A DNA stretch of 64,000 bases from Candidatus Bathyarchaeota archaeon (GTDB lineage Archaea; Thermoproteota; Bathyarchaeia; Bathyarchaeales; Bathycorpusculaceae), in contig OY970176.1 in the NCBI GenBank assembly GCA_963707955.1, positions 800,001 through 864,000 on the forward strand. The letters run 5' to 3'. The notes under the pieces are model-generated. The model ran no database searches, was not told the DNA's origin, and saw only the letters and a list, made by a program, of their open reading frames with translations. How positions within the stretch are numbered: the stretch's first letter is position 1; the number at the start of each line of letters is the position of its first letter. Both the position numbers and the translations under genes were made by a program. Positions 1 to 64,000 of this stretch are shown here, piece by piece.

Positions 1-67
1 GACAAATCATAATGCGTTTTAATGTGGGATACGAGGTAGAGTGCTTCCGCTTTTTCAGAGGTTTATT

Positions 68-508
68 TTAACCCTCTTGGGGAAGATAGCGAGGCGTCCA
101 CAAATTTCCTAGAATGTCTCGTATCTCCTTATCCATGTAGTTTTCTAGGTTGCGGGCAACATCGTTGGCTGTTAAGACGCCGTGAAGGGCCCCTTCTCTA
201 ACCACTGCTAGTCTTCGGATCTTCTGTTTTTTCATTATCTTAGCTGCTTCTGTTAAGTCCGCGTTCGGATCGATCGTTATCAAAGGTGTCGACATTACTT
301 CGGCGACTCTCACATTCTTCGGGTCAAGCCCTTTTGCAGCAACTTTCCAAGTCACATCGCGTTCAGTTACTATGCCAAACGGTTTGCCTTGCCTCAAAAC
401 AATAGCGCATCCCTCTCCTTTTTTGTACATGTCTAGAGAGGCTTCAGCAACAGACACGCCTTCTTCAACGGTGACTATGCTTGTTCTCATAGCTTCGGCC
501 GCCCTCAA
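68..508 (-). CDS. CBS domain pair protein
   Basis: C-terminal part of ORF 68..1168 has CBS motifs (GIVTERD, VMSTPLITI, GVLTANDV). Likely start is TTG 508 or ATG 490 after a GGAAGGGG SD-like motif; the upstream part is the antisense shadow of the ABC gene. Confidence 0.85.
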   Translation of the reverse strand: MRAAEAMRTSIVTVEEGVSVAEASLDMYKKGEGCAIVLRQGKPFGIVTERDVTWKVAAKGLDPKNVRVAEVMSTPLITIDPNADLTEAAKIMKKQKIRRLAVVREGALHGVLTANDVARNLENYMDKEIRDILGNLWTPRYLPQEG

Positions 509-655
509 AAACTTCCCCTTCCTACTGTTCAGAACAACTCGAATACATTCTAGTGAATCCCAATAATTAAGCAATACTGTGGCCAGGCTAACTCTGCTGA
601 AACTTGAGGAGAACTTAAAAGAAGAGCCTGACGCACATTTCTTGAGTGGAACGGT

Positions 656-1612
656 TTGATTTCTGACTATACCATTTTGGTTGATGGGCTCGTTAGAGTT
701 TACGGTGAAAAGGCTGCCGTTGACGGCGTTTCTTTTGGTGTAAGAAAAGGCGAGATTTTTGGTTTCTTGGGTCCTAATGGTGCTGGGAAGACGACCACGA
801 TAAAGGTGCTTACAACTTTGATTCCCCCTACACGCGGCAAAGCCATCGTCCTTGGCCACGATGTCACTGAGGAGCCTTTGAAGATTAGACGCAGGATCGG
901 AGTGGTTCAGCAGCAGCCGAGTCTCGAAATGTTCATGACGGTTGAGCAGAATCTGGATAGCTCTGGTTTCCTTTGGGATATCCCTAAAGAGGAGAGGCGG
1001 AAGAAGATCAAGTTCTTGAGTGAGCTTTTCGGGTTGAAGGATTGCTTGAAAACGAAAGGTCCGGAGCTTTCGATTGGTCAAAGAAGGAGAGTTCAAATTG
1101 CCCGCGAGCTGATGCACGACATGGACATCCTTTTCCTGGATGAACCTACTCTTGGTCTCGACCCTCAAGTGCGAAGAACGCTATTGGACTACGTGAAGAA
1201 ACGTGCTTCGGAAGGCTTGACGGTTTTCTTCACAACCCACATCATGGAAGAAGCTGAATACCTGTGCGACAGGGTGGCGATAATAGACCACGGCAAGATC
1301 TTGGCTGATGACACTGTTGATAGACTTCGGTCAAGGTTTGGAACGGGAGAGATCATAGAGTTTACACTTGCTGAGAAGGGTGCAGAACTGAGAAGAATCT
1401 TGACGCCTATTGAGGGGATTAACGCTTTCTATGAACCGCAAGAAGAGGATGAGTTTTTCAGGATATTCACAGACAACCCATCAGCCGTGCTGCCCAGATT
1501 ACTTCAAGCTCTGTTTGCAAATGGACAGCACGTCACAACAATCAACATTAAAGAGTCAACCCTCGAAGAGGCTTTCTTGAGATTGACTTCAAAGAAGGAG
1601 GGAGAAGCATGA
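656..1612 (+). CDS. ABC transporter ATP-binding protein (DrrA-like)
   Basis: Walker A GPNGAGKTT, signature LSIGQRRR, Walker B LFLDEPT, H-loop TTH. Confidence 0.95.
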   Translation: MISDYTILVDGLVRVYGEKAAVDGVSFGVRKGEIFGFLGPNGAGKTTTIKVLTTLIPPTRGKAIVLGHDVTEEPLKIRRRIGVVQQQPSLEMFMTVEQNLDSSGFLWDIPKEERRKKIKFLSELFGLKDCLKTKGPELSIGQRRRVQIARELMHDMDILFLDEPTLGLDPQVRRTLLDYVKKRASEGLTVFFTTHIMEEAEYLCDRVAIIDHGKILADDTVDRLRSRFGTGEIIEFTLAEKGAELRRILTPIEGINAFYEPQEEDEFFRIFTDNPSAVLPRLLQALFANGQHVTTINIKESTLEEAFLRLTSKKEGEA

Positions 1613-2373
1613 ACAGCATGCTCAAGCTGCTCGTTCGGGATATCCGAGGAAGTTTTCTCATGTCACCCCTGTTCTTAGCATCGATGCTTGTTTCTCCTCT
1701 CATCTACATTTTTGTTTTGGGATTTGCCTTCAGTGGCTTTATTCCCAGCATCGTTTTAGGCCGAGTCAGCATGAGCTACGTCCTGTTCCTCGCCCCAGGC
1801 ATAATTGTAAGTCAGTTTCTCACGGGAGGAGTCTATGCAGGAGCGTCGATTTGGTTCGACAGAAGATTCGGCATGTTTGAACAGATTCTCGTTGGACCAT
1901 TCACGAAAACACAGTACATAGCAAGCAAGATCCTCTCAGTGGCCCTTCAGGGTCTTGCGATGGCCTTTCTAGTTCTTCTATTAACATCTCCACTTCTATC
2001 TGGTTTAACGGTCAACGCTCTTGGAGTCTTATTCATTGTGGCGGCTTGGATGCTCGGGTCTCTATTGTTCGGCTCATTTTCCATGGTAGTCACAACAGCC
2101 GTGAAAACTGACCAAGTCTTGAACGTGGTGTTCAACATTATCATGCCTCCGCTGCTTTTTCTAAGTTCGATTTTTTATCCACTTGAAACCGTTCCTGCTT
2201 TCATACGCGCATTGGCTTTGGTCAACCCGTTGACTTACGCCGCGGATATGTTCAGATTTGGACTCCTGGGTCTTCAAACCAGCTATCTTGGCTACGAAGT
2301 CTTGTTGCTCGTAATTGAGAGCGCAGGTATGTTTCTTCTGGCGACCAAGAGCTTCAAAAGAATCCAAATGTGA
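1609..2373 (+). CDS. ABC-2 type transporter permease
   Basis: Six hydrophobic segments, FLSSIFYP and NPLTY motifs, ATGA overlap with the ATPase gene. Confidence 0.92.
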   Translation: MNSMLKLLVRDIRGSFLMSPLFLASMLVSPLIYIFVLGFAFSGFIPSIVLGRVSMSYVLFLAPGIIVSQFLTGGVYAGASIWFDRRFGMFEQILVGPFTKTQYIASKILSVALQGLAMAFLVLLLTSPLLSGLTVNALGVLFIVAAWMLGSLLFGSFSMVVTTAVKTDQVLNVVFNIIMPPLLFLSSIFYPLETVPAFIRALALVNPLTYAADMFRFGLLGLQTSYLGYEVLLLVIESAGMFLLATKSFKRIQM

Positions 2374-2702
2374 GTCGTGCCCACCGTGGAAAGACGAACT
2401 TCTCAAAAGCTCCTGTAACCGTGTACCCGATCCTAGAGGCCAAGTCCTTGAACCCGCCGTACAGCCCCAGATCCAGCCTGAACAGCTTCAGTGTCTTCAG
2501 CAATGCGCCTCACGTATAGGCTTCTACGCACCATTCCGCAACTGGAACACAGAGCTCGCCGGCCCTGTGCCTGTCACATCAAAACGATTCAACGACCCAC
2601 AACACGCTTATCTCGAAAACCTATTCACATGACGAGAATACTTCCAAAATTCACTCTGTTTACGAGCAGCGCACACAACGTGCTGCACTCTTGGTCTTTG
2701 CT

Positions 2703-2951
2703 CTATTCTCTCACAGGAGGCGGAATGGCTATCAGAGACTGTGTTCGGATCACGCCTTTAAGGCGCTGGATTTTCTCTATTATTTTTCCCAAGTCATCCA
2801 TCTTGGCAAAATCCACTGAAGCTATTGCGTCGAATTGTCCTGTCACTGCGTCCGCCGTCTTGACACCTTCAATTCTAAGCGCCGCTTCCGCAACACTCCA
2901 CAGTTCACTGGCTTCCGTGCTCATGAGAATGTAGGCCTTCAAAACATTCAC
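2703..2951 (-). CDS. Lrp/AsnC ligand-binding (RAM) domain protein
   Basis: 82 aa with VTGQFDAIA and GVIRTQSLI motifs; no HTH. Confidence 0.85.
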   Translation of the reverse strand: MNVLKAYILMSTEASELWSVAEAALRIEGVKTADAVTGQFDAIASVDFAKMDDLGKIIEKIQRLKGVIRTQSLIAIPPPVRE

Positions 2952-3058
2952 CTCAACATGAACAATTTGGAAAGTCTTGGAATAAAAAGCTTAAGATGCT
3001 CCTCGAACAGCAAATCCAGTCAGTTGCCAAAGCTTGCACGAGCGGTTCCCCTCCAAGA

Positions 3059-3808
3059 TCAGCATTGGTCTTTACTTTCTTCCGCTCGAACGATTAATGG
3101 AACCTCACGTAAGGACTTAATATTATAGTCCGCCTGAAATGCTCCCCTTTCTCCGCGAGCTCGCTTGTTTTCCCTCAGAATCTCCGGTAGGCTCCTGAAG
3201 AGATCTTGGGAATCTGATTTCTCAAGGTCTCTTGTAACCATTATTGCTACACCATTTGCACCTTTGGCAGCCAACACGTCAAGCACCAAGTCGCCGACGA
3301 CAACGAAGCGTTTGGCGCCGAGTTTTCTTGTGGCCACAAGAACGCCTTCAGGATCAGGCTTCAACTTTGTAACATCTTCCCTCGTTACTACAACATCGAA
3401 ATATTCTTTCAAACCATGAATTTTAAAGACAACGTCCACCGCTCGTCTCGAAGTGTTAGTGACCAGCCCTATTTTCGCCCCGAGTTCTCTAAGTGTTTGT
3501 AGCGTGGAAATGGTCTCGGGGAAAAGCCTTGACTTCTTTGCTGAATCCAGTTCGTAATGGTTGAGAAACATCTCCATTTCTCGCCGGTATATTCTGGCCC
3601 TTTCTTCACCAAAATGCCGTTGAACGTATTCCGATGCAATGTTACGCATGATGGTGGCCCGTTTTATTCCTTCAAGGACTGTTTTTGGAATTCCAAGATC
3701 AATGAGCTTCCGTCTCGTATCACGCCTGAATTCCAGCACGTGCTGACGAACTGACCATGGAGTCTTAACCAGTGTGTCCTCCAGATCAAACAGTACCGCG
3801 ACATTCAT
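3059..3808 (-). CDS. HAD-superfamily hydrolase
   Basis: FDLEDTL motif I, LVTN motif II, KPDP and VGD..D motifs III/IV. Confidence 0.9.
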   Translation of the reverse strand: MNVAVLFDLEDTLVKTPWSVRQHVLEFRRDTRRKLIDLGIPKTVLEGIKRATIMRNIASEYVQRHFGEERARIYRREMEMFLNHYELDSAKKSRLFPETISTLQTLRELGAKIGLVTNTSRRAVDVVFKIHGLKEYFDVVVTREDVTKLKPDPEGVLVATRKLGAKRFVVVGDLVLDVLAAKGANGVAIMVTRDLEKSDSQDLFRSLPEILRENKRARGERGAFQADYNIKSLREVPLIVRAEESKDQC

Positions 3809-4052
3809 TGCTGTTCACGCTAGTCTTGACATTCAGTTTATCTTCTTGCTTCTGCCATGGCTGCTATTTAGCTCCTGTCTTTTCACGTTTCCACATTTTT
3901 GCTCTTAGCATTTGCTCATCAACTGGTCTTAGCGCAGGGTTCAGGCTGAAGATTGCCAGATGACACCTGTTGGGCACATTTGACGGAGTCAGCTTCGTTT
4001 CGGTGTATCGCATGCTTTCAGGCATAAACTCTTAAAGACTGGAAGTGGCTTA

Positions 4053-6521
4053 ATGCGCGGCATGGAAGGCTCGAGTGAAGAGTCAAAGGGACTTTCTCAG
4101 GCGGAAGCTCAAAGAAGGCTCGAACAGGTCGGGCCGAACCAGTTTGTTAAACCCCTGAAGATAAGCTTCCTCGGTATCGCTAAAGAAGAAGTAGTTGAAC
4201 CCATGATTCTGCTGCTACTTGTCGTTGGTGTGCTCTACACGACATTCACGTGGCCGAATCTGCAAGACGCCCTGACGATTTTCAGCATCATCTTCGTGTT
4301 GGTTTCCGTTGAAATCTGGAACGAGTATCGAGCCAAGAAGGCCATATCTGCGCTCTCTGAGCTTGCAGCTCCGAAAACGAGGGTTGTGCGGGATGGCAGG
4401 ATAGTTGAAGTTGAAACTGAGAAAGTGGTTCCTGGCGATCTTTTGGTCTTCACCGATGGCACTCGAATTGCAGCTGACTGTAAGCTTAACGTGGCATATG
4501 ACGTTCAAGTCGATGAGTCGGTTTTGACGGGTGAATCCTTTCCTCGAGAGAAGGGGGTTGGGGACGAAGTTTATGCTGGAACACTGGTACTTTCTGGCGA
4601 AGGAAAAGGAGAAACCTACGCCACTGGCAAGAACAGTAGATTCGGCAAGATTTCAGCTATGGCGCAGGCGATTAAGCCTCCGAAAACACCATTACAATTG
4701 GCAATGAAGTCGCTTTCGAAGACACTTGCGTACGTTGCCATATTCTTCAGTGTAATCATCCCTGTTCTCGGCTTCGTCCGCTTTGGGTACCAAGATCTGG
4801 CTAAGGACAAGGATTTAATCTTGACCGGACTGGCACTTGCCTTTGCAGCCATTCCAGAGGAACTGCCAATAATAATCACCATGATATTGGGATTGGGCTC
4901 CTACAGGCTCTCACAGAAAGGTTTTCTGGTCAAGAAACTCAAAGCTGCCGAGACTCTGGGGGACGCAACCGTTATCCTTACCGATAAGACAGGCACGATC
5001 ACTGAGAACAAGATGCGAGTTGCTCAGGTCTATCCGCGAAAACAAGAAGCCAGAACACTCGCTGCGGCAACCGCAGCGTTGACCGAAATGTCACTGTCCC
5101 CCACGGACAAGGCTGTTCTTGAGAAAGCAGGCGAACTCGGAATCGCACAGGGTTTCGGAAGCGTTATTCGCGAACGTGGTTTTGAAATCAACAAACGAAC
5201 CAAAGCTGTCCTTCGCGCGAGAAACGGTGGTCTCATGCTTTCGACCATTGGTGCACCGGAGGAAATTCTTGGCTCCGAGGGCAGTGATGGGCCTCTTGAC
5301 GAAGAACTGAAAGAGGAAGCAGCGAAGGGAAGGAGAGTAATCGGCGTTGCAGAAAAAGCCGTTTCAACTGAAGAAGCAGATCTGCCCTTTTCAGAGCTAG
5401 AGGGAAACTGGGACTTCATCGGGTTGATCTCGATTGAAGACCCCCCGCGTCAAGGCGTCAAGGAAACCATAGAGGCAATCAGCAGAGCGGGGATCAGAAC
5501 GATCATGGTCACTGGTGACTATCCGCAAACAGCCGCCTACATCGCAATGAGCGTCAGCATCCCCTCAAAAAACGTGCTCACCGGCGAAGACCTCCAAAGG
5601 CTTTCTGACGAGGATCTACAGAAAGTCGTGAAGGAAACATCCGTTTTCGCAAGAACCACGCCCGAGGACAAGTATCGACTCGTTAAGGCGCTGCACGCAA
5701 ACAACGAAGTTGTCGCAGTGACCGGCGACGGTGTCAACGACACATTGGCCCTCAAGGGAGCAGACGTCGGCATTGCCATGGGCGTGAAAGGCACCGACGC
5801 GGCTAAGGAAGCGGCAGATGTCATTTTGACTGACGATAATTTTGTAAGCATCGGACACGCAGTCTTTGAAGGCCGCACGTTCTTTGACAACCTGAGAAAA
5901 GGACTCAAGTACTATCTAGCAATCAAAGCTGCACTGATCTCCATCTTCCTTCTGCCCCTGGCGCTAGGCACACCTTTACCATTTGCTCCAATACAGATAA
6001 TCGTCCTCGAACTCTTCATGGACCTCGCTGCCTCTGCCGGATTTGTCACCGAACCCGCTGAAAAAACTATTTACAGCCGAAAACCAAGAGACCCCAAAGC
6101 AAAGTTCCCCGATTCAAGAATGATAAAGGACCTAGCAGTCTCCGCGGCAAGCCTTTTCTCAGCTGTGATGCTCGCATACTTCTACGCACGTTGGCAGGGT
6201 CTTTCACCTCTTGAAGTACAGACTTTCGCCTTCTCGGCCTGGATGATGGGACACATAATTCTCGCGTTCGTCACACGTTCAGAAAACGAACCGCTCTACA
6301 TTCTAGGCCCCCTGTCAAACAAGGTGATGGACCTGTGGGCAGTTCTCGCCGTGTCCTTCCTACTTGTAGCAGTCGCCGTTCCCTCAGTAGGTGTCCAGCT
6401 GAAGCTTTCCACACTCTCGGCCGGTCAGCTTGGCTTGATCTTTGCCTTCGCTTTTCTCACTATCGTTTGGCAGGAAATTGCGAAGCTCTTGTTGTTCAAA
6501 CCGAATTCGAAAAAGGAATGA
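4053..6521 (+). CDS. Cation-transporting P-type ATPase (P2-like)
   Basis: TGES, IPEELP, DKTGT phosphorylation site, DPPR, TGDGVND. Confidence 0.95.
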   Translation: MRGMEGSSEESKGLSQAEAQRRLEQVGPNQFVKPLKISFLGIAKEEVVEPMILLLLVVGVLYTTFTWPNLQDALTIFSIIFVLVSVEIWNEYRAKKAISALSELAAPKTRVVRDGRIVEVETEKVVPGDLLVFTDGTRIAADCKLNVAYDVQVDESVLTGESFPREKGVGDEVYAGTLVLSGEGKGETYATGKNSRFGKISAMAQAIKPPKTPLQLAMKSLSKTLAYVAIFFSVIIPVLGFVRFGYQDLAKDKDLILTGLALAFAAIPEELPIIITMILGLGSYRLSQKGFLVKKLKAAETLGDATVILTDKTGTITENKMRVAQVYPRKQEARTLAAATAALTEMSLSPTDKAVLEKAGELGIAQGFGSVIRERGFEINKRTKAVLRARNGGLMLSTIGAPEEILGSEGSDGPLDEELKEEAAKGRRVIGVAEKAVSTEEADLPFSELEGNWDFIGLISIEDPPRQGVKETIEAISRAGIRTIMVTGDYPQTAAYIAMSVSIPSKNVLTGEDLQRLSDEDLQKVVKETSVFARTTPEDKYRLVKALHANNEVVAVTGDGVNDTLALKGADVGIAMGVKGTDAAKEAADVILTDDNFVSIGHAVFEGRTFFDNLRKGLKYYLAIKAALISIFLLPLALGTPLPFAPIQIIVLELFMDLAASAGFVTEPAEKTIYSRKPRDPKAKFPDSRMIKDLAVSAASLFSAVMLAYFYARWQGLSPLEVQTFAFSAWMMGHIILAFVTRSENEPLYILGPLSNKVMDLWAVLAVSFLLVAVAVPSVGVQLKLSTLSAGQLGLIFAFAFLTIVWQEIAKLLLFKPNSKKE

Positions 6522-6604
6522 GAGCAAAAAGTCAACATCTGCCTAAATGGAAAATCGATAAGCGTAAATATGCGGGACTTTTAATATGTTCCGAGAAATG
6601 TATT

Positions 6605-6709
6605 ATGGTTAATTGCGCAAAGTGTGGTAAAGATATTCCTTCGGGGCAAGAAGTGAAGAAAGGCTTCCTAATAAAGAAAAGCTATCATAAGGAATGTGCT
6701 CCCAAGTAG
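6605..6709 (+). CDS. 34-aa zinc-finger micro-protein
   Basis: MVNCAKCGKDIPSGQEVKKGFLIKKSYHKECAPK has CxxC...HxxC; TATA-like TTTAATAT about 25 nt upstream (leaderless). Confidence 0.65.
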   Translation: MVNCAKCGKDIPSGQEVKKGFLIKKSYHKECAPK

Positions 6710-6974
6710 ACTCAATGCTTATCAGTATTTGCACAAGCATCAATCCACCCTTTATCTTCTGAAGGAAATTATTTTCTTTTCTTTTTTCTTTAGCGCGCGC
6801 ACAGATTAAGCTAGGCTTTCCTTTTGCAACGCTGTGCAGAAAACCAAGATAAGGTTCAAACTTCGCCGCGCGCGCTTTCGTGGGGTGAAATGCCTCTAGG
6901 GAAAAATCTAAGGCCAATCAATACTAGTTATGATTCGCATGAACATCTCTGCACAGAGATTTTGGGTGGGAGAA

Positions 6975-7154
6975 ATGCGGAAAGTTCAGAAGTCTAGGGT
7001 GGCCCCGGCCCTGTTCATGTTTGCCGTGCTTCTGGGCGGCTCTGTGGTGATAGCGGTCGCTGAGGCAGGGATCGAGTTCGTGGTCGTAATAGTGATTATC
7101 GTGGGAATAGTGATACTTTTATCCGTTGGATCTCAGTTCAAGAAAAAAAATTAG
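6975..7154 (+). CDS. Small membrane protein (2 TM)
   Basis: Two hydrophobic stretches with basic ends; GGTGGGAG SD-like motif before ATG 6975. Confidence 0.55.
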   Translation: MRKVQKSRVAPALFMFAVLLGGSVVIAVAEAGIEFVVVIVIIVGIVILLSVGSQFKKKN

Positions 7155-7387
7155 CGAGCCCGCTCATTTCTGCGCGCGCGCCTTTGCTCTCGGGGTTTGT
7201 GGAGATAAGGTTTTGTTTGTTTTGTTTTTTCGTCGTTGTTAATGCGGCGTTGTTTTAGAATTATGCGTGGTTTTCTGCGTTTTATTTTTAGCGTTTTTGT
7301 AGCGTATTCTGTTTGTTCTTGTTTTTGGTTTTATAATTACTTACTTCGGTTGTTTCGGTTTGCTTAAGCGCGCGCAGAAAACTTTTT

Positions 7388-7624
7388 CTATCCTTCATGC
7401 GCGATCATCGTTATTGTTGATTTAACTCTCTCCAGTCTCCTTATCTTGTCATGTATTTCTTTGAGCCTGTCCATAGTATCCGCTCTTGTTCTTACAATGA
7501 TGTCATAGACGCCGTAGACAGGATAAGCTTCTTCAACTCCCTTAATCTCCCTCAATGCTTTCATCAACATCGGGTGATATTCTTCTGAATTTATCAACAA
7601 ATATGCCGTAGGCATCCAAATCAC
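7388..7624 (-). CDS. Lrp/AsnC ligand-binding domain protein
   Basis: VYGVYDIIVR and VKSTITMI motifs. Confidence 0.85.
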   Translation of the reverse strand: MIWMPTAYLLINSEEYHPMLMKALREIKGVEEAYPVYGVYDIIVRTRADTMDRLKEIHDKIRRLERVKSTITMIAHEG

Positions 7625-7673
7625 CTTTTACTCTCTCTGAACACTTCGCTTTTAGCTTTTGGGCGCGCGCTAG

Positions 7674-7823
7674 TGGGGTCGTGCGGATTTGAACCGCAGA
7701 CCTACGGGTTTCTTCAGGTGACAGCTCCAGAATTCTGTCATCACCGTTTACGCATCGGCTCCACTTCTTTACGCATTGTGGATTTCTGGAGCCCGTCGTC
7801 ATACCTGCCTAGACTACGACCCC
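7674..7823 (-). tRNA. tRNA-Trp(CCA) with 76-nt intron at 37/38 (intron 7710-7785)
   Basis: Acceptor stem GGGGTCG/CGACCCC, anticodon stem ACGGG/CCCGT with loop CTCCAG|A, T-loop GGTTCAAATCC; TTTAAAT box about 30 nt upstream. Confidence 0.93.
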
Positions 7824-7966
7824 ACGGCTACACTGAGAAGGACTTGCCAGATTTTAAATATATGCATTGTTGCGCCAGAAACAGAATCTGTGCACATGCC
7901 TAAGATTCGAGAAGACACATCAGCCTAGAGCGATAAGCTTATGAGCACAGGGTTGTCGTCTAGTTT

Positions 7967-8093
7967 GGGGTTTGCCGGTCATAGGGCGCGGGTCCCACCT
8001 GATCCCATACCGAACTCAGAAGTTAAACCGCGCTCCGTTTCTGGCTGTAATGTGGTCTTCGGCCATGTGAACCCGGAAAAGCTGGTAACCCCA
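7967..8093 (+). rRNA. rrf: 5S rRNA
   Basis: CACCTGATCCCATACCGAACTCAGAAGTTAAAC core; terminal helix GGGGTTTGCCGG/CTGGTAACCCC. Confidence 0.93.
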
Positions 8094-8154
8094 CTTCAAA
8101 ATAGTCGGTGAATTTGGAGGAAAATTACCCAAAACTTATAACTCAGCATCTATA

Positions 8155-9321
8155 GTGTGTTCGGAAGGTGAGTTCGTGAGCATAACGGCGGCAATACTAG
8201 GCTTATACAGCCGGATCATGCCAGCACAGTTTGGCGATACCAGTGTAACCTTGGTTCTGAACCTGCTTTTCTACGTCGTTTTCATCGTCTTCATTTTCTA
8301 TGGGCAGAGACTTCAGACGTACGTGATGATCAGGGAAGTAGAGGGGTCACTCTACAAACTGAAGTACATAAAGGAAGAGGGACGTAAGATAACGATAGAA
8401 ACGATAAAGGAGATTGGAAAGCCGCAGACGGACCCAACGGGAAGGGTTGACAGGTTCCTGGAATATTTCACGATATCTCCTCAGTCTCTTGACCCGGCGG
8501 GCATAGTCTGGAAGCTTGAACACATACTGGACGTAAGGGACACGCGCTTCAAGGATGAGGTCAAGTTCATGGCTCCGTCAGCAGATGAAACCCAGGCAAA
8601 CAACCTGGAGAACACCCTTGAGGCAGCGATGGCCCTCAATTTCATTTACAAAGTGATAAGACACTTCTACCTGCTGGGCAAGAAAACACTCAGCCTTTAC
8701 GTCATAATGCAGATACAGATGATCTTGCCGATGATTATGAAAGAGGCAGAAGCCTACGCAAGCGCGTTAAAAGCCTTCGCCTACGGTCAGCCAATAGGTG
8801 ACGGGGCAGGTGCACTCGTCGCGGCAAAGCTCATGCATGGACACGAGACGAGGAAAATAGCCAAGGACTGCGTTGTCGCATCCGTTCCCTTCGAAGGACG
8901 AACAGCCTTCGTCATAAAGGCTGAAGGGCCAGGAGGAAACGTGGGCAAACCAGGAGACGCGGTAAAAGCGGTCATCGACGAAAACGAGGGGAAGATTGCC
9001 ATGGTCGTCATGATCGATGCTGCTCTGAAGCTTGAAGGAGAGGGATTGGGCGAGTTGGCTGAAGGTGTCGGTGCGGCTATCGGAGGCCCCGGAGTTGACC
9101 AGTACAAGATCGAGGATGCGATTCTGAAATATCACATTCCCGTAAACGCCGTCGTAATAAAGGAAGACATAGGAGACGCTGTTTCACCCTTGCGCAAAGA
9201 AGTTTTCGACTCGATCGATGGCGTCATAGAAAGGATAAAAACGGTCGTATTGGAGAGGACGAAGGAAGGAGACAAAATAGTAATCGCCGGCGTGGGGAAC
9301 AGCATCGGAATCGGACAGTAG
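8155..9321 (+). CDS. DUF1512 family protein
   Basis: N-terminal TM; PIGDGAG, KAEGPGG, IDAALKLEGE, GVGNSIGIGQ motifs. Confidence 0.85.
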   Translation: MCSEGEFVSITAAILGLYSRIMPAQFGDTSVTLVLNLLFYVVFIVFIFYGQRLQTYVMIREVEGSLYKLKYIKEEGRKITIETIKEIGKPQTDPTGRVDRFLEYFTISPQSLDPAGIVWKLEHILDVRDTRFKDEVKFMAPSADETQANNLENTLEAAMALNFIYKVIRHFYLLGKKTLSLYVIMQIQMILPMIMKEAEAYASALKAFAYGQPIGDGAGALVAAKLMHGHETRKIAKDCVVASVPFEGRTAFVIKAEGPGGNVGKPGDAVKAVIDENEGKIAMVVMIDAALKLEGEGLGELAEGVGAAIGGPGVDQYKIEDAILKYHIPVNAVVIKEDIGDAVSPLRKEVFDSIDGVIERIKTVVLERTKEGDKIVIAGVGNSIGIGQ

Positions 9322-9333
9322 GAGACAAACGAA

Positions 9334-9747
9334 ATGACTGAAACCCAAGCATCAGGCCCAACACCCCGAATAGCGTCCTCCGTGATAATAGCCGTGTTCT
9401 TAGCCCTTGCACTCTCGTTCATAGCCCTCATATACGCGCTCAGCATCCTTGATCAAGACATTGAAACTGCATCGATCTTCCTAATAATGGGATTCCTGGG
9501 AGTAGCGTTGTCCACGTACGTTTTGTTCCAGACGCGGAGACGACTTTCAAAGCTAAAGATCGTGCCTGCCCCCGTGACAACCACTATAGAATGCAAGAAA
9601 TGTGGCTTCAAGAACGTCAGAGAGTTCCAGCGAGGAGACTACATTTTCAAAGAAGGCGAACCATGCCAAAAATGCAATGAAAAGATGCTAATAACAGCGA
9701 TCTACAGGGAAGTCAAAGAGAAAGAGAGAGAAAAAATGTCTTTCTAG
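9334..9747 (+). CDS. Membrane protein with C-terminal Zn ribbon
   Basis: Two TM segments, then CKKC...REFQRGDY...CQKC. Confidence 0.75.
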   Translation: MTETQASGPTPRIASSVIIAVFLALALSFIALIYALSILDQDIETASIFLIMGFLGVALSTYVLFQTRRRLSKLKIVPAPVTTTIECKKCGFKNVREFQRGDYIFKEGEPCQKCNEKMLITAIYREVKEKEREKMSF

Positions 9748-10681
9748 GTTAACACCGAACAGCCGTCCGCAACGATCAAAACAGTGTGCTCTGCTTGGGC
9801 AACTGTTTTTCCGCTCGCTTCGACGAAAATCGGATACTTCATCAAGGTCTTCGATGCCAACAGTTCGTCGAAGGTTCTCTGTAATGTTGTTGAGGCACGA
9901 CATTCTGCAGCCAACGTTCCGTAAAGGGTAAAGTTCTGAAGTTGTCCTCAATGTACTTTTGAAGTTCTCTCGCATGTGGGTTTTTCGCAGACCTCGACCT
10001 GAGAAAACGGAAAATCGTGGCTTCGTCACCGTTTTCAACTCTACCCGCAGCGTTTGGAACGGTTACGAAAGGTTCGATAGCATACACGCCGCCTAACTTG
10101 ATTTTTGTTGAAAAAAGCTGTGAAACGTTTGGCAACGACGTGCCAGTGTGCACAACGTACCGACCGACCTGATGACCCGTCAAGTTAGAAATGGGTTTGA
10201 AACCGCGAGACTTGATTACACCCTCTATCATCGTCCCAAGCTTTGACGTGGACGTTCCTGGGTGAATGTTTTCGACGGCAGTCTTCAAGGCGCGTTCTGC
10301 CGTTTCTACCAAGCTTTCGTATTCGATGTCAAAACACACCGTAACTGCGGTGTCAGTCAGGTAGCCGTCGATGTGGGCGCCGATGTCCACCTTGACCAGG
10401 GACTTCTCGGGGATTCTTCTTTTGTCATTCGGTGGAGACGTGTAATGCGCAGCAACCTCATTCACGGAAACGTTACATGGAAACGCTGGTTTTGCTCCCT
10501 TCTGCCTTATCAGGCCCTCCGCTTTCTCGCAGATGTCAATGATCGGCATGCCCTCACGTACATAGTTTTTCATTTCTTCTCGCGTCTCGCGCAGAATCTT
10601 CCCTGAGAGGCGAAGCTTTTCAAACGCTTCCTTTTCAGATTCGCTCATCAAAGTCACTTTTCCAGACATGTGATCTTGCAC
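9744..10681 (-). CDS. map: Methionine aminopeptidase type II (1-nt frameshift near 9874)
   Basis: AAHYT, KVDIGAHIDGY, NLTGH, AIEPF motifs; the C-terminus (YPIFVEASG..AQAEHTV) continues in another frame to TAG at 9744. Confidence 0.92.
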
Positions 10682-10682
10682 T

Positions 10683-11813
10683 TTACCTTTTTATGTGGAA
10701 TTTTCCTATTACGTCTCTTGCTTTTTCACGCTTCTTCTGATGCCCAGCAAGAAACTTGTTGACTCTTTCAGCGAGTTCTTTCTTGCACTCGCCGCACAAG
10801 ACTTCGCCAGCCTTGCAGCGTCTCTTCCTTTCTGCAAGTTTCTCGTCATCCTCCTCGAATAGATAGAGGAAATATTGAAAGACTGTGCAGACATCGGGGT
10901 CGGCGCCCTCTTTTCTTTGTTCAGCGACTGTTCCTTTCCCACCTGTAAATGCCTTCCAGATCTTCTGCGCGACCAGTTCAGGCGGGTCTGTAGTGAATAT
11001 GGCTGTCTCAGGCTCTGAAGCGTTCATCTTTCCACCAACGCCCAATCCTGGCAAGAAGCGGTTGTGGATTTGGGCTGGCTTGTAGTACCCAAGCTTCTGG
11101 GCGATGTCTCGTGTGATCCTCCAGTAAGGGTCCTGGTCAATCGCTGCGGGTATAAGAGCGGGAACGTTTTCACCAGTTAGTTTCTTATGTATGAAACAGG
11201 GCACTGCTTGGACAGCTGGCCAGAACACCCAGCCGAGGTTTGTGCTGTCCTGAAAACCAAAGGTCGCTCTTGCCGTGGAATATGTTATGCGCTTGGCAAC
11301 TTCCAACGCAATGTCGTAGAGAAGATCGATGTCATCAACATCGTAGATGATGAAAGTGTTCTTCGGTTCGAAGCCCAGCGCAACGAGGTCCAAAGCGTTC
11401 TCATAGCCCAACCTCGTGGTTTCAGACAGGATGCGATCGTCGTCTACCACGAACTTTTCATCGTCGGTCATCTGGAAGTAGAGCCTCGCGTTAAACGCGT
11501 CTTGCAGGTGCTTCGTGAAAATCCAAGGGACGAGATGTCCAATGTGAACAGGGCCCGAAGGGCCTCGGCCCGTGTAAAGCACGAACTTGACCCCTTTGTC
11601 GTACAAGTCAAGAACAACGTCCAGGTCCCTGTGAGAAAAGAACAGTTCCCTGCGCAGCTGAAGATGAACGCCGCCCGTGTACTTGGCAAGTCTTCGTCGA
11701 AGCCCTTCGGTTAAGGGCTCGGTTCCAAACTCTCGGATCAAACGTTCATAGTCGACCTTGCCCTTCACTTCCCAAGGAGTAACGACCATTTCGTTTTTTT
11801 CTTCATCAGTCAA
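10683..11813 (-). CDS. trpS: Tryptophanyl-tRNA synthetase (copy 1)
   Basis: YTGRGPS, HIGH, AIDQDPYW, KMNAS, C-terminal CGECK. Confidence 0.95.
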   Translation of the reverse strand: MTDEEKNEMVVTPWEVKGKVDYERLIREFGTEPLTEGLRRRLAKYTGGVHLQLRRELFFSHRDLDVVLDLYDKGVKFVLYTGRGPSGPVHIGHLVPWIFTKHLQDAFNARLYFQMTDDEKFVVDDDRILSETTRLGYENALDLVALGFEPKNTFIIYDVDDIDLLYDIALEVAKRITYSTARATFGFQDSTNLGWVFWPAVQAVPCFIHKKLTGENVPALIPAAIDQDPYWRITRDIAQKLGYYKPAQIHNRFLPGLGVGGKMNASEPETAIFTTDPPELVAQKIWKAFTGGKGTVAEQRKEGADPDVCTVFQYFLYLFEEDDEKLAERKRRCKAGEVLCGECKKELAERVNKFLAGHQKKREKARDVIGKFHIKR

Positions 11814-12051
11814 GCCTTATGCCGCCTGCGCAGTCAGCTTCCTTATACAATCTATGGAAACATATTAAATCTTGCGTGAACGAAAGCTCGTAGCAATGCG
11901 GCTGCGCCTTTAACAAGAGCAACCATGCTATGCATTCCAGAAAGCTTCAAAAAGTTTAAACATGTCCATTCACTCATTTATGTTGGGTAATGCGTTGGAC
12001 TGGCACTAGTCTCCATCAATGAGTCGCCTATTTTTCTAGTAGTTCCTCTGA

Positions 12052-13215
12052 ATGTTGTCAGTTTTGCGCCACAGAATTCTCTTGAAAGAAAAGGAGGAAA
12101 GATACCTGCAGTCAAATTCTGATAAGAAAGCAGTGGTTGATCCGTTTGGAACAAGTTCAGTCACAGATTATGAGCGGCTAAGCGAAGAATTTGGGATCGA
12201 ACCGTTTGCAACAGCCTTGCCAAGAGTGCCTGATCCATCATTTCACATGAGACGCGGAGTGATCTTCGGCCACAGAGACTTCGGCAGAATCCTGGATGCA
12301 ATGAATGCGAATGATAATTTTGCTGTTTTGAGCGGGATAAAACCGACAGGTGAATTTCACTTAGGCACGTTGATGACGGCGAAGGAGATTATCTACTTTC
12401 AGCAGCACGGTGCTCAGACATTTTACTGCATTGCTGACATAGAAGCCTATGAAGATAACAAAATCCCCTTTGAAAAAAGTGAAAAAATAGCTGTAGAAAA
12501 CGTTGCAGACATGCTTGCACTTGGACTAGATCCAGAAAGAGCATACATTTACCGGCAGTCTAGAGAAAACAGGGTCAAGGACTTAGCTGTGATCCTTGGC
12601 AGACCTTTAACTTTGGCCACGATGAAAGCGATATACGGTGAACGACACATCGGTCTATACCTTGCGGCTTTGATTCAAGCCGGAGACATTCTCCTTCCTC
12701 AGCTCGAAGATTTCGGAGGTCCTAAACCCACTGTGGTTCCTGTGGGTGTTGATCAGGATCCGCACCTTCGCTTCACCAGAGACTTGGCTCGGGTTTTTCA
12801 TCGGAAATACGGTTTCATCCCTCCCTCCTCAACATATCATAAGCTTATAAGAGGACTAGACGGCTCCCCGAAAATGAGCAAACGGCAAATGAATTACTTC
12901 ACTTTGCATGACAAGCCCGAAGTCATTGTGCGGAGAATATCTAATGCTTTTATCGGCGGAAGACCAACTGTCAAAGAACAACGTGAGCTCGGCGGGGTTC
13001 CAGAGGCGTGCCCGATCTATGAGATGTGTCTTTTCCATTTTACGAAGGACGATCGGAAAATCGCCGAAACCTATCATGACTGCAAGACTGGAAGACTGCT
13101 GTGCGGAGACCATAAGAAGCAGGCGATTGATGCAGTGCTGAAGTTTGTGAAGGAACACGCACGGAAAAGTAAGAGGTTTATTGACGAGGAATATGAAGTA
13201 CTTGGAATAGACTAG
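12052..13215 (+). CDS. trpS: Tryptophanyl-tRNA synthetase (copy 2, divergent paralog)
   Basis: SGIKPTG, HLGT, GVDQDPH, KMSK, CGDHK; real start may be CTG 12106 after AGGAGG. Confidence 0.9.
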   Translation: MLSVLRHRILLKEKEERYLQSNSDKKAVVDPFGTSSVTDYERLSEEFGIEPFATALPRVPDPSFHMRRGVIFGHRDFGRILDAMNANDNFAVLSGIKPTGEFHLGTLMTAKEIIYFQQHGAQTFYCIADIEAYEDNKIPFEKSEKIAVENVADMLALGLDPERAYIYRQSRENRVKDLAVILGRPLTLATMKAIYGERHIGLYLAALIQAGDILLPQLEDFGGPKPTVVPVGVDQDPHLRFTRDLARVFHRKYGFIPPSSTYHKLIRGLDGSPKMSKRQMNYFTLHDKPEVIVRRISNAFIGGRPTVKEQRELGGVPEACPIYEMCLFHFTKDDRKIAETYHDCKTGRLLCGDHKKQAIDAVLKFVKEHARKSKRFIDEEYEVLGID

Positions 13216-13535
13216 CGCGCACTATGATTAAAAGGGTTTGTTAATTCCTCGTGGGATTTGAGTCCTTGTTAACTGTCGTGGGATGAAGCGATACTGTTGG
13301 CTTTTTCATGACGACTAGCCTCGTTTACCATCAAATCTTTCAACATTGTTAGGTTGAAAAAGCAGGATTCAGAAACCGCTCTCACGCTATTGAGCTTGCC
13401 TTGATGAAACTTATGGAAAACGAAAAGAAGGAAATGGCCCCGCGTGCGCTTGCTTTCTTCTTCTGCCAAACGGTGCCCAATTCTGGTTTCTTAGCGCGAG
13501 TGCTAGAGCCTATGAACATTGCGCAACGCGCGAAA

Positions 13536-14033
13536 TCAATATGATTCTAGTAGTCCGAAGGTTTTTAAACGGTCTCTCAGATTTCTGATTCTGTCACTAG
13601 CTTCGGTAATATCTCCAAGTAGTCTTTCAAAGTTGCGGACGTTTAGGTTTATGAGCTCATGGAGGGCTACGGGGTTGTCTGGTAAATCGTACAAGCTTGG
13701 GCTGGTTCCAGCCTCTCTAGAAGCTTCAACAATCCACTCTTCGAGCCTTGGGCACAATATGAGTAAGTGATTGTTTAGCCATCTATATTGCAACAGTCTT
13801 ATCTTATGTGCCTCATCGATCTCAGTTGCTTGAAATTTCTTCAAGTCTGGCAATTGAAGGCTTCTGGGGTCTTCATCAACCATTCCCACCGAATTTTCGT
13901 AATTAGTATGTCTCACACCTCTAATCAGCTTCCTAACCACACCTGACTTGTTCCCAGCATGTTCAATCCTTTCTGTGGGAACACCCAAGATGCTGAGCAG
14001 TGTTAAGTCCGCTTTGCATTCCACGAAGAGCAT
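13536..14033 (-). CDS. TOPRIM-like (DUF4435/DUF3226-like) protein
   Basis: N-terminal FVECKAD, GNK, DEDP and LEEW acidic motifs; 5 nt downstream of the AAA ATPase gene. Confidence 0.65.
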   Translation of the reverse strand: MLFVECKADLTLLSILGVPTERIEHAGNKSGVVRKLIRGVRHTNYENSVGMVDEDPRSLQLPDLKKFQATEIDEAHKIRLLQYRWLNNHLLILCPRLEEWIVEASREAGTSPSLYDLPDNPVALHELINLNVRNFERLLGDITEASDRIRNLRDRLKTFGLLESY

Positions 14034-14038
14034 CTACT

Positions 14039-15049
14039 TCAGTCCTTTGCGCCCAACAATTTTTGGAGGTTAAAGAAAACATCCGATCCCATCCTGAGGA
14101 TGTCTTGTTTTTGGCTGTCATCTAATTCTCTTGCCTTTGTCTGATAGTGATCGAGATAGGTTACAAATGCAGACAGATCATCCTTTTCTGTTTTTTCCAG
14201 CAAAGATACCAGAAAATAGGGGTTGTGCGTTGCGATGAAATACTGATTCTTGTTTGGATCTACTGCTATTCTTTCGGCAAGATACTTCGTATAGTATGGA
14301 AAGGCATGTGCCTCTGGCTCCTCAAATGAAATCACACAATTCTTGTTTGAGTAGATTGCAGCGAGGTAGAATGCTATTCTTTGCAGAGTTTCCGAAGACA
14401 GAGAATAGGGAAACGAGATTATTACGTCCTCAAACTCCTTTTGAATTTCTATTTTCCCTTCTGGAGGTTTGAAAACCATTCTGTAACCAAATGCTCCGAA
14501 CATCTCTCCGAAGATTTTTTTTAGATCTTTCCGCGTTAGAATCACATGTAGTAGGTTATCGCCATCTGGTGGCATAAGGAACTCTGCTTGGGGATCCTGA
14601 AAACTAACTTTTTTGTTGAATCGATAAAACCTAAAAGGTGTCACTTGTGTGCTAAGTTGAGGCATGAGTTGCGATTGGCCGCCCCCATAACCATACTGAA
14701 ATACTTGTGTTCGGAAAGCCAATGGTGAGTCAGCAGGGCCAAGCCTAAAAGTTCCAACGAACGTCCCGTTGCTGAATTCCATCTTCAAATAGTTGAGCCC
14801 AAATTCCACTTCAACAGGATTTTCTAAGACATGATCGTAGAACAAATCAATCATGGTTTCAAATCTGATAAATTGCCCAATGTTGCGGAGCCTGCCCTGA
14901 CACAGGTGAGACATTAGACCTATTGCTTCCAATATGTTGGATTTTCCGGTATTGGGTTCGCCGATAAAGACGTTTACACGTCTGCATTCGAGAGTCAGTT
15001 CTTTGACTGATTTGAAGTTGCTTATTCTCAGTTTTGTGGTAACTATCAT
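14039..15049 (-). CDS. ABC/AAA_15-AAA_21 family ATPase
   Basis: ISNFKS, GEPNTGKSNILEA, FEEPEAH, ATHNPY. Confidence 0.9.
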   Translation of the reverse strand: MIVTTKLRISNFKSVKELTLECRRVNVFIGEPNTGKSNILEAIGLMSHLCQGRLRNIGQFIRFETMIDLFYDHVLENPVEVEFGLNYLKMEFSNGTFVGTFRLGPADSPLAFRTQVFQYGYGGGQSQLMPQLSTQVTPFRFYRFNKKVSFQDPQAEFLMPPDGDNLLHVILTRKDLKKIFGEMFGAFGYRMVFKPPEGKIEIQKEFEDVIISFPYSLSSETLQRIAFYLAAIYSNKNCVISFEEPEAHAFPYYTKYLAERIAVDPNKNQYFIATHNPYFLVSLLEKTEKDDLSAFVTYLDHYQTKARELDDSQKQDILRMGSDVFFNLQKLLGAKD

Positions 15050-15321
15050 CTAGTTTTCAGCCTCTCTCGTTTAGAATAGTTGCTTCGGACCTAATATGAA
15101 GGTTTGTGTCGCTTGTAGATATGCTGTGTATTTCCGCGCACGCTCGCGCTAATACAAATCCACAGTGGTGCGTCGTAATTCTAGTCAAAGACACCAAAAG
15201 GTGAGTGCGCGCTTTAGCGTTTTCCAGTATCTTCATTCTCTTCGTCATTCTTATTACCGCTCCTCAGCTCCTAGAATCCCAGTGATGTTTAGGGCGCGCG
15301 CTTGAGTCTCAGAATGTCAAT

Positions 15322-16251
15322 CTATATTGGCTTCACTGCTCTAAGCTTTCCATATGCCCTGGCTTTAGGGTTGTCCACTTTTTTGTAAGAACCTGAAGTT
15401 CTATCATATTCAGTCTCAAGCAGATAAACGTCCATTCCAACTCTTAGATTATGTCGATCCAGATTTCCGACTGAACCCAAATAGGGATTGGGTTGCTTTG
15501 GAAAATATTTATCTACGTTTCCTTTGTACCAGAAAACAATAATTGCTTCAATTTGACCGTTTTTCCGAGAGTATATGGCACCCCGACGAGCGTCGTAATT
15601 TGAAATACCATGCCTCTTGTCGAAACTCGCTCGGCTTTCATTCAACGGCTGTACGTCTTTGAGGTACAGTCTGTAACGTACTTTTGGCATGCGAAATTCT
15701 CTAGTTTTTGTGACGCCTTTGGCATGAGCGCCACAGATTTTCTGATAATACTTAATGTAATCGTCTATCAGAGGTTCTGATTTAGGCAAGACTTCATTGT
15801 CAAAGAAACTCACGATATCTCTGATAATTTGCTGCTTCGTATTTCCCTCAACGAGTATGTTCGCCTCGATATTGTTGCCCGTTCCCCCAGAGGTCAAATT
15901 AGAACTTCCCATAATCACTCTTACACTATCCCCATTTTGGAAAACGAATAATTTTGGGTGAAAATCAGCCTTGCGAAATAAGCCTAAATTAAAGTTCACA
16001 TAGTTGTTATCCAACTTCTTGAGGTCGAATAAAACTTTAGGGTCGGTTATGTGGTACTCTGGACACGCTCCAACCAAGAAGTCTACACTTTTGCCATCGT
16101 CGAGCGCCGTTTGTAGGTTTTTCTCTATTTCACTGTAACCACCCTCTTTCAGAAAGGCAACTGCAATTTTGATTTTTTCTGCAGTAGTTATGCCGTTTCG
16201 AAGTTCCTCAGCTATCTGCGATCCTCTCAGGAATCTCCGAACATCTGTCAC
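15322..16251 (-). CDS. Phospholipase D-like (HKD) nuclease domain protein
   Basis: IAVAF, FHPKLF, GSSNLT, NIEAN motifs, plus an unknown C-terminal domain. Confidence 0.85.
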   Translation of the reverse strand: MTDVRRFLRGSQIAEELRNGITTAEKIKIAVAFLKEGGYSEIEKNLQTALDDGKSVDFLVGACPEYHITDPKVLFDLKKLDNNYVNFNLGLFRKADFHPKLFVFQNGDSVRVIMGSSNLTSGGTGNNIEANILVEGNTKQQIIRDIVSFFDNEVLPKSEPLIDDYIKYYQKICGAHAKGVTKTREFRMPKVRYRLYLKDVQPLNESRASFDKRHGISNYDARRGAIYSRKNGQIEAIIVFWYKGNVDKYFPKQPNPYLGSVGNLDRHNLRVGMDVYLLETEYDRTSGSYKKVDNPKARAYGKLRAVKPI

Positions 16252-16435
16252 GGTTTGACCAGCTCAGGCGCGCGCTAGAAATCTTCTCTTGCCATTTGTT
16301 GACCATAGGTCAGCAATGACTTAATAAAATCTACTGTGTTAGTAGCGCGCGCTTTAAGCTCCTAAGAGTTAACAAAACCTCCACCCGCTAAGTTTATGGG
16401 CTTGTCCGCGCGCTCGCTAGATATAGAGGAGTAAC

Positions 16436-18010
16436 ATGAGCGACCAAGCAATTGCCGAATTGACAAAACTGCTCAACGAATCAACAGAGGTAAGCCGCCA
16501 GAGAATCTTTTATGTCCTAGATTATGCCGTGAATTATTTCAAAGGTGAACGCAGAATCCCCAAAATAACACACGAATTTCCGACTGAAGTGCAGAAACTC
16601 AAAGAAATGGAGGTAGTCGAAGAAGCCCCGTTATACTGGAAAGGGAACAAATATCTTAGGATCTTTGTAAAGGCTGAAGCCGCTGTCGAGATCTCAAGAT
16701 TGTTGAAAGAGCGATATTATCCAATTTTCACTCTAGATGCTGTGACCGTAAGAATACGAGAGTCAGTCATAAGCGCATTTCCAGCCGCAGCAAGATTGTG
16801 GAGCGGAGTGCAACAGTTCAAGATTGACGAGTATACACTTTCGGAGCCAAGCCTCTACAACCAAGAAGCTATGAACTTCGGCGAAAAATTGATGGCTGCT
16901 GGACTTTGCTATCTGATTGGATATTGGTCGGTAAGCTGGATAAGCTATTCCGACGAGATCATTTTCAGGAAAGAGCCCATTGACGTACGCGATGTCTTCT
17001 TAGAAATCGTTGAGAATGAGATGACAACTGCACTTTCCTCATTTTCAGCAGAGATGAAGTGGTGTCTCTTTCTCAAACACGTCAATCCAAAAGCAGATGA
17101 AAGGTTCTTCTTGAAAAATTCAACGACCTCTTTCTTGCCTAATCAGATAAAGAATGCGCTGGCCAAGCTGCCTTCCCCAGAAATCGCAAAATCCAAGGAG
17201 GCTGTAGAAAGCATCCTAACAGAACAAAGAAAAAGGCTATCAGAAACAATAAGAAGTCTTATTAATCGTGATCCAACAACTGTTGCCGTTCTTGGAACAT
17301 TGTTCACATTGAGCAGGGAAGAGGAGAAATATCGTAAGGTAGATTCATTTTCGTTGGGCAAGATCAAAGAGACCTTGAGGAATTACGACGATTTTGAACA
17401 ATACATTGCATACTTCAAGAGTCTGGGAATTGTCCTGGAATCAACCAACGGCGAAATTCTCATTCCAAAAATAACATGGGAAATTTTCTGTGATGAGATC
17501 AAAGGACGAGCAGTTGAGGTTAAAATTTTCGAAAGCGAACTGGATGGTCAAAGCTTCCTGGAAGAAACCATGAGCAAGGCGACTTCTAGCGTCAAAATCT
17601 GGGATCCATATCTTTCGACGAAAACGCTGACTATACTTGAGAGATCGATCAGATCAAACAAAGTGCAAATAGATATTCTGTCTTCTCATCCAGAGGTTAT
17701 TCCAGATATCATTCATTTGCTGAAAGAAGGAGTTAAAATTGCAGGCAGGTTTGTCTACACCAAGAAAGAAAAGAGTTATTGGTCTCCATGGCACGACAGG
17801 TACTTGATGATTGATACTGACAATGTTTGGCACATTGGTCCATCTCTTCATGCAGCAGGTCAGAAAAAATGGGAAAGTGCTGAACTCTTTGCAAGGGATC
17901 TTGGAAGGCTCATAGCAGATGCATTTAAGTTCAATTTTCGGAAGAACAAAGAGGACTGGGACAGCGAAGGATACACTATCGATAAAGTCGGTCTTGAGGG
18001 TAGTTTCTGA
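16436..18010 (+). CDS. Hypothetical protein with C-terminal PLD-like domain
   Basis: IWDPY, WHDRYLMID, IGPSL motifs at the C-terminus. Confidence 0.7.
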   Translation: MSDQAIAELTKLLNESTEVSRQRIFYVLDYAVNYFKGERRIPKITHEFPTEVQKLKEMEVVEEAPLYWKGNKYLRIFVKAEAAVEISRLLKERYYPIFTLDAVTVRIRESVISAFPAAARLWSGVQQFKIDEYTLSEPSLYNQEAMNFGEKLMAAGLCYLIGYWSVSWISYSDEIIFRKEPIDVRDVFLEIVENEMTTALSSFSAEMKWCLFLKHVNPKADERFFLKNSTTSFLPNQIKNALAKLPSPEIAKSKEAVESILTEQRKRLSETIRSLINRDPTTVAVLGTLFTLSREEEKYRKVDSFSLGKIKETLRNYDDFEQYIAYFKSLGIVLESTNGEILIPKITWEIFCDEIKGRAVEVKIFESELDGQSFLEETMSKATSSVKIWDPYLSTKTLTILERSIRSNKVQIDILSSHPEVIPDIIHLLKEGVKIAGRFVYTKKEKSYWSPWHDRYLMIDTDNVWHIGPSLHAAGQKKWESAELFARDLGRLIADAFKFNFRKNKEDWDSEGYTIDKVGLEGSF

Positions 18011-18420
18011 CTTTAGCGCGCGGTTATTGAAGTTTTGCGCCACACTTTGGGCACTTAAGAGGATAGTTTTCTTTGCTTATCATTTTCAATCCACAGCCGA
18101 AGCAGATACAAATCTTGCACGTTGGGCAATAGTAGTTGCCGCCTTGAATGCGAGTGCCGCACATGCTGCAAAGCTTGGTTAAGCAGTCATCAGGCATTTG
18201 TTACGCCCGGTGAAAGCAAGATTGGCTATATTGAAGAACGCATGGCTTGAAGGTTAAAGGCGGTTCGTTGATGCAACATTCTTGAGAAATGGTGAGAGTA
18301 GAGTAAAAGTGAACTACTTTCTAACTTGAATGAGTTTGTCTCTGACCGCCTCTGCGCGCGCTTGAGATTAAGATTCGGAATTCACAACCATATTATGTGT
18401 GTGGTCAGTAAACGCTAGGC

Positions 18421-19419
18421 ATGAAAACAGTCGCAACCATTACCATTGGGATTTTACTGGTTGCCGTCGGGGTGCTCGCAGGCTTTCTTGCTGCTCCAAT
18501 TTTCCAATCAAACACTTCGACATATACAGGTCCCGAGTACTTGATAATATCCAACATGGATGGTGTTGTCGGACCCGATGAATGGATTGCAGTGACAGTT
18601 AACAATACAGGGATTGCTGCGTCGACAATAGCCAAGGTCTTGGTGAACAACGTTACGCAGATGTCAGTCAACCCATCGCTTCCGCTGACAGTTGCAGAAG
18701 ACGGCGGCGTCGTCCTCAACATCACGATGAATGTTGCTGAAGAAAGTTATCAGATAGAGCTGCTAACATCGAGGGGAAATTCGTTTTCAATTTCCACTCA
18801 AGTCACTTCTGGCGTCATACTGACCCCGGCAAACGTCAATTTCTACGGAACCGCAAATGACAAAATAGATATTGACATAGAAAACACGGGAACTTCTGAC
18901 GCACACCTAATCCAGGTCTACGTTGGGACATCATCGTCAACGTTGCAGAATGAAACGAACTCATCTCTTCCGGTAACGTGCGCGGCAGGCCACGTAGTGA
19001 GAATTACGGTGGACTATAACTGGACGTCAGGCGGAACGTACTACTTCAAAGTCATAGCTCAAGAGCAGATCCTAGGACCATGGGCAGAGCAAGCACCAGT
19101 AACATACGACTTTATAGGAACCACATCTATAACAATCACCGACGTCAGTTTTACAGGAAACAGCGGCCAAGGCAACAACACGATCGTCCTAACTCTGAAG
19201 AACACTGGAACTGAGCAGGTGACTGTCGGCCAAATAAAAGTTAACAACATCATAGCATCCTTTGACACAACCAATGCGACATTACTTTCAGGAGCCAATA
19301 ATGTGTTGCTAACAGTCTACAACGTCGGTTGGTCAAATGGAAACCCGTACAAGATTGACTTGTTTGATGCTAGTGGTAACGGAGTGGGTTCCACTCAGCA
19401 GAACGCGCCTGGAGCATAG
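18421..19419 (+). CDS. Membrane-anchored surface protein with three tandem beta-sandwich (pilin-like) repeats
   Basis: N-terminal TM; three units each with xNTG...I.xV.V(N/G) and Y.I/F.L motifs; many N-x-S/T sequons. Confidence 0.7.
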   Translation: MKTVATITIGILLVAVGVLAGFLAAPIFQSNTSTYTGPEYLIISNMDGVVGPDEWIAVTVNNTGIAASTIAKVLVNNVTQMSVNPSLPLTVAEDGGVVLNITMNVAEESYQIELLTSRGNSFSISTQVTSGVILTPANVNFYGTANDKIDIDIENTGTSDAHLIQVYVGTSSSTLQNETNSSLPVTCAAGHVVRITVDYNWTSGGTYYFKVIAQEQILGPWAEQAPVTYDFIGTTSITITDVSFTGNSGQGNNTIVLTLKNTGTEQVTVGQIKVNNIIASFDTTNATLLSGANNVLLTVYNVGWSNGNPYKIDLFDASGNGVGSTQQNAPGA

Positions 19420-19663
19420 ACTTGGCATGAGTGTAGAAGACTACAGAAGGAAACTTTCAAGCGCGTCCTAATGGATTCGTCGTTCACGCGCGCGCTCGCA
19501 ATGGGCTCGACCATTGAGCAGTCCTATGGAGAATTGAGAAAACCAAGTATATAATATAGAATTGGTTTGCCCTGTTTTCCATAGGACAGTCTAAGCAGGC
19601 TAAGACGTTGATGCAAGGGCGTGTGCAAGAGAGCAAAATCGTTGCGTTCGCTCAGCGAGCGAT

Positions 19664-19777
19664 TTAGTATTCTTCCCTCTTCCAGATGTTGTACGGGCAC
19701 TGTCTCCAGCAGTACGTGCTGCCCTTGTAAATGCAACCCTGACATTCAAGTCTGTCAAACCGCCTACGCCTGCTCAT
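19664..19777 (-). CDS. 37-aa Cys-rich micro-protein
   Basis: MSRRRRFDRLECQGCIYKGSTYCWRQCPYNIWKREEY has CxxC-x7-CxxxCP. Confidence 0.5.
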   Translation of the reverse strand: MSRRRRFDRLECQGCIYKGSTYCWRQCPYNIWKREEY

Positions 19778-19932
19778 AAACAGACTCTCAATACCCTAAT
19801 GAACTTCTTTCTCATTAAGGCTTAGATTTTGTCGGAGCGTGTAGTCCTGGCGCGCGCTCTGAATGGGAACGAAAACAACGGCGTAACTCATTTATTTCTC
19901 ATCACGCTTTTAACCCTTTTACTATTCGCGCG

Positions 19933-20424
19933 CTAGCTCCTTAACATTGCAGTTTGAGCGCCAGATTTTTCGATAGCCAAGACTAAGGCATACCCTATAA
20001 TGTTCATTGAGATTATTGAACCCAACAGGACTCCAATGAACCCTACCTCCAAAGGAACGCCGAAAAGCAAGGCCAAATAGGAACCAACGATGCCTGAGAC
20101 TATTATGTTCTGCGCAACTGTAGCAGCAAACCGAGAACCAGCGAAGTTTCTGGAGGCAATTCTCCAGCCGACGTACGCAGCAAGGAAGTTTGCTATTGAG
20201 CCTCCAATGATGTCGATGTAGCCTAGCCCGCCATATATATTTGCTACAATGTTCCCTAACGTCACTCCCAAGACTACGGGCATTCCGAACACAATGGATA
20301 GGGGGATCAAAGCATCTGCAACTCTCACCTGAAACAGCAGAAAACTTATGGGAGCAAGGAGAATGACACCGGCGGCATACAAAGCAGCGATGACACATCC
20401 TAATGTTATCTTTCTAGTTTCCAA
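19933..20424 (-). CDS. queT: QueT family transporter (ECF S-component)
   Basis: IAALYA, PISF..FQVRVADAL, GVTLGNIVAN, DIIGGS motifs. Confidence 0.88.
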   Translation of the reverse strand: METRKITLGCVIAALYAAGVILLAPISFLLFQVRVADALIPLSIVFGMPVVLGVTLGNIVANIYGGLGYIDIIGGSIANFLAAYVGWRIASRNFAGSRFAATVAQNIIVSGIVGSYLALLFGVPLEVGFIGVLLGSIISMNIIGYALVLAIEKSGAQTAMLRS

Positions 20425-20492
20425 TCTACCACCTCCCGACCGGGGTTTCTAAAGCGGAACGTTGGGAGGCCCCACCACCCGCTAAATAGGGC
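20425..20492 (-). promoter_or_regulatory. Structured 5' leader of queT (candidate riboswitch)
   Basis: Stem AGCGGG/UCCGCU whose loop holds GGGG and CCUCCC, complementary to downstream CCCC and the SD GGGAGG; TATA-like TTTATTTG at about 20508-20515. Confidence 0.55.
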
Positions 20493-20528
20493 ATTTTCAG
20501 TCTTCTACAAATAAAGCTTTGGCAGTCA

Positions 20529-20936
20529 TTACCTTACTTTGCTAAGCGAATCTATGAGTTCATCCATACTTTTGCAGATTTTAATCAGCGCAACTTCCAA
20601 CATAAGATTCACCTCTTCCATTTCTGAAAAGGTGCGGTAATCCGTCTTAAGCCCAACAATAGGCTTGCCCAACGCCGTGGCATAGCCCATTTCATATGCC
20701 ACACCCGCGTCGACTTCCACGCCGTCTAGGACTGCTGCTATCGCGTCGCTTGCCTTCAAGGCCGAGATGTCACCTTCGTAGATCCTCTTCTTCTCTTTGT
20801 GAGTGCCCTGCTGAATGAAGGGAGCTTCTTGGGCAAGCCAGACCTCAAACCCATTTTCTCTCAGTCTCTTGGCTATTTTGGAATTGAACTCTCGCTCAGC
20901 CTCGCTAAACAATGGTGCAGCAAGAAAAACTTTCAT
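20529..20936 (-). CDS. Nucleoside 2-deoxyribosyltransferase family protein
   Basis: VFLAAPLF, D.GVAYEMGYA.ALGKP, DYR, NLM motifs. Confidence 0.9.
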   Translation of the reverse strand: MKVFLAAPLFSEAEREFNSKIAKRLRENGFEVWLAQEAPFIQQGTHKEKKRIYEGDISALKASDAIAAVLDGVEVDAGVAYEMGYATALGKPIVGLKTDYRTFSEMEEVNLMLEVALIKICKSMDELIDSLSKVR

Positions 20937-21065
20937 TTCTACAAGTCACCTCACTCTACATGCGTAGCAATGTACCTACGTACATAAGGATATAATGCAC
21001 GCGCTTTCAGCGATTAGAGAGACTGTTGCCGTTGTTCATTATAGTTGGGGCAAGGCGCGCGCGCT

Positions 21066-21945
21066 CTATTTCGTAAGAATGGGTTTAGCGATGTTTTCCA
21101 CGACTAAACGAGCCATCTTATCAATGTTGCTGAGGGTATCTGCTCCTAAGGATGCAAAGCTCTTCGGAATCATGTCAAGCAACCGCGTAGAATATTCTGT
21201 AGGAAGGTAGGAAAGGCTCTCAGCCAGAAGCCTCTTCATCTTCCCACATAATCTTTTATCAGACAGAAGAGGAGCGGCGCAGCCTGCGGGTTTTAGGCAC
21301 GAAACTAAGCAAAGAATCTCGGCGAGTGGTTTCTCTCTTGACACTTCCCACGAACGTTCGTCGCTTTCAGTAACTGTGAGCAAGTGCTTTGTAAAGGCTA
21401 ATTGGTCTTCAACGTAGCCTCGCCCGTAAAGGAGACGAGAGACCTCATAATCTTTCACCGCTATGGATATCAGGTAAAACAGGTTGGTTGCATATTGTCT
21501 TGAAACGTTGAAACGGCCAATAAAGTCTAAGAGTGGGAGTGGAAGCGGTAGAAGATAGTAGCTTGGGCTGCCGTGCAAAACTGAATGCCCAACCTCGTGT
21601 CGGATTCCTCCCACTTGAACCAGCTTCGGCAGCTTCCATTCTTTCGAGGCAGAGAATGATGCGGGAAATGCCTCTATAAGCGTCATGCATAGCAAAAAAC
21701 AGCTCGTCAAAGGATGACGAACTGACTCCAACTTCCTTAGATTCTTTTGCAGTGAAAGCCTCCATTGATGAGGAATACTTAAAAATGTATAAGTCTACTA
21801 GGGCAACCTCATGGGGCTCAAGTCTACTGTAGCATTCCTTCATGACCTTAATGATGTAATCTGCTTCTTCATCCTTGATGTTGCCAAACTTTGACATAAC
21901 GATTCTCGGGTCTTTCACAGTATTGGTTATATCACGATAAGCCAT
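21066..21945 (-). pseudogene. Hypothetical HExxH protein split by frameshift near 21640
   Basis: ORF 21445..21945 reads to CLERM, and ORF 21066..21731 continues KLPKLVQVGGIRHEVGH; could be an assembly indel. Confidence 0.6.
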
Positions 21946-22067
21946 TTATGTTCCATCCGTGAATCTTCGTTGAATCTTTCTAGATACAGTGATAGTCAAA
22001 TCTATTCCAGATTTCAAACTCTTTTATAGATCTCGGCTCTCAGCTGTGATTAAAGTCTGGTGGTAAA

Positions 22068-22205
22068 ATGGTTAGAATACTGGGCATTGTTGGAAGCCCG
22101 AGGAAGGGTGGAAACACTGAGACTGCGGTAAGAGAGGCTTTGACGGCGGCTGAGCGTGAAGGAGCCGAAACAGAACTTTTGCAGCTTGTTGATTTTTGCC
22201 TTTGA
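22068..22205 (+). pseudogene. Truncated flavodoxin-like / iron-sulfur flavoprotein N-terminus
   Basis: [40 protein letters not shown], then a stop. Confidence 0.75.
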
Positions 22206-22462
22206 TTGGTCTCTGCATCGATCGATCTGTTTTTTCTTCTGCTTTTTTTCTGCAGACTTCAGCGGGAGTTTTCCTTCAAAACCAATGTCTTTCTCTCCTT
22301 TCCCTCTGTATGTGCTCGTGTGCGCCTGCGTGCGCTAGTGAGGCTTACAAGGCTAACCTGGCTAATCAGGCTTATACAGCGCGCGCACGAAGAAAAAATA
22401 GGGAAAATTATGTGTATAACCATTCCCTCAATCAATAATGACTCAACAATTTAGTAATAGAG

Positions 22463-22543
22463 TTACTTCTTTTCCTCTGGCTTTTTCTCTGCGGGTTTCT
22501 TTTCCTCTTTTTTCTCTTCTTTCTTCTTTCGCTTCAAGGGCAC
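22463..22543 (-). CDS. 26-aa Lys/Glu-rich micro-protein
   Basis: MPLKRKKKEEKKEEKKPAEKKPEEKK; GGGGGGTGA SD upstream of GTG. Confidence 0.5.
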   Translation of the reverse strand: MPLKRKKKEEKKEEKKPAEKKPEEKK

Positions 22544-22682
22544 GTCAATCACCCCCCGCTTATTCCTTTGATGCTTTCTTAAAAGGCCTTGGTTAGGAGA
22601 GCGCGCGTGGATTTTTCAGGAATCTCTCCTCTCTTAGTGCGCGCGAGCTGAAGGAGATACTCCTGAAAAGCATGCGCAGCTC

Positions 22683-22820
22683 CTAAACCTTCTTTCCATA
22701 TTCACGGAACTTTTTCCCGCAACACTCGTACTGCTTAACATGTATCTTTTTGTTCCTGCCCATATTCCACTCCTTTATCGGCGTTTCAACTTCTTTTCCA
22801 CAGGTCGGACACTTGGCCAT
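22683..22820 (-). CDS. 45-aa Cren7-like / Zn-ribbon small basic protein
   Basis: MAKCPTCGKEVETPIKEWNMGRNKKIHVKQYECCGKKFREYGKKV; GGAGGTGA SD; P.K.W...GK.FR pattern resembles Cren7. Confidence 0.7.
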   Translation of the reverse strand: MAKCPTCGKEVETPIKEWNMGRNKKIHVKQYECCGKKFREYGKKV

Positions 22821-22892
22821 TTGTCTGTCACCTCCTTCAAAGGTTTTAAGATTAAAAAACAGGGTATTAAAAACAAGGCGTTATTTCCGCGT

Positions 22893-22997
22893 CTATAGGG
22901 CTCCGTAGAGCTTGGTTCCACACCTAATGCCCCATTCTTCTTCTTCCTCTGGTTCCTCTTCCTCTTCTTCTCCCTCTTCTTCTTCCTCTTCGCTCAT
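22893..22997 (-). CDS. 34-aa poly-Glu micro-protein
   Basis: MSEEEEEEGEEEEEEPEEEEEWGIRCGTKLYGAL; mixed GAA/GAG codons keep the frame. Confidence 0.5.
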   Translation of the reverse strand: MSEEEEEEGEEEEEEPEEEEEWGIRCGTKLYGAL

Positions 22998-23247
22998 AGC
23001 GTTGTGTCCCAAAATTAGCGCCCTTAGGTCAAGGCTATAGCGCTGTTAATAAGCGTGTTGATAGTCAAGCACGCTCCTTAAAAATACTATATACGAGGAT
23101 GCATAGCGCGCGCTAGCTTGTCCCTAAATTAGTTAATGCTTATTTTGGTACGTGGGGTCTCGTATTTTGTGGCTTACGTCCAAGCCTAGGAGGTGACGCG
23201 CGCGCCCTACCAATCTTCTTCCTCTAGTTAAAACTATAAGCCCACTT

Positions 23248-23844
23248 TTAAATGGCGTTCTTATATCCTTTCGCCACCAACCTTTTGTGGATGGAGTTCT
23301 TCAAAGCGCCCAATCCTGCTCCTGTCTTTGCGCTCACTGGGAATACGTGCTCTCCAACAGCAAATGGATAACCCTTGCCTATTTGATGTATGAACGCTTC
23401 ACTGTTGACCTTTAACTCCTCCTTATTCACCTTATCTATCTTGTTAGCCGCCACCAAAGGAAACTCACCTGAAGTCTCCGTCAAAAACTGAACCATCTCC
23501 ACGTCCACTGAGATAAAACCCTTCTTCTCCAAACGCCACGTTACCTCCGAGAACGTGGATATGTCTAAAACATGGACGGCCAAAGCTATGTTCTGAGCAT
23601 AGGACTCCAGAAACTCGATGATCTGATCATTTTTCTTATCCTCCAAACGTTTGGAAGCTCTCATCATCCTACCAAACCCTGGCATATCTACAAGCACCAA
23701 ATCGCCACTCAAGGGATATTTTGAAATCCGTCGCGTAGTTCCTGGACGTTTACCGACTGCCACATCCAAGCCTACGACTTCTCTGATGATGCTACTCTTG
23801 CCCGCATTAGGCCTTCCAGTGAAAACCAAATACCTCTCACGCAT
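23248..23844 (-). CDS. engB: GTP-binding protein EngB
   Basis: GRPNAGKSS, PGTT, DMPGFG, NKID, SAK. Confidence 0.9.
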   Translation of the reverse strand: MRERYLVFTGRPNAGKSSIIREVVGLDVAVGKRPGTTRRISKYPLSGDLVLVDMPGFGRMMRASKRLEDKKNDQIIEFLESYAQNIALAVHVLDISTFSEVTWRLEKKGFISVDVEMVQFLTETSGEFPLVAANKIDKVNKEELKVNSEAFIHQIGKGYPFAVGEHVFPVSAKTGAGLGALKNSIHKRLVAKGYKNAI

Positions 23845-24167
23845 ACTGAATATTACATAAGACGCAGTATACTTGAATGTATCCTAGCCCACAATTTCCG
23901 AGTTACAAAAACTACGGCAAACAGTTTGGTCTTTCTTTAACACAGCTCCATCTCAAGGTCTTTAATGAACGCTATGCAGTCTTTTCTTGGAATACTTGCT
24001 CCCCCTAGTATTTTTCTGTGCTTCAAACAGTCTCCCTGTCGAAGTTTAAAAGTCCGCAGAGAGCGCGCGCTATTTTTGCAGCAAGGAAACTAATCACCGA
24101 TGATGAGCCAGAACCTGACCCATCGGAAGGTTTATCCAAGTGTACAATGTAACCACCAGAGGTCTTA

Positions 24168-24914
24168 ATGCAGATACAAGAGATGCAAATTGAAGTCAAT
24201 AAGTTTTTAGAGTCTTTGAATGTTGACATGCGAGTTATCATTGTTACCAATTGTCGGGACGACATAGCAAAGGCTATCGGACTATATATTAACGACACGA
24301 TTCCTGTCGTGAATCTGAAAGTCAACGTAGCTTTCGGAAACGTGTCCGTAAACAAGGATTATTTGAACAGAACTCTAACCTACGATGAACAAAGGTTCAT
24401 GTTGGCACATGAAACTTCCCACATCTATCTTAATCATGTTGTACCTCGCGCTATTGATGGATTCATCGATGAACTCATAAGAAACTGCAACCGCGATGTT
24501 CACGCCTTTCTAAATGGGGCAAAAGTGTTTTTGTATCTACTCAATATCCCTCTCCCTTTGTCTGTCATCGCTAAAGAGCAAGAAATAGCTGCCGATGTCA
24601 GAGCAATATCTCTAACAGGAAATGAGAATGCTGCTATCAGTTGTTTAACCAAACTTGTCAATGGAAATCTAGATGACACCTCCCATACTTGGGAAGCACT
24701 CGGTGTCAAAATGCCCGTCATGACTATGAAAGAACGTATCCAAGAGATACAGCGAAGATTATCCAGTCTATGTCAATATGGCTCCAAACCATCTTCATGT
24801 CTGAAATCATCCGAAATTTCACAGGGAAAACCATTCGACGCAGACTTCACAGAACCTCAAAAAGCAATACCGCAAAAAATCAAATCATCACCCGACTTGC
24901 ACCACGAAGACTAA
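24168..24914 (+). CDS. M48-like zinc metallopeptidase
   Basis: LAHETSH and EIAAD motifs. Confidence 0.7.
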   Translation: MQIQEMQIEVNKFLESLNVDMRVIIVTNCRDDIAKAIGLYINDTIPVVNLKVNVAFGNVSVNKDYLNRTLTYDEQRFMLAHETSHIYLNHVVPRAIDGFIDELIRNCNRDVHAFLNGAKVFLYLLNIPLPLSVIAKEQEIAADVRAISLTGNENAAISCLTKLVNGNLDDTSHTWEALGVKMPVMTMKERIQEIQRRLSSLCQYGSKPSSCLKSSEISQGKPFDADFTEPQKAIPQKIKSSPDLHHED

Positions 24915-25154
24915 TCACCCGACGATAGACCAGAACCCAGAGCGCGCGCTAAGTTCGCTCAGTCTTCAACGCTCCACTGAATATATTTCTGATAGAAGCA
25001 CTAATCCTTTCTCCAAATATAAGTAGAGGACCATTAAAGTGACCCTGAAACTTAGCGCACGCTATCATTTGTAACAACTACTCGCGCTTTTGGAATGACC
25101 AGTGATGAGAGTTGAGTGTGCGAGGTGTGAAATTGGTCGAGCTGAAAAGAGCGT

Positions 25155-25412
25155 TTAAGTGCTAGTGACTATTTCTGCTCCTGCGGCTACAGGTCCTGGT
25201 GTCGTGATTTTGATTCTTAAATGGTCTCCGAGCTTTGCGTTACCAATGAAAACTGGGAAACCGTTGATTCTGGCTATGCCTTCCCCTTGAGGGCTTGTTT
25301 CGGTTATATCCACTTCGTATTCTTTTCCAGTCTCAACTGGGCAGTTTTCAATGCCTCTGCCACGTTTGCTCTTGGCATTTCTCGGGCTTCTTTTTCGCGG
25401 ACTCATCGGCAT
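25155..25412 (-). CDS. Single TRAM domain protein
   Basis: CPVETGKEYEVDI..S.QGEGIARINGF. Confidence 0.88.
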   Translation of the reverse strand: MPMSPRKRSPRNAKSKRGRGIENCPVETGKEYEVDITETSPQGEGIARINGFPVFIGNAKLGDHLRIKITTPGPVAAGAEIVTST

Positions 25413-25668
25413 CTTCCTTTTTCTGCTTTTTTGATGATGTGATTATCGTCCCTCAGTGGCTTAAGTGTTCCGCATTTTACTGCTCGCGCTAACCCAATTG
25501 AAAGTGCGATAATCTATAGCCGCGCGCGCTACCTCTTTGTTGTCTCAAAACCCGAAACAAGCAAAGTCTGCCTATTTCTAACCTCTTAGTTCTCTCAAGA
25601 CTCTTTGCTATGGCAGTCTGAGCCCCATGGGTTTCATATAATAGGAATGGAAGAACAATAGTCGGAGT

Positions 25669-26256
25669 GTGGTTGCCGTGTCAGATGATGATTGGTCTGT
25701 AGCAGTTTTCAAATGTGCACCAGAGAATGTCAGAAGCGTTCTTCTTGAATTCTATGGTTTTTTGGTAGACCTTGTAGGGGTTAAGAATCTTCACTTTTTG
25801 GTCAGAGATCGCGTTGAAGACGAGGTTGTTGTCAGTTTTCGCGTGTTGACAGAAAAGAAGTACCACGAAGTTGTTAAGAGCAAGATGAACTACAAACTCG
25901 GAATTCTTGTTCCCGACAAGTTCGCAGTCAATCCTGACTCACAGAACCCGTTGAACAAATACGTTGCTTGGGGCGCCGAAAAAAGAATATCCAAATCGGG
26001 TCTTGACAAGTTTCCAGAATTCTGTAATCTTCTCAGCAAGATGAGTGGTTTGGTCATAGAGATGCTGAAGAACGACTATTTCGGTTCCACTGAGAGAGTT
26101 GAAATTGCTCATGTGATGTCTTGGATGCTTGGTTGTACTGAGTACGGGAAGATGAGCCCAACTCACTGGGAACTTGGGTATTATGACCGCATAGAAGACA
26201 AGTGTCGTCCATACCTGAGACAAAACTTTCCACAGACCCAGAAATCTGAAACATAG
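25669..26256 (+). CDS. Hypothetical protein
   Basis: 195-aa ORF with TATA (ATATATAA) upstream; no family recognised. Confidence 0.6.
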   Translation: MVAVSDDDWSVAVFKCAPENVRSVLLEFYGFLVDLVGVKNLHFLVRDRVEDEVVVSFRVLTEKKYHEVVKSKMNYKLGILVPDKFAVNPDSQNPLNKYVAWGAEKRISKSGLDKFPEFCNLLSKMSGLVIEMLKNDYFGSTERVEIAHVMSWMLGCTEYGKMSPTHWELGYYDRIEDKCRPYLRQNFPQTQKSET

Positions 26257-26927
26257 CTTCTTGGACAATTGTGCGACGGCTCAGGATTCCAGCATTTTTT
26301 ACCCCTTTTTTCAGCTTTAATGAGGCCAGAAGTTCCGTAGAAGAGCACTATGCGAGGCTGATGCAGATCAATTTGCTTATCCAAGAATTTGTTTTTTATT
26401 TTTTGGCAATTATCCCAGACCTTTTTTCCATCGGCACCCATAACAAAGCCCATCCATGCCTTTCTTGTCGGACACTTTATAGCGTCTACAAAGCAAACAT
26501 CACCTGAACTAAAAGAGATGGGTTGACCTTCCACTTTCATTCCTTCAAGTAGTTTGACGAAGACGAGAAAGTAAGGATGCCACCTGCTTTTGGGTTCCCT
26601 AAAGTAGTTGCATTGTAAACGGAAAATCTCTTCAATATCGCTGTCTTTGAGTAGACTCCGGCTCGTTGCTCCGAACTTATCTAAAGATAGGCCAACGAGC
26701 GCATCTGCCCTGTCTGACCCATCAGGGTTAGTTGCAACCACCCAGATTTTCGCCTTTATAACATCACCAAAATTCCCAACAGGAATTGTTATGGGTAAAT
26801 ATTCGGTTGATGAAAGATTGCCTTTACCATTAACAAAATAATAGACTCCATCTGGGTCTCTGATCTTGCGACAATCTTCGCATTTGTAAATCTGAGAGTA
26901 TAACTCAATTGGAAATTGTCCATCCAA
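26181..26927 (-). CDS. Uracil-DNA glycosylase-like fold protein
   Basis: CxxC, VATNP, DAIKCPT, QIDLHQPRIVLFYG resemble the UDG superfamily; C-terminus overlaps the convergent gene and may be truncated. Confidence 0.5.
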   Translation of the reverse strand: MDGQFPIELYSQIYKCEDCRKIRDPDGVYYFVNGKGNLSSTEYLPITIPVGNFGDVIKAKIWVVATNPDGSDRADALVGLSLDKFGATSRSLLKDSDIEEIFRLQCNYFREPKSRWHPYFLVFVKLLEGMKVEGQPISFSSGDVCFVDAIKCPTRKAWMGFVMGADGKKVWDNCQKIKNKFLDKQIDLHQPRIVLFYGTSGLIKAEKRGKKCWNPEPSHNCPRSYVSDFWVCGKFCLRYGRHLSSMRS

Positions 26928-27162
26928 GTTACCACATCCGTCAGCCTTTTACCGTGAGATTTCTTTAATACCATCGAAATGCTATTCAGGTTTTTGGTTG
27001 TTGTCAAGTTCCTGAGGGGTTTTAGCGCGCGCAAGGCCTAATCCCTCCTTTTTTTGCGTCTTGGATGTATTGGAAGTGGTTGGATTTACCGTTGGGTTTT
27101 TATTAAAAATAGAACAACTACATTACCCACTGCTGTTGACGCCATCTGTGAAGGGAAAAACG

Positions 27163-28675
27163 ATGGTTGACCTCAGAGAACACGAACAAAAAACACTCTC
27201 AACCTTGGCCAAGCTAGGCGGAAAAACATCAGCTGAAAACTTGATAAGTCAAAGTGGACTCTCCGACGCTGCAGTGATGCGCTCAGCGTTAACGCTGCAG
27301 GACAAGAAACTGGTACAGATCAATGAAGAGGAAGAGACAATCGCGAGACTTAACGCGGAAGGAAAAATGTACGCAGCAAACGGACTGCCGGAAAGGCAAG
27401 TCATACGCGCTTTAAGCAGATTAGGCGGCAAAGCACCTCTTGGAGGAATCTTTGAGAAAGCTGAGCTTGGGAAGGAGACTTGTTCCTATCGCGTTAGGCT
27501 GGATTCAAAGAAAGAAATGGGCAACTCTGGACTCGAAAGCAAACACTCTGCAGTTGCAGGGAAAACAAGAAGAGGAGAACGATGAGAAACTCGTGAAGTT
27601 TTTGGCCGAACGGAAAGAAGCCAGAGTTGAAAATCTGAGTCCTGACCTTCAAGAAGCTTTTCGACTTCTGAAGAGGAGAAAACTCCTTGATGTCGAAGAG
27701 AAGACGAAGAGAATAATCGAATTGACAGAAGCGGGTAATGCCATAGTCAGGAGAGGTATGAAAGCTGCTGCGGAAGTGACGCAGCTCACCCCTCAACTCA
27801 TAATTACTGGTAAATGGCGGAAGGTAAGCCTTCAAAAGTACAACATACGAGCCCCAGTTGCAAAGACGTGGCCCGGCAAGAAGCATCCCTATCTCCAGTT
27901 CATCGACAGGGTGAAGGAAAAACTCATCAACCTAGGATTTGAAGAGATGACTGGCACGAACGTCGAAACGTCCTTCTTTAACTTCGATGCTCTGTACATG
28001 CCTCAGGACCATCCGGCCCGCGAGATCATGGACATATACCTGGTGAAGTCTCCAAAGTACGGCAGCATAGGCGCCCCGAAGCATGTCCTGCAAAACGTCA
28101 AGCAAACCCATGAGAACGGCTGGAAAACAGGCTCAACCGGGTGGCGGTACAGATACTCCATCAAAGATGCAAAACGTCTGATCCTGCGAGGTCATGGAAC
28201 TTGCCTCAGCGCCAGAACCCTTCTGAGCAAAGAATTACACATCCCAGGCCGGTATTTCTCGATCGCCCGCTGCTATAGACCAGACGTGCTTGACCAAACT
28301 CATCTCACCGAGTTCAACCAGGTTGAAGGCATCGTCGTTGACGAGAACCTGAACCTTCGAGACCTTTTGGGAATTCTGCTGACTTTCGCCACTGAAATAG
28401 CCGAGGCTGACAAAGTCAGGCTGAAGCCAGACTACTATCCATTCACAGAGCCCAGCGTAGAACTCAGCGCCTACAAGAAAGGATACGGATGGATCGAGTT
28501 CGGAGGCTCCGGCATCTTCAGGCCCGAAGTCACCCTGCCCCTGGGCATCAAGCTTCCTGTTATCGCGTGGGGTTTGGGTATAGACCGTTTGTTCATGATG
28601 AAGGCAGGAATAGACGACATACGCAGCATCTTCTCTAATGACCTGCTGTGGTTGAGGACCAAGGAGGTCGCATAG
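27163..28675 (+). CDS. pheS: Phenylalanyl-tRNA synthetase alpha subunit (1-nt frameshift near 27475)
   Basis: N-terminal part (GLPER) from ATG 27163 joins ORF 27440..28675 with NFDALYMPQDHPAR, EFNQVEG, PFTEPS, GSGIFRPE, GLGIDR. Confidence 0.95.
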
Positions 28676-28676
28676 C

Positions 28677-30371
28677 ATGCCCACCATAGATGTCGACTAC
28701 GCAGAATTCGAGAAACTGCTAGGGGCAGAGCTGCACAAAGACCCTGAAAAAATCAATGAAGTCTTAGCCTTAGCCAAGTGCGAAATGAAACTTTTCGATG
28801 AAAAATCAGGCGCGATGACCATTGAGGTCAAGGACACAAACCGAGCAGATCTGTGGAACATTGAAGGATTAGTCAGGACTCTGCGCTTGCTCTTAGGATT
28901 GGATAGAGGCTTGAAACGGTACAAGACAGTCAAAGAAATAGCAGACGTGTACGTTGACAAGAGATTAGCCAATATCAGACCGTACATAGGCTGTTCCATA
29001 ATCAAGAACCTCAAATTGACAGACCCGATGATTCGAGCAGTGATGCAGCTTCAGGACAAGCTGGATCACACTTATGGAAGAAACAGGCGCCGAATGTCCA
29101 TCGGCCTGTACAACTTTGACCTCATGACACCTCCATTCAGGTATACCGTTGCCAAGCCAACAGAAGTCAGTTTTGTGCCACTTGGCTTTGAGAAAGAGAT
29201 GAATCTGAAGGAGATTCTAAAGCAGCATCCTAAAGGGTTAGAGTACGGTTCGATCGTAACGGGAAACAGCGTCTACCCGATACTTCTTGACAGTGAGAAG
29301 AGGGTACTGTCATTCCCACCGATCATAAACTCAAACGATCTTGGAAGAGTGACCGAGGATACTAGGAACGTTCTTGTCGAAGTCACGGGCACGGTTCATG
29401 ACACTGTGCTCAACACGCTCAAGATAGTAACCTTGTCCCTGATTGACAGAGGAGGAAAGGCTTACTCCACCACGGTTCATTATCCGGATGACAGCTTGAC
29501 AGTTGTGACGCCGAGTTTTGAAACGGGGCAGATGGACCTGGACGTTGGATACGCCAACAAGGTACTAGGCCTTCAGCTGAAAGCCCGACGGATCGTTGAA
29601 CTACTTGAGAAAGCTGGCTTCGGAGTTGCAAGACTCGAACGGGACAAGATGACCGTGGAGATCCCTTGTTACCGAATTGACATAATGCATCCGATAGACC
29701 TGATTGAAGATGTTGCCATAGCCTATGGATATGATAATATCAAACCTTTCTGGCGCAAACTGTCGACGAGAGGTGGCGCCAAGCCATGGCAAGCCTTTTT
29801 TGACGTTGCCAGAGAGTTAATGGTGGGTCTGGGCTTCCAAGAAGTTCTCACGTTCAACATGACAAACCCAGAAGACTTGTTCACTAAAATGAACGTGAAG
29901 AAACAGAGAATAGTGGAGTTGGCGAACCCGAAGGTTCAAACGTTGACGTGCCTCAGAAACTGGATGCTGCCGAGCCTTCTGGAGTTCTTGAGCCACAACC
30001 TTCACATTGAATATCCCCAGAAAGTGTTTGAACTTGGCACAGTCACGGTTTTGGATGAGAAAGCAGAGACAAAAACGAGAGACGTACACACTCTTGCAGC
30101 GGTCATTTCCCACGCAAACGCGAGCTTCACGGAAACAAAGTCGGCTCTAGACGCGCTTCTCATGAACCTTGGTCTCCAATGGCAGATAAGAGAGACAGAG
30201 CATCCAAGCTTCATAGATGGAAGAGTGGGAACAGTCATCGTCAACAGAATAGAAGTCGGATTGCTGGGCGAAATCCATCCAAAAGTTCTAGAAACGTGGA
30301 CGCTTGAGAACCCCGTGGCTGTCTTCGAACTAAACATGGATAGGATAGGCAGAATCAGGCATCAATACTGA
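28677..30371 (+). CDS. pheT: Phenylalanyl-tRNA synthetase beta subunit
   Basis: MPTI start, NRADL, LSFPPIINS, DLIEDVAIAYGY, GEIHP. Confidence 0.95.
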   Translation: MPTIDVDYAEFEKLLGAELHKDPEKINEVLALAKCEMKLFDEKSGAMTIEVKDTNRADLWNIEGLVRTLRLLLGLDRGLKRYKTVKEIADVYVDKRLANIRPYIGCSIIKNLKLTDPMIRAVMQLQDKLDHTYGRNRRRMSIGLYNFDLMTPPFRYTVAKPTEVSFVPLGFEKEMNLKEILKQHPKGLEYGSIVTGNSVYPILLDSEKRVLSFPPIINSNDLGRVTEDTRNVLVEVTGTVHDTVLNTLKIVTLSLIDRGGKAYSTTVHYPDDSLTVVTPSFETGQMDLDVGYANKVLGLQLKARRIVELLEKAGFGVARLERDKMTVEIPCYRIDIMHPIDLIEDVAIAYGYDNIKPFWRKLSTRGGAKPWQAFFDVARELMVGLGFQEVLTFNMTNPEDLFTKMNVKKQRIVELANPKVQTLTCLRNWMLPSLLEFLSHNLHIEYPQKVFELGTVTVLDEKAETKTRDVHTLAAVISHANASFTETKSALDALLMNLGLQWQIRETEHPSFIDGRVGTVIVNRIEVGLLGEIHPKVLETWTLENPVAVFELNMDRIGRIRHQY

Positions 30372-30717
30372 GGCAAGCACAATAACCTTTAACTTTCTTG
30401 ACACGCTTATTTCTGGTTGGCGATGAGACAGTTGAGCCATTCCTAATCCCGTCGATACATCCACGCAGACGGACCCAACAGAAGAGAGCAAGTTATGTGC
30501 TTGCCTATTCTTATGACGACGGGTTTACCCAAACGTGGGACACGACGGGCGCGGGCAAAATTCCCTCGACGGAGAGAGCTTAGCTTAGAGGAGCGCATCG
30601 CCCCACAATGAAGTTAAGTGTTAGGTTACGTGGGAGACACTTGCCCGCGACAAAACAACATTCAGAAACGTGCTCTATCGCGCGCGCTCGAGCGCATGGA
30701 GCAGGTTCGCGCGCGCC

Positions 30718-30884
30718 AGCCACATTCAGATTACATTAAGACACTGCTCCAACATGAGTTCATGATCACAGATTTTGAGGAACCAACGCCATCAAAGAAG
30801 GTCATTGAAAAACACTACAGAGAATTCGGTGACGAATACTAGCGCGTCCCATGGTTCCTAGTCATAGGCAGCAAGAAACAATAG
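30718..30884 (+). pseudogene. 3' fragment of a class I SAM methyltransferase-like gene
   Basis: SDYIKTLLQHEFMITDFEEP...EY*RVPWFLVIGSKK begins directly after a GCGCGCGC run and has an internal TAG. Confidence 0.5.
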
Positions 30885-31079
30885 ACGTCGAGCTCTTGGT
30901 TCATATTTGGATCATATCGTTGACCGGGGGTAGGGTGTGTCAGAGCGAGAGAAGAAGAGGTCGGCAAGTCTTGAAAGCCTCATCGAGGATGAATGGGAAA
31001 AGACCGTCGCGCTGCGTCGGAAGCAACTCTTAAGTTTCACTCATACATAGAAGCTAGGAAGAAAACCGCATAGGTAAGG

Positions 31080-32174
31080 TTGAACTTGGACATCGAAACG
31101 AAGATAGAACTTGTCTGCAGACCGCCGACTGAAGAGGTCATAACACCAGAAGACTTGAGGGACCTTCTAGAAGTAGAGGAGCATCCGATAGCTTACAATG
31201 GATGGGAACCATCCGGCCTGGTTCACCTCGGAACAGGCTTGATCTGTGCTTACATGATCAAGGACTTCATAGAGGCTGGAATACGTTACAAGGCGTACCT
31301 TTCCACGTGGCACGCATGGCTGAACAACAAGATGGGCGGAGACCTCAAACTCATCAGAAAAGCAGCGGAACTCTTCAAGCACTCGTGGATAGCCCTAGGC
31401 GTGCCTCCGGAAAGGGTTGAGTTCATCTACTCAGACGAGCTGTACGACGATTTAGACTATTGGGCTAAAGTAGTCATGATTGCGAAGAACCTGTCCATAG
31501 CCAGGGTGACTAGGACGCTGGAGGTTGCTGGAAGAAAAGAATCAGAGGCAAGACGCGTCTCAGACTACATGTACACACCGATGCAGGTTGCCGACATATT
31601 CCACATGGAAGTGAAGATATGTCAGTTAGGCATGGACCAGCGAAAAGCGAACGTCGTCGCCAGAGAACTGGGCGAACGCCTCGGATACTGGAAGCCAGTG
31701 TGCGTGCACCACAGCTACCTTCAAGGACTTGTGAGACCTCCCGTCTGGCCAATCCCGAAAGAAAAAGAGAGAGAGATCCTGTCATCGATAAAAATGTCAA
31801 AAAGCAGGCCGGCCACTTGCATTTTCATCTACGACTCGCCTGAAGAGATAAAGAAAAAGATTTCAATGGCCTTCTGTCCGGAAAAAGCCGTTGAGTATAA
31901 CCCGATACTGGAAATCTGCAAGTACATAATCTTCAAAGAAAAGAAGACATTCACGATAGAAAGGCCTGCCAAGTACGGAGGAAGAGTTGAGTTCCACAGT
32001 TTCCGAGAGCTTGCAAATTCATACGCAAGCGGAAGCCTACACCCACAAGACCTCAAAAACTCAGTGGCTGAAGACCTGGCAGAAATTCTTGCACCAGTAA
32101 GAAGGTACTTCGACTGCAATAGAGAAGCAACTGAGTGCCTGAACCTCGTGAGGAAAGCTGACGTTACAAGGTAG
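31080..32174 (+). CDS. tyrS: Tyrosyl-tRNA synthetase
   Basis: YNGWEPSG, HLGT, YTPMQVAD, GMDQRK, KMSKS, LHPQDLK. Confidence 0.95.
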   Translation: MNLDIETKIELVCRPPTEEVITPEDLRDLLEVEEHPIAYNGWEPSGLVHLGTGLICAYMIKDFIEAGIRYKAYLSTWHAWLNNKMGGDLKLIRKAAELFKHSWIALGVPPERVEFIYSDELYDDLDYWAKVVMIAKNLSIARVTRTLEVAGRKESEARRVSDYMYTPMQVADIFHMEVKICQLGMDQRKANVVARELGERLGYWKPVCVHHSYLQGLVRPPVWPIPKEKEREILSSIKMSKSRPATCIFIYDSPEEIKKKISMAFCPEKAVEYNPILEICKYIIFKEKKTFTIERPAKYGGRVEFHSFRELANSYASGSLHPQDLKNSVAEDLAEILAPVRRYFDCNREATECLNLVRKADVTR

Positions 32175-32179
32175 AAGCC

Positions 32180-32599
32180 TTGTCCAAGCGCCTGAAAGAA
32201 AGAGAAGAGAGAATTCAGCAAGTACTAGCGTGTCTGATAGAAGAATCGATAAAAGGAATTCTCATAATCGTAGAAGGAAGGAATGACGTTGAGACTCTGA
32301 GACAACTGGGCGTGGAGGGAGAGATAATATCCGCAAAAACAGGCGGAAGGACACAACAGGATGTTATCTGTGAATTGGAGGAAAGTGGGGCTAAGGAAGT
32401 GATTATGCTGCTGGACTTTGATAGGCGCGGCAGAGAATGGACAAGAGTGCTCAAGCAACGCTTGGAAAAGGCAAGGATAAAACCCAACCTCACATTTTGG
32501 AATGATCTCATGCGGTTCGCAGGCAGAGAGGTCAAGGATGTTGAAGGGTTGGCCTCCTACACTCAAACGTTGAAGAAGAAAGCTGGCGAAATACCTTAA
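32180..32599 (+). CDS. Small TOPRIM domain protein
   Basis: IVEGRND, LDFDRRG, KDVEGL. Confidence 0.88.
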   Translation: MSKRLKEREERIQQVLACLIEESIKGILIIVEGRNDVETLRQLGVEGEIISAKTGGRTQQDVICELEESGAKEVIMLLDFDRRGREWTRVLKQRLEKARIKPNLTFWNDLMRFAGREVKDVEGLASYTQTLKKKAGEIP

Positions 32600-32747
32600 G
32601 AATGAGAAAAGCTTAAAGACTATGATTTGTAATTCATAAGTGTAATAAATAGTGGATGTTAAGACAAGATCTCGTGGTTGAGAAGAAAAATCCTCAACCC
32701 ACGTGATTAACCATAACCATTAACTCATCACTAGGAGGTGCACGATT

Positions 32748-33893
32748 ACGGGTTCGTCACAGACGTTTACTATAAAGTACGTTATAAACGCTAAATTCGA
32801 AATAGAAGGCGTAGTTGAAAAGCCGGATGTCATCGGAGCGGTTTTCGGGCAGACGGAAGGACTTTTTGGGCCGGAGCTCGACCTTAGAGAACTTCAAAAG
32901 TCAGGCAGAATCGGCAGAATAGAGATTGAACTTCACTCTAAACAGGATAAGACAACGGGCACTATAACCATTCCAACAAGCTTAGACAGAGTCTCCACGG
33001 CTCTGATCGCTTCAAGCATAGAGAGCATAAACAGAGTGGGGCCCTGCGCTTCAAAGGTTACCCTTGAAAAAATCGAGGACGTCAGAGAGGCGCGGAGAAA
33101 AATCATAATCGACAGAGCAAAAGAGATTCTTCACAAGTGGACGATTGAGTCTATGCCCTCGGTCGACGAAGTGTTCAAAGAAGTCGCGGAAACCTTGAAG
33201 CTCGGTAAGGTTGAGAAGTATGGGCCTGAAGAACTTCCCGCTGGACCTGGGCTTGAAAGCGCAAAGGAAATAGTCGTTGTTGAGGGCCGGGCAGACATCA
33301 TAAACCTGATGCGATGCGGACTGTTGAACACAGTGGCGTTGGAAGGGGCAAAGGTTCCTGAGGCAATAAAGACCCTCTGCAAGGAAAAAGAAGCCACAGC
33401 CCTCCTCGACGGGGACAGAGGCGGAGACTTAATTCTGAAGGAACTGCAGCAGGTAACAGACGTGAAATACATTGCTAGGGCGCCAAGGGGAAAAGAAGTT
33501 GAAGAATTGAACTGCAAAGAAATCTTTGACGCGTTGGAAGCCAAGGTTCCAATTCTGGAACAGTACAAGCCACCGAAGAAAGAAAAGCTGAAGACGGAGG
33601 TTCCCAAAGAAATAGTTGAAACGATAAAGACGCTTGAAGGCACTTTAGAGGCAGTTCTCTTAAACGACAAGCTCGAACAGATAGAACGATTGCCCGTAAA
33701 CCAGCTTGCCGAAAAACTTCAGCAGGCAGAAGGGGTGGACACGGTCGTCTTCGACGGCATCATAACGCAGAGGATCGTCGACGTTGCAAGCGAGAAGAAC
33801 ATAAAAAGAATCATTGCTTCACGTCTATCAGACGCTGTAAAACCATCGTTAACAGTTCAGCTGGTAACCTTCCCGGACGTTGCAGAAGGCTAA
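32748..33893 (+). CDS. dnaG: Archaeal DnaG (primase-like, exosome-associated)
   Basis: Conserved N-terminus KYVI.A.FEIEGVVEKPDVIGAVFGQTEGL is in frame upstream of ORF 33036; VVEGRAD, DGDRGG; start apparently non-canonical (ACG 32748 or ATT 32745) after GGAGGTG. Confidence 0.92.
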   Translation, partial: TGSSQTFTIKYVINAKFEIEGVVEKPDVIGAVFGQTEGLFGPELDLRELQKSGRIGRIEIELHSKQDKTTGTITIPTSLDRVSTALIASSIESINRVGPCASKVTLEKIEDVREARRKIIIDRAKEILHKWTIESMPSVDEVFKEVAETLKLGKVEKYGPEELPAGPGLESAKEIVVVEGRADIINLMRCGLLNTVALEGAKVPEAIKTLCKEKEATALLDGDRGGDLILKELQQVTDVKYIARAPRGKEVEELNCKEIFDALEAKVPILEQYKPPKKEKLKTEVPKEIVETIKTLEGTLEAVLLNDKLEQIERLPVNQLAEKLQQAEGVDTVVFDGIITQRIVDVASEKNIKRIIASRLSDAVKPSLTVQLVTFPDVAEG

Positions 33894-36274
33894 CTTTCAA
33901 AGAAATCTGAGAGTTTTCTAGTCTCTTTTTCTCCCTTTTTCGACTGCAAAAGTTGCTCTTCTGATATGCCGAAGCTTTCAAGAATCCTGGTTGCAGCTGG
34001 CACAACCTGCTTCGACACGTAGTACTCCAAGTCCACTTCGTCATACGAAGCGAGCATGTACGGTTTGACCCTTTCATAGAGACGCCCCGTGCCAATAACG
34101 ACTACAAAGCCGATCTTGTCGCCAACGGCAAGTTCCCAGCCCTTTGCCCTAAGCATTTTGGCAGCCTCAACGTGAGAGGCCTTAACCTCATACTCTTCAG
34201 CAGGTTTGGTCAGCGTCTTCCAAATGATTAGATCTCGATAAGCAACACGCTTCTGCCTGAGCTCACAGATGAACTGCTGCACGAAATCGGCAGCCTTCTT
34301 GGGCGACTGTTCCTTCAAGATGATCTCTAAGACTTTTTCCTGCACCTTCTTTGCTATGGCCGCCCAATCTCCGCGTACAACTTCCATACCGACGATGTCA
34401 AGTCGCCCATCTGGTAAAAGACCAGCATACCGCTTCTTTGCTTCAGTAAAAAAAATGCGCACGTAGATCTCGTCCGGTTTGACTTCCAACCCCATTTTCT
34501 CCTTTATCTCTCTTGACAGTTTCTCCACCTTTTCTGGCTGATTCTCAACGAAAATGCTGTCAGTGTCACCGTAGACAACCTTCAACTTCTCTTCTCTGGC
34601 CATTTCGATCGCTGTCAGTATCGTGTGTCTTCCCCACGCAGCGGCTGCCTCAGCAACAGGCTTCACGTACCATCTGGCACCTATCCATCCAGCATACCCG
34701 TAGGAGGCGTTGGTTAAGATCTTCACGGCTTTCTGACGAGCGTCTAAGACACGATACTCCACACTTCCCGGCTTGAGCTTACTCATTTTCGGCCTGATTT
34801 CGTCTCGAACTTCAATCAGGTAAGACAGAACCTCTTTGTAGAAGCCGGGGGGCTCCCTTCGGAACCTATGATTGACTTCAGGAGCTTCGTACGCTCCGCC
34901 AGGAGGCAACGGATCCTTGGGCGACACGTAGGTGTCCGGTGAGAGGTTATAATTGATCATTAAGTTTGGGTACATCGATTTGAAGTCGAGGACAGCGATG
35001 TTTTCGTGCAGCCCTGGCTCTGGCTGAAGCACCAAACCGCCCGTGTAGGACCTGTAGGGCTGCTCAACCCTTCTAGGCACGAGCTCGCCGATCCTGTGAG
35101 TACGCTTTATGAGGAACCATTCCACACGAAAGCCCGCAGTTGCTGTTCCAACGTGGTCCAGCGGCAGACCTACGAGATTGGAAAGCTGCATGGCGAAGTC
35201 CAGAATTGCCTCTGCAATCCCCATAATACAACGGGTATTGTCTGCCGAAAACTTCGCCAAGATCACGCGTTTGTCTTCACTGTCCCAGAAGTCTGGGAAG
35301 TCTATGTCTTCGATGATCTTTCGGTTCTCAATTTTCATGATACCCAAGTAGTCGGCAAGATTGGCCAGAGTCTTGACCTTTACTTCTGGAAATTCCTCTG
35401 CATAGTCTGCAAGGTCCAGGTTTGCCCTTCCGGTCAGCGAAACGTGGCCGTACACGCTCGTGTGAGGTTCAGTCTGAGTCCTGTCAACATTCAAGTGTAA
35501 TCCGAGCTTCTTGCATCTCTCTTTGAGAAAAGGCCAGTCTTGCCCATTGTTGCCGTAGCCTACGATTATGTCTGGATCGAAGCTTCGAACGTACTCCGCA
35601 AAAGCCTCCAACACTGGCTTGTCGCTCTTGTCATCGCCGGCCAAGAACTGTTTATGTTCGCCCCTGTTGGTTGCGGCTGAAACAATTATCACGGGATTTC
35701 TGTCTGGTTTAGGCGAGCCTTCTCTGCTGTAGTAGATTGATGAAAAGCCTAGTATGCGCAGGGGCGGAGCTTCAACCTTTTCAAGAAGTTGCGGAAATGA
35801 TTTTGCTGAGTAAACCTTGCCAATTCGAGCCTTGCTTTTGTTAGGTTCGCCAACTACTTCTATTTCATGCCATCCGCATGGAACAACGTTGTTGTCTATC
35901 ATGTACCGCATAGTGTATCGAATGTCGTCTTCGAGACAGTCTTTGATGCCTTCGAGCTTTCGAAGAGCCTTCGCATAATCCAGCATAACATCAGGATTCT
36001 TGCAGTAAACCTTCACGGCCTTCACAGGTTTTCCAAAAAACTTTCGCTCAACAATTTCAAGCTTCGAAACGCATGGAAAACGACCTTGACCAATTTCGTT
36101 GACGACCTTCTCAGGGTCTGCTGCTTCTTCAATCACAGCGTAGAAGTACGAGACAAAGTTCCTGTCTATGACAAGCACTCTTTCTCCAGAAGAGGTCACA
36201 CCCCAGAGCCAGATTTCTGGAACGTCGTCCTTAACCTCGTAGTTCAAGTCTAAGAGCCAAAAAGTGACTTTCAT
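33890..36274 (-). CDS. polB: Family B DNA polymerase
   Basis: DFKSMYP, K..TNASYGY, YGDTDS, KKRY. Confidence 0.96.
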   Translation of the reverse strand: MKVTFWLLDLNYEVKDDVPEIWLWGVTSSGERVLVIDRNFVSYFYAVIEEAADPEKVVNEIGQGRFPCVSKLEIVERKFFGKPVKAVKVYCKNPDVMLDYAKALRKLEGIKDCLEDDIRYTMRYMIDNNVVPCGWHEIEVVGEPNKSKARIGKVYSAKSFPQLLEKVEAPPLRILGFSSIYYSREGSPKPDRNPVIIVSAATNRGEHKQFLAGDDKSDKPVLEAFAEYVRSFDPDIIVGYGNNGQDWPFLKERCKKLGLHLNVDRTQTEPHTSVYGHVSLTGRANLDLADYAEEFPEVKVKTLANLADYLGIMKIENRKIIEDIDFPDFWDSEDKRVILAKFSADNTRCIMGIAEAILDFAMQLSNLVGLPLDHVGTATAGFRVEWFLIKRTHRIGELVPRRVEQPYRSYTGGLVLQPEPGLHENIAVLDFKSMYPNLMINYNLSPDTYVSPKDPLPPGGAYEAPEVNHRFRREPPGFYKEVLSYLIEVRDEIRPKMSKLKPGSVEYRVLDARQKAVKILTNASYGYAGWIGARWYVKPVAEAAAAWGRHTILTAIEMAREEKLKVVYGDTDSIFVENQPEKVEKLSREIKEKMGLEVKPDEIYVRIFFTEAKKRYAGLLPDGRLDIVGMEVVRGDWAAIAKKVQEKVLEIILKEQSPKKAADFVQQFICELRQKRVAYRDLIIWKTLTKPAEEYEVKASHVEAAKMLRAKGWELAVGDKIGFVVVIGTGRLYERVKPYMLASYDEVDLEYYVSKQVVPAATRILESFGISEEQLLQSKKGEKETRKLSDFFES

Positions 36275-36389
36275 CGAAGATTCTCCAATCCTGGACTATC
36301 ATTAGTGGATGAAGACATGCTTTTAAATGCTTTAGATTCTGTGAAAATCCAAAAGATGAAGTATGTTTGAACGATTTCAAGAAGCTGGC

Positions 36390-38513
36390 TCACACATGCT
36401 TCTTGAGCAAGTCCACTACGTCGGGGTAGTCTATTCCCAAAGCTTTCACTTTCTCGACAGTGGGCACGCCGTTTGCGTTCCATCCTCGTCTTGCGTAAAC
36501 AGCGTCTTTCAGTCTTTCGTACTCCGTCTCTCTGTACTTCCTAAGGACAGCCATCTTCTCCTCGGTTGACTTACCCTGAGGGTTGTAACCGAGCTTTTCC
36601 TTAAGTTGCTCATCGTAGCGTTCTGCTCTGCTTTCGTACTCTTCCTTGGTTACTGGGCCCACAGCGCGGTAGGGTAACGTGTCATGCTGGCGGGTGCCGA
36701 AACCCATCTTCAGGCTGAGGATTCGTTGAAAGTTGTAGACCCTCTCGCTCATGAAGAGCAAATCGTCTCGAGTAGTCTTTATGCCCGTGACCGCTGAGAA
36801 AAACTTCGCATAGTTTTCGACGTGTGAAATGACCTTGGCGGGTTCTTTCGTTTCCTTGTTGTCCATTGGAACCACATCGTTCCACGGAAGTTTGCAGAGG
36901 CCGTTCAGGCCAAACCAAGTGCGGAACATGGGGAACCAGTGCAGGTTTTCAGCCTTCTGCTCAAAGGTGGGCATCAGGTTGTGCACCATGTCTAAGAATA
37001 TGAGCCAAGCTTCGTCATGCTGAGGACCTTTCAGGGTGAGCCCGTAGCCGCCCTGCTGGGCTAACGATTCCTTCGTCACATACTCGGAGAACTCTAACCC
37101 TTTTGATTCCATACCGATGTCTTGCAGAACCCTGGAGTCTACGCCGTATTTCTCTGCGAAAAGCCTCTTCATCCGTCTGATTCCCTGTCCAACTACGACG
37201 CCGAAGCCTACACCCTTCGCCATCTGATGAACCAACTCAAGAGCCGCTTCCTTGTTGCCGAACCTCAAGTCCAGACCCTCAGTCACTTTCTTGTCGATGA
37301 GTCCCATCTCGTAGCATTCCATTGCAAAGGCGGTGGCTGTGCCCACTGAAATTGTGTCCAAACCGTACGTGTCGCAGTAGAAGTTCATCTCAACAACATG
37401 GTCGGCATCGAATATTCCACAGTTGCTTCCTACACCGGCGATTGTTTCGTATTCTGGTCCGTTCACGAACACTTTCTGCCCTTTGTAGGGACCTGTTTTG
37501 AGCTCAAAGTCTTTGACGCCGTGGGCACATGACATTGCACAGCCCATCCAGCAACCGTCAAAGCCTTTGTGGAACTTCTTTCTGTAGACTTCTCGCCCCA
37601 ATTTCTCTGCTTCAGGGTTGCTGCCGAACCTGAAGTTGTTTATAGGAAGCAGGTCGAACTCGTTCATTATCAGCACGAGATGAGCCGTGCCCACGGAGGC
37701 CATTTCGTTTTGCGTGGGGTCAAGGTTTCTGATCTCCTGACTGTGAGCCGTGCCAACCTGCTTAACCATTTCCGGGTCAGCCGGACCGTTTGTGTCTACT
37801 GAAATTTTGCCAGAGTACTTGACAGCTATTGCCTTCACTCTCTTGTTCCTTAGGACGGTGCCTATTCCCCCTCTGCCAGCCTGTTTGAACCTGTGGATCT
37901 TGCGTACAGCGTCGTACCATGAGAGGTTAAGGCATCCAAATCGCGTGTGCTCAGCGCCTGGACCTGAAGAAACGATGGATATGCACCGGCCGTTGTCCCC
38001 GCCATATTTCTTGGCCAAATAGTCCGTAATCGCATAAGTCTCTGACGGTAGTTGTGAGGCATCTTCAATTTGGACTTTGCCTTCGTCACCGTCGATTAGA
38101 ACGATGACTTCAGACTTGGCTTTTCCTTGAATCTCAAGCGCGTCCCATCCCGCAAATTTCAAGTAGGGTCCAAAGTATCCGCCAACGTTCGAGTCGACAA
38201 CGGTGTCGGTCAACGGAGATATCGAAACCGCTATGCTCTTTCCACTGCCAGGATAGACAGGTGTTCCCCCTAACGGGCCGCATGCAATGCAGATTTCGTT
38301 TTCAGGGTCGTCCCATTTGACGATGCGGTCTCTGGGCAGGGCGTTCCAGAGAAGCCAGAGGTTGAAGCCGCGGCCGCCTATGAATTTTTCCTTCATCTCT
38401 TGGCTGACTGGTTTGCTTGCGACTTGCATGTTTGTGAGGTTTACGTACAAGGTTCTGTTGTTGTAGCCTCTTTCAACTTTGTTTAGCTCGTACCTGAACT
38501 CAGCGATGACCAA
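36390..38513 (-). CDS. Aldehyde:ferredoxin oxidoreductase family
   Basis: FIGGRG, SPLT..DSNVGG, AGRGG.G, C..C...C, GPEYET, GLDTIS. Confidence 0.92.
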   Translation of the reverse strand: MVIAEFRYELNKVERGYNNRTLYVNLTNMQVASKPVSQEMKEKFIGGRGFNLWLLWNALPRDRIVKWDDPENEICIACGPLGGTPVYPGSGKSIAVSISPLTDTVVDSNVGGYFGPYLKFAGWDALEIQGKAKSEVIVLIDGDEGKVQIEDASQLPSETYAITDYLAKKYGGDNGRCISIVSSGPGAEHTRFGCLNLSWYDAVRKIHRFKQAGRGGIGTVLRNKRVKAIAVKYSGKISVDTNGPADPEMVKQVGTAHSQEIRNLDPTQNEMASVGTAHLVLIMNEFDLLPINNFRFGSNPEAEKLGREVYRKKFHKGFDGCWMGCAMSCAHGVKDFELKTGPYKGQKVFVNGPEYETIAGVGSNCGIFDADHVVEMNFYCDTYGLDTISVGTATAFAMECYEMGLIDKKVTEGLDLRFGNKEAALELVHQMAKGVGFGVVVGQGIRRMKRLFAEKYGVDSRVLQDIGMESKGLEFSEYVTKESLAQQGGYGLTLKGPQHDEAWLIFLDMVHNLMPTFEQKAENLHWFPMFRTWFGLNGLCKLPWNDVVPMDNKETKEPAKVISHVENYAKFFSAVTGIKTTRDDLLFMSERVYNFQRILSLKMGFGTRQHDTLPYRAVGPVTKEEYESRAERYDEQLKEKLGYNPQGKSTEEKMAVLRKYRETEYERLKDAVYARRGWNANGVPTVEKVKALGIDYPDVVDLLKKHV

Positions 38514-38686
38514 ACACGGCCACCTTTACACGATTTTGAAGCAAGAGCAACACGAGACGAACAAATAGCCTTTTCGACGTGAAATTATGAGTTAAGACCT
38601 CAATCCAAACCGATCGTCTGCCTCAAGGGACTAAAGCGTTCGACCTCGTATTGCTTGATTTACACCTTTAATAGACGAAGAGATTA

Positions 38687-39802
38687 TTGGATGCTGAACA
38701 CGAAGCTTACAGGCTGAGAGTCTTGAGAATATTGGAAATAAACCGCAAGAAGCAGTATGTGAAGGTCATTCCAGAAACAGCGGATGATTTCTGGCACTTA
38801 TATAACGTTATTCGCAAGGATGACATGGTTTACGCTAGAACAACTCGAGAAATGAAGGCTGACGAGAAGTACGGGAGACCCAAGCGCGGAGAAAGAATCC
38901 CTGTTTTTCTGGGCGTCAGCGTTGAAAAGGTGGACTGGGACAGGTTCTTAGGCAGGCTTAGAGTTCACGGAATCATCCGCGATGCTCCTGAGGACGTTCC
39001 ATCAGGTGTGCACCACACGCTTAACGTCACGCTCAACACGCCGATGACGATCGTCAAAGAGGATTGGGCTGAGCATGAAATTGAGAGGTTACAGAGGGCG
39101 AGCAAAACGTCTGAGAAACCGATTATAATAATCTCGATAGACGACGAGGGCTATGCGATTGCTACAACGGCTCAGTACGGCGTTGAAGAGAGGGTTGAGC
39201 AGAGAATGAGGCTTCCTGGAAAGTTGGAGACTGAGAAAAGAGATGCGGCTACGAGTGTATACTTTAGGGGAGCACTCAACAGTCTGCGGGAGATCTGGAC
39301 GCAGACGCGTAGCCCTATAGCAGTCATCGGCGTCGGTTTCATAAAGAATGATTTTGCAAAGTTTATAGAGAACGAGGCTGCCGACTTGGCGAGGTCGGTG
39401 GTAGACGTGAAAAGTGTCAACAGCGACGGTGTTGCTGGAATATACGAGGCGTTGCGTGCAGGAATACTTTTGAAAGCGGTGAAGCATCTGCGGGTTTCTG
39501 AAGAAGCAAGCGTGGTGGAAGAAGTTTTGAAGAGGCTGGGAAAGGGCGAGTCAAACGTTACTTACGGTTTTGAAGAGGTTGAGAAGGCAGCGAAGCTTGG
39601 GGCTGTCGAAAAACTTGTTTTGGCAGATGCGGTGCTCCGTAGGGCTGACGAACAGAAGCGCTTGCTGGTCGAGGAGATCATGACGACCGTTGAACAGAAG
39701 GGTGGCGGTACCACCATGATCGTGAGCACTGAGCATGAAGCGGGGTTAAAACTGCTTGCTTTGAGCGGGATAGCCGCGCTTCTTCGCTACCCAGTTTTCT
39801 GA
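38687..39802 (+). CDS. pelA: Pelota (Dom34) mRNA surveillance protein
   Basis: PETADDFWHL, RLRVHG, HHTL, HEAG..L.ALSGIAALLRY; start probably TTG near 38721. Confidence 0.95.
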   Translation: MDAEHEAYRLRVLRILEINRKKQYVKVIPETADDFWHLYNVIRKDDMVYARTTREMKADEKYGRPKRGERIPVFLGVSVEKVDWDRFLGRLRVHGIIRDAPEDVPSGVHHTLNVTLNTPMTIVKEDWAEHEIERLQRASKTSEKPIIIISIDDEGYAIATTAQYGVEERVEQRMRLPGKLETEKRDAATSVYFRGALNSLREIWTQTRSPIAVIGVGFIKNDFAKFIENEAADLARSVVDVKSVNSDGVAGIYEALRAGILLKAVKHLRVSEEASVVEEVLKRLGKGESNVTYGFEEVEKAAKLGAVEKLVLADAVLRRADEQKRLLVEEIMTTVEQKGGGTTMIVSTEHEAGLKLLALSGIAALLRYPVF

Positions 39803-39917
39803 ACATCAAAAAACCAACCCTATATCCATTCTCGAATGCAAGAAGTCCGCGCTCGAATCAAAACTGTATTATATAAAGCCATGCTATATCAGTCGAATGA
39901 GTTTGAGATGAAAAAGA

Positions 39918-40487
39918 ATGCCGAAGACAAAACCCACAATACACATTCAAAACATCGTTGCGTCAGCAGCGCTTAACCAGAGGATAAACTTGGGAAAGAT
40001 AGTTCAGAAGTTCCCCTTTGCCGAGTACAGCCCCCGTGTGTTCCCAGGACTCGTTTTCCGGCTGAAGAAGCCGAAGACGGCTACTCTCATATTTGAAACG
40101 GGCAAGATGGTCTGCACAGGTGCGAAATCGGAGAAGGAAGCGATTCAAGCGGTGAACAAGGTTACTAAGGAGCTGCGAAGCCATGGGATACCGCTTCCAA
40201 ACAAGCCTGAGGTTAAAATCCAGAACATCGTTGCTTCTGCAGAGTTGAACGGAGAAATAGACTTGGAAAACGTTGTCTACAAGCTTCAAAAAGTGATGTA
40301 TGAGCCCGAGCAGTTTCCGGGAGCAGTTTACAGGATGGATGTCCCGAAGGTTGTGTTCCTCATATTCTCAGCTGGGAAGCTGGTGTGCGTGGGGGCAAAG
40401 CGGGAGGGGGACGTCTACGAAGCGGTCGGCAAGCTTCAGCAGATACTGGAGGAGAAGGAGCTCATTTTTTACCCGCCCGATGCGTGA
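39918..40487 (+). CDS. tbp: TATA-box binding protein
   Basis: Two IQNIVASA repeats, FPGLVFRL, YEPEQFPG. Confidence 0.97.
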   Translation: MPKTKPTIHIQNIVASAALNQRINLGKIVQKFPFAEYSPRVFPGLVFRLKKPKTATLIFETGKMVCTGAKSEKEAIQAVNKVTKELRSHGIPLPNKPEVKIQNIVASAELNGEIDLENVVYKLQKVMYEPEQFPGAVYRMDVPKVVFLIFSAGKLVCVGAKREGDVYEAVGKLQQILEEKELIFYPPDA

Positions 40488-40490
40488 AGC

Positions 40491-41201
40491 TTAAGAATGG
40501 CTTTTCAGTCGCCTGCGAACTGCAGGATTCTCTTTGACAAGCCTTCTCAGAACCATCTCGAAAGTCTCGCTTGGAGCAAGCTCCTGCTTTATGAAAACGC
40601 CTGTTCTGCCGATTTCGTCTCTTCTGAGAAGGGCATGAACGCGGTCCAGCACTGTTTCCACAGCTATGCCTAACGTTTTTGCAACGTGCTCCTCTCGGCC
40701 CACGACCGTGCTCTCTATGTGGCCTTTCTCCATCGGTTCGATGAGCATCAAGCGCTTGTCGACGCCGGGCGTTCGCAGACCTTTTCTGACGCTGCCAGAG
40801 TTGACTTCGCCGCCGAACCTGTAGAATTCTCTTTCAACCTTGCGGAGTCTCATCAGGGGAAACGTGACGCTGGTGCTCTCGTCGACCTCGATCGTGGCTT
40901 TCATGGCGTACGTAGGCGTGGCCTGAACGACCAAACGTCTGTTGACTGATATGCCTGCTTTTTCCAAGGTCGTTTCTACGGTAAAAGATGAAACTTGGGT
41001 TGGTATGAAGATGTCGATGTCGCTTTTCTCGGACACATCTCCTCTTGCGATGCTTCCGTGCACGAGGGTTTCCACATGGGCTTTTTCGATGGATTCCATC
41101 ATGCGGAGAGTTTTCTTCCTAAGCTGTTCAAGCAGAAGCCAACGGTCACCGGTGTAGACGACCATTCGAAGTTCTGGACGCCTTATGGGCTTCTTTGCCA
41201 T
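40491..41201 (-). CDS. Nucleotidyltransferase domain protein
   Basis: HGSIARGDV...SDIDI, GVDKRL. Confidence 0.85.
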   Translation of the reverse strand: MAKKPIRRPELRMVVYTGDRWLLLEQLRKKTLRMMESIEKAHVETLVHGSIARGDVSEKSDIDIFIPTQVSSFTVETTLEKAGISVNRRLVVQATPTYAMKATIEVDESTSVTFPLMRLRKVEREFYRFGGEVNSGSVRKGLRTPGVDKRLMLIEPMEKGHIESTVVGREEHVAKTLGIAVETVLDRVHALLRRDEIGRTGVFIKQELAPSETFEMVLRRLVKENPAVRRRLKSHS

Positions 41202-41568
41202 TCTTCGGCCTCTGAGATCCTGCGCCTGTTTTTGTGATGAGCCGTGGAGAGGTTAGTTGCCTGCTTTGGAGGCGTGTTTGTGGGTGGTCTACGAGTTTGC
41301 TTAGCGGGGTTTGGTTTTGCGGGTGGCAAGTGCGAGGCTTGTTAGAACGAGGAGCATGATCGTCTTCATGACTGAAACTTTTTTCAACTTTAAGCGAGTC
41401 GTGTTTTCACCAGAGCCGTACTTAGCCCCTGTGACGATATTAAAAGCTTGTGACACCGGGCATGCGAGAATGCGCGTTTGGTCGAGCGCGCCAAGCAGGG
41501 CTGTGACGGCGTTCAACAGGCTAGCATATACGTGGGTCCTGCCTCTATGTTCAGCGAGGAAGTTGACC

Positions 41569-42525
41569 GTGGCGGCAGGGAAAGTGGCAAGCGGGAAGGT
41601 CTGCGACGTTTGCGGTCGGCGGGAGGCGTTCTTTTTCAGACCGTACTCCGGCGTTAGCCTGTGCAGAAGATGCTTGACCGAGTCAGTTGAGGAGAAGGTG
41701 AGGGCGACGATCGTGAAGTATGGCATGTTTGAGTTTGACGACACCATTGCCGTTGCGGTTTCAGGTGGGAAGGACAGTGTCAGTCTCTTGCACGTTCTGG
41801 CAAGGTTGGAGAAGAAGCATCCTAGGGCTCGTCTCGTCGCGGTCACGGTGGACGAGGGGATCAGGGGTTATCGGGACGAGGCGTTGAAGATTGCTTCCGA
41901 AAACTGTGGGAAGCTAGGTGTGAAGCACGTTGTAGTGTCTTTCAAGGAGCTGTTCGGCTACACGTTGGACGAAATGGTCGGGCGCCTGAAACAGAAAGGT
42001 GCTGATAAGGAGACGCCGTGCGCCTGGTGCGGTGTCCTGAGGAGGAGGGCTTTGAACGTTGCGGCTAGGAGGCTTAAAGCGGACAAGCTTGCGACGGCTC
42101 ACACGTTGGATGATGAGGTGCAGACGATTCTACTGAACATTCTTCACGGTGACGTCCTGCGGATCGCGAGGGAGAAGCCGGTCACGGATGAAGTGCATCC
42201 GAAGCTAGTGCGGAGGATTAAGCCGTTCTGCGAGGTTCCTGAGAGGGAGAGTTCCTTGTACGCTTACGTTAGGGGAATCAGGTTTCAGAGCACGCCGTGT
42301 CCGTACGCTTCGGAAGCTTTGAGGAACGATGCGCGCTTGATGCTCAACAGGATGGAGGAGAAGCATGCAGGGATCAAGTTCACGGTCTTCAAGTCGATTG
42401 AGAAGATAAGGCCAGCCCTGGAAGACGTGGCAAGGAAGGAAGGCTTAGGCGTATGCAGCGAGTGCGGCGAGCCGACGACCGACAAGGTCTGCAGGACATG
42501 TCAGATGCTGAAACAGCTAGAATGA
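41569..42525 (+). CDS. TtuA/Ncs6-like tRNA thiolation protein (TIGR00269-like)
   Basis: N-terminal CxxC..CxxC, SGGKDS PP-loop, CAWCGVLRR, CPY, C-terminal Zn finger. Confidence 0.9.
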   Translation: MAAGKVASGKVCDVCGRREAFFFRPYSGVSLCRRCLTESVEEKVRATIVKYGMFEFDDTIAVAVSGGKDSVSLLHVLARLEKKHPRARLVAVTVDEGIRGYRDEALKIASENCGKLGVKHVVVSFKELFGYTLDEMVGRLKQKGADKETPCAWCGVLRRRALNVAARRLKADKLATAHTLDDEVQTILLNILHGDVLRIAREKPVTDEVHPKLVRRIKPFCEVPERESSLYAYVRGIRFQSTPCPYASEALRNDARLMLNRMEEKHAGIKFTVFKSIEKIRPALEDVARKEGLGVCSECGEPTTDKVCRTCQMLKQLE

Positions 42526-42922
42526 CTGGGCGTTTGAAAAAGCGGACGCTACATCCCTGTATTCGCGTTTTGACCTCGTCTATTCCACCCTCCCTCTCCC
42601 CCCTAGGGTGGTAGTACTGCACGAAGGCGCTAGTGAAGGACCTACTGACTTTGCGCGGGCTTGAAGCCGAGCGCGTGTCGAGGGCTTAGCCGAGAGTCTC
42701 GGCAAGGGTAGTGACTGTTAATGCGCTGGTACTATGCTCATTGTTCTCTTTGTTTTTGAAGCAGTTTATCTCTATCGGCTTTGCTGATGGCTTGCTGTCG
42801 TTGAGAGTCGTTGATGCTCAGCGCCAGCTCTGGGGCAACTCTTTTTCTATTCCGTGATCTGAGCAAAGATGCGTGTGAAGGTGAGTTCGCTCTCGTAAAA
42901 AAGAAGAAGAAAAAAAGTGCCG

Positions 42923-43324
42923 CTATGGACGCATTGGTTGCATTATGGCGAATTGGTTTCCTTCAGGGTCCACGGCTATTGCGGTCCAACCTACCTGTGG
43001 GACTTCTTGTTTTGGAACGATGATTTTTCCGCCGAGCTTCTTGATCTTCTCGATGTATTCGTCGGCGGACTCGACTTGGATGTACATGATGGGCTTCATC
43101 TCTTTTGTTTCTTTCGTTTTCTTGTAGAGGCCTCCGTTGATTCCTGGTCGCAATGGTCTCATCTGCTTGTCCATCGGTACGGTTCCGAGAAGCCAGTATT
43201 CCATGCCGCTGCTCATCTGTTCGCTGCCTTTCTCGATTTTCCATCCGAAGACTCCTGAATAGGACTTCTTCATCTTCTCAGTGTCGTTTGCGGGAATTTC
43301 GAAATGAACAACTGTGTGGTCCAT
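42923..43324 (-). CDS. VOC/glyoxalase family protein
   Basis: VVHFEIPA, GINGG, GGKII.PK, DPEGN. Confidence 0.9.
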   Translation of the reverse strand: MDHTVVHFEIPANDTEKMKKSYSGVFGWKIEKGSEQMSSGMEYWLLGTVPMDKQMRPLRPGINGGLYKKTKETKEMKPIMYIQVESADEYIEKIKKLGGKIIVPKQEVPQVGWTAIAVDPEGNQFAIMQPMRP

Positions 43325-43466
43325 TCTTTCACCTTCATTTTTGACGAGAGAATGTCGTGGAGCGAAAATAATAAGCGTTGCTGCAGTGCCCCAGCAACAG
43401 CTCATGTTGAACGTCCGCGCACGGCTAAAGGTTTATAGGTTCTTTATAACTCTGCTTGACGCGAAC

Positions 43467-44360
43467 ATGACAGCCAAGATTTCAACCTTCGACCGGAAGC
43501 ATTTGCCGTTCGTAGCGGAGCTGATGAACGAGGAGTACGAAGGCTCTCCGGAGTTTATTCCTTTTGACGAGGAGAGATTTCTCTCGGAGACTCAGAGGCG
43601 ACATGTCAGAGTTCTGGTAGCCGAAGACGATGGACACGTGGTCGGCGTCATCGGAACCCATACAGATGACAGGGGAGAGGACATTCACTGGCTAGCCGCT
43701 CGCAAAGCCCCGGAAGGCAACGTCGTCAGGGACATGCTTGTGAACGAGGCTGAAAGGAACGCGAAGGGCGACTCGATCATGAGGATGATAGATGAAGGCA
43801 GCCCCGAAATCGAGGAGTGGGAGAGTCGAGGCTACGTGCTGGAACCGGGGTTTCAGCGCATGACGGCGGAGCTTCGCGATCCGACGCGTGTTCCCGAAGT
43901 TGATGAGGGAATAAGGCTCAGAACCTTGAGGCCCGGCGAGGAAGCCGAGTTTGTGGAGACTGTTAACGCGGGGTTCGGATGGGAGAGACTCGAAGTGGGA
44001 GACCTTGAAAGGTGGAAGACTGAGGACCCACCGTTCGACGAGGAATGGGTTCAGGTTGCAGAAGCCGCGGGCAAAATCGTTTCAGTGGTCGTGGCGAAAC
44101 CTGATACAGATTACAACAAGTACTTGCACTGCAGGATGGGCTATCTTGGGCCGGCAGCCACTCTTTCCGAGTTCAGGAATAAGCATCTTGCATCGGCGCT
44201 TACGGCTCGAGCTATGAACCTTCTGTTCGAAAAAGGAATGAACACGGTCAGGCTGGGAACCTCGGAGAAAAACGTGTCTTCTATCGCTCTGCTGAGAAGC
44301 CTGGGCTTTCACGTCGAAAACGTCAGAAAGATCTTGCGCAAAAAACTGAAGGACAACTGA
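43467..44360 (+). CDS. Tandem-domain GNAT acetyltransferase
   Basis: FRNKHLASAL and N..SIALLRSLGF motifs. Confidence 0.85.
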   Translation: MTAKISTFDRKHLPFVAELMNEEYEGSPEFIPFDEERFLSETQRRHVRVLVAEDDGHVVGVIGTHTDDRGEDIHWLAARKAPEGNVVRDMLVNEAERNAKGDSIMRMIDEGSPEIEEWESRGYVLEPGFQRMTAELRDPTRVPEVDEGIRLRTLRPGEEAEFVETVNAGFGWERLEVGDLERWKTEDPPFDEEWVQVAEAAGKIVSVVVAKPDTDYNKYLHCRMGYLGPAATLSEFRNKHLASALTARAMNLLFEKGMNTVRLGTSEKNVSSIALLRSLGFHVENVRKILRKKLKDN

Positions 44361-44533
44361 CTGGAGACAAACCTGCAGAAGTCAGGAGTGACGAAGACCG
44401 TTCATTCTTAGAGAAGACCGAACAAGATAACAGACTTCTTTCGTGACTGTTCGGGAGGTATCGTCATTTGGCACGAAGTGCAAATCTCGGTGACCTCATT
44501 GTTCTTAAGTGCCTTCGGTTCTAGTTTTTCATC

Positions 44534-45004
44534 ATGAGCGTTGAAAGAGTCAATGCAAGCGATATCGAATCGGTTCTGCACGTCATCAACACGAGCAACA
44601 GCGATGCTTACAGAAGCTTGATCCCGCTGGAACAGTTCAAAGACCCAATTTTGACGTTGGAGGAACTGATGAGGGAATTTAGTAATATGAGGTTCTACGC
44701 TTACAAGTTAGGGAACAAGTTCGTCGGTGTTGCGGCGTTGCGAATCGATGAAGGCGAGACCGGGATAGTCAGGTGGGTTCACGTCCTTCCCGAACACAGG
44801 CGAAAAGGTGTCGGCTCCTCTTTAATGGAGCACGTCGAAAGCGAAGCCAAGTACTTGGGCCTGAAAAGACTGAGAGTCGTCTACGTTTGGGAGAGAGCGT
44901 ACTGGGCTAAAAACTTCTACGCAAAGCTGGGGTATCAGAAGAGAGACACGGTTACTCTGCCATGGGGAGACACAGCGCATATTTACGAACGGATTCTTCA
45001 TTAG
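44534..45004 (+). CDS. GNAT acetyltransferase
   Basis: VLPEHRRKGVGS and FYAKLGY motifs. Confidence 0.9.
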   Translation: MSVERVNASDIESVLHVINTSNSDAYRSLIPLEQFKDPILTLEELMREFSNMRFYAYKLGNKFVGVAALRIDEGETGIVRWVHVLPEHRRKGVGSSLMEHVESEAKYLGLKRLRVVYVWERAYWAKNFYAKLGYQKRDTVTLPWGDTAHIYERILH

Positions 45005-45290
45005 GTGACGATCTGCCCCTTTCTCTTGAGTTGAAACAGCTATGTTTCTGACTTCCGTTATTTTGCTGATTCACACAGTGTCTGTTGACAAGAACAGGTA
45101 GTCCATCGCGCGCGCTAGGAGCCTGACCAGCCTAAGCGAAAAGGAGAGCTGGTGGAGATAACTGCCTGAAAAGTTGCCCTCGCTATCATGGCGCTCTTGA
45201 CTCAACATCCTTGACGTCTCCGACATACGAGAAGATTGAGGCCTAGCTTACTGGGCCAGGCTTCGCGAGGGTTATGCGGGTCAGGGCGGC

Positions 45291-45488
45291 TTATCTGTAG
45301 GCGGCTTCGCTCTTCATTTTGCGCAGGATCACTGATGCTTCGCTTGCAGTGTTCGCTGAAGCGAGCTTTCTTGCCTTCTGCACGACAACGGTGTGGCCGC
45401 AGTAGGGGCAGGTCCTGGTTTTCGTTTCAGCCTTCGCCAGCAAGAGACCGCCACATCTGGGGCAGACGACTACGAGGGTCGATGCCAT
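45291..45488 (-). CDS. DUF1922-like Zn-ribbon protein
   Basis: CPRCG...KTRTCPYCG. Confidence 0.75.
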   Translation of the reverse strand: MASTLVVVCPRCGGLLLAKAETKTRTCPYCGHTVVVQKARKLASANTASEASVILRKMKSEAAYR

Positions 45489-45558
45489 GGGTTTCACTGA
45501 TCGAAAGCCTTTTCCACGTTGAACTAGATAACGCTATGCACAAGAGGGGGAACAGCGA

Positions 45559-45933
45559 GTGAGCAGTGAAGCAGAGAGCAAGCCGAAACCGGAGCCGAAC
45601 CTGCTTCAGCACGTGATACGCTATTTTAAGAATGATGGTTACAAGATAGAGCAGGACGAGACATCGCTTGAGGGTTTCAGCGGGATCTCTCAGAAGTTTG
45701 ACCTCATAATTCAGAAGGGCCAGATGGCGCAGGGCGTCTGGATAAGAGATTGGAACAGAACCATAGGCGTTAACGTTATCATAAACATTGACAAGGCTTC
45801 CTCAGACGTGGGGCTTTCGAGCCCGATAATCATAGGCGGAAAGTTCAGCGGCCACGCGAAGTCTTACGCGAACAGAAGAAAGATCACGCTGCTGACGAAG
45901 CAGCAGATAACGCTGAGGCACATGGTCAACTGA
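45559..45933 (+). CDS. Mrr-like restriction endonuclease-fold protein
   Basis: GYKI...LEGFSG..KFDL and FS..AKSYA..RKI.L pattern. Confidence 0.65.
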   Translation: MSSEAESKPKPEPNLLQHVIRYFKNDGYKIEQDETSLEGFSGISQKFDLIIQKGQMAQGVWIRDWNRTIGVNVIINIDKASSDVGLSSPIIIGGKFSGHAKSYANRRKITLLTKQQITLRHMVN

Positions 45934-46516
45934 GCTTCACGTATTCGTCCAGCAGGCCTTCTTTTTCGAGCTTGCCCAGCCAGTCGACCACGCCTACACG
46001 GCATTTACTAGGATGGCGGAGCAGGAACAGAATCTGCTTTACTGTCTCTTCCACGCTTTGGCCTGTAACGTTTAGTTCGCAGACTTTCCTCTTGCCAACT
46101 GCTTTCAGAGCGTCGAACAAGCAGACGTCCAACACTTCGGAGGCCAGGTTCTCGAAAAGCTTTCGACCTTGGAATCCGCAGTGTTCCATGAGTCCGCGCA
46201 GTTCCACGGGGTCGCGCCTCAGAACAAACACTCGTGTCACGAGTTCCTTGGGAACGACGTTGACGGCGTAGTGTCCGTCGATGACGACTTCTTTCTTGTC
46301 TGTTTTCTGGATGATGCTGCGGATTTTCTTTTTCATCCGTGGTTCGTCAACGATGATTGTGTTTCGCGTCTCGTCTTTTCCTGAGACAAGTTTGTCGCGC
46401 ACGGCCAGGTCTGTTAAGTTGACGTATAAAGCGTCGAGCTTAACCGTGAGCAGACGTGCCGTGGAGGTTTTGCCGACACACGGAGTTCCGGTCAGCAAAA
46501 TGACATGTTTAGGCAT
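45926..46516 (-). CDS. Adenylate kinase AK6/Fap7 family
   Basis: TGTPCVGKTS, IDGH, VLRRDP, EN..SE. Confidence 0.9.
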   Translation of the reverse strand: MPKHVILLTGTPCVGKTSTARLLTVKLDALYVNLTDLAVRDKLVSGKDETRNTIIVDEPRMKKKIRSIIQKTDKKEVVIDGHYAVNVVPKELVTRVFVLRRDPVELRGLMEHCGFQGRKLFENLASEVLDVCLFDALKAVGKRKVCELNVTGQSVEETVKQILFLLRHPSKCRVGVVDWLGKLEKEGLLDEYVKLS

Positions 46517-46852
46517 GATAAGGCGGTTCCTTCGCAGAGTAGTTGCAAACTCGGAAAGATAAGATGTTTCCCGTCAACTCAAATCGGTAAGCAGGCAGAT
46601 GTGCATGCACATGGTCTAAGGCGGGTTCATTCCAGAATCTGGAGGCGGCGGTACCTGTTGAACGGGTGCTGTCTGATTCTTAAATAAGTTGTGGACATCG
46701 CTGTCGATCGCACTTGGAACTGTTAGCTTTAACGGTTCAAGCTGAGGCTGTTCTCTTCCTCTTGAAGATGATGAATTCTGGACGTGTGTTTCCAAGTGAG
46801 GATGGCCTGGTTTCCAAAATTCTTATTGCACACTAGCGTTACAGTGTACACT

Positions 46853-47171
46853 GGGCTGGCGAGTTGGTGTGTGGCTTTCGAGCCTCGACGTGAGAGGCTT
46901 GAGGAAACTCCGCCCACAAGTAGAGTTGCAGCGTCCGCAAGGGCGCAAGGTGAGAACCTTGGCTCCAGAGCAGAAACGAAACGTCCGCTCAGCAGGTGAC
47001 GGTGATGCATGCTAAGTTGTTGAGGATGCTGAGTGCGAAGCGATGAAACGGCTGTCCTGCATGTGGAAAGGGCAAGCAGACGCTGATGAAGAGTCTACCG
47101 GAAGCGCGGGTAGCCCGATTAGCCGAATGCCACAAAGAACAAAAGGCGGGTTACGACCAACACACCAGCCC
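46853..47171 (+). ncRNA. rnpB: RNase P RNA
   Basis: Conserved regions GAGGAAACTCC, GCAGAAAC, TGAAACGG, GGGCAAG, ACAAAAGGCGGGTTAC; P1 helix GGGCTGG/CCAGCCC; followed by T-tract. Confidence 0.93.
47147..47170 (+). repeat. att site 1 (3' end of rnpB)
   Basis: CGGGTTACGACCAACACACCAGCC, repeated at 53247 and 62470. Confidence 0.92.
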
Positions 47172-47224
47172 TTTTTTCCCGAATACCACAAAAAAATCCA
47201 AAGATTCAGAACGTCTTAATCCAA

Positions 47225-48073
47225 ATGCTAAAAGACAACAAGAGCGACTACACAATTAACTTCACAAGAAAAGCCCTAACATTCCTAAGCCAGCACACAA
47301 ACCTAGCAGAACCAGAGGCAGTAAAGCTGTTCATAGCAACGCACAAAGCCTCCGACGGATACAAACGGAACCTCTGCATAGCTTACAACAAGTACTGCAA
47401 GTTCTACAACATCAATTGGAATATGCCCAAGTACCGAGAAGAAGCTAAGAACATCGCCCTACCCACCAAAGAAAAAATACAAATGCTCATCGCAAGCGCA
47501 GGCAGACTTCTCTCAATGAAACTACAGCTGAGCATGGAAACAGGACTCAGGCCCGTAGAAATTGCAAGACTCAAAGTCAAAGACATAGACCTAGAACACA
47601 GAACTGCAAATCCGATAACAGCCAAGAGAGGCAACCCAAGAACCGTACCAATGTCACAGGGCTTAACACTGAAAATCCAAGAATACATAACAGCGAAGAA
47701 CCTTACACCATCCGACTTATTGTTCAAAGGACAAGACTCGGACCACTACGGCAAACACTACCGCATAATGCGGAACGAATTAGCTGAAAAACTCAAGGAC
47801 CCATCAATCCGAACAATACGACTATACGACCTCAGACACTACTTCTGCACAAAGAAACTAAACGACATCGGAAACCCCTACACTGTAATGGTTCTAATGG
47901 GACACACAAAACTAACAACGACCCAACGATACATGCACCTACTCAACTTCAACGACGACGAATGGACATGCACAGGAGCAACGACAGCCAAAGAAGCAAC
48001 CAAACTCATAGAAAACGGATTCCAATACGTAACAACAATCGAAGGAATACAACTATTCAAAAAACGAAAATAA
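47225..48073 (+). CDS. Tyrosine integrase (C-terminal part; frame open back through the att)
   Basis: TGLRPVE, AKRG, YDLRH, MGH, TTQRY catalytic motifs. Confidence 0.93.
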   Translation: MLKDNKSDYTINFTRKALTFLSQHTNLAEPEAVKLFIATHKASDGYKRNLCIAYNKYCKFYNINWNMPKYREEAKNIALPTKEKIQMLIASAGRLLSMKLQLSMETGLRPVEIARLKVKDIDLEHRTANPITAKRGNPRTVPMSQGLTLKIQEYITAKNLTPSDLLFKGQDSDHYGKHYRIMRNELAEKLKDPSIRTIRLYDLRHYFCTKKLNDIGNPYTVMVLMGHTKLTTTQRYMHLLNFNDDEWTCTGATTAKEATKLIENGFQYVTTIEGIQLFKKRK

Positions 48074-48168
48074 AACACAAACAACCCCCTTTTTCTATCC
48101 AACATCATGCTTAACCATAGCGCGCGCTGACCAGAAAATAAAAAACACACACGCACGAAGCGCACGCG

Positions 48169-48429
48169 CTATTCTTTGGCTTGATATACTTCATACAGCA
48201 TGTATACACCGATCAATTCAAACAATAGGCAGAAGACAAATATTATTGGGACAATTTCCCACATATCACGGGCAATAATGTATAGGATGTTACTGTTATC
48301 ATTAAAGCTCCTCCAGTAATCCAGCTTACTTTGCAGCACAACATTCAGTCCGATTCCCACAAAACCGAGAAGCATTATAATTACCGCTAATACCGTCTTG
48401 ATTAGCGCGCCAATATTGATCTTCTTCAT
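48169..48429 (-). CDS. Small membrane protein
   Basis: Two TM segments; stop TAG runs into CGCG. Confidence 0.6.
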   Translation of the reverse strand: MKKINIGALIKTVLAVIIMLLGFVGIGLNVVLQSKLDYWRSFNDNSNILYIIARDMWEIVPIIFVFCLLFELIGVYMLYEVYQAKE

Positions 48430-48533
48430 TTTTCGTTAGCTCTGACGAATAGAAATAGCTATGAAATTAGGACTTAATAAACCAGCGATGCCCATGTCCT
48501 TTAACTAACAGTATCCCGAAAACAAAAACATAT

Positions 48534-48581
48534 TGGCTCGTGAGCCTTTCGGCTCACTCGCACGTTCCAGACGATACGCCA
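48534..48581. repeat. 48-bp hairpin repeat, copy 1
   Basis: TGGCTCGTGAGCCTTTCGGCTCACTCGCACGTTCCAGACGATACGCCA. Confidence 0.9.
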
Positions 48582-48674
48582 AATAAAACCGATACTCTCA
48601 GGACCAACATCAATGCGCACAGAGAAATGAATGCGGTTATGTATATGCGTTTACGTTAAAGACTTCACGCCGAG

Positions 48675-50006
48675 TCAAAAACGTGAGCTTTGGCTCGAAG
48701 CATCCATCAATCGGTCAATGCATGTTCTAGTTTTGTAAAGATGTACAATATTCGGAGTAACGCCTGCAAGTGCAACCTCCCATCCAACAGCTTCTTCCCT
48801 CAGCCATTTGCTCACTGAATTTCGATAATGCTTTGGAACGATAAAACAATCCCAAGCTTTTTGAGGAGCATTAATGTATTTCTCCGCCGCTCCTTCCAAT
48901 AGCATCTTTATGGCGCCTGCATTTGTTCGCAGAACGTCGCTTGTAGCGTACACTAATTTGGTTCTCCTAGTTGACCTCGCAATCAACTTTTCCACTTGAC
49001 GATTATATTCCTCAATCGAATTCTGCAGGCTAATGAGAGAGCCACCCTTAGAGGAAGCTTCTGAAACTATTTGCCCAAATATACTTCTCATTGCATTGGT
49101 TGTTCTCGAATCAAAGATGTCGCTGTATTCAGATATTGGCAAGTTCTCAGAATAAGCGATACGAAGTTTTCTCTCGATGAATTCAAGCACATAAGGGTCA
49201 AATGTTTTCAGAGATTCTGTTCTAAGTGGAGCCTCAAGATTCTCAATTTCCCCTATGTACCGACACCCTATATTTGTGGAGAAAGTTGAATTGAACGCTT
49301 TTGCCAGAAGGAATCTTGGAATCATAGCCAACCTATTGGCAAGAATATTAATGTATTCTCTCGGACTACCCTCGTTAGCTAACTTCACCAGTTGTCCTAC
49401 AAATTCTGCTGTGGGCCTTATGCTCGCGCAAAGACGAGTATAACTCGCATACCGATATACGGGAACATTAATCTTCTCCATCTCCTCGCGCTCTTTCTTC
49501 TCTTCTTCGTTTTCTGTCGCAAGAGAAAGCTTTTTGACAAGGTCAGTTCCACTTTTGTAGTCAACTCCAACGGATTCAGCAGTCTTCAATGCTAGCAAGT
49601 CCGACTGCGCACCAGCCAAGAGCAAATTTACATTATTATCAACGAGTTCTTGAATCACTTCCGACATTTGTTTTAAACACCCGAAGCAATCTACATCGAT
49701 AAAGGGCACAAGCCTTCCCTTCTGTGCCAGCGCAACCACCTCTTCAAACGTCAACCCTGTCTCATCTCTAAAACGGTCAACTTTCTCAATTTTCGGCAAA
49801 CCAACAACTAACGTGTCGTATAGAGGTAGCAAACTGGTCGTCGGGACACATTGCACATCAGGCAAGAACACGCTAGTACCCTTCGGAGGCTCAAAACCAA
49901 TAATGTCCTTGACCCGCAAATTGGAGTAATCTTGTTTTTTCAGATGCTCATCGGAGTAGCTTAAGACATCTTCAATGTATCTAGTCCCTCTCTCAGCAGA
50001 AGACAT
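48675..50006 (-). CDS. Hypothetical cargo protein (443 aa)
   Basis: Long ORF; no family recognised. Confidence 0.7.
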   Translation of the reverse strand: MSSAERGTRYIEDVLSYSDEHLKKQDYSNLRVKDIIGFEPPKGTSVFLPDVQCVPTTSLLPLYDTLVVGLPKIEKVDRFRDETGLTFEEVVALAQKGRLVPFIDVDCFGCLKQMSEVIQELVDNNVNLLLAGAQSDLLALKTAESVGVDYKSGTDLVKKLSLATENEEEKKEREEMEKINVPVYRYASYTRLCASIRPTAEFVGQLVKLANEGSPREYINILANRLAMIPRFLLAKAFNSTFSTNIGCRYIGEIENLEAPLRTESLKTFDPYVLEFIERKLRIAYSENLPISEYSDIFDSRTTNAMRSIFGQIVSEASSKGGSLISLQNSIEEYNRQVEKLIARSTRRTKLVYATSDVLRTNAGAIKMLLEGAAEKYINAPQKAWDCFIVPKHYRNSVSKWLREEAVGWEVALAGVTPNIVHLYKTRTCIDRLMDASSQSSRF

Positions 50007-50108
50007 TTCAAGTCATCAATAGTAAATGGACATCCAAGATTTAACTGCTTTCGCACATGCTTGCCACGGAAGCCTTAGCGCGCGCTATTGGCAACATCTA
50101 GACCGCAT

Positions 50109-50324
50109 CTAATTCGGTACAATGCCCTTCCGCTTCAATCTAGGACACTCGAAGGCAACATGCTCACCGCCGCCTTTAACAATAGAGCCAAACTCAATCA
50201 TTGAACAAGACGGCGCACCCATAACCCAAACACCGTCGCACACCTTCCCATCATAAGGGCAAATCGCTTCAGGACGCAGATTCTTAAGTAGCTTACGCTC
50301 GCTAGACAAAACAATCACCTCCAC
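50109..50324 (-). CDS. Small Cys-containing protein downstream of rep
   Basis: CPYDGKVC...C...CPRL; co-oriented and closely spaced with rep. Confidence 0.55.
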   Translation of the reverse strand: MEVIVLSSERKLLKNLRPEAICPYDGKVCDGVWVMGAPSCSMIEFGSIVKGGGEHVAFECPRLKRKGIVPN

Positions 50325-50329
50325 CGCAG

Positions 50330-51521
50330 CTAATCAGTCTTAACCCCTCCACTCTTGTCAACATAATTGGGCTTACCTAACTGGTCAAATTCAGGCTCAA
50401 GCCAAGCAGGTCTATAACCAATCATCCCAGTATCCTTAACATTATAATGCGTACCAATCTGAAACACACTTTCCATATCTTCATCACAGATAGCGCAGAT
50501 TAGCGAGTTCGCCAAAATATGAAACTACAGAAGCATGCTTTAGGCCGACCTGAACCAAGCAGTGATGAAGTTCGTACCACAGCGTCCCGTAAATGGACTC
50601 TCTCTTGTCCTTCACACTAACCAGAATCTTGTCAATTTCATAATTTCGCATTTCCCGACCACGAAAACCAGAACATGCCAAGCAATCCTCCTTACTATGA
50701 AAATCGCATAAACGGCACATGTCGTAACCGTTTTTGACATAAGAAACCGTATGAAAATGCGGGCTATACTCTTGACGAGTGTGCGACTCATTCACACGCC
50801 ACCCATGCGGAATAATCACGCCTCCAACAACCCCCCTAATAGCCAGCGCATCCAAAGCCATAGCCTTCAGCTTCGGAATAGGAATGTTGAAACAATTCGG
50901 CAAAAAGGAAACGATAGTATGTTCGGGACAAAACAGGCCATGCTTCTCAGCAGTCTTGATCCGAGCCTCAATAGAACGTGCCGCACGACACGCAAAACCA
51001 TTCAAACAACACTTCGGGCATAACGGACTATGACACCACCAATGCTTGTGCCTAATCAAAATCTTGTCAGTAGCATCCTCACCACGAAACATCTTACCCT
51101 TATGCCCTTCCACATTTTTGCAAGCCGAATACCCATGATGAGAAGCACAAAAATTAGGATTAGTAACAGCACCAAAAGTGGCAGGCACATAAGCAGGAAA
51201 AGGCGCATGCTCATAAGGCAAATAATGATGCGGATTATCCCCCAACCGACGATTTATCCGTAATCGATTCTCTAAAAAACGAGCTGCACGCGACCTCTCT
51301 GCATCAGTAACCTTAACCTTAGACCCAGAAGGTAAGTCATTCTCAACAGCCTTCCAATGTTCCGCCTCTTCAGCGACCTTGTAATTATTGAATCGCAAAT
51401 ATTCAGGACAGTTGAAGCATCTCATCATAATACTAAACAATACAAATTTGCGGTGAGGGCATGGAACACTATCCCAAAAACCACAAAAGAAAGGACGACC
51501 CCGTGTAGTCACATTATCCAT
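50330..51521 (-). CDS. HUH-superfamily rolling-circle Rep-like protein, probably frameshifted near 50500
   Basis: C..P.CP.C Zn motif, HTIVS (motif I-like), GGVIIPH, SPHFH (HUH), Y-ELHH (motif III-like); CAIC-containing tail in ORF 50330..50515. Confidence 0.7.
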
Positions 51522-51649
51522 ATTTTAAACACCGAGAACAACCTTGCATCAAAAAGGTTCAAATTTTCCAACGATTTTGCGACAAGAATGGCAAACACAA
51601 TAAAACCCATAAATTCTAGAATTACGGTAAATACAGAACTGGAATTAAC

Positions 51650-52264
51650 ATGGATAGAAAAGTGAACAAATACTTTGTTACAATTCCCATATTCGACTCG
51701 CAAACGGCAAAGCTACTTGCACCAGAGACAAACTGGAAAATCCTAGAAGCCCTGAGAGATGTTGGAATGGAAGGTTTGTCGGCTGAAGAAATCTCGGAAA
51801 AAATCAAAGTGCCGATATCTTCTGTCTACAACATCTTGAGAACTTTGGAAGCAACTGGTTGGGTACAGAGCACTATGAAACGACCGCCTTGGGGTCGCCC
51901 CTCAAAGAAAATTAAACAACGCTTTGGCGGAAAACCGACAAGAGTTTTCATAGAAACCGTTCCGTGGGGTTTGAATGAACTTGATTATGATTTTATTGAT
52001 AGCCTTATTCCCGTTCTGAAAGATATGAAAAACAACGTGGATGAGCTCAGGGAAAAATGGTTGTCAATTTTGGAAAAGATAGTTTTGACGTACCAAGCAA
52101 ACAACCTGAAGAAATTCTTTCCCCAAGAACCGATAGACAGTGAATGCGGACATAGTCGCGAAGGATTAGAGTTCCTCCGCGCCATCAGCACTGAATTAGT
52201 TTGGGAAATATTGAATGGCAAAGACTTCGATGCGCTGGCAAGAAAACACAAATTCATGAAGTAA
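51650..52264 (+). CDS. Winged-HTH (ArsR/TrmB-like) regulator
   Basis: WKILEAL...SAEEISEKIKVPISSVYNILRTLEATGWV; divergent from rep. Confidence 0.8.
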   Translation: MDRKVNKYFVTIPIFDSQTAKLLAPETNWKILEALRDVGMEGLSAEEISEKIKVPISSVYNILRTLEATGWVQSTMKRPPWGRPSKKIKQRFGGKPTRVFIETVPWGLNELDYDFIDSLIPVLKDMKNNVDELREKWLSILEKIVLTYQANNLKKFFPQEPIDSECGHSREGLEFLRAISTELVWEILNGKDFDALARKHKFMK

Positions 52265-52448
52265 TCGCGCGAGTCTCAGTCTCACCAGAAGCAACGCATC
52301 CAACGGGTACGCAAATGAACGATAAACGAAGAAATAATAGGAACACGCTCAATGAATGGACCCATTGCTAATCGCTAGTTACGACTCAAATGAGTGAAGA
52401 ACGCGAGAACGATCTCCTCGGCGCGCGCGATGCAAACTCCTCAAAAGT

Positions 52449-52661
52449 CTAAGAGTCTTGACCTCGAAGATAATTCCTTCCAAAATAGAACCCAGCAAGA
52501 CTGATGACTAGAAAGAAAATCCCAAGTAACAGAACATATTTGCCTTGATCCGCAAAATCAGATTCCCGCATGGTCATCATGCCCCATCCCAAGAGAACTG
52601 AACCAAAACCTGCAACAAGCAGGCCCAACAGTATCAGCTTTATCAAAGTGCCACCTATCAC
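52449..52661 (-). CDS. Small membrane protein
   Basis: Two TM segments; GGGAGG SD upstream. Confidence 0.6.
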   Translation of the reverse strand: MIGGTLIKLILLGLLVAGFGSVLLGWGMMTMRESDFADQGKYVLLLGIFFLVISLAGFYFGRNYLRGQDS

Positions 52662-52790
52662 TGTGCTGTCCTCCCAACCTGTTCGGTCTTCCCCTCAATC
52701 CATACTTACACCAATCAAGAAGAACATCAGAGGTTGAATTTTAGACTTTCGTCTCAACAAGCGCGTGCCGAAAAAACCAGTCCGCTCATG

Positions 52791-52926
52791 TCCTCGGAGA
52801 CATAAGCCTTCCCCTCATTTGAAAAAGAGGAAAAGTTAGAAGGCATCTCATACGGAAGCCAATCTTAAAACTATGCATGAGCTTCCTATTAGCATCTTGT
52901 TGTGAAGGCATATTGTCTCCTCGTCC
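52791..52926. repeat. Conserved 136-nt structured non-coding element, copy A
   Basis: 5 differences from the copy at 62123-62258; terminal inverted repeat GGAGACATAAGCCTTC/GAAGGCATATTGTCTCC. Confidence 0.85.
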
Positions 52927-53072
52927 CCAAACGACGAAAAGATGAAGGTTCATGAAATAGAAATCGGAGATGCGGAAATGAAAACCCTTAAACGAACCCA
53001 AGAAGAAATTCGATACGCCCAATTATGGGCAGAAATAGAGGTCCCAAAAAGTCTAAAAGGAGTAGAAGGCCA

Positions 53073-53270
53073 ATGAGCAAAGAAAGTCAGAACCCAAGCC
53101 AGCCGCCAGCCAGCGAGCGAGTAAGCCAGCAGGCCAGTCAGCCTCATGCCATAGCCCTCAACGGTGAAAAACAAAGCCCGAATCAACCAGTAAACAATAA
53201 ACAAACACAAAAAACAGAAGATAAAGAAAATTATAATGGATTAGGACGGGTTACGACCAACACGCCAGCC
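53073..53270 (+). other. Integrase N-terminal segment (intN) reading into att 2
   Basis: MSKESQNPSQ...GLGRVTTNTPA reads the att in the same frame that leads into the integrase at 47225. Confidence 0.65.
53247..53270 (+). repeat. att site 2
   Basis: CGGGTTACGACCAACACGCCAGCC. Confidence 0.92.
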
Positions 53271-53338
53271 CTTTACACCTGTACACCGCCCTTTTGCAGA
53301 AATCGACATCAAAACGCGGTTCTGAGAGGTGAAGACTG

Positions 53339-54286
53339 ATGACGTACAGAAACACCTCAATCAGACCCGTAATAACACCAACCACACTCGAAAAACAATT
53401 AATCCCTAACAATACATCAATCCTGAACGTACTAATTCAAATGAAAAACGACAACAAGAGCGACTACACAATAAACTTCACCAGAAAAGCACTGAACCTC
53501 CTGGCAAAACATACGAGCCTCGCGGAACCTGAAGCAGTGAAGCACTTCATAGCACAACACCGAGTGTCAGACGGATACAAAAGAAACCTCTGCATAGCTT
53601 ACAACAAATACTGCAAATACTACAAAATAGAATGGCAAATGCCACAGTATCTCGAAGAAGCCAAGAATATCAAACTACCAACAAGAGAAAAACTACTCAT
53701 GTTAGTAGCCAAAACCAAAGTCCCATTGTCAATCAAACTGAGGCTGAGTATGGAAACAGGATTACGGCCCGTCGAACTATGCAGACTAAGAGTTAACGAC
53801 TTGGATTTAGACCACAGAACAGTCAACCCAACAACCGCCAAGAAAGGTAATCCGAGAACACTGCCAATTTCGCAATCACTCACAGAATCATTAATTGAAT
53901 GGATAGGCAAGAAACGACTAAAACCAACCGACAAAATATTCAAAGGAAAAGCCGACGATTACGGCAAACACTATCGAATCATGCGAAACAAACTTGCAGA
54001 AGACATTAAAGACCCATCAATACGCATGATCAGGCTATACGACTTCAGACACTATTTTTGCACCAAGAAACTAAACGACATCGGAAATCCTTACACTGTA
54101 ATGGTCTTGATGGGACACAAAAAACTTGAAACCACGCAAAGATACATGCCCCTACTGAATCTAAACGACGATGAATGGACATGCACAGGAGCAACAACTG
54201 CGCAAGAAGCTATGAAACTAATAGAAGCAGGCTATCAATATGTCACAACAATCGAAGGAATACAGCTGTTCAAAAGAAGAAAATAG
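53339..54286 (+). CDS. Tyrosine integrase (paralog of 47225..48073)
   Basis: TGLRPVE, AKKG, YDFRH, MGH, TTQRY; GAGGTGA SD. Confidence 0.93.
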   Translation: MTYRNTSIRPVITPTTLEKQLIPNNTSILNVLIQMKNDNKSDYTINFTRKALNLLAKHTSLAEPEAVKHFIAQHRVSDGYKRNLCIAYNKYCKYYKIEWQMPQYLEEAKNIKLPTREKLLMLVAKTKVPLSIKLRLSMETGLRPVELCRLRVNDLDLDHRTVNPTTAKKGNPRTLPISQSLTESLIEWIGKKRLKPTDKIFKGKADDYGKHYRIMRNKLAEDIKDPSIRMIRLYDFRHYFCTKKLNDIGNPYTVMVLMGHKKLETTQRYMPLLNLNDDEWTCTGATTAQEAMKLIEAGYQYVTTIEGIQLFKRRK

Positions 54287-54383
54287 ACACAAATGACACC
54301 TCTTTTTTTCTTTCACCAGTCAATCAGTAACTTATCGCGCACGCCAAGGAAAAAGAAGGGAATTGATAGAAGATGAGGTGATT

Positions 54384-54699
54384 CTATTTGGCTTTTTTAA
54401 GCATTGCTACAACTTCTTTGTTCTTCAGGACAATCTTGGTTTCCATTGTGTTGAATGAGAGCCATTCCATCAATTTTGGCTCCATTTGCAGTTTTTGCAT
54501 AGCATCAAAGTCGCCTTCTAAGACCATATAGACTAGGTGCTCTGGGAAGTCAGTCCATGAGACCGAGCATCTTTACTCCATGCTTCTTCGTCAAACTCTC
54601 CATCTTATCAAAGAGTTCCAGAGTACTCTTTCGGTGTTTCTCACTGAACGCAGGGCAATTCTCAGGGGCATGCTTGTTTATCCACATGAATACTGGCAT
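54384..54699 (-). pseudogene. Small ferredoxin-like fold (DUF3303/GYD-like) protein with 1-nt frameshift near 54560
   Basis: MPVFMWINKHAPENCP...KKHGVKMLG continues as SWTDFPEHLVYMVLEG...KKAK in another frame. Confidence 0.6.
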
Positions 54700-54808
54700 T
54701 TTGATACACTCAGATAATCTGCTCCGTTCTTTTGGAAATATAAGCCTTTGCAGAGTGACCACAATGCAAACATCAAAAACCTCTCTTTTATTCAAGCAAA
54801 ATTCGTCT

Positions 54809-54856
54809 TGGCTCGTGAGCCTTTCGGCTCACTCGCACGTTCCAGACGATTCGCCA
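54809..54856. repeat. 48-bp hairpin repeat, copy 2
   Basis: One substitution relative to copy 1. Confidence 0.9.
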
Positions 54857-55245
54857 CGAAGACTAATACCTTTCGTTTCTGCTTGGAACATTCCACGACA
54901 AGTTCGAGTATTAATATAAGTCGCTCTCTACGCACTATGCGTTCAGCGGCAGAAGGAGTGCTCTTTTATTTGAATGAGGAAGAGCTGAAGAAAATCTGGT
55001 GGAACATCCTTCAGAAGAAAGGATGTTCAATCCAAGAAGTTGAAATAGGATCTAGGAGATATTTGACGACAAATTACAGGCGAACAGAGCCTGTAGGCTC
55101 AAGTGAAGCGCGCGCGCTAAAGACCTGAACGAATTTATCCCAGACATATCAAGCTGAATTACTAGCTGAACGTTTTGCTATCGCCCATGGAAGTTGGTTG
55201 GGGCAAAGTCTTATGAAAAACCCCGAGGCTGACTAAAACTCAAGC

Positions 55246-56502
55246 TTAGCACTTAGGAATCTGTTCGTACAAACCCAACGTTTTTGCAGCGATCTTATCC
55301 CAAGTAAACTCGTTCAGAACCCTCTTTCTACCGTTCTTTCCAAGCCACTTTTTCTTGTCAGCATTTTCCAAAACGCTGTTTATTCCCCATGCTATGTCCG
55401 ACGGATTATTAGGATCTATGTGATAACCACATTGCTCATCTCCGCAACAGACAACGATTTCACGCATCCCACTTATACCCGCAGCTCCAACAACAACAGG
55501 TCGTTCCATCGCCATGGCTTCAAGAACAACTATTCCGAAGGGCTCATAGAAACTTGGGAAAACTGCAACGTCACATGCAGCATAATGAAGAATACGTTCT
55601 TCCTCGGGAATGAATTCGAACCTGAACTTCACGAAATCACTCATCTTCGTAGCTTTCACCAGATTCATCAAGTATTCCTGCAAGTCGCCAAGACCAACGA
55701 TAACAAGCTTCGCCTTAGGATTCTTCTGCAAAACATGCGGCAAAGCCATAATCAGTTTATCAACACCTTTCATACCGGCGAGTCGACCTATAAAAAGAAT
55801 CATTTCCTCATCGTCCTTCACGTCATACATAGCTCTGATCTTTTTGACTTGATCAGGAGTCACCGTGCTCGGATTGTACTTGTCAGGGTCGACACCGTTA
55901 TAGGAAACCTGGATTTTCTCCTTCGGAAAACCAAGTCCAACCAACTCATCCTTCATAGCATAAGAAACTGTCACGATAAGGTCGGCCACTCGAGCGGCGT
56001 GAAGTTCAATGTTGCTGAGAGTGACCGAACCGTTCCCAAGAGTTCTTCCCTTTTCGGTTGAATGAACATGAAAAGCGAATGGCATTCCAACCTCCCTTTT
56101 CACAGTCATCCCTCCTATGGCAGAAAGCCAGTCATGAGCGACCACTATGTCATACTTGATATCTTCTTTCCTGATCAGTTCATTAACCAGCTTCGACGCA
56201 CTCAAATAATTATAGACAAAAATTTTAGAGAAAAATTGTATTCCTTTCCCCATTCCCCACTTCCTTATGTCTTCTGCAACAACGTCAGGCAGAGAATCGG
56301 AAATGTCAATGGGCAACGGACGGTGAATCTCGATACCGCGCCAAATCTCCCGTGTCGGCAAGCTACCGGCGTCATCATTCATCGTAAACACAGTCACATC
56401 ATTGTCGTCCAAAACAAACTTCCGAGTAATCTCCGCAGCGTAGGTGCCTAATCCCCCAACAATCTTAGGAGGGTATTCCCAAACAAGAACCGCCAACTTC
56501 AT
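55246..56502 (-). CDS. Glycosyltransferase family 4 (glycogen synthase-like)
   Basis: WEYPP..VGGLG, AHDW, HSTE, FIGRL..KG, EPFGIVVLEAM. Confidence 0.92.
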   Translation of the reverse strand: MKLAVLVWEYPPKIVGGLGTYAAEITRKFVLDDNDVTVFTMNDDAGSLPTREIWRGIEIHRPLPIDISDSLPDVVAEDIRKWGMGKGIQFFSKIFVYNYLSASKLVNELIRKEDIKYDIVVAHDWLSAIGGMTVKREVGMPFAFHVHSTEKGRTLGNGSVTLSNIELHAARVADLIVTVSYAMKDELVGLGFPKEKIQVSYNGVDPDKYNPSTVTPDQVKKIRAMYDVKDDEEMILFIGRLAGMKGVDKLIMALPHVLQKNPKAKLVIVGLGDLQEYLMNLVKATKMSDFVKFRFEFIPEEERILHYAACDVAVFPSFYEPFGIVVLEAMAMERPVVVGAAGISGMREIVVCCGDEQCGYHIDPNNPSDIAWGINSVLENADKKKWLGKNGRKRVLNEFTWDKIAAKTLGLYEQIPKC

Positions 56503-56739
56503 TTTTTCACCATCGCGAGTCGATCGATGGCTTCTAACTGATACAAAACTTTACCTTATTTACTTTCCTCACTCAACATACACCTGTTCTGACGATCATA
56601 AAGCAGATTTCATTTCCTAGCGCGCGCGCAATTGCTATAGCGTACGTATAAGAAAAGTTAAGAATAAGTTAAGAATCACTCCGCGCGCAGAATATCCTAC
56701 CAACAGCTTGACCGCGATAGTAGCGCGCTCGCTCGCTCG

Positions 56740-56764
56740 CTCGCACGTTCCAGACGATACGCCA
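56740..56764. repeat. 48-bp repeat, truncated copy 3
   Basis: CTCGCACGTTCCAGACGATACGCCA preceded by TAGCGCG and a (CTCG)n stutter. Confidence 0.8.
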
Positions 56765-56856
56765 AAACAGACATTCTCAATTAATTCGCGTTTTTCAAAT
56801 TATACAAAAAGTCTTTTATTCGAGACTACTCGTAACCTTCAAACTGAGGACCGATA

Positions 56857-57330
56857 ATGAAAACTCTGGTACTTTATTACACCCGAACTGGAAACACGAA
56901 ATTCGTCGCCGAAACTATTGCGGCAGAACTTGGAGCTGACATGGAAGAAGTCATAGACTTGAAGAAACGCCAAGGCACACTCGGCTGGCTATCAGCTGGC
57001 AGAGACGCCATGGGTGCAAAAGAAACCGAAATTGCCCAAACAAAAAGAATTCCAACTGACTACGACCTCATAATCATCGGACAACCCGTCTGGGCTCGAA
57101 ATCCGACGCCAGCAATCAGAACATACCTGAACAAGAATGACTTGTCGGGGAAGAAAGTGGCGTTGTTCCTCTCCGATATCAATCTGGGTCAAACCGTCGA
57201 GAAGACCAAAGCGTTAATGTCGAACTCCACCTTAGTCGGCGAGTTAGTCTTATCAGCGAAAGAATTAGAGAACAAGGAAGAGACAAAAAAGAAAATCGCT
57301 GAATGGTGCAACACACTCCAAATAGTGTAA
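56857..57330 (+). CDS. Flavodoxin
   Basis: YYTRTGNT, YDLIIIGQPVW, LSGKKVALF. Confidence 0.9.
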   Translation: MKTLVLYYTRTGNTKFVAETIAAELGADMEEVIDLKKRQGTLGWLSAGRDAMGAKETEIAQTKRIPTDYDLIIIGQPVWARNPTPAIRTYLNKNDLSGKKVALFLSDINLGQTVEKTKALMSNSTLVGELVLSAKELENKEETKKKIAEWCNTLQIV

Positions 57331-57408
57331 TATGCTCAGTGCGCGCGCGCTCAAAAAACCGACACAGATCGCTCGATAAAACTCTAGCTCCACACACTGA
57401 AACTACTG

Positions 57409-57912
57409 TCAGATTATCTCTTTTGCCATGGTTATTCGTTCTGGTTTGTATCCAGTTCTGCTGTAAAGCTTTATTGCAGAGTCATTTGTCGCTGATACCG
57501 AAAGAGCAATTCTGGAATGCCCCTTCCTTCTACAATAATCTTCCGCCTTTTCCAAAAGCAACTTCCCGATTCCCTTGCCTCTGAATTCCTCTTCAACAAA
57601 AATGTCATAAATATAACCGAAGGTCAGCTTAGTAATCTGGCCTCTGATTTGTCCAACGATCAAGTGTCCAACGTACTTATGATGTTCATCCTCTGCGACA
57701 AAGACCTCGGTATTTTCTTCCTTCAAGATATTCTCATAATCTTCAATCACATTCATGTTCCATTTCTCTCTATCGAGAAGCTTTTTCTGCGTTTCAGGGA
57801 TGTATTCCCACGAGTTTTCAACAAACATTTTCTTCACTAAGGATATGTCAGTTGCTTTTGCTTTCCTTAATTGAATGTTCATCAACATCATCCTTTTCGC
57901 GCCAGATGTCAA
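57409..57912 (-). CDS. GNAT acetyltransferase (copy 1)
   Basis: FRGKGIGK.LL, N.SAIKLY..GY; near-identical to 59940..60431. Confidence 0.9.
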   Translation of the reverse strand: MTSGAKRMMLMNIQLRKAKATDISLVKKMFVENSWEYIPETQKKLLDREKWNMNVIEDYENILKEENTEVFVAEDEHHKYVGHLIVGQIRGQITKLTFGYIYDIFVEEEFRGKGIGKLLLEKAEDYCRRKGHSRIALSVSATNDSAIKLYSRTGYKPERITMAKEII

Positions 57913-57953
57913 GTTCGATTCAAGTCTCCTTTAATATTTTGTGTAGCGCGCGT

Positions 57954-58043
57954 GACAGCGAAAGAAGCAACCAAACTTGTAGAAGCAGGATTCCAACACG
58001 TCACAACAATCGAAGGAATACAACTATTCAAAAACGCAAGTAA
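57954..58043 (+). pseudogene. Integrase 3' fragment
   Basis: TAKEATKLVEAGFQHVTTIEGIQLFK matches the C-terminal tail of both integrases. Confidence 0.85.
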
Positions 58044-58115
58044 CCAACAACCTCCCTCCTTTTTTAATGTGGAAAACATATTTACTCATGAGAGTAGCGT
58101 GCGCGGGTAATACTC

Positions 58116-58565
58116 ATGAATGAGGATGATTTGTCATTCCAAATATGCAAGCTGCCTGAAGATTCCAAGTCTGTAGAAGAAGGCTTTCGAACAATTCGAG
58201 ACGGTCTCAGGAGAAATATTACTGACAAAACCAGCAACGTCGAACCACCAAGAACAATCGCGATATTGATCCGAGACAAAAGGAACTGCATCGTGGGAGG
58301 AGTAATAGGTTATGCCATGGGAGGATGGCTACTTGTCGATCTTCTATGGGTCGAGGAATCACTCAGGAACAAGGGCTACGGCACCAAACTTCTCAAAATG
58401 GTTGAAAACGAAGCAGCAAAGCTCGGATGCAAATACGCTCACCTAGAAACTTTCAGCTTTGAAGCACGACCATTCTACGAGAAGCACGGCTACACACTTT
58501 TTGCAACGCTTGGCAATTACCCAGAAGGGCACAGTAAACATTTCCTAAAGAAAAAACTGGCATGA
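58116..58565 (+). CDS. GNAT acetyltransferase
   Basis: LWV...RNKGYG, TFSFEARPFYEKHGY. Confidence 0.9.
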   Translation: MNEDDLSFQICKLPEDSKSVEEGFRTIRDGLRRNITDKTSNVEPPRTIAILIRDKRNCIVGGVIGYAMGGWLLVDLLWVEESLRNKGYGTKLLKMVENEAAKLGCKYAHLETFSFEARPFYEKHGYTLFATLGNYPEGHSKHFLKKKLA

Positions 58566-58596
58566 GAGTGCACTTGTTCTATATACTGTCGATCGA

Positions 58597-58644
58597 TAGC
58601 TCGTGAGCCTTCCGGCTCACTCGAACGTTCCAGACGATACGCCA
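58597..58644. repeat. 48-bp hairpin repeat, copy 4
   Basis: Loop TTCC instead of TTTC; stem intact. Confidence 0.88.
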
Positions 58645-58765
58645 AAGCCAAAACACAAAGCGCGCGCTTGAAGCACCAAGATCCAAAACCTGTAAGCGGA
58701 GCCTCTTCTAGAATTCGAAAATTATTAAAGCACTATTACGCATATCATACCTTCTGGGAACATAA

Positions 58766-58858
58766 ATGCCGAAAAAAGAAAAACCGTTAACTAAGAAAGA
58801 GCGAGACGAGAAAAGGAAGAAACATAAGGAAAAGCAAAGCAAAACACAGACTTCTTAA
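58766..58858 (+). CDS. 30-aa basic micro-protein
   Basis: MPKKEKPLTKKERDEKRKKHKEKQSKTQTS; TATA-like TTATTAAA upstream. Confidence 0.45.
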   Translation: MPKKEKPLTKKERDEKRKKHKEKQSKTQTS

Positions 58859-59230
58859 GCCCCAAGAAAGAACTTTGCAAAACTCTTTTTCTCTTTTTAC
58901 CATAAAGTTGGCTTCTTTAATGAAATGAAAGAAAGACGCGTCAGCTTTGGATATTATTGGCTTCCTCCATTAATGCGAAAGAAATATGTTTTAGCTTGTT
59001 TATTTATCGTTAATTTGTAGCTGAGATTTATGCCGAGTGTAATGAAACGTAAACAAAAGAATACTCAAATCGCACAACAGAAAAAGATAGAACGGGATAA
59101 AGAAGCGAAAAAGAAACAGTTGAGACAGCAACTTCCTGCCAAGGGCAAGAAACGTTAAAGCCACTAAAGGAGCTATGGTAACCATCTAGAGCGCGCGCCT
59201 AGAAGACAACAATACAGCGCGCGCTGCTTA

Positions 59231-59752
59231 TCATCCGAACAGGTCCAAGAAGGGGGTAAGCAAATGTTTCGTAACGAAGTTTTCATTCACCAACTCGCCA
59301 TCTTCAGCATTTAGACCGTTACAGGAAGGAATTAGCTTAAGCGTGAAGGAGTTCGGACTGACTCTCTCAAAGTCGAACGGGTACAATCTGCAGCGAGCTG
59401 GCCTAGAATTGTAAATCGGACACTCGTAAGACCCTCTCCTTGGACTGGATTTTAGGAGAATACACCATCCATCTTTGTTGTTTTTCAAGTTTCCAACCAT
59501 CATAGGCAAGCGCTTGAACTTCGGATCCACTGTTGTCTCCAAAAAGTCTTCCAATCTGTGTCCCGTTTTTTTTGCCCGCTCCATATCGCTCTTGATGAGT
59601 ATTGGTCCCCCAAGTTTGCAGCAGAAGACTGCACATCGTTTACACCTGAAACGAAGATCATCATGATAAAAAGTCATCCTCAAAATTCGTTTAGCTTTGG
59701 GATCCAAGATGACTTCTGCAATGTTTTCGTTCAAGTTCTTGCCCTTGCCCAA
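59231..59752 (-). CDS. YkgJ family Cys-cluster protein
   Basis: CKRCAVFCC, C..L, CPIY..RP..CRLYPF. Confidence 0.88.
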   Translation of the reverse strand: MGKGKNLNENIAEVILDPKAKRILRMTFYHDDLRFRCKRCAVFCCKLGGPILIKSDMERAKKTGHRLEDFLETTVDPKFKRLPMMVGNLKNNKDGWCILLKSSPRRGSYECPIYNSRPARCRLYPFDFERVSPNSFTLKLIPSCNGLNAEDGELVNENFVTKHLLTPFLDLFG

Positions 59753-59835
59753 ACAGCTCGCTTTTTGGAGTGTTTAAAGCTTATGTTCTAGCGGGCGCAA
59801 ATAACGACAATCCTTTTTTCCCACAAAAACCATCT

Positions 59836-59880
59836 TGGCTCGTGAGCCTTTCGGCTCACTCGCACGTTCCAGACGATACG
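59836..59880. repeat. 48-bp hairpin repeat, copy 5
   Basis: Identical to copy 1 over 45 nt. Confidence 0.9.
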
Positions 59881-59939
59881 TTCAAAGAACCGACACAGAT
59901 CGCTCGATAAAACTCTAGCTCCACACACTGAAACTACTG

Positions 59940-60431
59940 TCAGATTATCTCTTTTGCCATGGTTATTCGTTCTGGTTTGTATCCAGTTCTGCTGTAAAGC
60001 TTTATTGCGGAGTCATTTGTCGCTGATACCGAAAGAGCAATTCTGGAATGCCCCTTCCTTCTACAATAATCTTCCGCCTTTTCCAAAAGCAACTTTCCGA
60101 CTCCCTTGCCTCTGAATTCCTCTTCAACAAATATATCGAAAACATAACCGAAGTTCAGCCCAGTAATCTGGCCTCTGGTTTGTCCAACGATCAAGTGTCC
60201 AACATACTTATGGTGTTCATCCTCTGCGATAAAGACCTCACTATTTTCTTCCTTCAAGATATTCTCATAATCCTCAATCACATGCATATTCCATTTCTCT
60301 CTATCGAGAAGCTTCTTCTGCGTTTCAGGGATATATTCCCACCCTGTTTCAACAGCCATTTTCTTCACTAATGGCATGTCAGTTGCTTTTGCTTTCCTTA
60401 AGTGAATGTTCATCATCATCATCATCATCAC
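59940..60431 (-). CDS. GNAT acetyltransferase (copy 2)
   Basis: Duplicate of 57409..57912; begins GTG(ATG)6. Confidence 0.9.
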   Translation of the reverse strand: MMMMMMMNIHLRKAKATDMPLVKKMAVETGWEYIPETQKKLLDREKWNMHVIEDYENILKEENSEVFIAEDEHHKYVGHLIVGQTRGQITGLNFGYVFDIFVEEEFRGKGVGKLLLEKAEDYCRRKGHSRIALSVSATNDSAIKLYSRTGYKPERITMAKEII

Positions 60432-60548
60432 CTTTTCGCGCCAGATGTCAAGTTTGATTCAAGTCTCCTTTAATATTTTGTGTAGCGCGCGAAACATCAA
60501 ACGCTGAAAACTAAAATAATAAAAAAATGGAAACTAACCGCGCGCGCG

Positions 60549-60591
60549 AACAACAATCGAAGGAATACAACTATTCAGAAAACGCAAATAG
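60549..60591 (+). pseudogene. Integrase 3' fragment
   Basis: TTIEGIQLFRKRK-stop followed by the same CCCC-TTTT terminator-like tract seen after the intact integrases. Confidence 0.8.
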
Positions 60592-60645
60592 CCACAACCC
60601 CCATTTTTTTATTTCGAAATAGAAGGAAAGAAACTGCCTGAGAAA

Positions 60646-61005
60646 TTGAGACTGTTGAAATTTGACGAAAAAGAATACTACAGCAGACTATCTGAAAAGC
60701 AACTAGAGGAAGCGATAGAAAAAGACTTGAACACCGTTTTGACCCAGAACCTGTTTGAGCTAAAAACATTCATCAATTACGATCTAAAACTAGGCAAGCA
60801 TGAAAATGATGCTGTATTCTGGAATTTTGTTGGAAACCCCCTTTATAGAATGCTTGAAAAAAGCATTGTAGAGAACTGCCGCAATAGTGAAAGATACAGA
60901 AAGAAGCTCATTTATAGAATGGATAACCTCATAAATGAACTTAGACCAGACTGGGCGCTTTTCATGGAAAGAGAAGAAAGAAGAAAGAAGCAACCCAAGA
61001 AATAG
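60646..61005 (+). CDS. Hypothetical protein
   Basis: 119-aa ORF directly after the integrase remnant. Confidence 0.55.
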   Translation: MRLLKFDEKEYYSRLSEKQLEEAIEKDLNTVLTQNLFELKTFINYDLKLGKHENDAVFWNFVGNPLYRMLEKSIVENCRNSERYRKKLIYRMDNLINELRPDWALFMEREERRKKQPKK

Positions 61006-61081
61006 TCTTTCAAGAAATCGTATTCTTCCTCAAGATAGCATCAAAAATTTTACCGTACAGTTTTGTCAGTAACGCGCGCGC

Positions 61082-61133
61082 GAATGGCAAAGACTTCGAT
61101 GAACTGGCAAGAAGACACAAATTCATGAAGTAA
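61082..61133 (+). pseudogene. 3' fragment of the wHTH regulator
   Basis: NGKDFDELARRHKFMK-stop versus NGKDFDALARKHKFMK-stop at the end of 51650..52264. Confidence 0.85.
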
Positions 61134-61149
61134 GCCCGTAGCGGGCGCG

Positions 61150-62019
61150 CTAGATCGCAACCGTTGCCGAGTAAATTTCAGATGCTATTTCGATTGCTTT
61201 TTCCCACTCTCTCTTTCTGAGGTTCTCCACCGCTTCTGTTACCAGTGCACATGTCTTCTTGCGTATATCGTCATTGCTTGTTCTTCTTTCCACAACATTG
61301 CGGGCAATGCATACAGATTCAATTGCTACTTTCGCCAAGACAAACTTGTCGATGTCATATCTTTCAGATACCACCGCGCTCAGATTGAAATCTGATAGAT
61401 GCCTTTTGATTCGAGGAATTCCAGATGCCAAAACGTAAGCAAAGACAACAACAAGAATATAGTAAGCTGCAACTACCAAGGAATTCTGCAAAAGAGTAAG
61501 TGTGGGAATTGCTGATACATTCGGAAATCCCTGAGCAGAATAGAGCCAAATTCCGTAAACAATAGGCACGAAGACTCCGACTACGCATGAGAAAATTCCG
61601 ACACCGCGCGCATTTATCAGATTTATCAATCGCCAACTATAGTCAATTAACCCTTGATCCCCACTTTCATTCACAAAGAGGTTTATTATGTGCACACTAG
61701 ATGTGTTCTTCTTCACATCCTCTGCCATTTGCTGATTCATCTTCTTCGTGTGCGAATCTACAAACTCAGCCACTAGTTCTACGCACTGGTCGCGTACTCC
61801 CAGCCTCCCTTTCTGTGCCCAAATCTTGCCGTATATTGTTCTAACGTACCCTTGATAGATAACAAAGCCAACAGGTATCACAGACGCAATTATGAAGGTT
61901 ATCGCCCGAGTGTCGAACGTACTGGTTTTTCCGACCATTATTAAAAACAACAGAATAAAAAAGAAGGCAAAAAAACCTGGAATGGAATAATACAGCAAAG
62001 TCTCGTTCTCAGTCTTCAC
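61150..62019 (-). CDS. Hypothetical multi-TM protein
   Basis: Four hydrophobic segments, YSIPG motif; stop TAG runs into CGCGC. Confidence 0.7.
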   Translation of the reverse strand: MKTENETLLYYSIPGFFAFFFILLFLIMVGKTSTFDTRAITFIIASVIPVGFVIYQGYVRTIYGKIWAQKGRLGVRDQCVELVAEFVDSHTKKMNQQMAEDVKKNTSSVHIINLFVNESGDQGLIDYSWRLINLINARGVGIFSCVVGVFVPIVYGIWLYSAQGFPNVSAIPTLTLLQNSLVVAAYYILVVVFAYVLASGIPRIKRHLSDFNLSAVVSERYDIDKFVLAKVAIESVCIARNVVERRTSNDDIRKKTCALVTEAVENLRKREWEKAIEIASEIYSATVAI

Positions 62020-62122
62020 ATCCCTTCACTACCAAGGTGCTATTCTTGTTGCCTGATTACTTAAAACAGTGCCGAAAAAGAGTGGCTACATCAATCAGCC
62101 AAGATAGAGTCAGGCGCTCCTC

Positions 62123-62258
62123 TCCTCGGAGACATAAGCCTTCCCCTCATTTGAAAAAGAGGAAAAGTTAGAAAGCATCTCATACGGAAGCCAATCTTAA
62201 AACTATGCGGAAGCTTCCTATTAGCATCTTGTTATGAAGGCATATTGTCTCCTCGTCC
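62123..62258. repeat. Conserved 136-nt structured non-coding element, copy B
   Basis: Near-identical to 52791-52926 and likewise upstream of an att. Confidence 0.85.
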
Positions 62259-62469
62259 ACAAAAACGACGGAATCATGAAGGTCAATGAAAGAATATCGG
62301 AGATATGAAGATGAGAACCCTTAAAAGAACCCCAGAAAAAATAGGAGACGGGAAGCTAGGGCAGAAATCGAGCTCCCAAAATTTTTAGGAGACGAAAAAT
62401 GATGAGCCAAGAAAAGACGGAACCACAAACACAGAAGACAACAATTTCAAAGATTACTAAGGCTATAGA

Positions 62470-62493
62470 CGGGTTACGACCAACACGCCAGCC
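62470..62493 (+). repeat. att site 3
   Basis: CGGGTTACGACCAACACGCCAGCC. Confidence 0.92.
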
Positions 62494-62589
62494 TTTTCTC
62501 AGAACCCGCCTCCTGATATCAACACACAGAACGGAAAACTCATAGAATACATGCTATATCTACAAAGAGCAGGATTCAGCGAAGCTTAG
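62470..62589 (+). pseudogene. Probable truncated start of a third integrase
   Basis: The att frame reads RVTTNTPAFSQNPPPDINTQNGKLIEYMLYLQRAGFSEA-stop, resembling an integrase N-terminal helix. Confidence 0.5.
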
Positions 62590-62596
62590 AGTCAGA

Positions 62597-63163
62597 TTGA
62601 TGAGTATTGAAGGCCACTGTTCAGACAGATATTTCAATCAGATATTTGGTTTAATTCCTGAATTGATTAGACCTGAGTACAGGAAGACTTTCAAGGCTTA
62701 TGATGGAATAAACAATGTTTTCAATTTGGCTTATGAAATGCTGTCATGGAAAGTGCATCATGCGTTGATAAAGGCTAAGCTTGAACCGTATCTGGGTTTT
62801 CTGCACAGTATGGCAGAAGGAAAACCGAGTTTAATCTGCGATTTTCAAGAACTGTATCGCTATCTTATGGATGATTTCGTTATTCAGTACTGTCGGAGAC
62901 TTCAGAAGAAAGATTTCATAATGAAGTATGAGGATTTTTCAACGAACCGAAAGGGAAAGAGAGAATACCTCAACGATTCTCTAACACACAGTCTGATTAG
63001 AAGTTTGAACGAATACTTCCAGAGCAAAGTTGAGATTCCACGAATTAGAATGGGAAAGGAACAGGAAATTGAGACGTTAATCAATGAAGAGACTCTACTA
63101 TTTGCAATGTACTTGAGGAATGAGAAACAGACATGGATTCCCAGAATTGCAAATCTAAACTAA
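62597..63163 (+). pseudogene. cas1: Cas1 catalytic domain, N-terminally truncated (solo, no CRISPR array in window)
   Basis: MSIEG...YF, D..N..FNLAY, LEPYLGFLH, SLICDFQELYR retain the E/H/D-E catalytic pattern; in-frame stop at 62543 upstream. Confidence 0.85.
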
Positions 63164-63234
63164 ACTCCTTGAGCGCGCGCTATTCTACCGAAAGTAATAA
63201 ATCCTATAATAGAAAAATACAGCGAGTGATAAAA

Positions 63235-63963
63235 ATGAACAGCAGAATCGTTTTGCTCAGTTTGACCGCAACATTCTTGTTGTTTGCACTGGTCGTGGCA
63301 GCATCAGCTCAAACGAGGACAGTAGGCGTTAGTGTGGGCAACACCTTTACGTACGGTGTCACCGCTAGCTGGAGTTCAAACGACACGACTGCTACACCTC
63401 CTTCCTACATAGTAGATGCCAACAATACACAATCGGGAGAGCTTTCCATTACAGCCATTTCTGGCACAAACGTAACTGTACAAACGACAACCCTTTACAA
63501 GAACTCGACCGAAACAACCTCGGGCGGCTGGGTAGACGTAAACACTGGAAACGGTGAGAACCTAACGAATTTCGTCATTTCAGCCAACCTAGCCGCAGGC
63601 GATTCAATTTACAATTCTTCGTCATACAATACTATAAACGAGACCGTGACTAGAACTTACTCCAGCGGTGTCAGAAACACAAACCACTTAAACATGACCT
63701 ACTCACTTGAAGGACTTAATTACACTATTAACTATTACTGGGACAAGCCGACAGGCGTCATCGTTGAGCTGCTGACGCAAACCACCAATCAGACAGCCCA
63801 ATACACAACAACGTGGTCAGAAGACCTCCAAATCACCAGTTCAAATGTCTGGACAGTGCCCGAGTTTCCCACGTGGACCTCAACACTGCTCATATTCATC
63901 GCGGTCACATCAGCCACCATTGTCATCGCTAGACAAAAACAACCCAAAAGACCCTTACGCTAA
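63235..63963 (+). CDS. Secreted surface glycoprotein with PEF-CTERM-like sorting tail
   Basis: Signal peptide, VGVSVGNTFTY, YYWDKPTG, VPEF followed by TM and basic tail, many sequons. Confidence 0.8.
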   Translation: MNSRIVLLSLTATFLLFALVVAASAQTRTVGVSVGNTFTYGVTASWSSNDTTATPPSYIVDANNTQSGELSITAISGTNVTVQTTTLYKNSTETTSGGWVDVNTGNGENLTNFVISANLAAGDSIYNSSSYNTINETVTRTYSSGVRNTNHLNMTYSLEGLNYTINYYWDKPTGVIVELLTQTTNQTAQYTTTWSEDLQITSSNVWTVPEFPTWTSTLLIFIAVTSATIVIARQKQPKRPLR

Positions 63964-64000
63964 ACCCCCCTCTTTTTTAGAGCGCGTCGTCACAATTTGG

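Follow-up and report, generated by a model that had tools for sequence, protein, structure and literature searches.

In a 64,000-nucleotide stretch of a Bathyarchaeota genome (the window), short runs of alternating G and C sit where DNA has been lost, swapped or newly joined, and they therefore look like scars of an undescribed rejoining process. We put at roughly 0.5 the probability that the runs are junction scars, left when ends were rejoined with a short, constant, self-complementary filler after loss, replacement or insertion. The window belongs to a genome of 2.35 Mb (G000), which was compared with two relatives at 92-93% identity to it, G001 and G007 (identities in this set of three 93.3/91.6/92.1%, G007 being a slight outgroup only), and with the distant outgroups G003, G002, G009, G005, G004 and G006 (71-74% identity). 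The breakpoint comparison with G001 covered 1.28 of 2.4 Mb, gene calls were our own and crude (80% coding), and the class-wide survey included 301 Bathyarchaeia genomes, 26 of them motif-rich. In the window, a run denotes a maximal alternating-GC stretch of at least 6 nt.

Abundance and form of the GC runs

The window holds 89 copies of GCGCGC, compared with 11.67 +/- 3.71 (largest 21) in 100 dinucleotide-preserving shuffles of it, and the excess over a composition-matched expectation is therefore real. It contains 50 maximal runs, and all 18 example sites of the preliminary description fall on an alternating-GC run or on the TA directly preceding one. Across the genome, the top-ranking 8-mer is GCGCGCGC, with 464 overlapping copies where 25 are expected. 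Run lengths were 6 nt (510), 7 nt (186), 8 nt (267), 9 nt (130), 10 nt (56) and 11 nt (2), with none longer; the 8-nt runs comprise 231 GCGCGCGC and 36 CGCGCGCG. The motif has the form (T)A(GC)3-5T(A), with (GC)4 as the mode and 11 nt as the maximum. Counts of A(GC)mT were 503 (523 expected) for m=2, 73 (30) for m=3, 114 (1.7) for m=4 and 22 (0.1) for m=5, with none observed for m=6. Runs are preceded by A at -1 in 71% and by T at -2 in 42% of cases, and followed by T at +1 in 70% and A at +2 in 38%; the G000 flank profile showed no information beyond about +/-3 nt. The filler core is (GC)3-5, usually (GC)4, usually with A before and T after it and often as TA...TA; it is always perfectly alternating and never exceeds 11 nt. 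Variable run length had been taken to favour slippage or untemplated synthesis. Orthologous runs can indeed differ by one GC unit, but the sharp (GC)4 peak and the stop at 11 nt are not what open-ended slippage predicts. Among 455 runs of at least 8 nt in G000, 394 are intergenic (87% non-coding).

Placement of runs in the window

The 34 window runs of at least 8 nt are all non-coding by our crude gene calls. DNA non-syntenic with G001 and G007 contains 32 of them, and the other two (30679, 30708) share a single spacer, itself different in both relatives. Run density was 2.35 per kb in non-coding variable DNA versus 0.49 in non-coding syntenic DNA (Fisher p = 0.013, 10-bp bins), so that the near-absence of runs from core blocks, noted earlier, holds. 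The proposal that runs mark accessory-gene boundaries is borne out in part only: against G007, the window has 10 synteny gaps with 20 edges, of which 1 (58660-58667) is on a window run, and at one further gap the empty site in G007 is GCGCGC. Runs mostly mark joints within variable islands, not the islands' outer borders. It had also been stated that the TAG is often the stop codon of the adjacent gene. This is the case at 13213-13215 and 61150-61152, and further TAG stops lie at runs at 19933 and near 21066, but the gene ending at 48169 is 42 bp from its nearest run. Over the whole genome, runs are in contact with 37 predicted stop codons, 26 being TAG, and with 1 start codon.

Features of the window (strand given where assigned):
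6544-7804: variable spacer, 1261 bp; 239 bp instead in G007
6793..6800: GCGCGCGC run, left bound of 66-bp relic
6867..6875: CGCGCGCGC run, right bound of 66-bp relic
7172..7181: (GC)5 run inside variable spacer 6544-7804
7368..7375: GCGCGCGC run, bounds relocated segment 7376-7671 on the left
7663..7670: GCGCGCGC run, bounds the same segment on the right
11882..27097: variable island 1, 15.2 kb, mosaic of segments whose joints are runs
13215..13220: GCGCGC, overlaps TAG stop of TrpRS/TyrRS paralogue 12082-13215
15294..15301: GCGCGCGC run, island 1
16268..16275: GCGCGCGC run, island 1
16345..16352: GCGCGCGC run, island 1
18016..18022: GCGCGCG, bounds repeat 18018-18355 on the left
18354..18361: GCGCGCGC run, bounds the same repeat on the right
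19487..19495: CGCGCGCGC run, 11 bp before repeat 19506-19858
19850..19857: GCGCGCGC run, right end of repeat 19506-19858
19927..19933: CGCGCGC, overlaps TAG stop of QueT gene 19933-20424 (-)
21055..21064: (GC)5 run, 2 bp from TAG stop of gene 21066-21686 (-)
22379..22386: GCGCGCGC run, island 1
23106..23113: GCGCGCGC run, left bound of segment 23108-23195
23197..23205: CGCGCGCGC run, joint of segments 23108-23195 and 23204-24072
24063..24070: GCGCGCGC run, joint of 23204-24072 and 24076-26283
24942..24949: GCGCGCGC run, right end of 24122-24938
25521..25529: CGCGCGCGC run, island 1
27025..27032: GCGCGCGC run, 66 bp inside right border of island 1
30679..30687: CGCGCGCGC run, hypervariable spacer after pheT
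30708..30716: CGCGCGCGC run, same spacer; absent from G001 and G007
45107..45115: CGCGCGCGC run, replaced stretch 44359-45169
46859-47165: RNase P RNA gene, directly before island 2
47173..64000: variable island 2, beginning right after the RNase P RNA gene
48120..48127: GCGCGCGC run, 47 bp past integrase gene 47225-48073
50078..50085: GCGCGCGC run, island 2
52421..52429: GCGCGCGCG run, island 2
55108..55117: (GC)5 run upstream of GT4 gene segment
56620..56629: (GC)5 run, homology break; 99% match to G001:C13 stops at 56633
57341..57350: (GC)5 run, alternative joints in public data
57946..57952: GCGCGCG, follows repeated 25-nt flank
58660..58667: GCGCGCGC run, exact left edge of G007:C4 homology
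59191..59198: GCGCGCGC run, displaced joint; run of G001 and G007 19 bp earlier in shared DNA
59217..59224: GCGCGCGC run, 18 bp after run 59191..59198
60485..60491: GCGCGCG, left flank identical to that of 57946
60539..60548: CGCGCGCGCG run, island 2
61073..61082: CGCGCGCGCG run, alternative joint
61145..61150: GCGCGC, overlaps TAG stop of gene 61150-62019 (-)
62600..63160 (+): cas1 C-terminal half, gene relic (TIGR00287 profile positions 156-323 of 327)
63173..63180: GCGCGCGC run, 10 bp past truncated cas1 gene

Where two runs enclose a short piece, that piece is a relic of older DNA. The relic at 6801-6866 resembles a fragment of a cas1-like gene (84% to window 62781-62838, 83% to G001:C1:237147-237205), and the relatives' matches stop at runs 6793..6800 and 6867..6875. 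Segment 7376-7671 is 96% identical to G007:C9:3108-3403, a different place in G007. Island 1, which carries a TrpRS-like paralogue, an AriA/GajA-like ATPase, a PLD nuclease, QueT and other genes, has a counterpart of 149 bp in G007 and 2.7 kb in G001. Its repeat 19506-19858 matches G001:C22:2010-2362 at 92%, and an 86% match to G001:C29:1950-2288 stops at run 18354..18361, other copies stopping at 18310/18311. Three adjoining segments correspond to separate G001 stretches: 23108-23195 (88% to C2:68293-68381, with a G001 run on the left side only), 23204-24072 (97% to C22:124-993, with no G001 run at the 23197..23205 end) and 24076-26283 (97% to C2:626-2834, with no G001 run at the 24063..24070 end and its own run 4 nt past the opposite end). 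The 94% match of 24122-24938 to G007:C9:1677-2497 stops at run 24942..24949. At the pheT spacer (30679), G007 has no run and G001 a 7-nt run, and all three spacers are unlike. Island 2 contains two tyrosine recombinases, GT4, GNATs and the cas1 fragment; its portion 47172..58668 is replaced by 2.3 kb in G007, and at the 58660..58667 edge G007 carries a separate run 17 bp ahead of the shared DNA.

Runs lie at synteny breakpoints and are the derived state

A structural difference was found at 90% of alignable intergenic runs versus 46% of random intergenic sites. Among 139 intergenic runs for which one or both flanks could be located in G001, only 14 (10%) were colinear and of unchanged length there, compared with 341 of 629 random intergenic 8-mers (54%) and 212 of 407 isolated GCGC (52%). 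About a third of the homology breakpoints carry the motif: in at least one genome a run lies within 12 bp of 122 of 370 internal orthologous alignment ends (33%; 66 with a run in G000 alone, 37 in G001 alone and 19 in both genomes), and a G000 run lies at 85 (23%), compared with 3.6% of random intergenic positions. Homology reaching to within 2 bp of the site was non-discriminating (33/96 one-sided run sites versus 101/362 random sites). Among 58 clean indels, the empty site bears a run in 21; for 16 of these 21, neither segment end has a run in the genome that keeps the segment (189-3690 bp), and the pattern run-segment-run versus run appeared in 3. Since 30 of the 58 indels are entirely without a run and most outer island borders in the window lie off runs, this is not the sole route of rearrangement. 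The ends of shared segments differ between genomes, often with a run at a given end in one genome only.

The same pattern extends to distant relatives: where one genome has nothing but a run, others, relatives at 71-74% identity among them, retain 0.1-4 kb of ancestral DNA whose ends are runless. In event #50, a 3.3-kb segment is present in the same context in all six distant outgroups and absent from G000, G007 and G010, with boundaries that are unlike. In event #54, the segment is kept in G007, G003 and G009, and G000 and G010 lost overlapping yet different stretches, each with GC filler. The three-way comparison yielded 12 sites with a run in one genome only (5 in G000, 4 in G001, 3 in G007) and a longer segment common to both others, and 13 of 22 informative G000 run sites are unique to G000. 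Polarity is based on 3 events with distant outgroups and these 12 sites, the 3 at which G007 is the odd genome being ambiguous. At joints that lack a run in the ancestral sequence, the run is the newer state, and the positions at which ancestral DNA was broken are arbitrary. Individual places have been struck more than once, with boundaries that vary by genome, and runs later degrade through point mutations and through length changes of a single GC unit.

Contigs from four public sequencing runs (three studies) reproduce the window's GC runs at contig level, which argues against an artefact of this assembly. Other studies' contigs break or rejoin at runs 56620, 57341 and 61073. The independent X5 contig matches 54811-56627 and diverges afterwards; within run 57341..57350, contigs join at 57344 (X6) and 57346 (X5). 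The X6 data have GCGCGCG in place of window 58903-58964 and a contig with loose ends at 60549/60550, at run 60539..60548, and an X1 contig joins 58646 to 61082.

A possible route to the runs

The appearance of runs de novo at deletion and replacement joints, in ancestral sequence that lacked them, supports the earlier suggestion that end joining or repair wrote a scar there. Each broken 3' end may first acquire an A+(GC)n tail a few nucleotides long, and the two tails would then pair with each other, since alternating GC is self-complementary; gap filling and nick sealing would follow. Tail pairing would yield a perfect palindrome in any register and limit its length. The scar model gives no reason for the A start and alternating GC of the filler. 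The writing activity is lineage-specific and patchy in Bathyarchaeia, as a horizontally moving gene would be; distant families carry the same signature (22 runs of at least 8 nt in 196 kb of G089, 9 in 49 kb of G105), with no recurrent sequence adjoining the runs in either.

The genus carries a full Pol-Ku-Lig/PE operon, and G000 encodes Pol, Ku and Lig-PE. Ku/LigD, the most evident candidate for the writer, did not follow the motif across the class: Ku is found in 7 of 26 motif-rich genomes versus 89 of 301 overall, and is common in Bathyarchaeia lineages without the motif. Searches for a reverse transcriptase, PolX and Prim-Pol found none. Filler DNA at bacterial Ku-LigD end joining resembles the runs in having extra nucleotides from neither parent, joints after DNA loss and arbitrary breakpoints, but the runs are one constant palindrome, not random or flank-templated nucleotides, and Ku is not co-distributed. 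To our knowledge, no end-joining system writes a constant sequence. The N-nucleotides added by TdT in V(D)J joining are a comparable filler at joints. In the cited passages of PMC8656161, the polymerase domain of LigD is described as having terminal-transferase, gap-filling and primase activities.

Alternative explanations

The palindrome might instead be the remnant of a cut-and-paste element with (T)AGCGC... ends, its tips left head to head after excision or internal deletion, with element-made adjacent deletions explaining the missing flanks; we consider this unlikely but worth weighing. Like transposon excision footprints and IS-end scars (Tc1/mariner-type footprints, IS5/PIF-Harbinger MITEs), the runs are a short palindrome in which two identical tips meet head to head. 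G000 has an IS5-family element (389082-390157; DUF772 + DDE_Tnp_1), and it and ~25 MITEs (160-300 bp) are flanked by GCGCGC immediately beyond their inverted repeats, in most cases with A or TA on its outer side; some elements bounded by such repeats hold cargo genes (event #15), and the patchy class-wide distribution is as expected of a mobile element. By parsimony, however, the solo run came first: G001 and G007 have a solo run where only G000 has the element (event #15), and in event #37 G000 has a run, G007 a decayed run and G001 a MITE flanked GCGCGC...GCGCGC, with a 4-bp GCGC duplication, the centre of the 8-mer. The IS5-family element inserts into pre-existing runs and is their user, not their maker. 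All 5 MITE sites that could be aligned colinearly with G001 have an element in that genome too, in some cases larger or degraded, in contrast to the hyper-polymorphic solo runs. G000 and G001 have a broken transposase, and none turned up in run-rich G004, G008, G010, G002 and G005, and the element's terminal repeat pattern occurs in only 6 of the 26 motif-rich genomes. An element repeat adjoins ~45 of 1978 G000 run sides (~2%), no other recurrent sequence lies next to runs in G000, G089 or G105, and joints lack a target duplication of ancestral sequence. It is more doubtful still that alternating GC, Z-DNA-prone and self-complementary, is old sequence that forms a fragile site or recombination hotspot, either breaking often or serving as microhomology, with rearrangements accumulating at runs already in place and the run a cause, not a product. 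Such a role would fit an extra one-sided 104-bp loss in G000 versus G007 that leaves the run in place (event #50), a 1.5-kb loss at G001:C4:3100 that begins at a run also present in G000, insertions into runs (events #15 and #37, G001:C3:27536) and the 19 of 122 run-bearing breakpoints with a run in both genomes. It cannot account for the origin of the runs, which are new where distant relatives retain the segment and present in one genome only at 103 of the 122 breakpoints; segment ends in retained ancestral DNA are runless in 16/21 empty-site cases and 12/12 three-way sites.

Two further readings are very improbable. In the one offered earlier, a site-specific recombinase excises and inserts gene cassettes, with GCGCGCGC as its crossover core. 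The islands do contain pieces of one-gene size between runs, several segments that relatives carry at other loci stop at runs, and island 2 has two tyrosine recombinase genes. These two score 44-49 bits against a cut-off of 265 bits for the integron-integrase model, and the expected association of recombinases with runs failed to appear: G000 has 6 tyrosine recombinase genes for 455 runs, 2 of the 6 lying within 300 bp of a run versus a 22% baseline for all genes. With flank information ending at about +/-3 nt, the core lacks conserved arms and nothing resembles an attC site; because endpoints of shared segments differ between genomes, often runless in one, these are not integron-like cassettes, and the commonest pattern is run versus runless segment, not run-segment-run versus run (3/21). 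The reading is already largely refuted. The other, hardly to be credited either, holds that selection or methylase-linked repair bias keeps the palindrome abundant, as has been suggested for cyanobacterial HIP1 (GCGATCGC), which the cited parts of PMC4390886 and PMC5861425 describe as an 8-bp GC-rich palindrome, lineage-specific, tens-of-fold over-represented, conserved and methylase-linked. The runs share with it the hyper-abundance of a GC-rich 8-bp palindrome in certain lineages. Against such a reading, and unlike the HIP1 of those accounts, 87% of runs fall in non-coding DNA, only 10% of those that can be aligned are positionally conserved, sister genomes show decay by point mutation, runs arise at structural joints with structural changes and not by point substitution, and a C5 DNA methylase was not found in G000.

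Comparison with other short palindromes

We know of no archaeal element with this signature, in line with the preliminary description, and literature searches likewise found none. REP/REPIN sequences with RAYT transposases are likewise short intergenic palindromes, present in their hundreds, but G000 yielded no Y1 transposase. REP are imperfect palindromes of 20-40 bp with a GTAG or CGTC head, as given in the cited part of PMC3733652. Yeast mitochondrial GC clusters, in the cited passages of PMC4478555, are short palindromes of 30-40 nt in AT-richer intergenic DNA that fall into families, have putative target duplications and turn over rapidly between strains. The GC runs resemble the clusters so described in being scattered intergenic palindromes of fast turnover that spread by unknown means, but their unit is 8-12 nt, is without internal sequence and replaces lost DNA.

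Alternating-GC runs are strongly non-random and lineage-specific

The 64-kb window contains 89 copies of the hexamer GCGCGC, compared with 11.67 +/- 3.71 in shuffles, and maximal alternating-GC runs of at least 6 nt number 50. All 18 coordinates at which the preliminary description had placed the motif sit on such runs. The 34 window runs of at least 8 nt are all non-coding according to our own crude gene calls, and 32 of them lie in DNA without synteny to close relatives. The excess suspected from the window holds for the whole genome (denoted G000; one contig of 2.35 Mb, 47.9% GC, with the window at C1:800001-864000), where GCGCGCGC tops all 8-mers with 464 overlapping copies against 25 expected. 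The region of the genome densest in runs includes the window.

Runs of 6, 7, 8, 9, 10 and 11 nt are found in G000 510, 186, 267, 130, 56 and 2 times, respectively, with none longer than 11 nt, a distribution that is not geometric. As exact 8-mers, GCGCGCGC is present 231 times and CGCGCGCG 36 times. The 231 copies are preceded by A in 71% and followed by T in 70% of cases; the second flanking position is T in 42% on the left and A in 38% on the right, with no information beyond 2-3 nt on either side. Counts of A(GC)mT for m of 2 to 6 were 503, 73, 114, 22 and 0, where 523, 30, 1.7, 0.1 and 0.01 were expected. By our own crude calls, under which 80% of the genome is coding, 394 of the 455 runs of at least 8 nt are intergenic, and 314 of 1521 intergenic gaps of at least 50 bp contain one or more runs. 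Predicted codons touching a run comprised 37 stops (26 of them TAG) versus 1 start, a skew that fits reading frames entering a scar and being closed by its TAG.

The 10-mer A(GC)4T was counted in 31 relatives. It is present in 7-114 copies in all 11 genomes of the genus (reversed controls, 0-4) and in 0-1 copies in all 20 relatives outside it. Across a class-wide sample, 26 of 301 Bathyarchaeia genomes are motif-rich, spread over at least six families, and pieces of two distant motif-rich genomes showed the same 8-mer, phase and A/T flanks as G000.

Four public runs, drawn from three studies, yielded contigs that reproduce the runs of the window; the best match among them may be the source sample. 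One public contig crosses five window runs with one difference in all. A contig from the second study matches 54811-56627 and then diverges inside the run at 56620-56629, one from the third carries GCGCGCG in place of window 58903-58964, and further contig joints fall at 57344/57346 and 61082.

Runs are found at the joints of structural change

We compared G000 with 1.28 Mb of sequence from G001 and 0.87 Mb from G007, two close relatives (pairwise identity 93.3% for G000-G001, 91.6% for G000-G007 and 92.1% for G001-G007). Of the intergenic G000 runs, 139 could be placed in G001 by one or both flanks; 14 of these were colinear and unchanged in length, as were 341 of 629 random intergenic 8-mers and 212 of 407 isolated GCGC sites. 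In 122 of 370 cases, an internal end of an orthologous alignment between the two genomes had a run no more than 12 bp away in one or both of them (in G000 alone 66, in G001 alone 37, in both 19), and 23% of alignment ends in G000 were near a run, as against 3.6% of random intergenic positions. With runs at a third of the homology breakpoints, much of the structural change between genomes of 92-93% identity may fall under this pattern. A weaker test, asking at one-sided sites whether homology reaches the run, did not discriminate.

The proposal that the motif marks the boundaries of accessory genes holds in part. The runs mostly mark joints inside the two variable islands of the window (island 1, 11882-27097; island 2, 47173-64000), whereas the outer island borders are mostly without one. 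Gap edges relative to G007 fell on a window run in 1 of 20 cases, and at one further gap the empty site of G007 reads GCGCGC. Many island pieces are located elsewhere in the relatives at 86-99% identity, ending at runs. Self-BLAST of G000 placed 4.4% of repeat endpoints (n=1828) at runs versus 1.55%, a roughly 3-fold enrichment; a repeat endpoint was found within 5 bp of 68 of the 455 runs, so that intragenomic repeats explain few of them and were rejected as their general source.

The anatomy of the joints was followed in 58 clean indels between G000 and G001. Thirty are entirely without a run; some of these are insertion sequences showing 9-bp duplications, and others are integrations at repeats of 11-17 bp. 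At 21 the empty site, that is, the genome without the segment, carries a run, and in 16 of these the genome that keeps the segment (189-3690 bp) has no run at either segment end, indicating that the usual event is the replacement of a DNA stretch by 6-16 nt holding a run. Three of the 21 showed run-segment-run versus run, the pattern expected from target duplication or site-specific recombination. Individual cases illustrate the polarity. At event #50, six genus members at 71-74% identity keep a 3.3-kb segment in one and the same context; it is missing in G000, G007 and G010, whose boundaries lie up to 104 bp apart, and the joint carries a run in G000 and G007. At event #54, the segment is kept by G007, G003 and G009; the losses in G000 and G010 overlap yet differ, with a GC filler in each. 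A three-way comparison gave 12 sites where a run is found in one genome only and a longer segment is common to the other two, and of 22 informative G000 sites 13 were unique to G000 and 5 common to all three genomes. Some runs were gained at the cost of a few nucleotides, (GC)5 standing in place of GGACG and GCGCGCGCTG in place of CA. Short pieces between neighbouring runs are relics, such as a 66-bp cas1-like fragment and a 60-bp remnant of a 560-bp ancestral stretch. Later decay is seen at one orthologous site (GCGCGCGCG versus GCGCGAGCG and GCGCTCGCG), and orthologous runs can differ in length by one GC unit. There is good support for the descriptive claim that rearrangement joints receive the runs as new sequence.

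Inspected ancestral breakpoints had no common sequence and no GCGC, and cutting at pre-existing GCGC or AGCGCT sites was rejected on these grounds. A view of the runs as fragile sites accounts for the reuse of existing runs and not for their origin.

Site-specific recombination and transposition do not explain the runs

The preliminary description had offered the crossover core of an integron-like cassette system as one explanation. Integrons are recognized by a tyrosine integrase beside the array and by cassettes moving as units with fixed ends, each bearing attC, an imperfect inverted repeat of about 60-140 bp with conserved boxes. This reading failed on each count: recombinases are few and generic, conserved arms are missing and segment ends vary by genome. 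The two recombinases of the window scored 48.7 and 43.7 bits on the TIGR02249 model (cut-off 265), and their best match is generic XerA-like, likewise below cut-off. No attC-like arms were found around the 231 exact 8-mers, longer flanks are not shared in excess, and the end positions of shared segments differ among G000, G001 and G007.

A transposon origin was considered next. An IS5-family element at G000:C1:389082-390157 has transposase domains (Pfam matches to DUF772 and DDE_Tnp_1), terminal inverted repeats and an inferred 4-bp GCGC duplication (event #37); two frames, of 194 and 127 aa, divide its gene in G000. MITEs of 160-300 bp number about 25 (for example, G000:123074-123276 and 626574-626776) and have GCGCGC directly before their inverted repeats; some repeat-bounded copies contain cargo genes (G000:1559002-1560753). 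The IS5-like element and the MITEs appear to target GCGCGCGC specifically, entering at its centre and duplicating 4 bp, GCGC. Parsimony at events #15 and #37 makes the shared solo run the older state and the element a later arrival; since the elements enter older runs and duplicate the central GCGC, we rejected their footprints as the source of the runs. MITE sites alignable with G001 have the element there too. The IS5-like transposase is broken in both G000 and G001, has intact copies in G003 and G009, and was not found in 5 of 10 other genus genomes, several of them run-rich; the terminal repeat pattern is present in 6 of the 26 motif-rich genomes of the class, and about 45 of 1978 run sides adjoin the IS5-like repeat. 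No other recurrent sequence adjoining runs was found in G000 or in two further Bathyarchaeia genomes, G089 and G105. An IS5-family element that targets scars would be a mobile element exploiting a by-product of repair.

A candidate end-healing activity

The runs are a genuine feature, far from random and restricted to certain lineages, and none of the known kinds of element explains them. The nearest known things, going by excerpts of the sources cited, are filler DNA at end-joining junctions (PMC8656161), HIP1 of cyanobacteria (PMC4390886, PMC5861425), palindromic GC clusters of yeast mitochondria (PMC4478555) and REP elements (PMC3733652), together with transposon footprints; each has one trait in common with the runs and not the others. 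Like HIP1, GCGCGCGC is a hyper-abundant 8-bp palindrome; unlike HIP1, the runs lack positional conservation, with 14 of 139 alignable runs unchanged in place. Literature searches for the motif in archaea and for intergenic palindromic repeats of Bathyarchaeia gave nothing relevant among the papers listed, and a preprint on NHEJ distribution (10.1101/2023.09.30.560322) makes no mention of Bathyarchae, Thermoproteota, Crenarchae or 'archaeal genomes'.

Filler written by Ku-dependent NHEJ was the most natural candidate in G000, which has Ku, polymerase and ligase genes in a complete, bacterial-type operon (G000:C1:957178-960233) encoding PolDom, Ku and a ligase fused to a 3'-phosphoesterase (Lig-PE). 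PolDom is C-terminally short in G000 (247 aa versus about 290-300 aa in relatives) and split in G004. Among the 31 relatives the fit is good, Ku being found in 8 of 11 genus genomes versus 1 of 20 outside, a near match to the motif. The class-wide sample led us to reject Ku/LigD as the writer: scars do not track the machinery across the 301 genomes, Ku being present in 7 of 26 motif-rich genomes versus 89 of 301 overall and common in lineages without the motif, and one genome with Ku and Pol (G016) has a single copy of the 10-mer. Other enzymes were sought in G000 with Pfam models. No reverse transcriptase (PF00078) was matched, against RT-templated or telomerase-like healing, and there was no match for a C5 methylase (PF00145), one possible kind of cognate methyltransferase for a HIP1-type palindrome, for a Y1 (RAYT) transposase (PF01797), as REP elements would require, or for a PolX thumb or a Prim-Pol. 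Eleven multi-copy protein families near runs, judged by eye, include no evident DNA enzyme and resemble ordinary transporters, GNATs and regulators. As to how the runs might be made, blunt ligation after each end has been tailed on its own is excluded because joins that break the phase, such as AGCGCCGCT, show no enrichment (10 versus 7 expected). Copying of fillers from existing run loci is not supported, given a weak excess of shared 6-nt flanks (89 pairs versus 68.7 +/- 8.4) and two duplicated 18-mers.

We favour a mechanism in which a short A+(GC)n tail would be added to each 3' end, the two self-complementary tails would anneal, and the joint would then be filled and sealed. Such a course is in keeping with runs that alternate perfectly, are palindromic, have A/T flanks and are capped in length. 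A bolder reading, to which we give a probability of about 0.3, is that some Bathyarchaeia possess a horizontally mobile end-healing activity that adds to broken ends a self-complementary linker of fixed sequence, (T)A(GC)4T(A), so that any two could pair and be sealed; the linker would be set by a protein or a small template rather than by the joined DNA, and gene loss, gene capture and island shuffling in these lineages would proceed mainly by this route. Telomere healing or TdT tailing would thereby gain a prokaryotic counterpart. We know of no domain of life in which end-joining chemistry writes a defined sequence. If the runs are indeed scars, each is a dated record of one break-and-join event, the history of gene loss and gain could be read straight from the genomes of uncultivable organisms, and the end-joining chemistry with a defined sequence to which they would point could serve as a tool. 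The pattern also bears on the assembly of accessory islands in archaea.

Other features of the window

Several repeats and insertions lack GC runs. A 182-bp repeat (42546-42727), of which G001 and G007 contain dozens of copies (77-87% identity), ends without a run and therefore represents a separate MITE-like family. A 104-bp insertion in G000 (30897-31000), also ending without a run, is missing at the site in G001 and G007; a 97% copy lies at G001:C3:167685-167788. The relatives have run-free insertions at window positions 3979 (990-993 bp; G001, G007), 41321 (1212 bp; G007) and 46662 (1330-1334 bp; G001, G007), which are probably insertion sequences of other families.

Island 2 starts 7 bp past the archaeal RNase P RNA gene (46859-47165), and its first gene encodes a tyrosine recombinase (47225-48070); a related second recombinase gene lies at 53339-54283. 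The island looks like an integrated element whose attachment site is the 3' end of the RNase P RNA gene.

Island 1 contains a defence-like cluster (13536-18007).

Genes of the defence-like cluster of island 1
14039-15046, AriA/GajA/OLD-type ATPase
15322-16248, PLD-family nuclease, like DrmC or type IV restriction enzymes
16436-18007, 524-aa protein with a weak PDC-S05/VPA1262-like domain

Three class-I Trp/Tyr-type aminoacyl-tRNA synthetase genes are found in the window (10683-11810, 12082-13212 and 31080-32171), the middle one lying in a strain-variable island with a TAG stop that overlaps a GC run. ARAGORN called no tRNA in the window, and neither ARAGORN nor Rfam called one at a tRNA-like 3' end (7673-7694); a solitary 5S rRNA gene (7971-8090) lies at the edge of a syntenic block. 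The cas1 gene at 62600-63160 consists of the C-terminal half only, and the 66-bp cas1-like fragment (6801-6866), enclosed by two GC runs, lies 56 kb from it. Two GCGCGCG runs have an identical 25-nt left flank (57921-57952 and 60460-60491, flank and run together) and lie upstream of two minus-strand GNAT genes; the identity of the flanks suggests a recent duplication that took in the run.

Follow-up and report, generated by a model that had tools for sequence, protein, structure and literature searches.

In a 64,000-nucleotide stretch of a Candidatus Bathyarchaeota genome (the window), the leader of a queT gene carries a conserved structured RNA motif that we read as a candidate riboswitch of H-type pseudoknot architecture, which would turn translation OFF in response to preQ0 or a closely related 7-deazaguanine. 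From comparative sequence analysis, we put the probability of this reading at roughly 0.7. That the motif is a real, conserved cis-regulatory RNA is close to certain, and that it is a small-molecule riboswitch is quite probable. It is, on present sequence evidence, a strong candidate for a new, essentially archaeal preQ0 riboswitch class that is absent from Rfam 15.

The candidate leader RNA is the exact reverse complement of window positions 20492-20425 (minus strand), within which the motif spans 20485-20429, directly 5' of queT. This candidate regulated gene occupies 19933..20424 on the minus strand and encodes 163 aa, with a UUG start codon at 20424-20422, 7 nt beyond the end of the GGAGG. 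Its product matches Pfam QueT (PF06177) over profile positions 2-141 of 141, with an E value of 9.1e-27 and 94.5 bits against a cut-off of 33.7. The original prediction, made from the letters of the window, had placed a UUG start and queT directly 3' of the RNA; the letters are exact, and the PF06177 match lies above the cut-off. Upstream on the same strand, across an intergenic region of 104 nt, lies a gene (20529-20936, minus) for a nucleoside 2-deoxyribosyltransferase-like protein (PF05014, E 7e-25), which also has a weak TIR_2 match. A conserved linkage with this neighbour was rejected, as among all loci examined it was seen only in the window's own genome, and the idea that its product frees 7-deazapurine bases from nucleosides is only a guess.

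Promoter spacing would place the motif at the 5' end of its transcript. In the window, a TATA-like box of the predicted queT promoter, UUUAUUUG (20508..20515, minus strand), starts 31 nt upstream of the P1 region, P1 being the first helix of the motif. An AT-rich block covers positions -34 to -27 relative to the P1 region in 150 motif copies, most of which have their best TATA-like 8-mer beginning 29-34 nt ahead of that region. From this conserved spacing and the usual archaeal TATA-to-start distance, we infer that transcription starts a few nucleotides before P1, with the predicted start region of the window at 20486..20492 (minus strand); the motif would therefore sit at the 5' end of the mRNA. 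A scan for sigma-70 promoters and intrinsic terminators, run with a tool that does not model archaeal promoters, returned nothing relevant.

The motif comprises, in order, the 5' strand of P1, loop L1, a first pseudoknot strand, junction L2, the 3' strand of P1, an A-rich loop L3 and a second pseudoknot strand that contains the Shine-Dalgarno (SD) sequence, an H-type topology that is assigned on the basis of the covarying pairs described below. In the window copy, all on the minus strand, the P1 5' strand AGCGGG (20478..20483) pairs with the 3' strand UCCGCU (20453..20458). Loop L1, UGGUGGGG, occupies 20470..20477, of which bases 20475-20471 form the 5' strand of a competing inner hairpin. The 3' two-thirds of the P1 loop carry the anti-SD strand of the pseudoknot, CCUCCCAAC (20461..20469), in which CCUCCC has GGGAGG (20437-20432) as its partner and AC has GU (20440-20439). 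Its partner, GGUCGGGAGG (20432..20441), runs from the GG after ...AAACCCC through the SD and holds most of the SD GGAGGUG (20436-20430). The junction L2, GU (20459..20460), carries a G that is invariant in the family (columns 32-33 of our alignment A5), and the A-rich tail L3, UUAGAAACCCC (20442..20452), includes an AAA and a last CCC that are likewise invariant.

The inner hairpin of the window copy (20475-20471 / 20466-20461, minus strand) is part of the minimum free energy (MFE) fold and contains the pairs U74-A63, G73-C64, G72-C65 and G71-C66 (204xx numbering) around a GCCU loop. The isolated pseudoknot duplex has a computed energy of -12.4 kcal/mol. P1 plus the hairpin comes to -14.6 kcal/mol against -11.7 for the pseudoknot helix alone, rough values that omit the pseudoknot penalty; given that unmodelled term, the two states are predicted to be roughly comparable in stability. 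As a single sequence, the leader folds no better than its dinucleotide shuffles (z +0.93 for 116 nt and +0.63 for 71 nt), and we dropped single-sequence thermodynamics as support, these z-scores being uninformative for a leader so rich in G and C runs.

Across relatives, by contrast, the motif clearly stands above chance. A QueT protein search of 41 genomes of the same order gave a match in 38, and in 28 of 30 order-level queT loci a near-identical stretch lies just 5' of the start codon, the exceptions being one locus cut at a contig end (L021) and one that has no motif (L011). The consensus of the order-level copies is GGCGGGUGAGUGGG(G)CCUCC(C)ACCCGUUCCGCC-AUAUAAACCCC-GG.GU.(G)GGAGGUG. With a covariance model, R1, built from 28 copies, the window's own 2.35-Mb genome yielded exactly two matches, both 5' of queT paralogues, at 66.3 bits for the window copy and 77.8 bits for the other. 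The latter, more canonical copy (L031) lies outside the window at contig position 1173634-1173692, and its queT paralogue is 37% identical to the window QueT; over 1 kb this second locus shares 76% identity with a Bathyarchaeota record, in keeping with the Bathyarchaeia-like character of the genome. R1 found matches in 28 of 151 genomes sampled evenly across the phylum and in 43 of 101 genomes of the order around a Nitrososphaerota genome.

A search with an exact IUPAC pattern, one genome per prokaryotic species, returned at least 120 stretches. Among the 80 titled matches listed, 73 were archaeal and 7 bacterial; the former included about 57 from Bathyarchaeia or Bathyarchaeota, 11 from Nitrososphaerota or Thaumarchaeota, 2 from Methanomethylicota and 1 each from Methylarchaceae, Promethearchaeota and an unclassified archaeon. 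Run on the first 100 pattern loci, R1 upheld 93. Eleven loci were left out of the counts as pattern noise: seven that failed R1 (L086, L095, L098, L099, L124, L136 and L151), one that scored 18.2 bits (L156) and three dropped by eye without an R1 run (L170, L176 and L177).

Some copies have an unusual setting. In a bacterial MAG assigned to Candidatus Deferrimicrobium (L079), a 25.7-bit copy whose pseudoknot is CCUCU/AGAGG plus UAC/GUA lies 5' of a QueT gene; it was kept in the counts because all parts of the motif are present in that position. A Promethearchaeota (Asgard) MAG has a complete copy at 59.9 bits (L065). These two occurrences outside Thermoproteota could reflect transfer or mis-binning. 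In one genome (G040, L009), two queT genes stand in tandem with the motif only before the first; the second, which is closer to the window QueT, has no motif of its own.

The window copy itself belongs to a recurrent subtype, with an A-U outer pair, L1 GUGGUGG, one C fewer and GGU-Y-GGGAGG. Because Nitrososphaerota records share it (L116, L135, L211 and L212 are examples), we do not regard the window copy as decayed. Although the genome is assigned to Bathyarchaeia, the closest leader to window positions 20429-20485 is a Nitrososphaerales copy (L135; 90% over 52 nt), and relatives in the same genus lack a close orthologue of the window queT (best E 1e-9 to 9e-19). These similarities suggest an old paralogue or a transfer of the gene plus its leader.

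To assess the pairings, we parsed 175 distinct motif copies, drawn from Bathyarchaeia, Nitrososphaerota and Methanomethylicota plus a small number of further records, and aligned with MAFFT the 125 copies that lie at least 4 edits apart, without fitting the alignment (A5) to any structure. P1 has the family form GGCGGG/UCCGCC (6 bp), with no variation in the inner GCGG/CCGC or in the G·U pair. Its outermost pair varies: among 153 copies it is GC in 122, AU in 14, GU in 7, UA in 4 and CG in 3, with only 3 non-standard. The stem proposed for the window, AGCGGG/UCCGCU, is accordingly one member of a covarying series built on an invariant core.

The pseudoknot helix of the family joins the 3' part of the P1 loop (..CCUCC-A-C-CC) to GG-N-G-U-(A)-GGAGG plus 1-3 further downstream bases. 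Taking P1 and 10 pseudoknot pairs together, 91.0% of cells in A5 are paired, compared with 83.2±0.4% in shuffles (0 of 500 as high) and 42.6-58.3% when the 3' partner is slid by 1-3 columns. Two-sided changes number 218 cells against 76±17 after shuffling and occur in 6 of the 10 pseudoknot pairs, and the covariation score is 0.260 against 0.129. Copy by copy, the duplex between a loop and its own downstream strand averages -14.60 kcal/mol, whereas permuted partners average -13.14±0.16 (0 of 2000 as good). The longest such helix has a mean length of 6.51 against 6.05±0.07 for permuted partners (175 copies), and a contiguous helix of at least 5 bp is found in 172 of the 175 distinct copies, in 77 different helix sequences. 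An SD-sequestering pseudoknot, predicted at first for one leader, is in this way supported across the family, and P1 and the loop:SD pairing both covary among archaeal leaders.

These shuffle statistics overstate significance, because the relatives are not independent, and since the SD is kept for translation in any case, the apparent conservation of the pseudoknot is inflated. Whole-helix swaps are also seen in certain lineages, with complementarity kept in UUCCGAC/GUCGGAA, ACAUCUC/GAGAUGU, GUCUCU/AGAGAC, ACCUCG/CGAGGU, CCACC/GGUGG and CCUCCG/CGGAGG; the first four of these preserve the helix in lineages without a GGAGG-type SD and are, to our mind, its strongest evidence. Such SD-less swapped helices argue against SD conservation for translation being the whole story. 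Where CCUCCC has an additional C, GGGAGG has an additional G to match, and complementarity extends to the bases on either side of the core.

All four complementarities listed in the original prediction (AGCGGG/UCCGCU, CCUCCC(A)AC/GU(C)GGGAGG, CUA/UAG and GGGG/CCCC) are present in the letters of the window; the last two did not extend to the family. For the extension of P1 by CUA/UAG, only 94 of 153 copies have a standard pair at the position outside the covarying one, UAG is part of the tail UA(U/G)AAAC, which is conserved and single-stranded, and the window has a U-U mismatch at the next position outward, so we rejected the extension for want of comparative support. The GGGG:CCCC pairing likewise holds as a complementarity of the window. 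A GGG run occurs in L1 of 88 of 153 copies, and 12 of 153 lack any GG run in the 5' part of the loop; because the CCC of the tail is invariant even in those 12, the pairing is not a shared feature of the family. Mutual information in A5 gave no pairing partner for the L3 tail and no link between the tail and L1. One further helix, GGGUG/CACCC, in competition with P1, was dropped by eye, as it clashes with the invariant P1 and fits CCCAAC variants poorly.

A second, alternative helix, absent from the first description of the leader, emerges from the same alignment. In this inner hairpin, GUGG of L1 pairs with CCAC around a GCCU loop; 92.5% of its cells are paired, whereas shuffles reach 88.5±0.4% (0 of 500 as high) and slid partners 47-71%, and two-sided changes occur in 12 cells against 1.6±1.2. 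Because both use the same CCAC, the hairpin and the pseudoknot are mutually exclusive, and by mutual information the A column of CCAC covaries with its partners in both. The comparative sequences in this way show both alternative helices and the involvement of the SD in one of them. Several unpaired positions are invariant as well: the GU after P1, the G(U/A) before the P1 3' strand, and the AAA and CCC of the tail (A5 columns 54-56 and 58-60, invariant in 125 sequences). Within L1, the second internal base (A5 column 10, A or G) covaries with the outer pair of P1 (columns 2 and 39), being A with a G-C outer pair and G with A-U or U-A; this link could represent a base triple or merely shared ancestry.

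To characterize the regulon, we scanned the 117 ORFs downstream of loci L002-L139, with the 35 ORFs of the short loci L140-L179 set aside. QueT accounts for 106 of them, alongside 1 QueC, 2 radical-SAM/Fer4_12 proteins (QueE-like) and 1 DUF5591 protein (ArcS-like); 4 ORFs were without a family (L067, L105, L112 and L116; 2 of these are short and probably mis-called), and 3 lie in noise loci. Against NCBIfam, the QueC ORF scored above the cut-off of TIGR00364 (195.4 bits versus 150.3), both radical-SAM ORFs had their best matches to five QueE models, all below cut-off, and the sole match of the DUF5591 ORF was to archaeosine synthase subunit alpha, also below cut-off. In one Nitrososphaerota genome, the motif occurs three times, before QueE-like and GTP cyclohydrolase I (FolE) genes, before QueE-like and QueC genes, and before QueT and QueC genes. 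One Bathyarchaeota genome has the order motif, QueC, QueT, and one Methylarchaceae genome has the motif followed by an ArcS-like gene and then by a weak radical-SAM match.

A second set comprised 29 further loci from the Nitrososphaerota-centred order. QueT is the first gene in 19, with QueC next in 5, AAA_18 in 4 and an unrelated housekeeping gene in 4, and with no second ORF taken in 6. The AAA_18 genes, nucleoside/nucleotide kinase-like, stand directly 3' of the motif-led queT (L197, L198, L199 and L201). A QueE-like gene comes first in 6 loci, each time followed by a glutamine-amidotransferase (GATase) ORF that is cut by the end of the locus and that we take to be possibly the GAT-QueC type of archaeosine enzyme. 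DUF5591 is first in 1 locus, ahead of a radical-SAM ORF. In the other 3, the first ORF has no family and is followed by a 94-95-aa ORF and then by QueC. In these loci (L203, L213 and L220) the first ORF has 173-244 aa, and neither it nor the 94-95-aa ORF matches a Pfam family; the two may be divergent enzymes of the preQ0 pathway.

On published work (PMC5372724) and general background, we assign the motif-led genes to preQ0 synthesis, salvage and conversion to archaeosine. The motif therefore precedes genes of one pathway that include non-homologous members, namely QueT, QueC, QueE-like, FolE and ArcS-like/DUF5591, and its position before their start codons and its association with preQ0 and archaeosine are evident from the loci collected. 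The original prediction had named a 7-deazaguanine or another ECF substrate as the sensed molecule. The first of these is upheld by the genes behind the motif; the second has become unlikely, given that the motif leads genes of biosynthesis as well as the transporter gene. Control of biosynthesis by the motif is not universal, as the queD-queC-queE cluster of the window's own genome (contig ~898050-907770) contains no motif copy by R1. Two short TGT-family genes border this cluster (loci L180, L184-L186 and L189), whose role could lie in tRNA archaeosine or in a system for the 7-deazaguanine modification of DNA.

Taken together, these features suggest the following switch. The mRNA would start a few nucleotides before the 6-bp P1. 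At high preQ0, or a very close 7-deazaguanine, the ligand would bind where P1 meets the pseudoknot and lock the latter, burying the SD so that queT would not be translated. At low ligand, the GUGG of L1 would take the CCAC of the anti-SD strand into the GCCU-loop hairpin, leaving the SD free. Since the pseudoknot helix is long (~10 bp), it might form without any ligand. Among preQ0, preQ1, archaeosine base, CDG and guanine, between which sequence alone does not discriminate, preQ0 is the most likely ligand. The ligand, the ligand-bound state and the OFF logic are modelled on the regulon and, by analogy, on the bacterial preQ1 switches as described in a review (PMC11625349).

A real two-state switch could also be operated by an effector other than a free 7-deazaguanine base, such as a protein of the pathway or a tRNA with unmodified G15 that binds the leader. 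Covariation and the regulon indicate a regulated, structured leader, not the identity of its binder, and the invariant single-stranded GU, GU(U) and AAA.CCC could equally form a contact surface for a protein or an RNA. Set against this, no candidate regulator gene recurs beside the motif in the loci examined, and its size, its H-type pseudoknot with an A-rich L3 and its SD burial typify the bacterial small-molecule riboswitches of this pathway (PMC11625349). We consider a protein or tRNA effector unlikely.

Less likely still is a leader that responds to no ligand, be it a constitutive damper, an RNA thermometer or a 5' structure that stabilizes the mRNA, inherited together with queT. The pseudoknot duplex is strong alone, at a family mean of -14.6 kcal/mol and -12.4 in the window, and with 106 of 117 downstream ORFs encoding QueT, co-inheritance could explain much of the association. 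The same motif is found, however, before non-homologous genes of the pathway (QueC, QueE-like, FolE and ArcS-like), three times in one genome, and a plain damper needs neither invariant unpaired nucleotides nor a covarying, mutually exclusive second helix. We retain the preQ0 riboswitch as the preferred reading.

A full-text search of the literature, subscription journals lying outside its coverage, found no description of the motif. To our knowledge, validated archaeal riboswitches are few and shared with bacteria, and we know of no riboswitch for the archaeosine pathway. If confirmed, the motif would be a native small-molecule switch of archaeal gene regulation with a compact and strongly conserved element of ~60 nt, and it would point to translation control by SD masking in Bathyarchaeia, ammonia-oxidising archaea and similar lineages. 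It would also provide a marker for genes of preQ0 salvage and synthesis in uncultured archaea, including unknown ORFs that lie behind it, and a ready part for inducible expression in archaea. The reading is directly testable with synthetic RNA and commercially obtainable ligands.

With respect to known riboswitches, no Rfam 15 family matched window positions 19800-21100 at E <= 10. Across 20 other loci (48,022 bases), the same threshold gave no match at the motif and three chance-level matches elsewhere, to miRNA, lncRNA and snoRNA families. The covariance models of preQ1-I (RF00522), preQ1-II (RF01054) and preQ1-III (RF02680) had no match in the window or in the 20 loci, and because no Rfam model matches, we place the motif outside the bacterial preQ1 classes. 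The 2024 review of preQ1 riboswitches recognizes three classes within the family, and the word 'archaea' occurs nowhere in it (PMC11625349).

Among the known classes, the motif resembles preQ1-I in several respects. Types 1-3 of that class fold as an H-type pseudoknot in which P1 is succeeded by an A-rich L3 and the second helix holds the SD in part or in full; the class regulates queT and genes of que biosynthesis, its ligands include preQ0 besides preQ1, and the dinucleotide immediately ahead of its P1 3' strand is AC or UC, the C of which pairs with the ligand (PMC11625349). Our motif shares the H-type pseudoknot, the A-rich L3 after P1, here with an invariant AAA, and the SD in the second helix. 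Unlike preQ1-I, it has an invariant G followed by U or A in place of AC/UC (A5 columns 32-33), a further invariant element, CCC, where L3 ends, and an internal hairpin that competes with the pseudoknot, and it is archaeal, with a regulon that includes ArcS-like genes. A bacterial preQ1 class-I aptamer has ~34 nt; the motif is about twice as long, and its second helix measures ~10 bp. A distant, enlarged preQ1-I member, its fold and pocket unchanged but its L1, L3 and P2 longer, is the least likely of the alternatives. In its favour are the common topology, the order of P1 and A-rich L3, the place of the SD in the second helix and the pathway; against it, RF00522 matched neither the window nor 20 other loci at E <= 10, the motif extends over ~58-62 nt, and the ligand-pairing C of class I (PMC11625349) is absent, AC/UC being replaced.

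Our preferred reading also invites comparison with the other two classes. preQ1-II (the COG4708/queT motif) occurs before queT and buries the SD completely in its pseudoknot helix; it is an HLout pseudoknot of four helices, including an inserted P4, and is confined to Bacillota (PMC11625349). The motif resembles it in its position before queT and in the full SD burial that we propose, and differs from it in having two helices plus an alternative hairpin and an archaeal distribution; no fourth helix comparable to P4 was seen in the motif alignments. preQ1-III is a larger HLout pseudoknot with a distant platform, in which an anti-SD:SD helix serves as the expression platform (PMC11625349). An anti-SD:SD helix would play this part in our motif too, whereas the larger size, the HLout fold and the distant platform set class III apart, as does the lack of a model match. 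It is somewhat more likely than not that the motif represents the first riboswitch class that is almost wholly archaeal and, among the classes for 7-deazaguanines, a fourth with a structure of its own, whose preference would be for preQ0, the end-point base in archaea, and not for preQ1. Salvage (queT) and synthesis (folE, queE, queC and arcS-like genes) would both be under its control across Bathyarchaeia, Nitrososphaerota and Methanomethylicota through a three-strand exchange in which CCAC pairs either with L1 (ON) or with the SD-proximal strand (OFF).

What the first reader, a model, noticed from the sequence alone, without database searches (positions are those of the whole stretch)
46853..62493. 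RNase P RNA gene used as an integration hotspot by tandem mobile elements
Seen: 24 nt from the 3' end of rnpB (CGGGTTACGACCAACACRCCAGCC, covering the 3' strands of P4 and P1) recur at 53247 and 62470. Each copy is followed by an integrase or integrase-like start, defining tandem elements of 6100 and 9223 bp and the start of a third. Two more integrase tails (57954, 60549) and five copies of an element-linked repeat imply further decayed insertions. Established: archaeal tyrosine integrases mostly target tRNA genes. Inference: a family of integrative elements specialised on rnpB, which I am not aware of being described for this lineage.
Basis: partly seen in the sequence, partly recalled or inferred. 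Interest (0 to 1): 0.9.

Follow-up and report, generated by a model that had tools for sequence, protein, structure and literature searches.

The report
Integrative elements targeting archaeal RNase P

Summary
The core observation holds. The last 24-28 nt of rnpB (47147-47174) recur at 53247 and 62470, and nowhere else in the 2.35 Mb genome. GC falls from about 52% to 43% at the rnpB 3' end. Xer-like tyrosine integrases follow copies 1 and 2. Copy 3 is followed by a Cas1 C-terminal fragment, not an integrase, so no third element starts there. The interpretation passes its own refutation test. In a tree of 49 Bathyarchaeia integrases, one clade of 19 (SH-aLRT 97) holds 13 genes directly 3' of rnpB and 4 behind orphan rnpB-3' copies. 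One more sits behind a degenerate copy, and one (L014) shows no link. Of the 30 integrases outside the clade, 16 face tRNA 3' ends. The repeats carry host-specific rnpB variants, and tandem arrays recur in other genomes. Ten literature searches found no report of rnpB as an attachment site. Element 1 carries a candidate HUH rolling-circle Rep. Element 2 is a mosaic with integrase remnants, a hairpin repeat and (GC)n-bounded modules. Excision and activity are not shown. This is a new target-gene variant of a known kind of element.

The parts
46853..47174 (+). rnpB (archaeal RNase P RNA) with P1 extension and T-run; its 3' end now comes from the element-side att copy
   Evidence: RF00373 at 46859-47165, 187.4 bits, full model; P1 pairing computed
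47147..47174 (+). att copy 1 (attL, inside rnpB); A at 47164 gives a C:A mismatch in P1
47225..48073 (+). Int1, Xer-like tyrosine integrase (282 aa); the frame is open back to att1
   Evidence: PF00589 E=2e-21; NF040815 87.5 bits, below its 220-bit cutoff; frames
48530..48583 (+). hairpin repeat copy 1 (7-bp stem GTGAGCC/GGCTCAC plus conserved 3' tail)
48675..50006 (-). 443-aa protein of unknown function (element 1 cargo)
   Evidence: no Pfam, PHROGs or NCBIfam hit; atlas hits only to unnamed clusters
50484..51521 (-). 345-aa candidate HUH rolling-circle replication initiator; conserved backbone gene
   Evidence: homologs in L006, L009, L012, L013; invariant H255, H257, Y316 and Cys clusters in 40 sequences; Rep_1 leads; fold search weak
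51650..52264 (+). winged-helix transcription regulator (204 aa)
   Evidence: PF01978 E=4e-8
52783..52931 (+). right-end block of element 1, 95% identical to 62115-62263
   Evidence: family D7
53025..53339 (+). ORF reading through att2; possible N-terminal integrase piece if the gene is split on integration (unresolved)
53247..53274 (+). att copy 2 (junction of elements 1 and 2)
53339..54286 (+). Int2, tyrosine integrase (315 aa) with its own conserved N-terminal start
   Evidence: PF00589 E=4e-22; conserved start shared with P0010, P0047, P0053, P0075
54805..54858 (+). hairpin repeat copy 2
55246..56502 (-). GT4 glycosyltransferase (cargo)
   Evidence: PF00534 E=4e-39
56735..56766 (+). hairpin repeat copy 3 (3' part only, stem lost)
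56857..57330 (+). flavodoxin-like protein (cargo)
   Evidence: PF12682 E=5e-12
57409..57912 (-). GNAT acetyltransferase a
   Evidence: PF00583 E=1e-20
57954..58044 (+). integrase 3' tail remnant, starting right after a (GC)n tract
   Evidence: family D8, 90% to 47983-48063
58116..58565 (+). GNAT acetyltransferase b
   Evidence: PF00583 E=2e-12
58593..58646 (+). hairpin repeat copy 4
58668..59196 (.). module bounded by (GC)n tracts, 98% identical in L005 and L008
59231..59752 (-). CxxCxxCC-domain protein (cargo)
   Evidence: PF03692 E=5.5e-10
59832..59885 (+). hairpin repeat copy 5
59940..60431 (-). GNAT acetyltransferase c (paralog of a)
   Evidence: PF00583 E=9e-20; family D1, 95%
60550..60591 (+). 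second integrase 3' tail remnant, directly after a (GC)n tract
   Evidence: family D5
61082..61138 (+). remnant of the regulator gene's 3' end (91% to 52213-52269), directly after a (GC)n tract
   Evidence: family D13
61150..62019 (-). 289-aa ORF with long hydrophobic stretches (possibly a membrane protein), no family
62115..62263 (+). right-end block of element 2
   Evidence: family D7
62470..62497 (+). att copy 3 (attR, distal end of the array; keeps the G that pairs in P1)
62597..63163 (+). Cas1 C-terminal fragment, outside the array; not an integrase start
63133..63963 (+). 276-aa ORF with hydrophobic N- and C-terminal stretches; chromosomal flank, with a homolog beyond the array of L007

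Best explanation
Two site-specific integrative elements (6.1 kb and 9.2 kb) lie in tandem in the 3' end of the single-copy RNase P RNA gene of a Bathyarchaeia archaeon. Each arrived as a circular DNA carrying an attP with about 24-28 nt identical to the rnpB 3' end, next to a Xer-like tyrosine integrase gene. Recombination between attP and the rnpB end inserts the element. The element's copy of the sequence, with its own T-run, becomes the new 3' end of rnpB, and the original end is pushed downstream as a non-functional copy. Because a whole rnpB end is rebuilt, the site can be used again, which produces arrays. The integrases belong to one clade that switched from tRNA genes to rnpB. Element 1 looks whole: integrase, candidate rolling-circle Rep and a regulator. 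Element 2 is a mosaic of cargo genes and remnants of further elements, rearranged through its internal repeats. Shown: the repeats, the integrases, the clade-to-target association, host-specific repeat variants and an intact rnpB. Inferred: the circular form, the recombination itself, strand exchange 5' of position 47164, the order of arrival and the mode of replication.
For: The repeat is statistically and genomically unique. GC drops at the rnpB 3' end. There are two PF00589 integrases, with XerA as the nearest family. rnpB matches the full model. rnpB is present in 10 of 13 related loci and 8 of 13 hold two or more att copies; the copies match each host's own rnpB variant in L009, L012 and L016. 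Six of the 14 database homologs aligned carry N-terminal extensions that resemble translated rnpB 3' ends (one search compared). In the class survey, 7 of 151 genomes (99 with rnpB) have an integrase within 100 nt 3' of rnpB, across families f1, f4, f5 and f18. The tree has a clade of 19 (SH-aLRT 97) with 13 rnpB-adjacent, 4 behind orphan rnpB-3' copies and 1 behind a degenerate copy; 16 of the 30 outside face tRNA 3' ends and none is near rnpB. At the P1 pair 46860:47164 the working gene has C:A in W, L005 and L006, while the displaced copies keep the pairing G; L016 has U.G against U-A. Host flanks are 66-75% identical between genomes, the rnpB-integrase stretch 80-87%, and one cargo module 98%. 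Contigs span all three junctions.
Against: No circular or empty-site junction was seen. No clean empty site could be aligned, because the DNA downstream of rnpB is not conserved among relatives. One clade member (L014) has no visible rnpB link. Loci L005-L017 were chosen by integrase similarity and related genomes are not independent, so the counts overstate the number of independent events. No episomal relative was found in viral contigs, phage records or plasmid records. Element 2 has no replication gene and may no longer be a unit.
Confidence: 0.88

Rival explanations
1. Same elements, but the Int1-type integrase is 'suicidal' (SSV-like). On this view attP lies inside the integrase ORF, so integration splits the gene into an N-piece (53025-53246) at the right end and a C-piece (47171-48073) at the left end, and the full gene exists only in the circle.
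For: The simulated circular junction gives one ORF across att with an upstream ATG in 4 of 10 cases (window element 1, L005, L009, L016), with matching frames at the two ends even where the frame relative to att differs, as in L009. The integrase frame is open from att in 9 of 9 scored Int1-type genes, and by eye in the 4 others printed. 'ILNVLIQ' upstream of the called ATG varies conservatively, and in L016 the Met is replaced. P0121 joins an N-piece (74% identical), the att-encoded RVTTNTPA and an integrase body in one frame.
Against: Off-frames are also open in 12 of 18 cases in this T-poor DNA. The 'N-piece' of L005 is unrelated to the window's although the integrase bodies are 86% identical. 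A TAAGGCTA motif before att is conserved whatever the reading frame, so it acts at the DNA level. In P0121 the body is only 56% identical and its C-terminus is scrambled, which fits a tandem junction. The nearest families are XerA, XerC and integron integrases. Int2-type genes have their own conserved start.
Confidence: 0.2
2. The array is more than decayed tandem insertions. It is a gene-capture platform in which modules bounded by the hairpin repeat and by (GC)n tracts are inserted, exchanged or deleted, by the integrase, by the HUH Rep or by another route.
For: The hairpin repeat occurs only in the island in this genome (5 copies, all + strand) and recurs in the arrays of L005, L007, L008, L015 and L017. 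There are 14 (GC)n sites in the island against about 3.9 expected, in nearly every intergenic gap. All three gene remnants start directly after one. The module 58668-59196 is 98% identical in two other species and is bounded by (GC)n. Variant contigs diverge or join at these repeats.
Against: No recombinase is tied to these sites. (GC)n tracts are common genome-wide (545 sites) and absent from the arrays of L006 and L012. Across loci the hairpin does not co-occur with Rep homologs. Contig joints through repeats can be assembly path choices or other strains. Homologous recombination between related tandem elements explains most of the joints.
Confidence: 0.12
3. The integrase is a resident host recombinase in conserved synteny with rnpB, and the repeats are local duplications unrelated to mobility.
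For: Co-orientation with rnpB and the short distance to it are very regular, at 50-180 nt.
Against: Only 7 of the 99 genomes with rnpB have the linkage. Thirteen same-family genomes have rnpB without the integrase. GC drops by about 9 points. Cargo differs between genomes. The integrase is more conserved than the host flanks. XerA scores 87.5 bits, far below its 220-bit cutoff.
Confidence: 0.03
4. The repeats are an assembly artefact.
For: None beyond the general risk in metagenome assemblies.
Against: A 24-28 nt repeat is too short to mislead an assembler. Separate contigs span each junction in X1, and att2 in X2. The same architecture recurs in independent genomes.
Confidence: 0.01

Closest known systems
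Integrative elements and genomic islands in tRNA and tmRNA genes (tyrosine integrases)
   Same: A tyrosine integrase lies next to att. The direct repeats are a duplicated 3' part of a structured RNA gene. The target gene is rebuilt and stays whole, and the site is re-used to give tandem arrays. [quoted passage not shown]
   Different: The target is rnpB, a single-copy ribozyme gene, not a tRNA or tmRNA gene. The review lists tRNA genes, intergenic regions and protein-coding genes as archaeal targets and has no occurrence of 'RNase P', 'rnpB' or 'Bathyarchaeota'.
Cryptic integrated elements of Thaumarchaeota (Krupovic et al. 2019, PMC6563490)
   Same: These are small integrase-bearing elements with mostly unknown genes. 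Tandem integration into one site is described, and one element carries a rolling-circle replication initiator (passages).
   Different: The targets reported there are tRNA genes (39 integrations), intergenic regions (15) and 3' ends of protein genes (14), with no rnpB. The host lineage differs. Supplementary Table S2 of that paper could not be read.
SSV-type 'suicidal' integrases of hyperthermophilic archaea (PMC7253208, search listing and start of abstract only; PMC8371274, passages)
   Same: In some elements here the frame runs through att into the integrase, and the simulated circular form gives one longer ORF.
   Different: The integrases here are Xer-like by sequence. The putative N-pieces are not conserved between close relatives. 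Int2-type genes are whole when integrated.
Integrons, including those reported in Archaea (recalled, not checked in any call)
   Same: A tyrosine recombinase is followed by a row of small cargo modules (GNAT acetyltransferases and others) separated by a repeated imperfect hairpin.
   Different: The integron-integrase model scores 48.7 bits against a cutoff of 265. The repeats lie 3' of the integrase on the same strand. The platform itself is bounded by att repeats in rnpB. No cassette recombination is shown.

Membership tests
Tyrosine-integrase integrative element in the 3' end of an RNA gene | Tyrosine recombinase gene next to the attachment site | tested here: met
   PF00589 at E=2e-21 and E=4e-22, 55 and 65 nt after the att copies
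Tyrosine-integrase integrative element in the 3' end of an RNA gene | Direct repeats that duplicate the 3' part of the target gene and bracket the element | tested here: met
   the same in 8 of 13 related loci
Tyrosine-integrase integrative element in the 3' end of an RNA gene | Target gene stays whole after insertion | tested here: met
   RF00373 model positions 1-288, 187.4 bits
Tyrosine-integrase integrative element in the 3' end of an RNA gene | Target is a tRNA or tmRNA gene (the classical form) | tested here: not met
   The target is rnpB; there is no tRNA or tmRNA gene in the window
Tyrosine-integrase integrative element in the 3' end of an RNA gene | Excision to a circle (attP) leaving attB | tested here: inconclusive
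   Only assembled contigs were available, and they cannot show rare junctions
SSV-type (suicidal) integrase | attP inside the integrase ORF, so that integration splits the gene | tested here: inconclusive
   see the rival explanation
SSV-type (suicidal) integrase | Sequence membership of the SSV integrase family | tested here: inconclusive
   Pfam reports only PF00589, and the nearest NCBIfam and PDB relatives are XerA, XerC and IntI. No SSV-specific profile was searched by name.
Archaeal XerA (chromosome dimer resolution) | Score above the equivalog cutoff of NF040815 | tested here: not met
   87.5 and 74.5 bits against a cutoff of 220
Integron | Integron-type integrase (TIGR02249) | tested here: not met
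   48.7 and 43.7 bits against a cutoff of 265
Integron | Cassettes each ending in a recombination hairpin (attC) | tested here: inconclusive
   The hairpin repeat separates modules, but no attC model was applied and no recombination is shown
HUH rolling-circle Rep (Rep_1, PF01446) for the 345-aa protein | His-hydrophobic-His metal motif and a downstream catalytic Tyr (motif definition recalled) | tested here: met
   H255, H257 and Y316 are invariant in 40 aligned family members
HUH rolling-circle Rep (Rep_1, PF01446) for the 345-aa protein | Pfam gathering score | tested here: not met
   Best 17.3 bits against 33.2 (L012 homolog); 0 of 40 members at E<=0.01
HUH rolling-circle Rep (Rep_1, PF01446) for the 345-aa protein | Fold like solved or predicted Rep proteins | tested here: inconclusive
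   Model pLDDT 83.5. PDB best E=0.11, generic ferredoxin-like folds. Viral library best E=3e-5 at TM about 0.3; one named hit, a putative replication protein.
Casposon (for the Cas1 fragment after att3) | Full-length Cas1-type integrase | tested here: not met
   Only profile positions 151-279 of 283 are present, with no N-terminal half in any frame

The most novel reading that the evidence does not exclude
In Bathyarchaeia the rnpB locus may be more than an attachment site. It may be a gene-capture platform anchored on an essential ribozyme gene. On this reading, modules bounded by a conserved hairpin and by (GC)n tracts are moved between arrays of different species (one 0.5-kb module is 98% identical where host genes are about 70% identical). 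A Xer-like integrase, an HUH Rep or both would drive this, giving an archaeal analogue of an integron.
Probability: 0.12. Interest if true: 0.85.

Novelty: new variant of a known kind. Interest (0 to 1): 0.62.

Why it matters
Site-specific integration into the 3' ends of tRNA and tmRNA genes is textbook. A whole integrase clade specialised on the RNase P RNA gene was not found in the literature searched. This extends the rule to another conserved structured RNA gene and gives a natural case of a tRNA-to-rnpB target switch. The element rewrites the end of an essential ribozyme, including a P1 mismatch in three genomes, which makes a possible cost or regulatory effect testable. In practice, rnpB becomes an anchor for finding mobile elements in Bathyarchaeia genomes and may explain contig breaks near it. 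The integrase with its 24-28 nt site is a candidate tool for inserting DNA at a defined single-copy locus in a lineage that I recall has no genetic system.

Tried and rejected
Third element: rejected, because a Cas1 fragment follows att3 and there is no integrase homology there.

Excision or circle junctions: runs X1-X4 are held only as contigs from one study (X1 may be the source sample). No att-to-att joint appeared. This neither supports nor refutes activity.

Empty-site comparison: 13 same-family rnpB loci were fetched. Upstream synteny is kept (AAA-kinase gene in 10 of 13, o124 in 9 of 13), but the downstream side is not conserved, so no attB alignment was possible. L068 and L071 may hold decayed att duplicates. 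An apparent TBP/SSB rearrangement was dropped once blastn showed several TBP paralogs.

Free replicons: nothing in IMG/VR. Phage and plasmid records gave only bacterial integrases at 34% identity or less, and nothing for the Rep candidate.

Cargo: PHROGs gave only weak transcription-regulator matches for the 204-aa wHTH protein and nothing for the other nine cargo ORFs. Nothing was found for the 443-aa and 289-aa proteins in Pfam, PHROGs or NCBIfam. The atlas hits for the 443-aa protein were unnamed clusters with low recognition.

Rep candidate: the profile search against PDB sequences found nothing.

Hairpin as the Rep's origin: set aside. Across related loci the hairpin is seen in L005, L007, L008, L015 and L017, while Rep homologs are in L006, L009, L012 and L013. 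A likeness of its tail to a recalled nick-site consensus was not pursued.

The 'o61c' ORF (59000-59185, minus strand) is probably not a gene. The conservation is at nucleotide level, and K-rich small ORFs lie on the other strand.

Table S2 of PMC6563490 and the supplements of island-mapping papers could hold an rnpB target that I did not see.

Full report
THE OBSERVATION. The 24-nt pattern occurs at 47147, 53247 and 62470 on the + strand, with no match in any of 100 shuffles. These are the only three copies in the whole genome, a single contig of 2,346,764 bases, even at three mismatches. Aligned, the copies share about 28 nt with two variable positions and a sharp left edge. Rfam places a full-length archaeal RNase P RNA at 46859-47165 (187.4 bits, model positions 1-288). 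The repeat covers its last 19 model positions and the extra P1 pairs beyond the model. There is no tRNA gene in the window. GC falls from about 0.52 to 0.41-0.46 exactly at the rnpB end; the genome mean is 0.479.

Tyrosine integrases (PF00589) start 55 nt after copy 1 (47225-48073) and 65 nt after copy 2 (53339-54286). After copy 3 there is no integrase. The ORF at 62597-63163 is the C-terminal half of Cas1. Alignment with Int2-type leaders gives only patchy similarity. The next gene (63133-63963) has a homolog just beyond the array of L007, so it is chromosomal flank. Further downstream lie ordinary genes: VTT domain, response regulator, TBP and an OB-fold SSB-like protein. So the array ends at copy 3.

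THE REFUTATION TEST. The integrase has 906 relatives in the protein collection. One NCBI source labels its member Bathyarchaeota. Of the 14 database homologs I aligned, six (P0012, P0059, P0007, P0052, P0033, P0049) have N-terminal 'extensions' that resemble the rnpB 3' end translated in the att+1 or att+2 frame (one search compared). I read these as gene calls that ran back into an adjacent rnpB. A scan of one genome per species returned 13 loci, all from records titled Bathyarchaeota or Bathyarchaeia. rnpB lies upstream on the same strand in 10 of 13, and ends 50-180 nt before the integrase match in 8 of 13. Eight of 13 loci hold two or more copies of the rnpB end. L006 has three. L015 has two orphan copies with no rnpB in view. 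L016 has rnpB, an integrase, an integrase remnant, a second copy and a second integrase. The copies carry each host's own rnpB variant (L009, L012, L016), so they are duplications made in place.

In an even sample of 151 genomes of the class, 99 had a detectable rnpB and 47 had an integrase match at E<=1e-20. An integrase lies within 100 nt 3' of rnpB on the same strand in 7: G000, G118, G077, G136, G112, G116 and G092, from families f1, f4, f5 and f18.

TREE. I fetched the 40 best survey hits with flanks and annotated RNA genes. I then built a tree of 49 integrases. Rows dropped were three with internal stops (L012, L026, L043), matches shorter than 225 residues, and two loci duplicating contigs already held (L018, L021). 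One clade of 19 (SH-aLRT 97) contains all 13 rnpB-adjacent genes and 4 that follow an orphan rnpB-3' copy. One of those 4 is on another contig of G136 and carries that genome's own variant. The clade also contains 2 with neither. One of those two, G124, turned out to have a degenerate copy (1-nt deletion) about 50 nt before the integrase, and a good copy 46.7 kb downstream of rnpB. That leaves L014 alone without a link. Outside the clade, 16 of 30 integrases lie at the 3' end of a tRNA gene (two on weak tRNA matches) and none is near rnpB. The nearest neighbours of the clade are co-oriented with tRNA-Thr and tRNA-Gln. The simplest reading is a single switch from tRNA genes to rnpB. Caveats: the loci were chosen by integrase similarity, and related genomes are not independent.

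HOW IT WORKS. The architecture is that of classical tRNA-gene islands. cmscan flags the pair C46860:A47164 as non-standard, and 47164 is the variable position of the repeat. In the window, L005 and L006 the working gene has A (a C:A mismatch), while the displaced downstream copies have the pairing G. In L016 the working gene has U.G and the displaced copy U-A. This fits the element supplying the new terminus of rnpB, with a T-run (TTTTTT after copy 1), and strand exchange 5' of that position. A single mutation in each lineage is not excluded. A TAAGGCTA-like motif lies 4-12 nt before the orphan copies in many loci whatever the reading frame, so it is a candidate integrase-binding site on the element arm.

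Host flanks are 66-75% identical between these genomes, but the rnpB-integrase stretch is 80-87% identical and one cargo segment 98%. That points to recent movement between species.

The integrases are Xer-like. XerA scores 87.5 and 74.5 bits, far below the 220-bit cutoff, and the best solved relatives are XerA and an integron integrase.

SPLIT-GENE QUESTION. An ORF (53025-53339) reads through copy 2, and the same frame runs from copy 1 into Int1. Simulated circular junctions give one ORF with an upstream ATG in 4 of 10 cases. The integrase frame is open from att in 9 of 9 scored Int1-type genes, but off-frames are open in 12 of 18. A database protein, P0121, joins an N-piece, the att peptide and an integrase body. 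However, the N-piece is 74% identical to the window's and the body only 56%, with a scrambled end, as expected of a tandem junction. The 'N-piece' of L005 is unrelated although the integrase bodies are 86% identical. Int2-type genes have their own conserved start. I leave this at about 0.2.

CONTENT. Element 1 (47171-53246) carries Int1, a hairpin repeat, a 443-aa unknown protein, a 345-aa protein and a winged-helix regulator.

The 345-aa protein is the only other gene shared with related elements (L006, L009, L012, L013). It has 305 relatives at E<=0.001. In 40 aligned members H255, H257 (HFH), Y316 and two Cys clusters are invariant. As I recall the motifs, that is the HUH endonuclease pattern. 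Language-model neighbours include Rep_1 clusters. Pfam Rep_1 is sub-threshold (17.3 bits against 33.2 for the L012 homolog; 0 of 40 members). The confident model (pLDDT 83.5) has no significant PDB match and only modest matches to viral proteins, one of them named a replication protein. I rate 'rolling-circle Rep' at about 0.7.

Element 2 (53271-62469) carries Int2, a GT4 glycosyltransferase, a flavodoxin, three GNAT genes, a CxxCxxCC protein and a 289-aa hydrophobic ORF. It also holds two integrase tails, a regulator tail and four hairpin copies. It has no Rep.

INTERNAL REPEATS. The hairpin repeat (7-bp stem, variable loop, conserved tail) occurs only in this island in the genome, and also in the arrays of L005, L007, L008, L015 and L017.

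(GC)n tracts occur 14 times in the island against about 3.9 expected, in almost every intergenic gap. All three gene remnants begin directly after one. The 98%-identical module is bounded by (GC)n tracts in the window and L008, and on its right side in L005.

Contigs from sister samples join Int1's tail to the tail at 57998 (both sides perfect). They also join 48532 to 54808 through the hairpin, and they diverge at (GC)n sites. These may be strain variants or assembly paths, so I use them only as hints that the array rearranges through its repeats.

LITERATURE. Ten searches found no paper reporting rnpB as an attachment site. The hits that held the terms used rnpB as a marker or listed it among RNA genes (passages; PMC8776855 by listing only). 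The review of archaeal tyrosine recombinases (PMC8371274, passages) and the Thaumarchaeota survey (PMC6563490, passages) list tRNA genes, intergenic regions and protein genes as targets. Two Bathyarchaeia papers mention integrases but no target (passages). Subscription journals and supplements were not searchable.

VERDICT. The finding is real and ordinary in mechanism, but new in its target and in having a dedicated integrase clade. Activity remains to be shown.

Noticed in passing
window 48120, 50078, 52421, 55108, 56620, 57341, 57946, 58660, 59191, 59217, 60485, 60540, 61074, 63173: Palindromic (GC)n tracts (GCGCGCG or longer) punctuate nearly every intergenic gap of the island: 14 sites against about 3.9 expected from 545 in the genome. 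Truncated gene remnants start directly after them, and they cluster in the arrays of L005, L007, L008, L009, L015 and L017 but are absent from L006 and L012. Other 20-kb bins of the genome are also rich in them.
   Followed up: partly
window 58668-59196; L005:12449-12977; L008:15074-15587: A 0.5-kb segment is 98% identical in genomes whose host genes are about 70% identical, which suggests a recently exchanged module. It holds small K-rich ORFs on the + strand and a 61-aa ORF on the - strand, none with a family.
   Followed up: partly
window 62597-63163 and 6801-6866; genome C1 near 2258793, 206076, 2026633, 77172, 2272424, 393360, 2295584: About ten Cas1 C-terminal fragments are scattered over the genome, 55-86% identical to the fragment after att3. 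They may be remnants of casposon-like or CRISPR-linked elements.
   Followed up: no
G124:C6:65212-111954 (L058-L060): Copies of that genome's rnpB end lie 46.7 kb apart, with low GC throughout and the integrase only 1.6 kb before the distal copy. This is either a very long array or a large element.
   Followed up: partly
G145:C11 (L061) and many integrase hits: The G145 contig ends 7 nt after rnpB, and many integrase matches lie 100-180 nt from contig ends. The att repeats probably break short-read assemblies, so the linkage is likely undercounted.
   Followed up: no
window 55246-56502; L004:8865-10115; L014:8655-9878: The GT4 glycosyltransferase of element 2 has a same-family, same-architecture gene (possible paralog) 8 kb beyond the array in the chromosome. 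A 76% identical homolog lies directly upstream of the one clade integrase (L014) that has no rnpB link.
   Followed up: no
genome C1 near 838.8-841.1 kb (window about 38.8-41.1 kb), 872.2, 695.0 and 1416.5 kb: There appear to be at least four TBP-like genes in this genome (blastn of relatives' TBP regions).
   Followed up: no
window 7971-8090: A 5S rRNA gene (RF00001, 70 bits); no other rRNA matched in the window.
   Followed up: no
L068 (G086:C7) and L071 (G008:C33): These are same-family genomes without an intact integrase at rnpB. Each still shows a second, diverged rnpB-end copy about 4.2-4.3 kb downstream, and L068 also has a 60-aa integrase tail. They are probably fossil elements.
   Followed up: partly

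Follow-up and report, generated by a model that had tools for sequence, protein, structure and literature searches.

Two mobile elements, A and B, stand in tandem in the 3′ end of the RNase P RNA gene of a Candidatus Bathyarchaeota archaeon, within a contig stretch of 64,000 nucleotides that was analysed as a whole (the window), and a copy of the same non-coding module lies near the right end of each (Table 1). The repeat search of the window returned the pair as family D6 (52783-52931 versus 62115-62263, 149 nt, 95% identity), and a search of the source genome (2,346,764 bases) found exactly two copies, with E values of 3.7e-73 and 2.5e-62. The preliminary description had counted five differences between 52791-52926 and 62123-62258, all of them outside three helices. 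Both points were reproduced: 131 of the 136 bases agree, and the differences, at 52842, 52877, 52878, 52879 and 52902, avoid the closing helix, the P2 hairpin and the P3 stem (52854-52859/52881-52886). The flanks had also been described as strongly divergent, which holds for the left side only, where the 150 nt upstream are 48% alike, the chance level for a global alignment; on the right, identity over the 150 nt downstream is still 70%, a moderate divergence, and the two integrase genes that follow are 75% alike.

Table 1. Coordinates of the module and its neighbouring features in the window
Feature	Position	Strand	Remarks
Module copy 1, 135 nt, TCCTCG frame to CTCGTC	52791..52925	+	CM R1, 152 bits; near the right end of element A
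Module copy 2, 135 nt, 130/135 identical to copy 1	62123..62257	+	CM R1, 154 bits; near the right end of element B
5′ arm of the closing inverted repeat, GGAGACATAAGCCTTC	52796..52811	+	BRE/TATA-like when read on the − strand, pointing left; PWM 7.4
3′ arm of the closing inverted repeat, GAAGGCATATTGTCTCC	52904..52920	+	BRE/TATA-like, pointing right; PWM -1.1
Small palindrome/hairpin P2, CCTC..GAGG plus TT/AA	52813..52830	+	6 pairs, 98.7% of cells paired
Palindrome/hairpin P3, GGAAGC / GCTTCC, 21-nt loop	52854..52886	+	81.9% paired; double changes in 3/6 pairs
Short inverted repeat TCGTC-N7-GACGA, then RTGAA (ATG 52942)	52921..52944	+	predicted rightward start region; small ORF 52942-53076
Short reading frame across att ('intN')	53025..53339	+	integrase 53339-54286 of element B directly after
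att repeat, copy of the RNase P RNA 3′ end, A/B junction	53227..53274	+	family D9; others 47127-47174, 62450-62497
Candidate HUH rolling-circle Rep of element A	50484..51521	−	broken near the C-terminus; rest in another frame, 50330-50515

As had been proposed, the module is found upstream of each right-hand att, with D9 lying 322 and 213 nt after the two copies. The suggested tie to the integrase was borne out in the relatives described below, where every copy with a readable context stood just upstream of an N-terminal frame leading into att or the integrase (26/26 contexts listed), at 123-322 nt from the att core where a core was recognisable. The next long gene after the module was an integrase in 4 of the 9 cases checked and otherwise a host gene, namely pyruvate:ferredoxin oxidoreductase beta (twice), a class-I W/Y tRNA synthetase, Ftr, an AsnC-type regulator or a HAD hydrolase. 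The integrases matched PF00589 only. The cargo proteins, including one of 443 aa, had no Pfam, PHROG or PDB sequence match, and the atlas gave unnamed clusters only.

A protein-coding module was considered and rejected, as the only ORF across it (52786-53022, − strand, 78 aa) is missing from copy 2 and the family lengths differ by non-multiples of three. Contigs from X1-X4 span the module region. One X3 contig joined 48532 to 54808 across repeats of D4, a second conserved hairpin element, with 6275 letters skipped and 43 shared, and one X4 contig joined 48026 to 57998. Two further X4 joints fell within the module (52810 to 52905, and a backward one from 62146 to 52905 with 36 intervening letters); they proved to be short-form relatives of another organism instead of rearrangements.

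Conservation and symmetry of the module

We collected at least 41 distinct relatives of 74-174 nt, and all those collected fall in one family of Bathyarchaeia. They share an almost invariant frame, which consists of a pair of inverted arms, each about 17 nt long, together with a conserved bulged T (52913 in the 3′ arm of copy 1) and an A.A mismatch (A at 52910), and enclose a variable interior that sets the arms 30-130 nt apart; in the short forms of 74-96 nt, P2 and P3 are entirely missing. TCCTCG marks the left edge and recurs as a direct repeat just inside the right end, where it overlaps the 3′ arm. On the left the module ends abruptly, and the DNA outside is unrelated from copy to copy, as expected at the edge of a functional module. 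Some copies have GCGCGC junction scars touching their 5′ end, with no conserved upstream region there. Loop sequences are highly conserved among close relatives.

In a pattern scan of the genome collections, 116 stretches matched, most of them by chance in bacteria, and 23 carried both arms; all 15 of the both-arm stretches with titles were Bathyarchaeia or Bathyarchaeota MAGs. The metagenome scan gave at least 15 stretches with both arms among the 120 matches listed, the remainder matching by chance, and none of the 4 stretches found in IMG/VR had both arms. The module had no match in annotated phage and plasmid collections. Our literature search on the RNase P RNA as an integration site of archaeal integrases found no papers, the listed titles and abstracts on Bathyarchaeota integrases named no such elements, and none of the passages found in PMC10848311 deals with the module, which is previously undescribed.

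When seven copies from six genomes were compared, identity within the module exceeded that of both flanks in 21/21 pairs, which argues for purifying selection. Gene conversion within a genome, raised beforehand as a possible source of the similarity, does not explain the conservation, because the module outscores both flanks in every cross-genome pair.

All three inverted repeats that had been drawn as helices are kept by compensatory changes. In the 41 copies, the closing helix comprises 605 Watson-Crick, 0 wobble and 10 mismatched cells out of 615, and 6 of the 10 mismatches are C.A cells, equivalent to G.U on the − strand. Double changes occur in four of its pairs and include the single-step variant GAAGACA/TGTCTTC, and the bulged T and the purine-purine mismatch are each kept in 41/41 copies. 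At one P2 pair, 6 of 26 sequences show a U-A/C-G exchange, and P3 occurs in four different complementary stem versions with a loop of 21 nt, or of 32 nt with a small extra hairpin (lengths counted by eye). The RNAalifold consensus of 12 relatives contains 25 pairs, with compensatory changes in 7. Over the helices of the three inverted repeats, covariation was 0.160 compared with 0.070 in column shuffles (0/500) and at most 0.066 in slid controls, and 51 cells were doubly changed compared with 18.0 in shuffles (0/500), in a test on related sequences from which the tested structure had itself been derived. Further pair types were not enriched (15 versus 15.7 in shuffles, reached in 389/500), and wobble pairs were almost absent. 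Such covariation is also compatible with a DNA hairpin or with symmetric sites for a protein. A fourth helix, P4, was left out of the model, being just 71% paired and dependent on register.

Compared with shuffles as a single sequence, the whole module gave z scores of -2.72 on the + strand and -2.51 on the − strand, while the interior alone was no stabler than shuffles (mean z -0.70 and -0.75); the reverse complement gave the more stable fold in most copies. A closing helix with no wobble pairs, together with an interior no stabler than shuffles, points to a symmetry of the DNA type. The fold drawn in the preliminary description corresponds to the RNAalifold consensus; a non-coding RNA with a multi-way junction is not supported.

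Promoter likeness of the arms

We trained a promoter matrix on the regions upstream of 26 tRNA genes, the 5S rRNA and the RNase P RNA of the host, which gave the consensus CCGAAAaTCTTAAAT. Scores of at least 9 clustered 20-60 nt before ORF starts (97+80 versus 41+24 in the opposite orientation), so that the matrix works as a predictor of promoters in general, and the genome background had its 99.9th percentile at 6.9 and its 99.99th at 10.3. Each arm bears a resemblance to this BRE/TATA consensus of the host, and both are directed outward. Read on the − strand, the 5′ arm scored at least 7 in 37/40 copies and at least 9 in 26/40, with a median of 9.7; the 3′ arm, read on the + strand, scored at least 5 in 21/40 and at least 7 in 8/40, with a median of 5.2, and reached only -1.1 and 0.5 in copies 1 and 2 of the window. 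The motif of the right arm ends 10 nt before the module does, and a conserved RTGAA follows 13-18 nt beyond the module end, so that 23-28 nt separate the two; in the window, the ATG at 52942 comes 27 nt after the motif. An archaeal transcription start is expected about 23-27 nt after the TATA box. A TCGT..ACGA repeat was seen at this position in 28/39 contexts, with stem lengths modestly above shuffles, and TCGTC..GACGA stems of five or more pairs in 16/39 contexts compared with 24% in shuffles; this downstream hairpin may be plain sequence conservation.

A promoter at a CTTAAAA box with repeated operator or arm sites had been offered before as one explanation of the element. The box lies in the P3 loop (52856-52870, PWM 9.9) and is the best rightward box in the module copies of the window, but it is unconserved, since relatives 96% identical have TTGCAA or TTACAA instead. 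The proposal survives best with the arms themselves as outward BRE/TATA-like boxes.

We tentatively favour the reading that the module is a DNA-level promoter/operator cassette of the integration module, which we regard as possible and somewhat short of an even chance. The cassette would be a double-stranded DNA control region at the left edge of a conserved integration module, whose order in the circular form would be module, short leader or small ORF, N-terminal frame with attP, and integrase. The arms would be inverted copies of a promoter core that fire outward: the right arm would drive the transcript of the integrase unit, starting about 23-28 nt on, at the conserved RTGAA, perhaps assisted in the source window by the P3-loop box, and the left arm would drive transcription toward the cargo genes. 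After integration, transcription from the right-arm promoter would cross attR and enter the host gene that has had its 5′ end displaced by the element; such a gene has lost its own upstream region and depends on the right end of the element for a promoter. The small palindromes and, between the TATA box and the start, the near-invariant TGTCTCC and TCGTC..GACGA could serve as operators for an element-encoded or host regulator.

The position of the module, its conservation, the symmetry kept by double changes, the promoter likeness and the spacing are what this cassette reading builds on, and the arm scores against the host matrix together with the RTGAA spacing count in its favour. From them we infer a start by RNA polymerase and the binding of a regulator; the symmetry of the arms would then reflect shared recognition by a protein or concerted evolution of the arms. 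Several observations count against the cassette. The right arm is poor in both window copies, and the P3-loop box is unconserved. A promoter needs neither complementary arms nor a bulge, yet both are conserved, and the P3 stem versions and loop hairpin resemble base pairing more than an operator. Of the two arms, the left one has the better scores but faces away from the integrase, and in the 8 of 22 loci where the upstream neighbour is co-directional, that gene would be read antisense; moreover, the leftward gene of element A has a stronger promoter of its own (52752-52738, score 12.8).

Alternative readings

The preliminary idea of a single-stranded DNA origin keeps some probability because a candidate HUH rolling-circle Rep stands next to 11 of the 25 assessable copies, 0.7-2.3 kb upstream and always on the opposite strand. 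According to this reading, which we consider doubtful, the module acts as folded single-stranded DNA when these elements, or those of them that bear a Rep, replicate by rolling circle, where the stem would rebuild a duplex BRE/TATA and host machinery would prime the complementary strand or an early transcript. The explicit version of it, an archaeal single-stranded promoter/origin at which TBP/TFB and RNA polymerase prime the complementary strand or express the first genes from the paired arms, we hold to be unlikely; we know of no precedent for archaeal complementary-strand priming by RNA polymerase. The closing stem, strong and conserved, does consist of two promoter-like arms, and their complementarity, Watson-Crick throughout, with the invariant bulge and mismatch, suits a DNA hairpin recognised by a protein. 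Once folded, the + strand would rebuild the better left promoter, presumably with the single-stranded left flank as template, and the left arm is conserved irrespective of the orientation of the neighbouring gene. D4 and the module keep one relative order and orientation, and the orientation of the module to the Rep candidate is also constant. The Rep candidate has an invariant H-x-H and Tyr, and replication-nickase domains make up all nine of its best fold matches, although these are weak (Z 3.7-4.5, all below 5). Foldseek returned nothing at an E value of 0.001 or better, no Pfam family was assigned, and no match was obtained against PDB sequences with the protein alone or as a profile. The reading is further weakened by the 14 of 25 assessable copies that have no Rep nearby, and by a 97% complete genome (G009) with four full module copies that keep their helices and zero Rep matches. 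In element A the Rep candidate is broken, and the interior of the module contributes no stability to a fold. At the second Rep locus of the source genome no module was seen by eye upstream of the integrase-like gene.

The integrase-associated non-coding RNA of the preliminary description was not supported. Rfam 15 at gathering scores yielded only the RNase P RNA and the 5S rRNA in the window, and for 52650-53100 at E values up to 10 only chance-level hits, rdlD (17.4 bits, cut-off 50) and suhB (13.2 bits, cut-off 41). A host-type + strand promoter ending 15-35 nt ahead of the module was found in 4/41 copies, and a − strand promoter to its right that could give a whole-module transcript in 0/40; by eye, no T run was seen in the flanks after the module on the + strand. 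The few whole-module promoters and the absence of a visible T run count for the promoter cassette over a dedicated transcript. We regard it as unlikely that the module is a structured RNA, be it a 5′ leader of the integrase transcript acting in cis or a small RNA with a three-helix junction. A structured RNA would account for compensatory changes in all three helices above column shuffles and slid controls, for the hairpin insertions taken up by the P3 loop, for the C.A mismatches, which together with the stabler reverse complement would suit the − strand, and for the loop conservation between close relatives. It fits poorly with the lack of + strand wobble pairs in the closing helix, with pair types not above shuffles, with an interior no stabler than shuffles, with scars at the 5′ end of some copies, and with short forms that lack both inner hairpins. 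Taken together, the module is most likely not a dedicated or free-standing transcript but a DNA-level control region with promoter-like arms.

It is very unlikely that the module serves site-specific recombination as an accessory site, at which the arms would be bound by a non-catalytic part of the integrase, or by a directionality or architectural factor, in the manner of lambda-type arm sites. The module does travel strictly with the integrase module and not with cargo, within a few hundred nucleotides of a recognisable att core; its arms are invariant across elements with integrases of different target use, which would suit arm-type sites bound by a conserved domain, and its conservation exceeds what a promoter needs. 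The distance to the att core is variable, however, only two sites are present, in inverted order and with a variable spacer, and no arm-binding domain was identified in the integrases; the promoter likeness and the interior palindromes would be left unexplained.

A relic of a miniature inverted-repeat element (MITE), or a neutral palindrome kept symmetric by template switching or gene conversion and with no present function, is highly improbable: it would agree with the terminal inverted repeats, the small size, the variable interior, the TCCTCG that recurs directly inside the right end, and the Watson-Crick-only 'compensation' that arm-to-arm conversion would yield, but the module is not dispersed, its two genomic copies occupying the same place in their elements and its relatives sharing that context, its flanking direct repeat does not vary between copies and reaches into the stem, the bulge and the mismatch would be lost under conversion, and identity stands above both flanks in all cross-genome pairs. 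Flanking direct repeats were also considered as target duplications and rejected (mean 7.7 versus 7.1 in shuffles; 10 or more in 6/40).

Significance and comparison with known systems

Bathyarchaeia are abundant, uncultured sediment archaea, a lineage for which we know of no genetic tools, and to our knowledge almost nothing is known about the control of their mobile elements. The module is a sharply bounded, strongly selected non-coding part common to a family of small integrative elements, whose insertion targets are the gene for the RNase P RNA and the 5′ ends of genes of core metabolism. Should it be a promoter cassette, it would explain how such elements insert in host operons without silencing the downstream gene, and would provide a portable, host-matched promoter for Bathyarchaeia. 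If it is a single-stranded DNA hairpin, single-strand promoters and origins would extend to the archaeal transcription machinery, and Archaea would gain in the module their first device of the Frpo or sso type, one that uses an archaeal (eukaryote-like) promoter architecture. The module and the promoter matrix give testable predictions of start sites, and the module can serve as a metagenome marker for such elements.

Among known systems, MITEs share with the module terminal inverted repeats, a small size and a variable middle. Their hallmark is many dispersed copies with differing target-site duplications; the module differs in being undispersed, in a single context and without variable target duplications. 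The attC sites of integrons, which are recognised as folded single strands, are likewise imperfect inverted repeats that have conserved unpaired bases and a variable-length centre and are associated with a tyrosine recombinase. The module differs from them in that it occurs once per element, upstream of the integrase and not at cassette ends in arrays, that its arms lack the usual attC core consensus, and that the recombining site is a separate repeat, D9.

The single-strand origins of rolling-circle plasmids (sso/ssi) resemble the module in being non-coding, orientation-fixed, imperfectly palindromic, about 75-175 nt long and conserved above their surroundings, on elements that often carry an HUH Rep candidate. 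The motifs known for ssoA are RSB and CS-6. The module differs from these origins in that it is also found where Rep is absent, in elements and in one whole genome, and heads an integrase gene. An sso is a lagging-strand start used by host enzymes and not by Rep, according to PMC5714925. For the Frpo of conjugative plasmids, PMC11541004 describes a fold that mimics duplex promoter DNA. The module is like the Frpo/ssi promoters in that its stem would rebuild a duplex promoter, with BRE/TATA in place of -35/-10, and in that its imperfections fall within the promoter core; it differs in its archaeal host, in the lack of sequence similarity, and in that no conjugation genes were seen among the ORFs scanned.

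The last comparison is with the divergent control regions of temperate archaeal elements, in which back-to-back BRE/TATA promoters are combined with operators. The module differs from these in that its cores are complementary through double changes and hold a conserved bulge and mismatch, and in that its right arm is weak in many members and its left arm often faces a co-directional gene. It resembles them in the match of its arms to the promoter consensus and in the spacing to the predicted start, in lying between the integrase unit and the cargo, and in having palindromes beside and downstream of its TATA-like cores.

Tandem elements in the RNase P RNA gene and their terminal modules

The window carries two tandem mobile elements, A and B, both integrated into the archaeal RNase P RNA gene at its 3′ end, with the last bases of that gene repeated at the junctions. 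A literature search found no published report of this gene as an archaeal integration target. As the preliminary description had it, a conserved non-coding module lies upstream of each right-hand att: at its right end each element has the module, then a short leader, then a short frame running across the right att. From this arrangement, the circular form would run from the module through the leader or small ORF and the N-terminal frame with attP to the integrase. The region's two integrase genes are 75% alike. Element B is mosaic, containing a duplicated pair of GNAT acetyltransferase genes (95% alike) as well as two integrase 3′-end remnants, which suggests that several older insertions decayed in place within it. 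The 188-aa Cas1 fragment matches the C-terminal part of PF01867 only and begins about 100 nt past the last att copy.

Features of the region (window coordinates)
Feature	Position	Strand	Basis
RNase P RNA gene	46859-47165		Rfam, 187 bits
att repeats (D9), copying the last bases of the RNase P RNA gene	47127-47174, 53227-53274, 62450-62497		repeat search
Element A	about 47.15-53.25 kb		bounded by att repeats
Element B	about 53.25-62.47 kb		bounded by att repeats
Tyrosine recombinase genes, directly after the left att of A and B	47225-48073, 53339-54286		PF00589
Module copies 1 and 2	52791-52925, 62123-62257		
Repeat pair containing the module	52783-52931, 62115-62263		repeat search
Small ORF after module copy 1	52942-53076		
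Rep candidate ORF, 345 aa	50484-51521, remainder 50330-50515	-	conserved residues, weak fold matches
D4 (second conserved non-coding element), about 45 nt	48533-48578, 54784-54853, 58599-58641, 59811-59880		repeat search
GNAT acetyltransferase genes	57348-57647, 59879-60178		
Integrase 3′-end remnants	57954-58034, 60550-60615		
Cas1 fragment	62597-63163		PF01867

The two module copies, contained in a 149-nt repeat of 95% identity, are the only ones in the 2.35-Mb source genome. Their near identity was borne out: 131 of 136 bases agree, and the five differences (52842, 52877-52879 and 52902) all fall outside the three helices drawn earlier. The strong flank divergence described for them holds on the left, where the two copies have unrelated flanks (48% on global alignment), but the right flanks are 70% alike over 150 nt; thus, the core is better conserved than its surroundings, with strong divergence on one side only. 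Moreover, module identity exceeded that of the 150-nt flank on either side in all 21 pairs among seven copies from six genomes; in one such pair (G001 and G004), identity was 97.0% in the module, 74.4% downstream and 49.1% upstream. Conversion between the tandem elements within a genome, raised earlier as a rival source of the conservation, therefore does not explain it.

The module is followed by a small ORF of about 32-44 aa (motif KTLKRTQEE..AQLWAEIE), seen in four copies, including loci L003, L004 and L007, and frameshifted in copy 2 from 62277 onward. In other subfamilies the small ORF is a different one (..IIALDHIGTYRTPRG..). These products are possibly small regulators.

A near-invariant frame around a variable interior

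BLAST, an exact-pattern genome scan, a metagenome scan and a covariance-model search together gave 41 distinct full copies of 74-174 nt, a small sample of related members. BLAST of relatives placed the module in 7 of 61 genomes, the source genome included, and the covariance model in 10 of 151 genomes (6 of 70 genera) of the host's family. The pattern scan of the genome collection matched 116 stretches, 23 with both arms, and all 15 of these with a taxon given are Bathyarchaeia or Bathyarchaeota MAGs; the metagenome scan added at least 15 two-arm stretches (15 of 120 among the matches listed). The module was absent from IMG/VR and from annotated phage and plasmid collections, and no Rfam family matched it.

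The 5′ side reads TCCTCG and then the 5′ arm, most commonly GGAGACATAAGCCTTT; the 3′ side is the 3′ arm AAAGGCATATTGTCTCC followed by TCGTC. Long forms (135-174 nt) carry two small hairpin-like palindromes, P2 and P3, and short forms (74-96 nt) have different interiors. Some truncated copies end after 35-70 nt at a GCGCGC motif. GCGCGC(G) runs form the breakpoints of truncated copies L010, L011 and L005, and abut the left edge of the module in several loci (upstream flanks of L004, L083, L157, L185 and L250; also L188 and L249).

Counted at fixed offsets from both ends in all 41 copies, without alignment fitting, the closing helix formed by the arms comprises 605 Watson-Crick cells, no wobble and 10 mismatches, six of them C.A. 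A bulged T is kept in 41/41 copies, as is one mismatch, A.A in 39 of them and G.G in the other two. The 11 arm haplotypes include GAAGGCA/TGCCTTC, the one-step GAAGACA/TGTCTTC, and GCA/TGC replacing GCC/GGC. The P3 stem occurs as GGAAGC/GCTTCC, GCAAGC/GCTTGC, GCCAGC/GCTGGC and CCATGC/GCATGG, and is broken in one subfamily (GCTCGC on both sides). RNAalifold on 12 long copies recovered the three helices proposed earlier, with 25 pairs, seven of them showing compensatory changes. In a larger set, covariation was above the shuffles in score but not in further pair types, and these figures overstate the support because the sequences are related and the structure was taken from them. Slid controls scored at most 0.066.

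Covariation in 26 long copies, with the structure hand-written from those sequences and 500 shuffles
Measure	Observed	Shuffled	Reached in
Standard-pair cells	91.4%	86.2 +/- 0.5%	0/500
Cells changed on both sides	51	18.0 +/- 3.1	0/500
Covariation score	0.160	0.070 +/- 0.007	0/500
Pairs with double change	9	6.5 +/- 1.2	20/500
Further pair types	15	15.7	389/500

Promoter likeness and gene context

A promoter matrix was built from the upstream regions of 28 stable-RNA genes of the source genome (26 tRNA, 5S rRNA and RNase P RNA); its consensus is CCGAAAaTCTTAAAT, also given as CCGAAAnnCTTAAAT (BRE plus TATA). Genome-wide, hits of at least 9 lying 20-60 nt before ORF starts numbered 97 and 80 in two bins in gene orientation, and 41 and 24 in the opposite one. 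This pile-up makes the matrix usable as a promoter predictor, and suggests that many leaders of this Bathyarchaeon are short or absent. Against a genome distribution with its 99.9th percentile at 6.9 and its 99.99th at 10.3, the 5′ arm on the - strand (GnGAAAGGCTTATGT) scored at least 7 in 37/40 copies and at least 9 in 26/40 (median 9.7). The 3′ arm on the + strand (nAGAAAGGCATATTG) had a median of 5.2 and reached 7 in 8/40 copies, scoring only -1.1 and 0.5 in the window. Both promoter-like arms point outward. The CTTAAAA sequence, suggested earlier as a promoter box, is indeed the best rightward hit in the window (9.9, in the P3 loop), but is not conserved in relatives. Between the end of the right-arm motif and the module end lie 10 nt, and a conserved RTGAA follows 13-18 nt past that end, so that 23-28 nt separate it from the TATA-like core; in the window, this core is 27 nt from the ATG at 52942.

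Beyond the module and the short frame lies either an integrase, in tandem arrays or as a single intact 348-aa gene (L103), or the 5′ end of a host gene. The host genes encode pyruvate:ferredoxin oxidoreductase beta (two different elements), a class-I W/Y tRNA synthetase, Ftr, an AsnC-type regulator and a HAD hydrolase. In these 5′-end insertions (L012, L013/L286, L073, L018, L017 and L016), the short element-encoded frame overlaps the host start. In L286 the element sits between the oxidoreductase alpha and beta genes (beta confirmed by Pfam, alpha read from the ORF sequence). In at least one case, genes belonging to the same operon are separated by the insertion. If the element carried a promoter at its right end, the host gene beyond it would stay expressed. 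Of 22 loci, 13 have a divergent upstream neighbour, 8 a co-directional one and 1 none.

The single most likely reading, to which we give somewhat less than an even chance, is a promoter/operator cassette; it is favoured by where the module lies, by its likeness to a promoter, by the spacing, and by the need for a promoter at the right end. Three features are left unexplained by it: the arms stay complementary around an unchanging bulge and mismatch, P3 varies through compensating transversions, and the better-scoring arm points in the direction opposite to the integrase, even where it meets a co-directional gene.

Single-stranded DNA, RNA and other readings

These three features would be explained if the module acted as a hairpin on single-stranded DNA, its stem rebuilding a BRE/TATA duplex in the manner of an sso (PMC5714925) or Frpo (PMC11541004). 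A possible source of single strands is the 345-aa ORF, a candidate HUH rolling-circle initiator in which H255, H257 (H-x-H), Y316 and several cysteines are invariant and two cysteine clusters occur. In a wide structural search with its predicted structure (mean pLDDT 84.5), the best nine matches were all replication-initiator or nickase domains, at Z 3.7-4.5: RepB of pMV158 (two entries), Vientovirus Rep (two), SIRV1 ORF119 (a Rep), MVM NS1, AAV5 Rep, nanovirus Rep and bocavirus NS1. A Foldseek search returned no match at E 0.001 or better. The ORF has at least 428 relatives at that same E-value limit (P0002-P0154 among them), matched by no Pfam model; they are a candidate new family of rolling-circle initiators in archaeal integrative elements. 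In the window this ORF is frameshifted, and broken near the C-terminus. Among 28 full module copies located in genomes, 25 had enough flank to judge, and in 11 of these the Rep candidate lies 0.7-2.3 kb upstream, on the opposite strand every time. However, genome G009 has four module copies and no Rep; such Rep-less copies, the weak Rep assignment and a single-strand form of the element that was not observed leave the hairpin reading rather unlikely, at about half the weight of the cassette.

D4, with a 7-bp stem (GTGAGCC/GGCTCAC), also occurs in five other genomes (G004, G009, G027, G101 and G150), in Rep-bearing and Rep-less elements alike. It lies about 450-500 nt past each integrase gene or remnant, in the same orientation as the module, and one X3 contig links 48532 to 54808 exactly across two D4 copies. 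D4 may be the site nicked by Rep or a double-strand origin, or it may form the integrase unit's 3′ end.

A structured RNA is a little less probable still. Without the arms, the interior showed no added stability over dinucleotide shuffles (mean z -0.70 for the + strand and -0.75 for the - strand; 6/41 copies had a + strand value below -2), so the whole-module z of -2.7 comes from the arms, which counts against the compact multi-way junction proposed earlier. The matrix scan found a promoter positioned for a whole-module transcript in 4/41 copies on the + strand and 0/40 on the - strand. Taken together, the rarity of such promoters, the wobble-free closing helix and an interior both unstable and replaceable fit a DNA-level element better than an RNA. 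A recombination accessory site is improbable, and a functionless relic more so.

Literature and database searches found no earlier description of the module. We regard it as a new, lineage-restricted variant of a kind already known from mobile elements, namely a control region or an origin-like palindrome.
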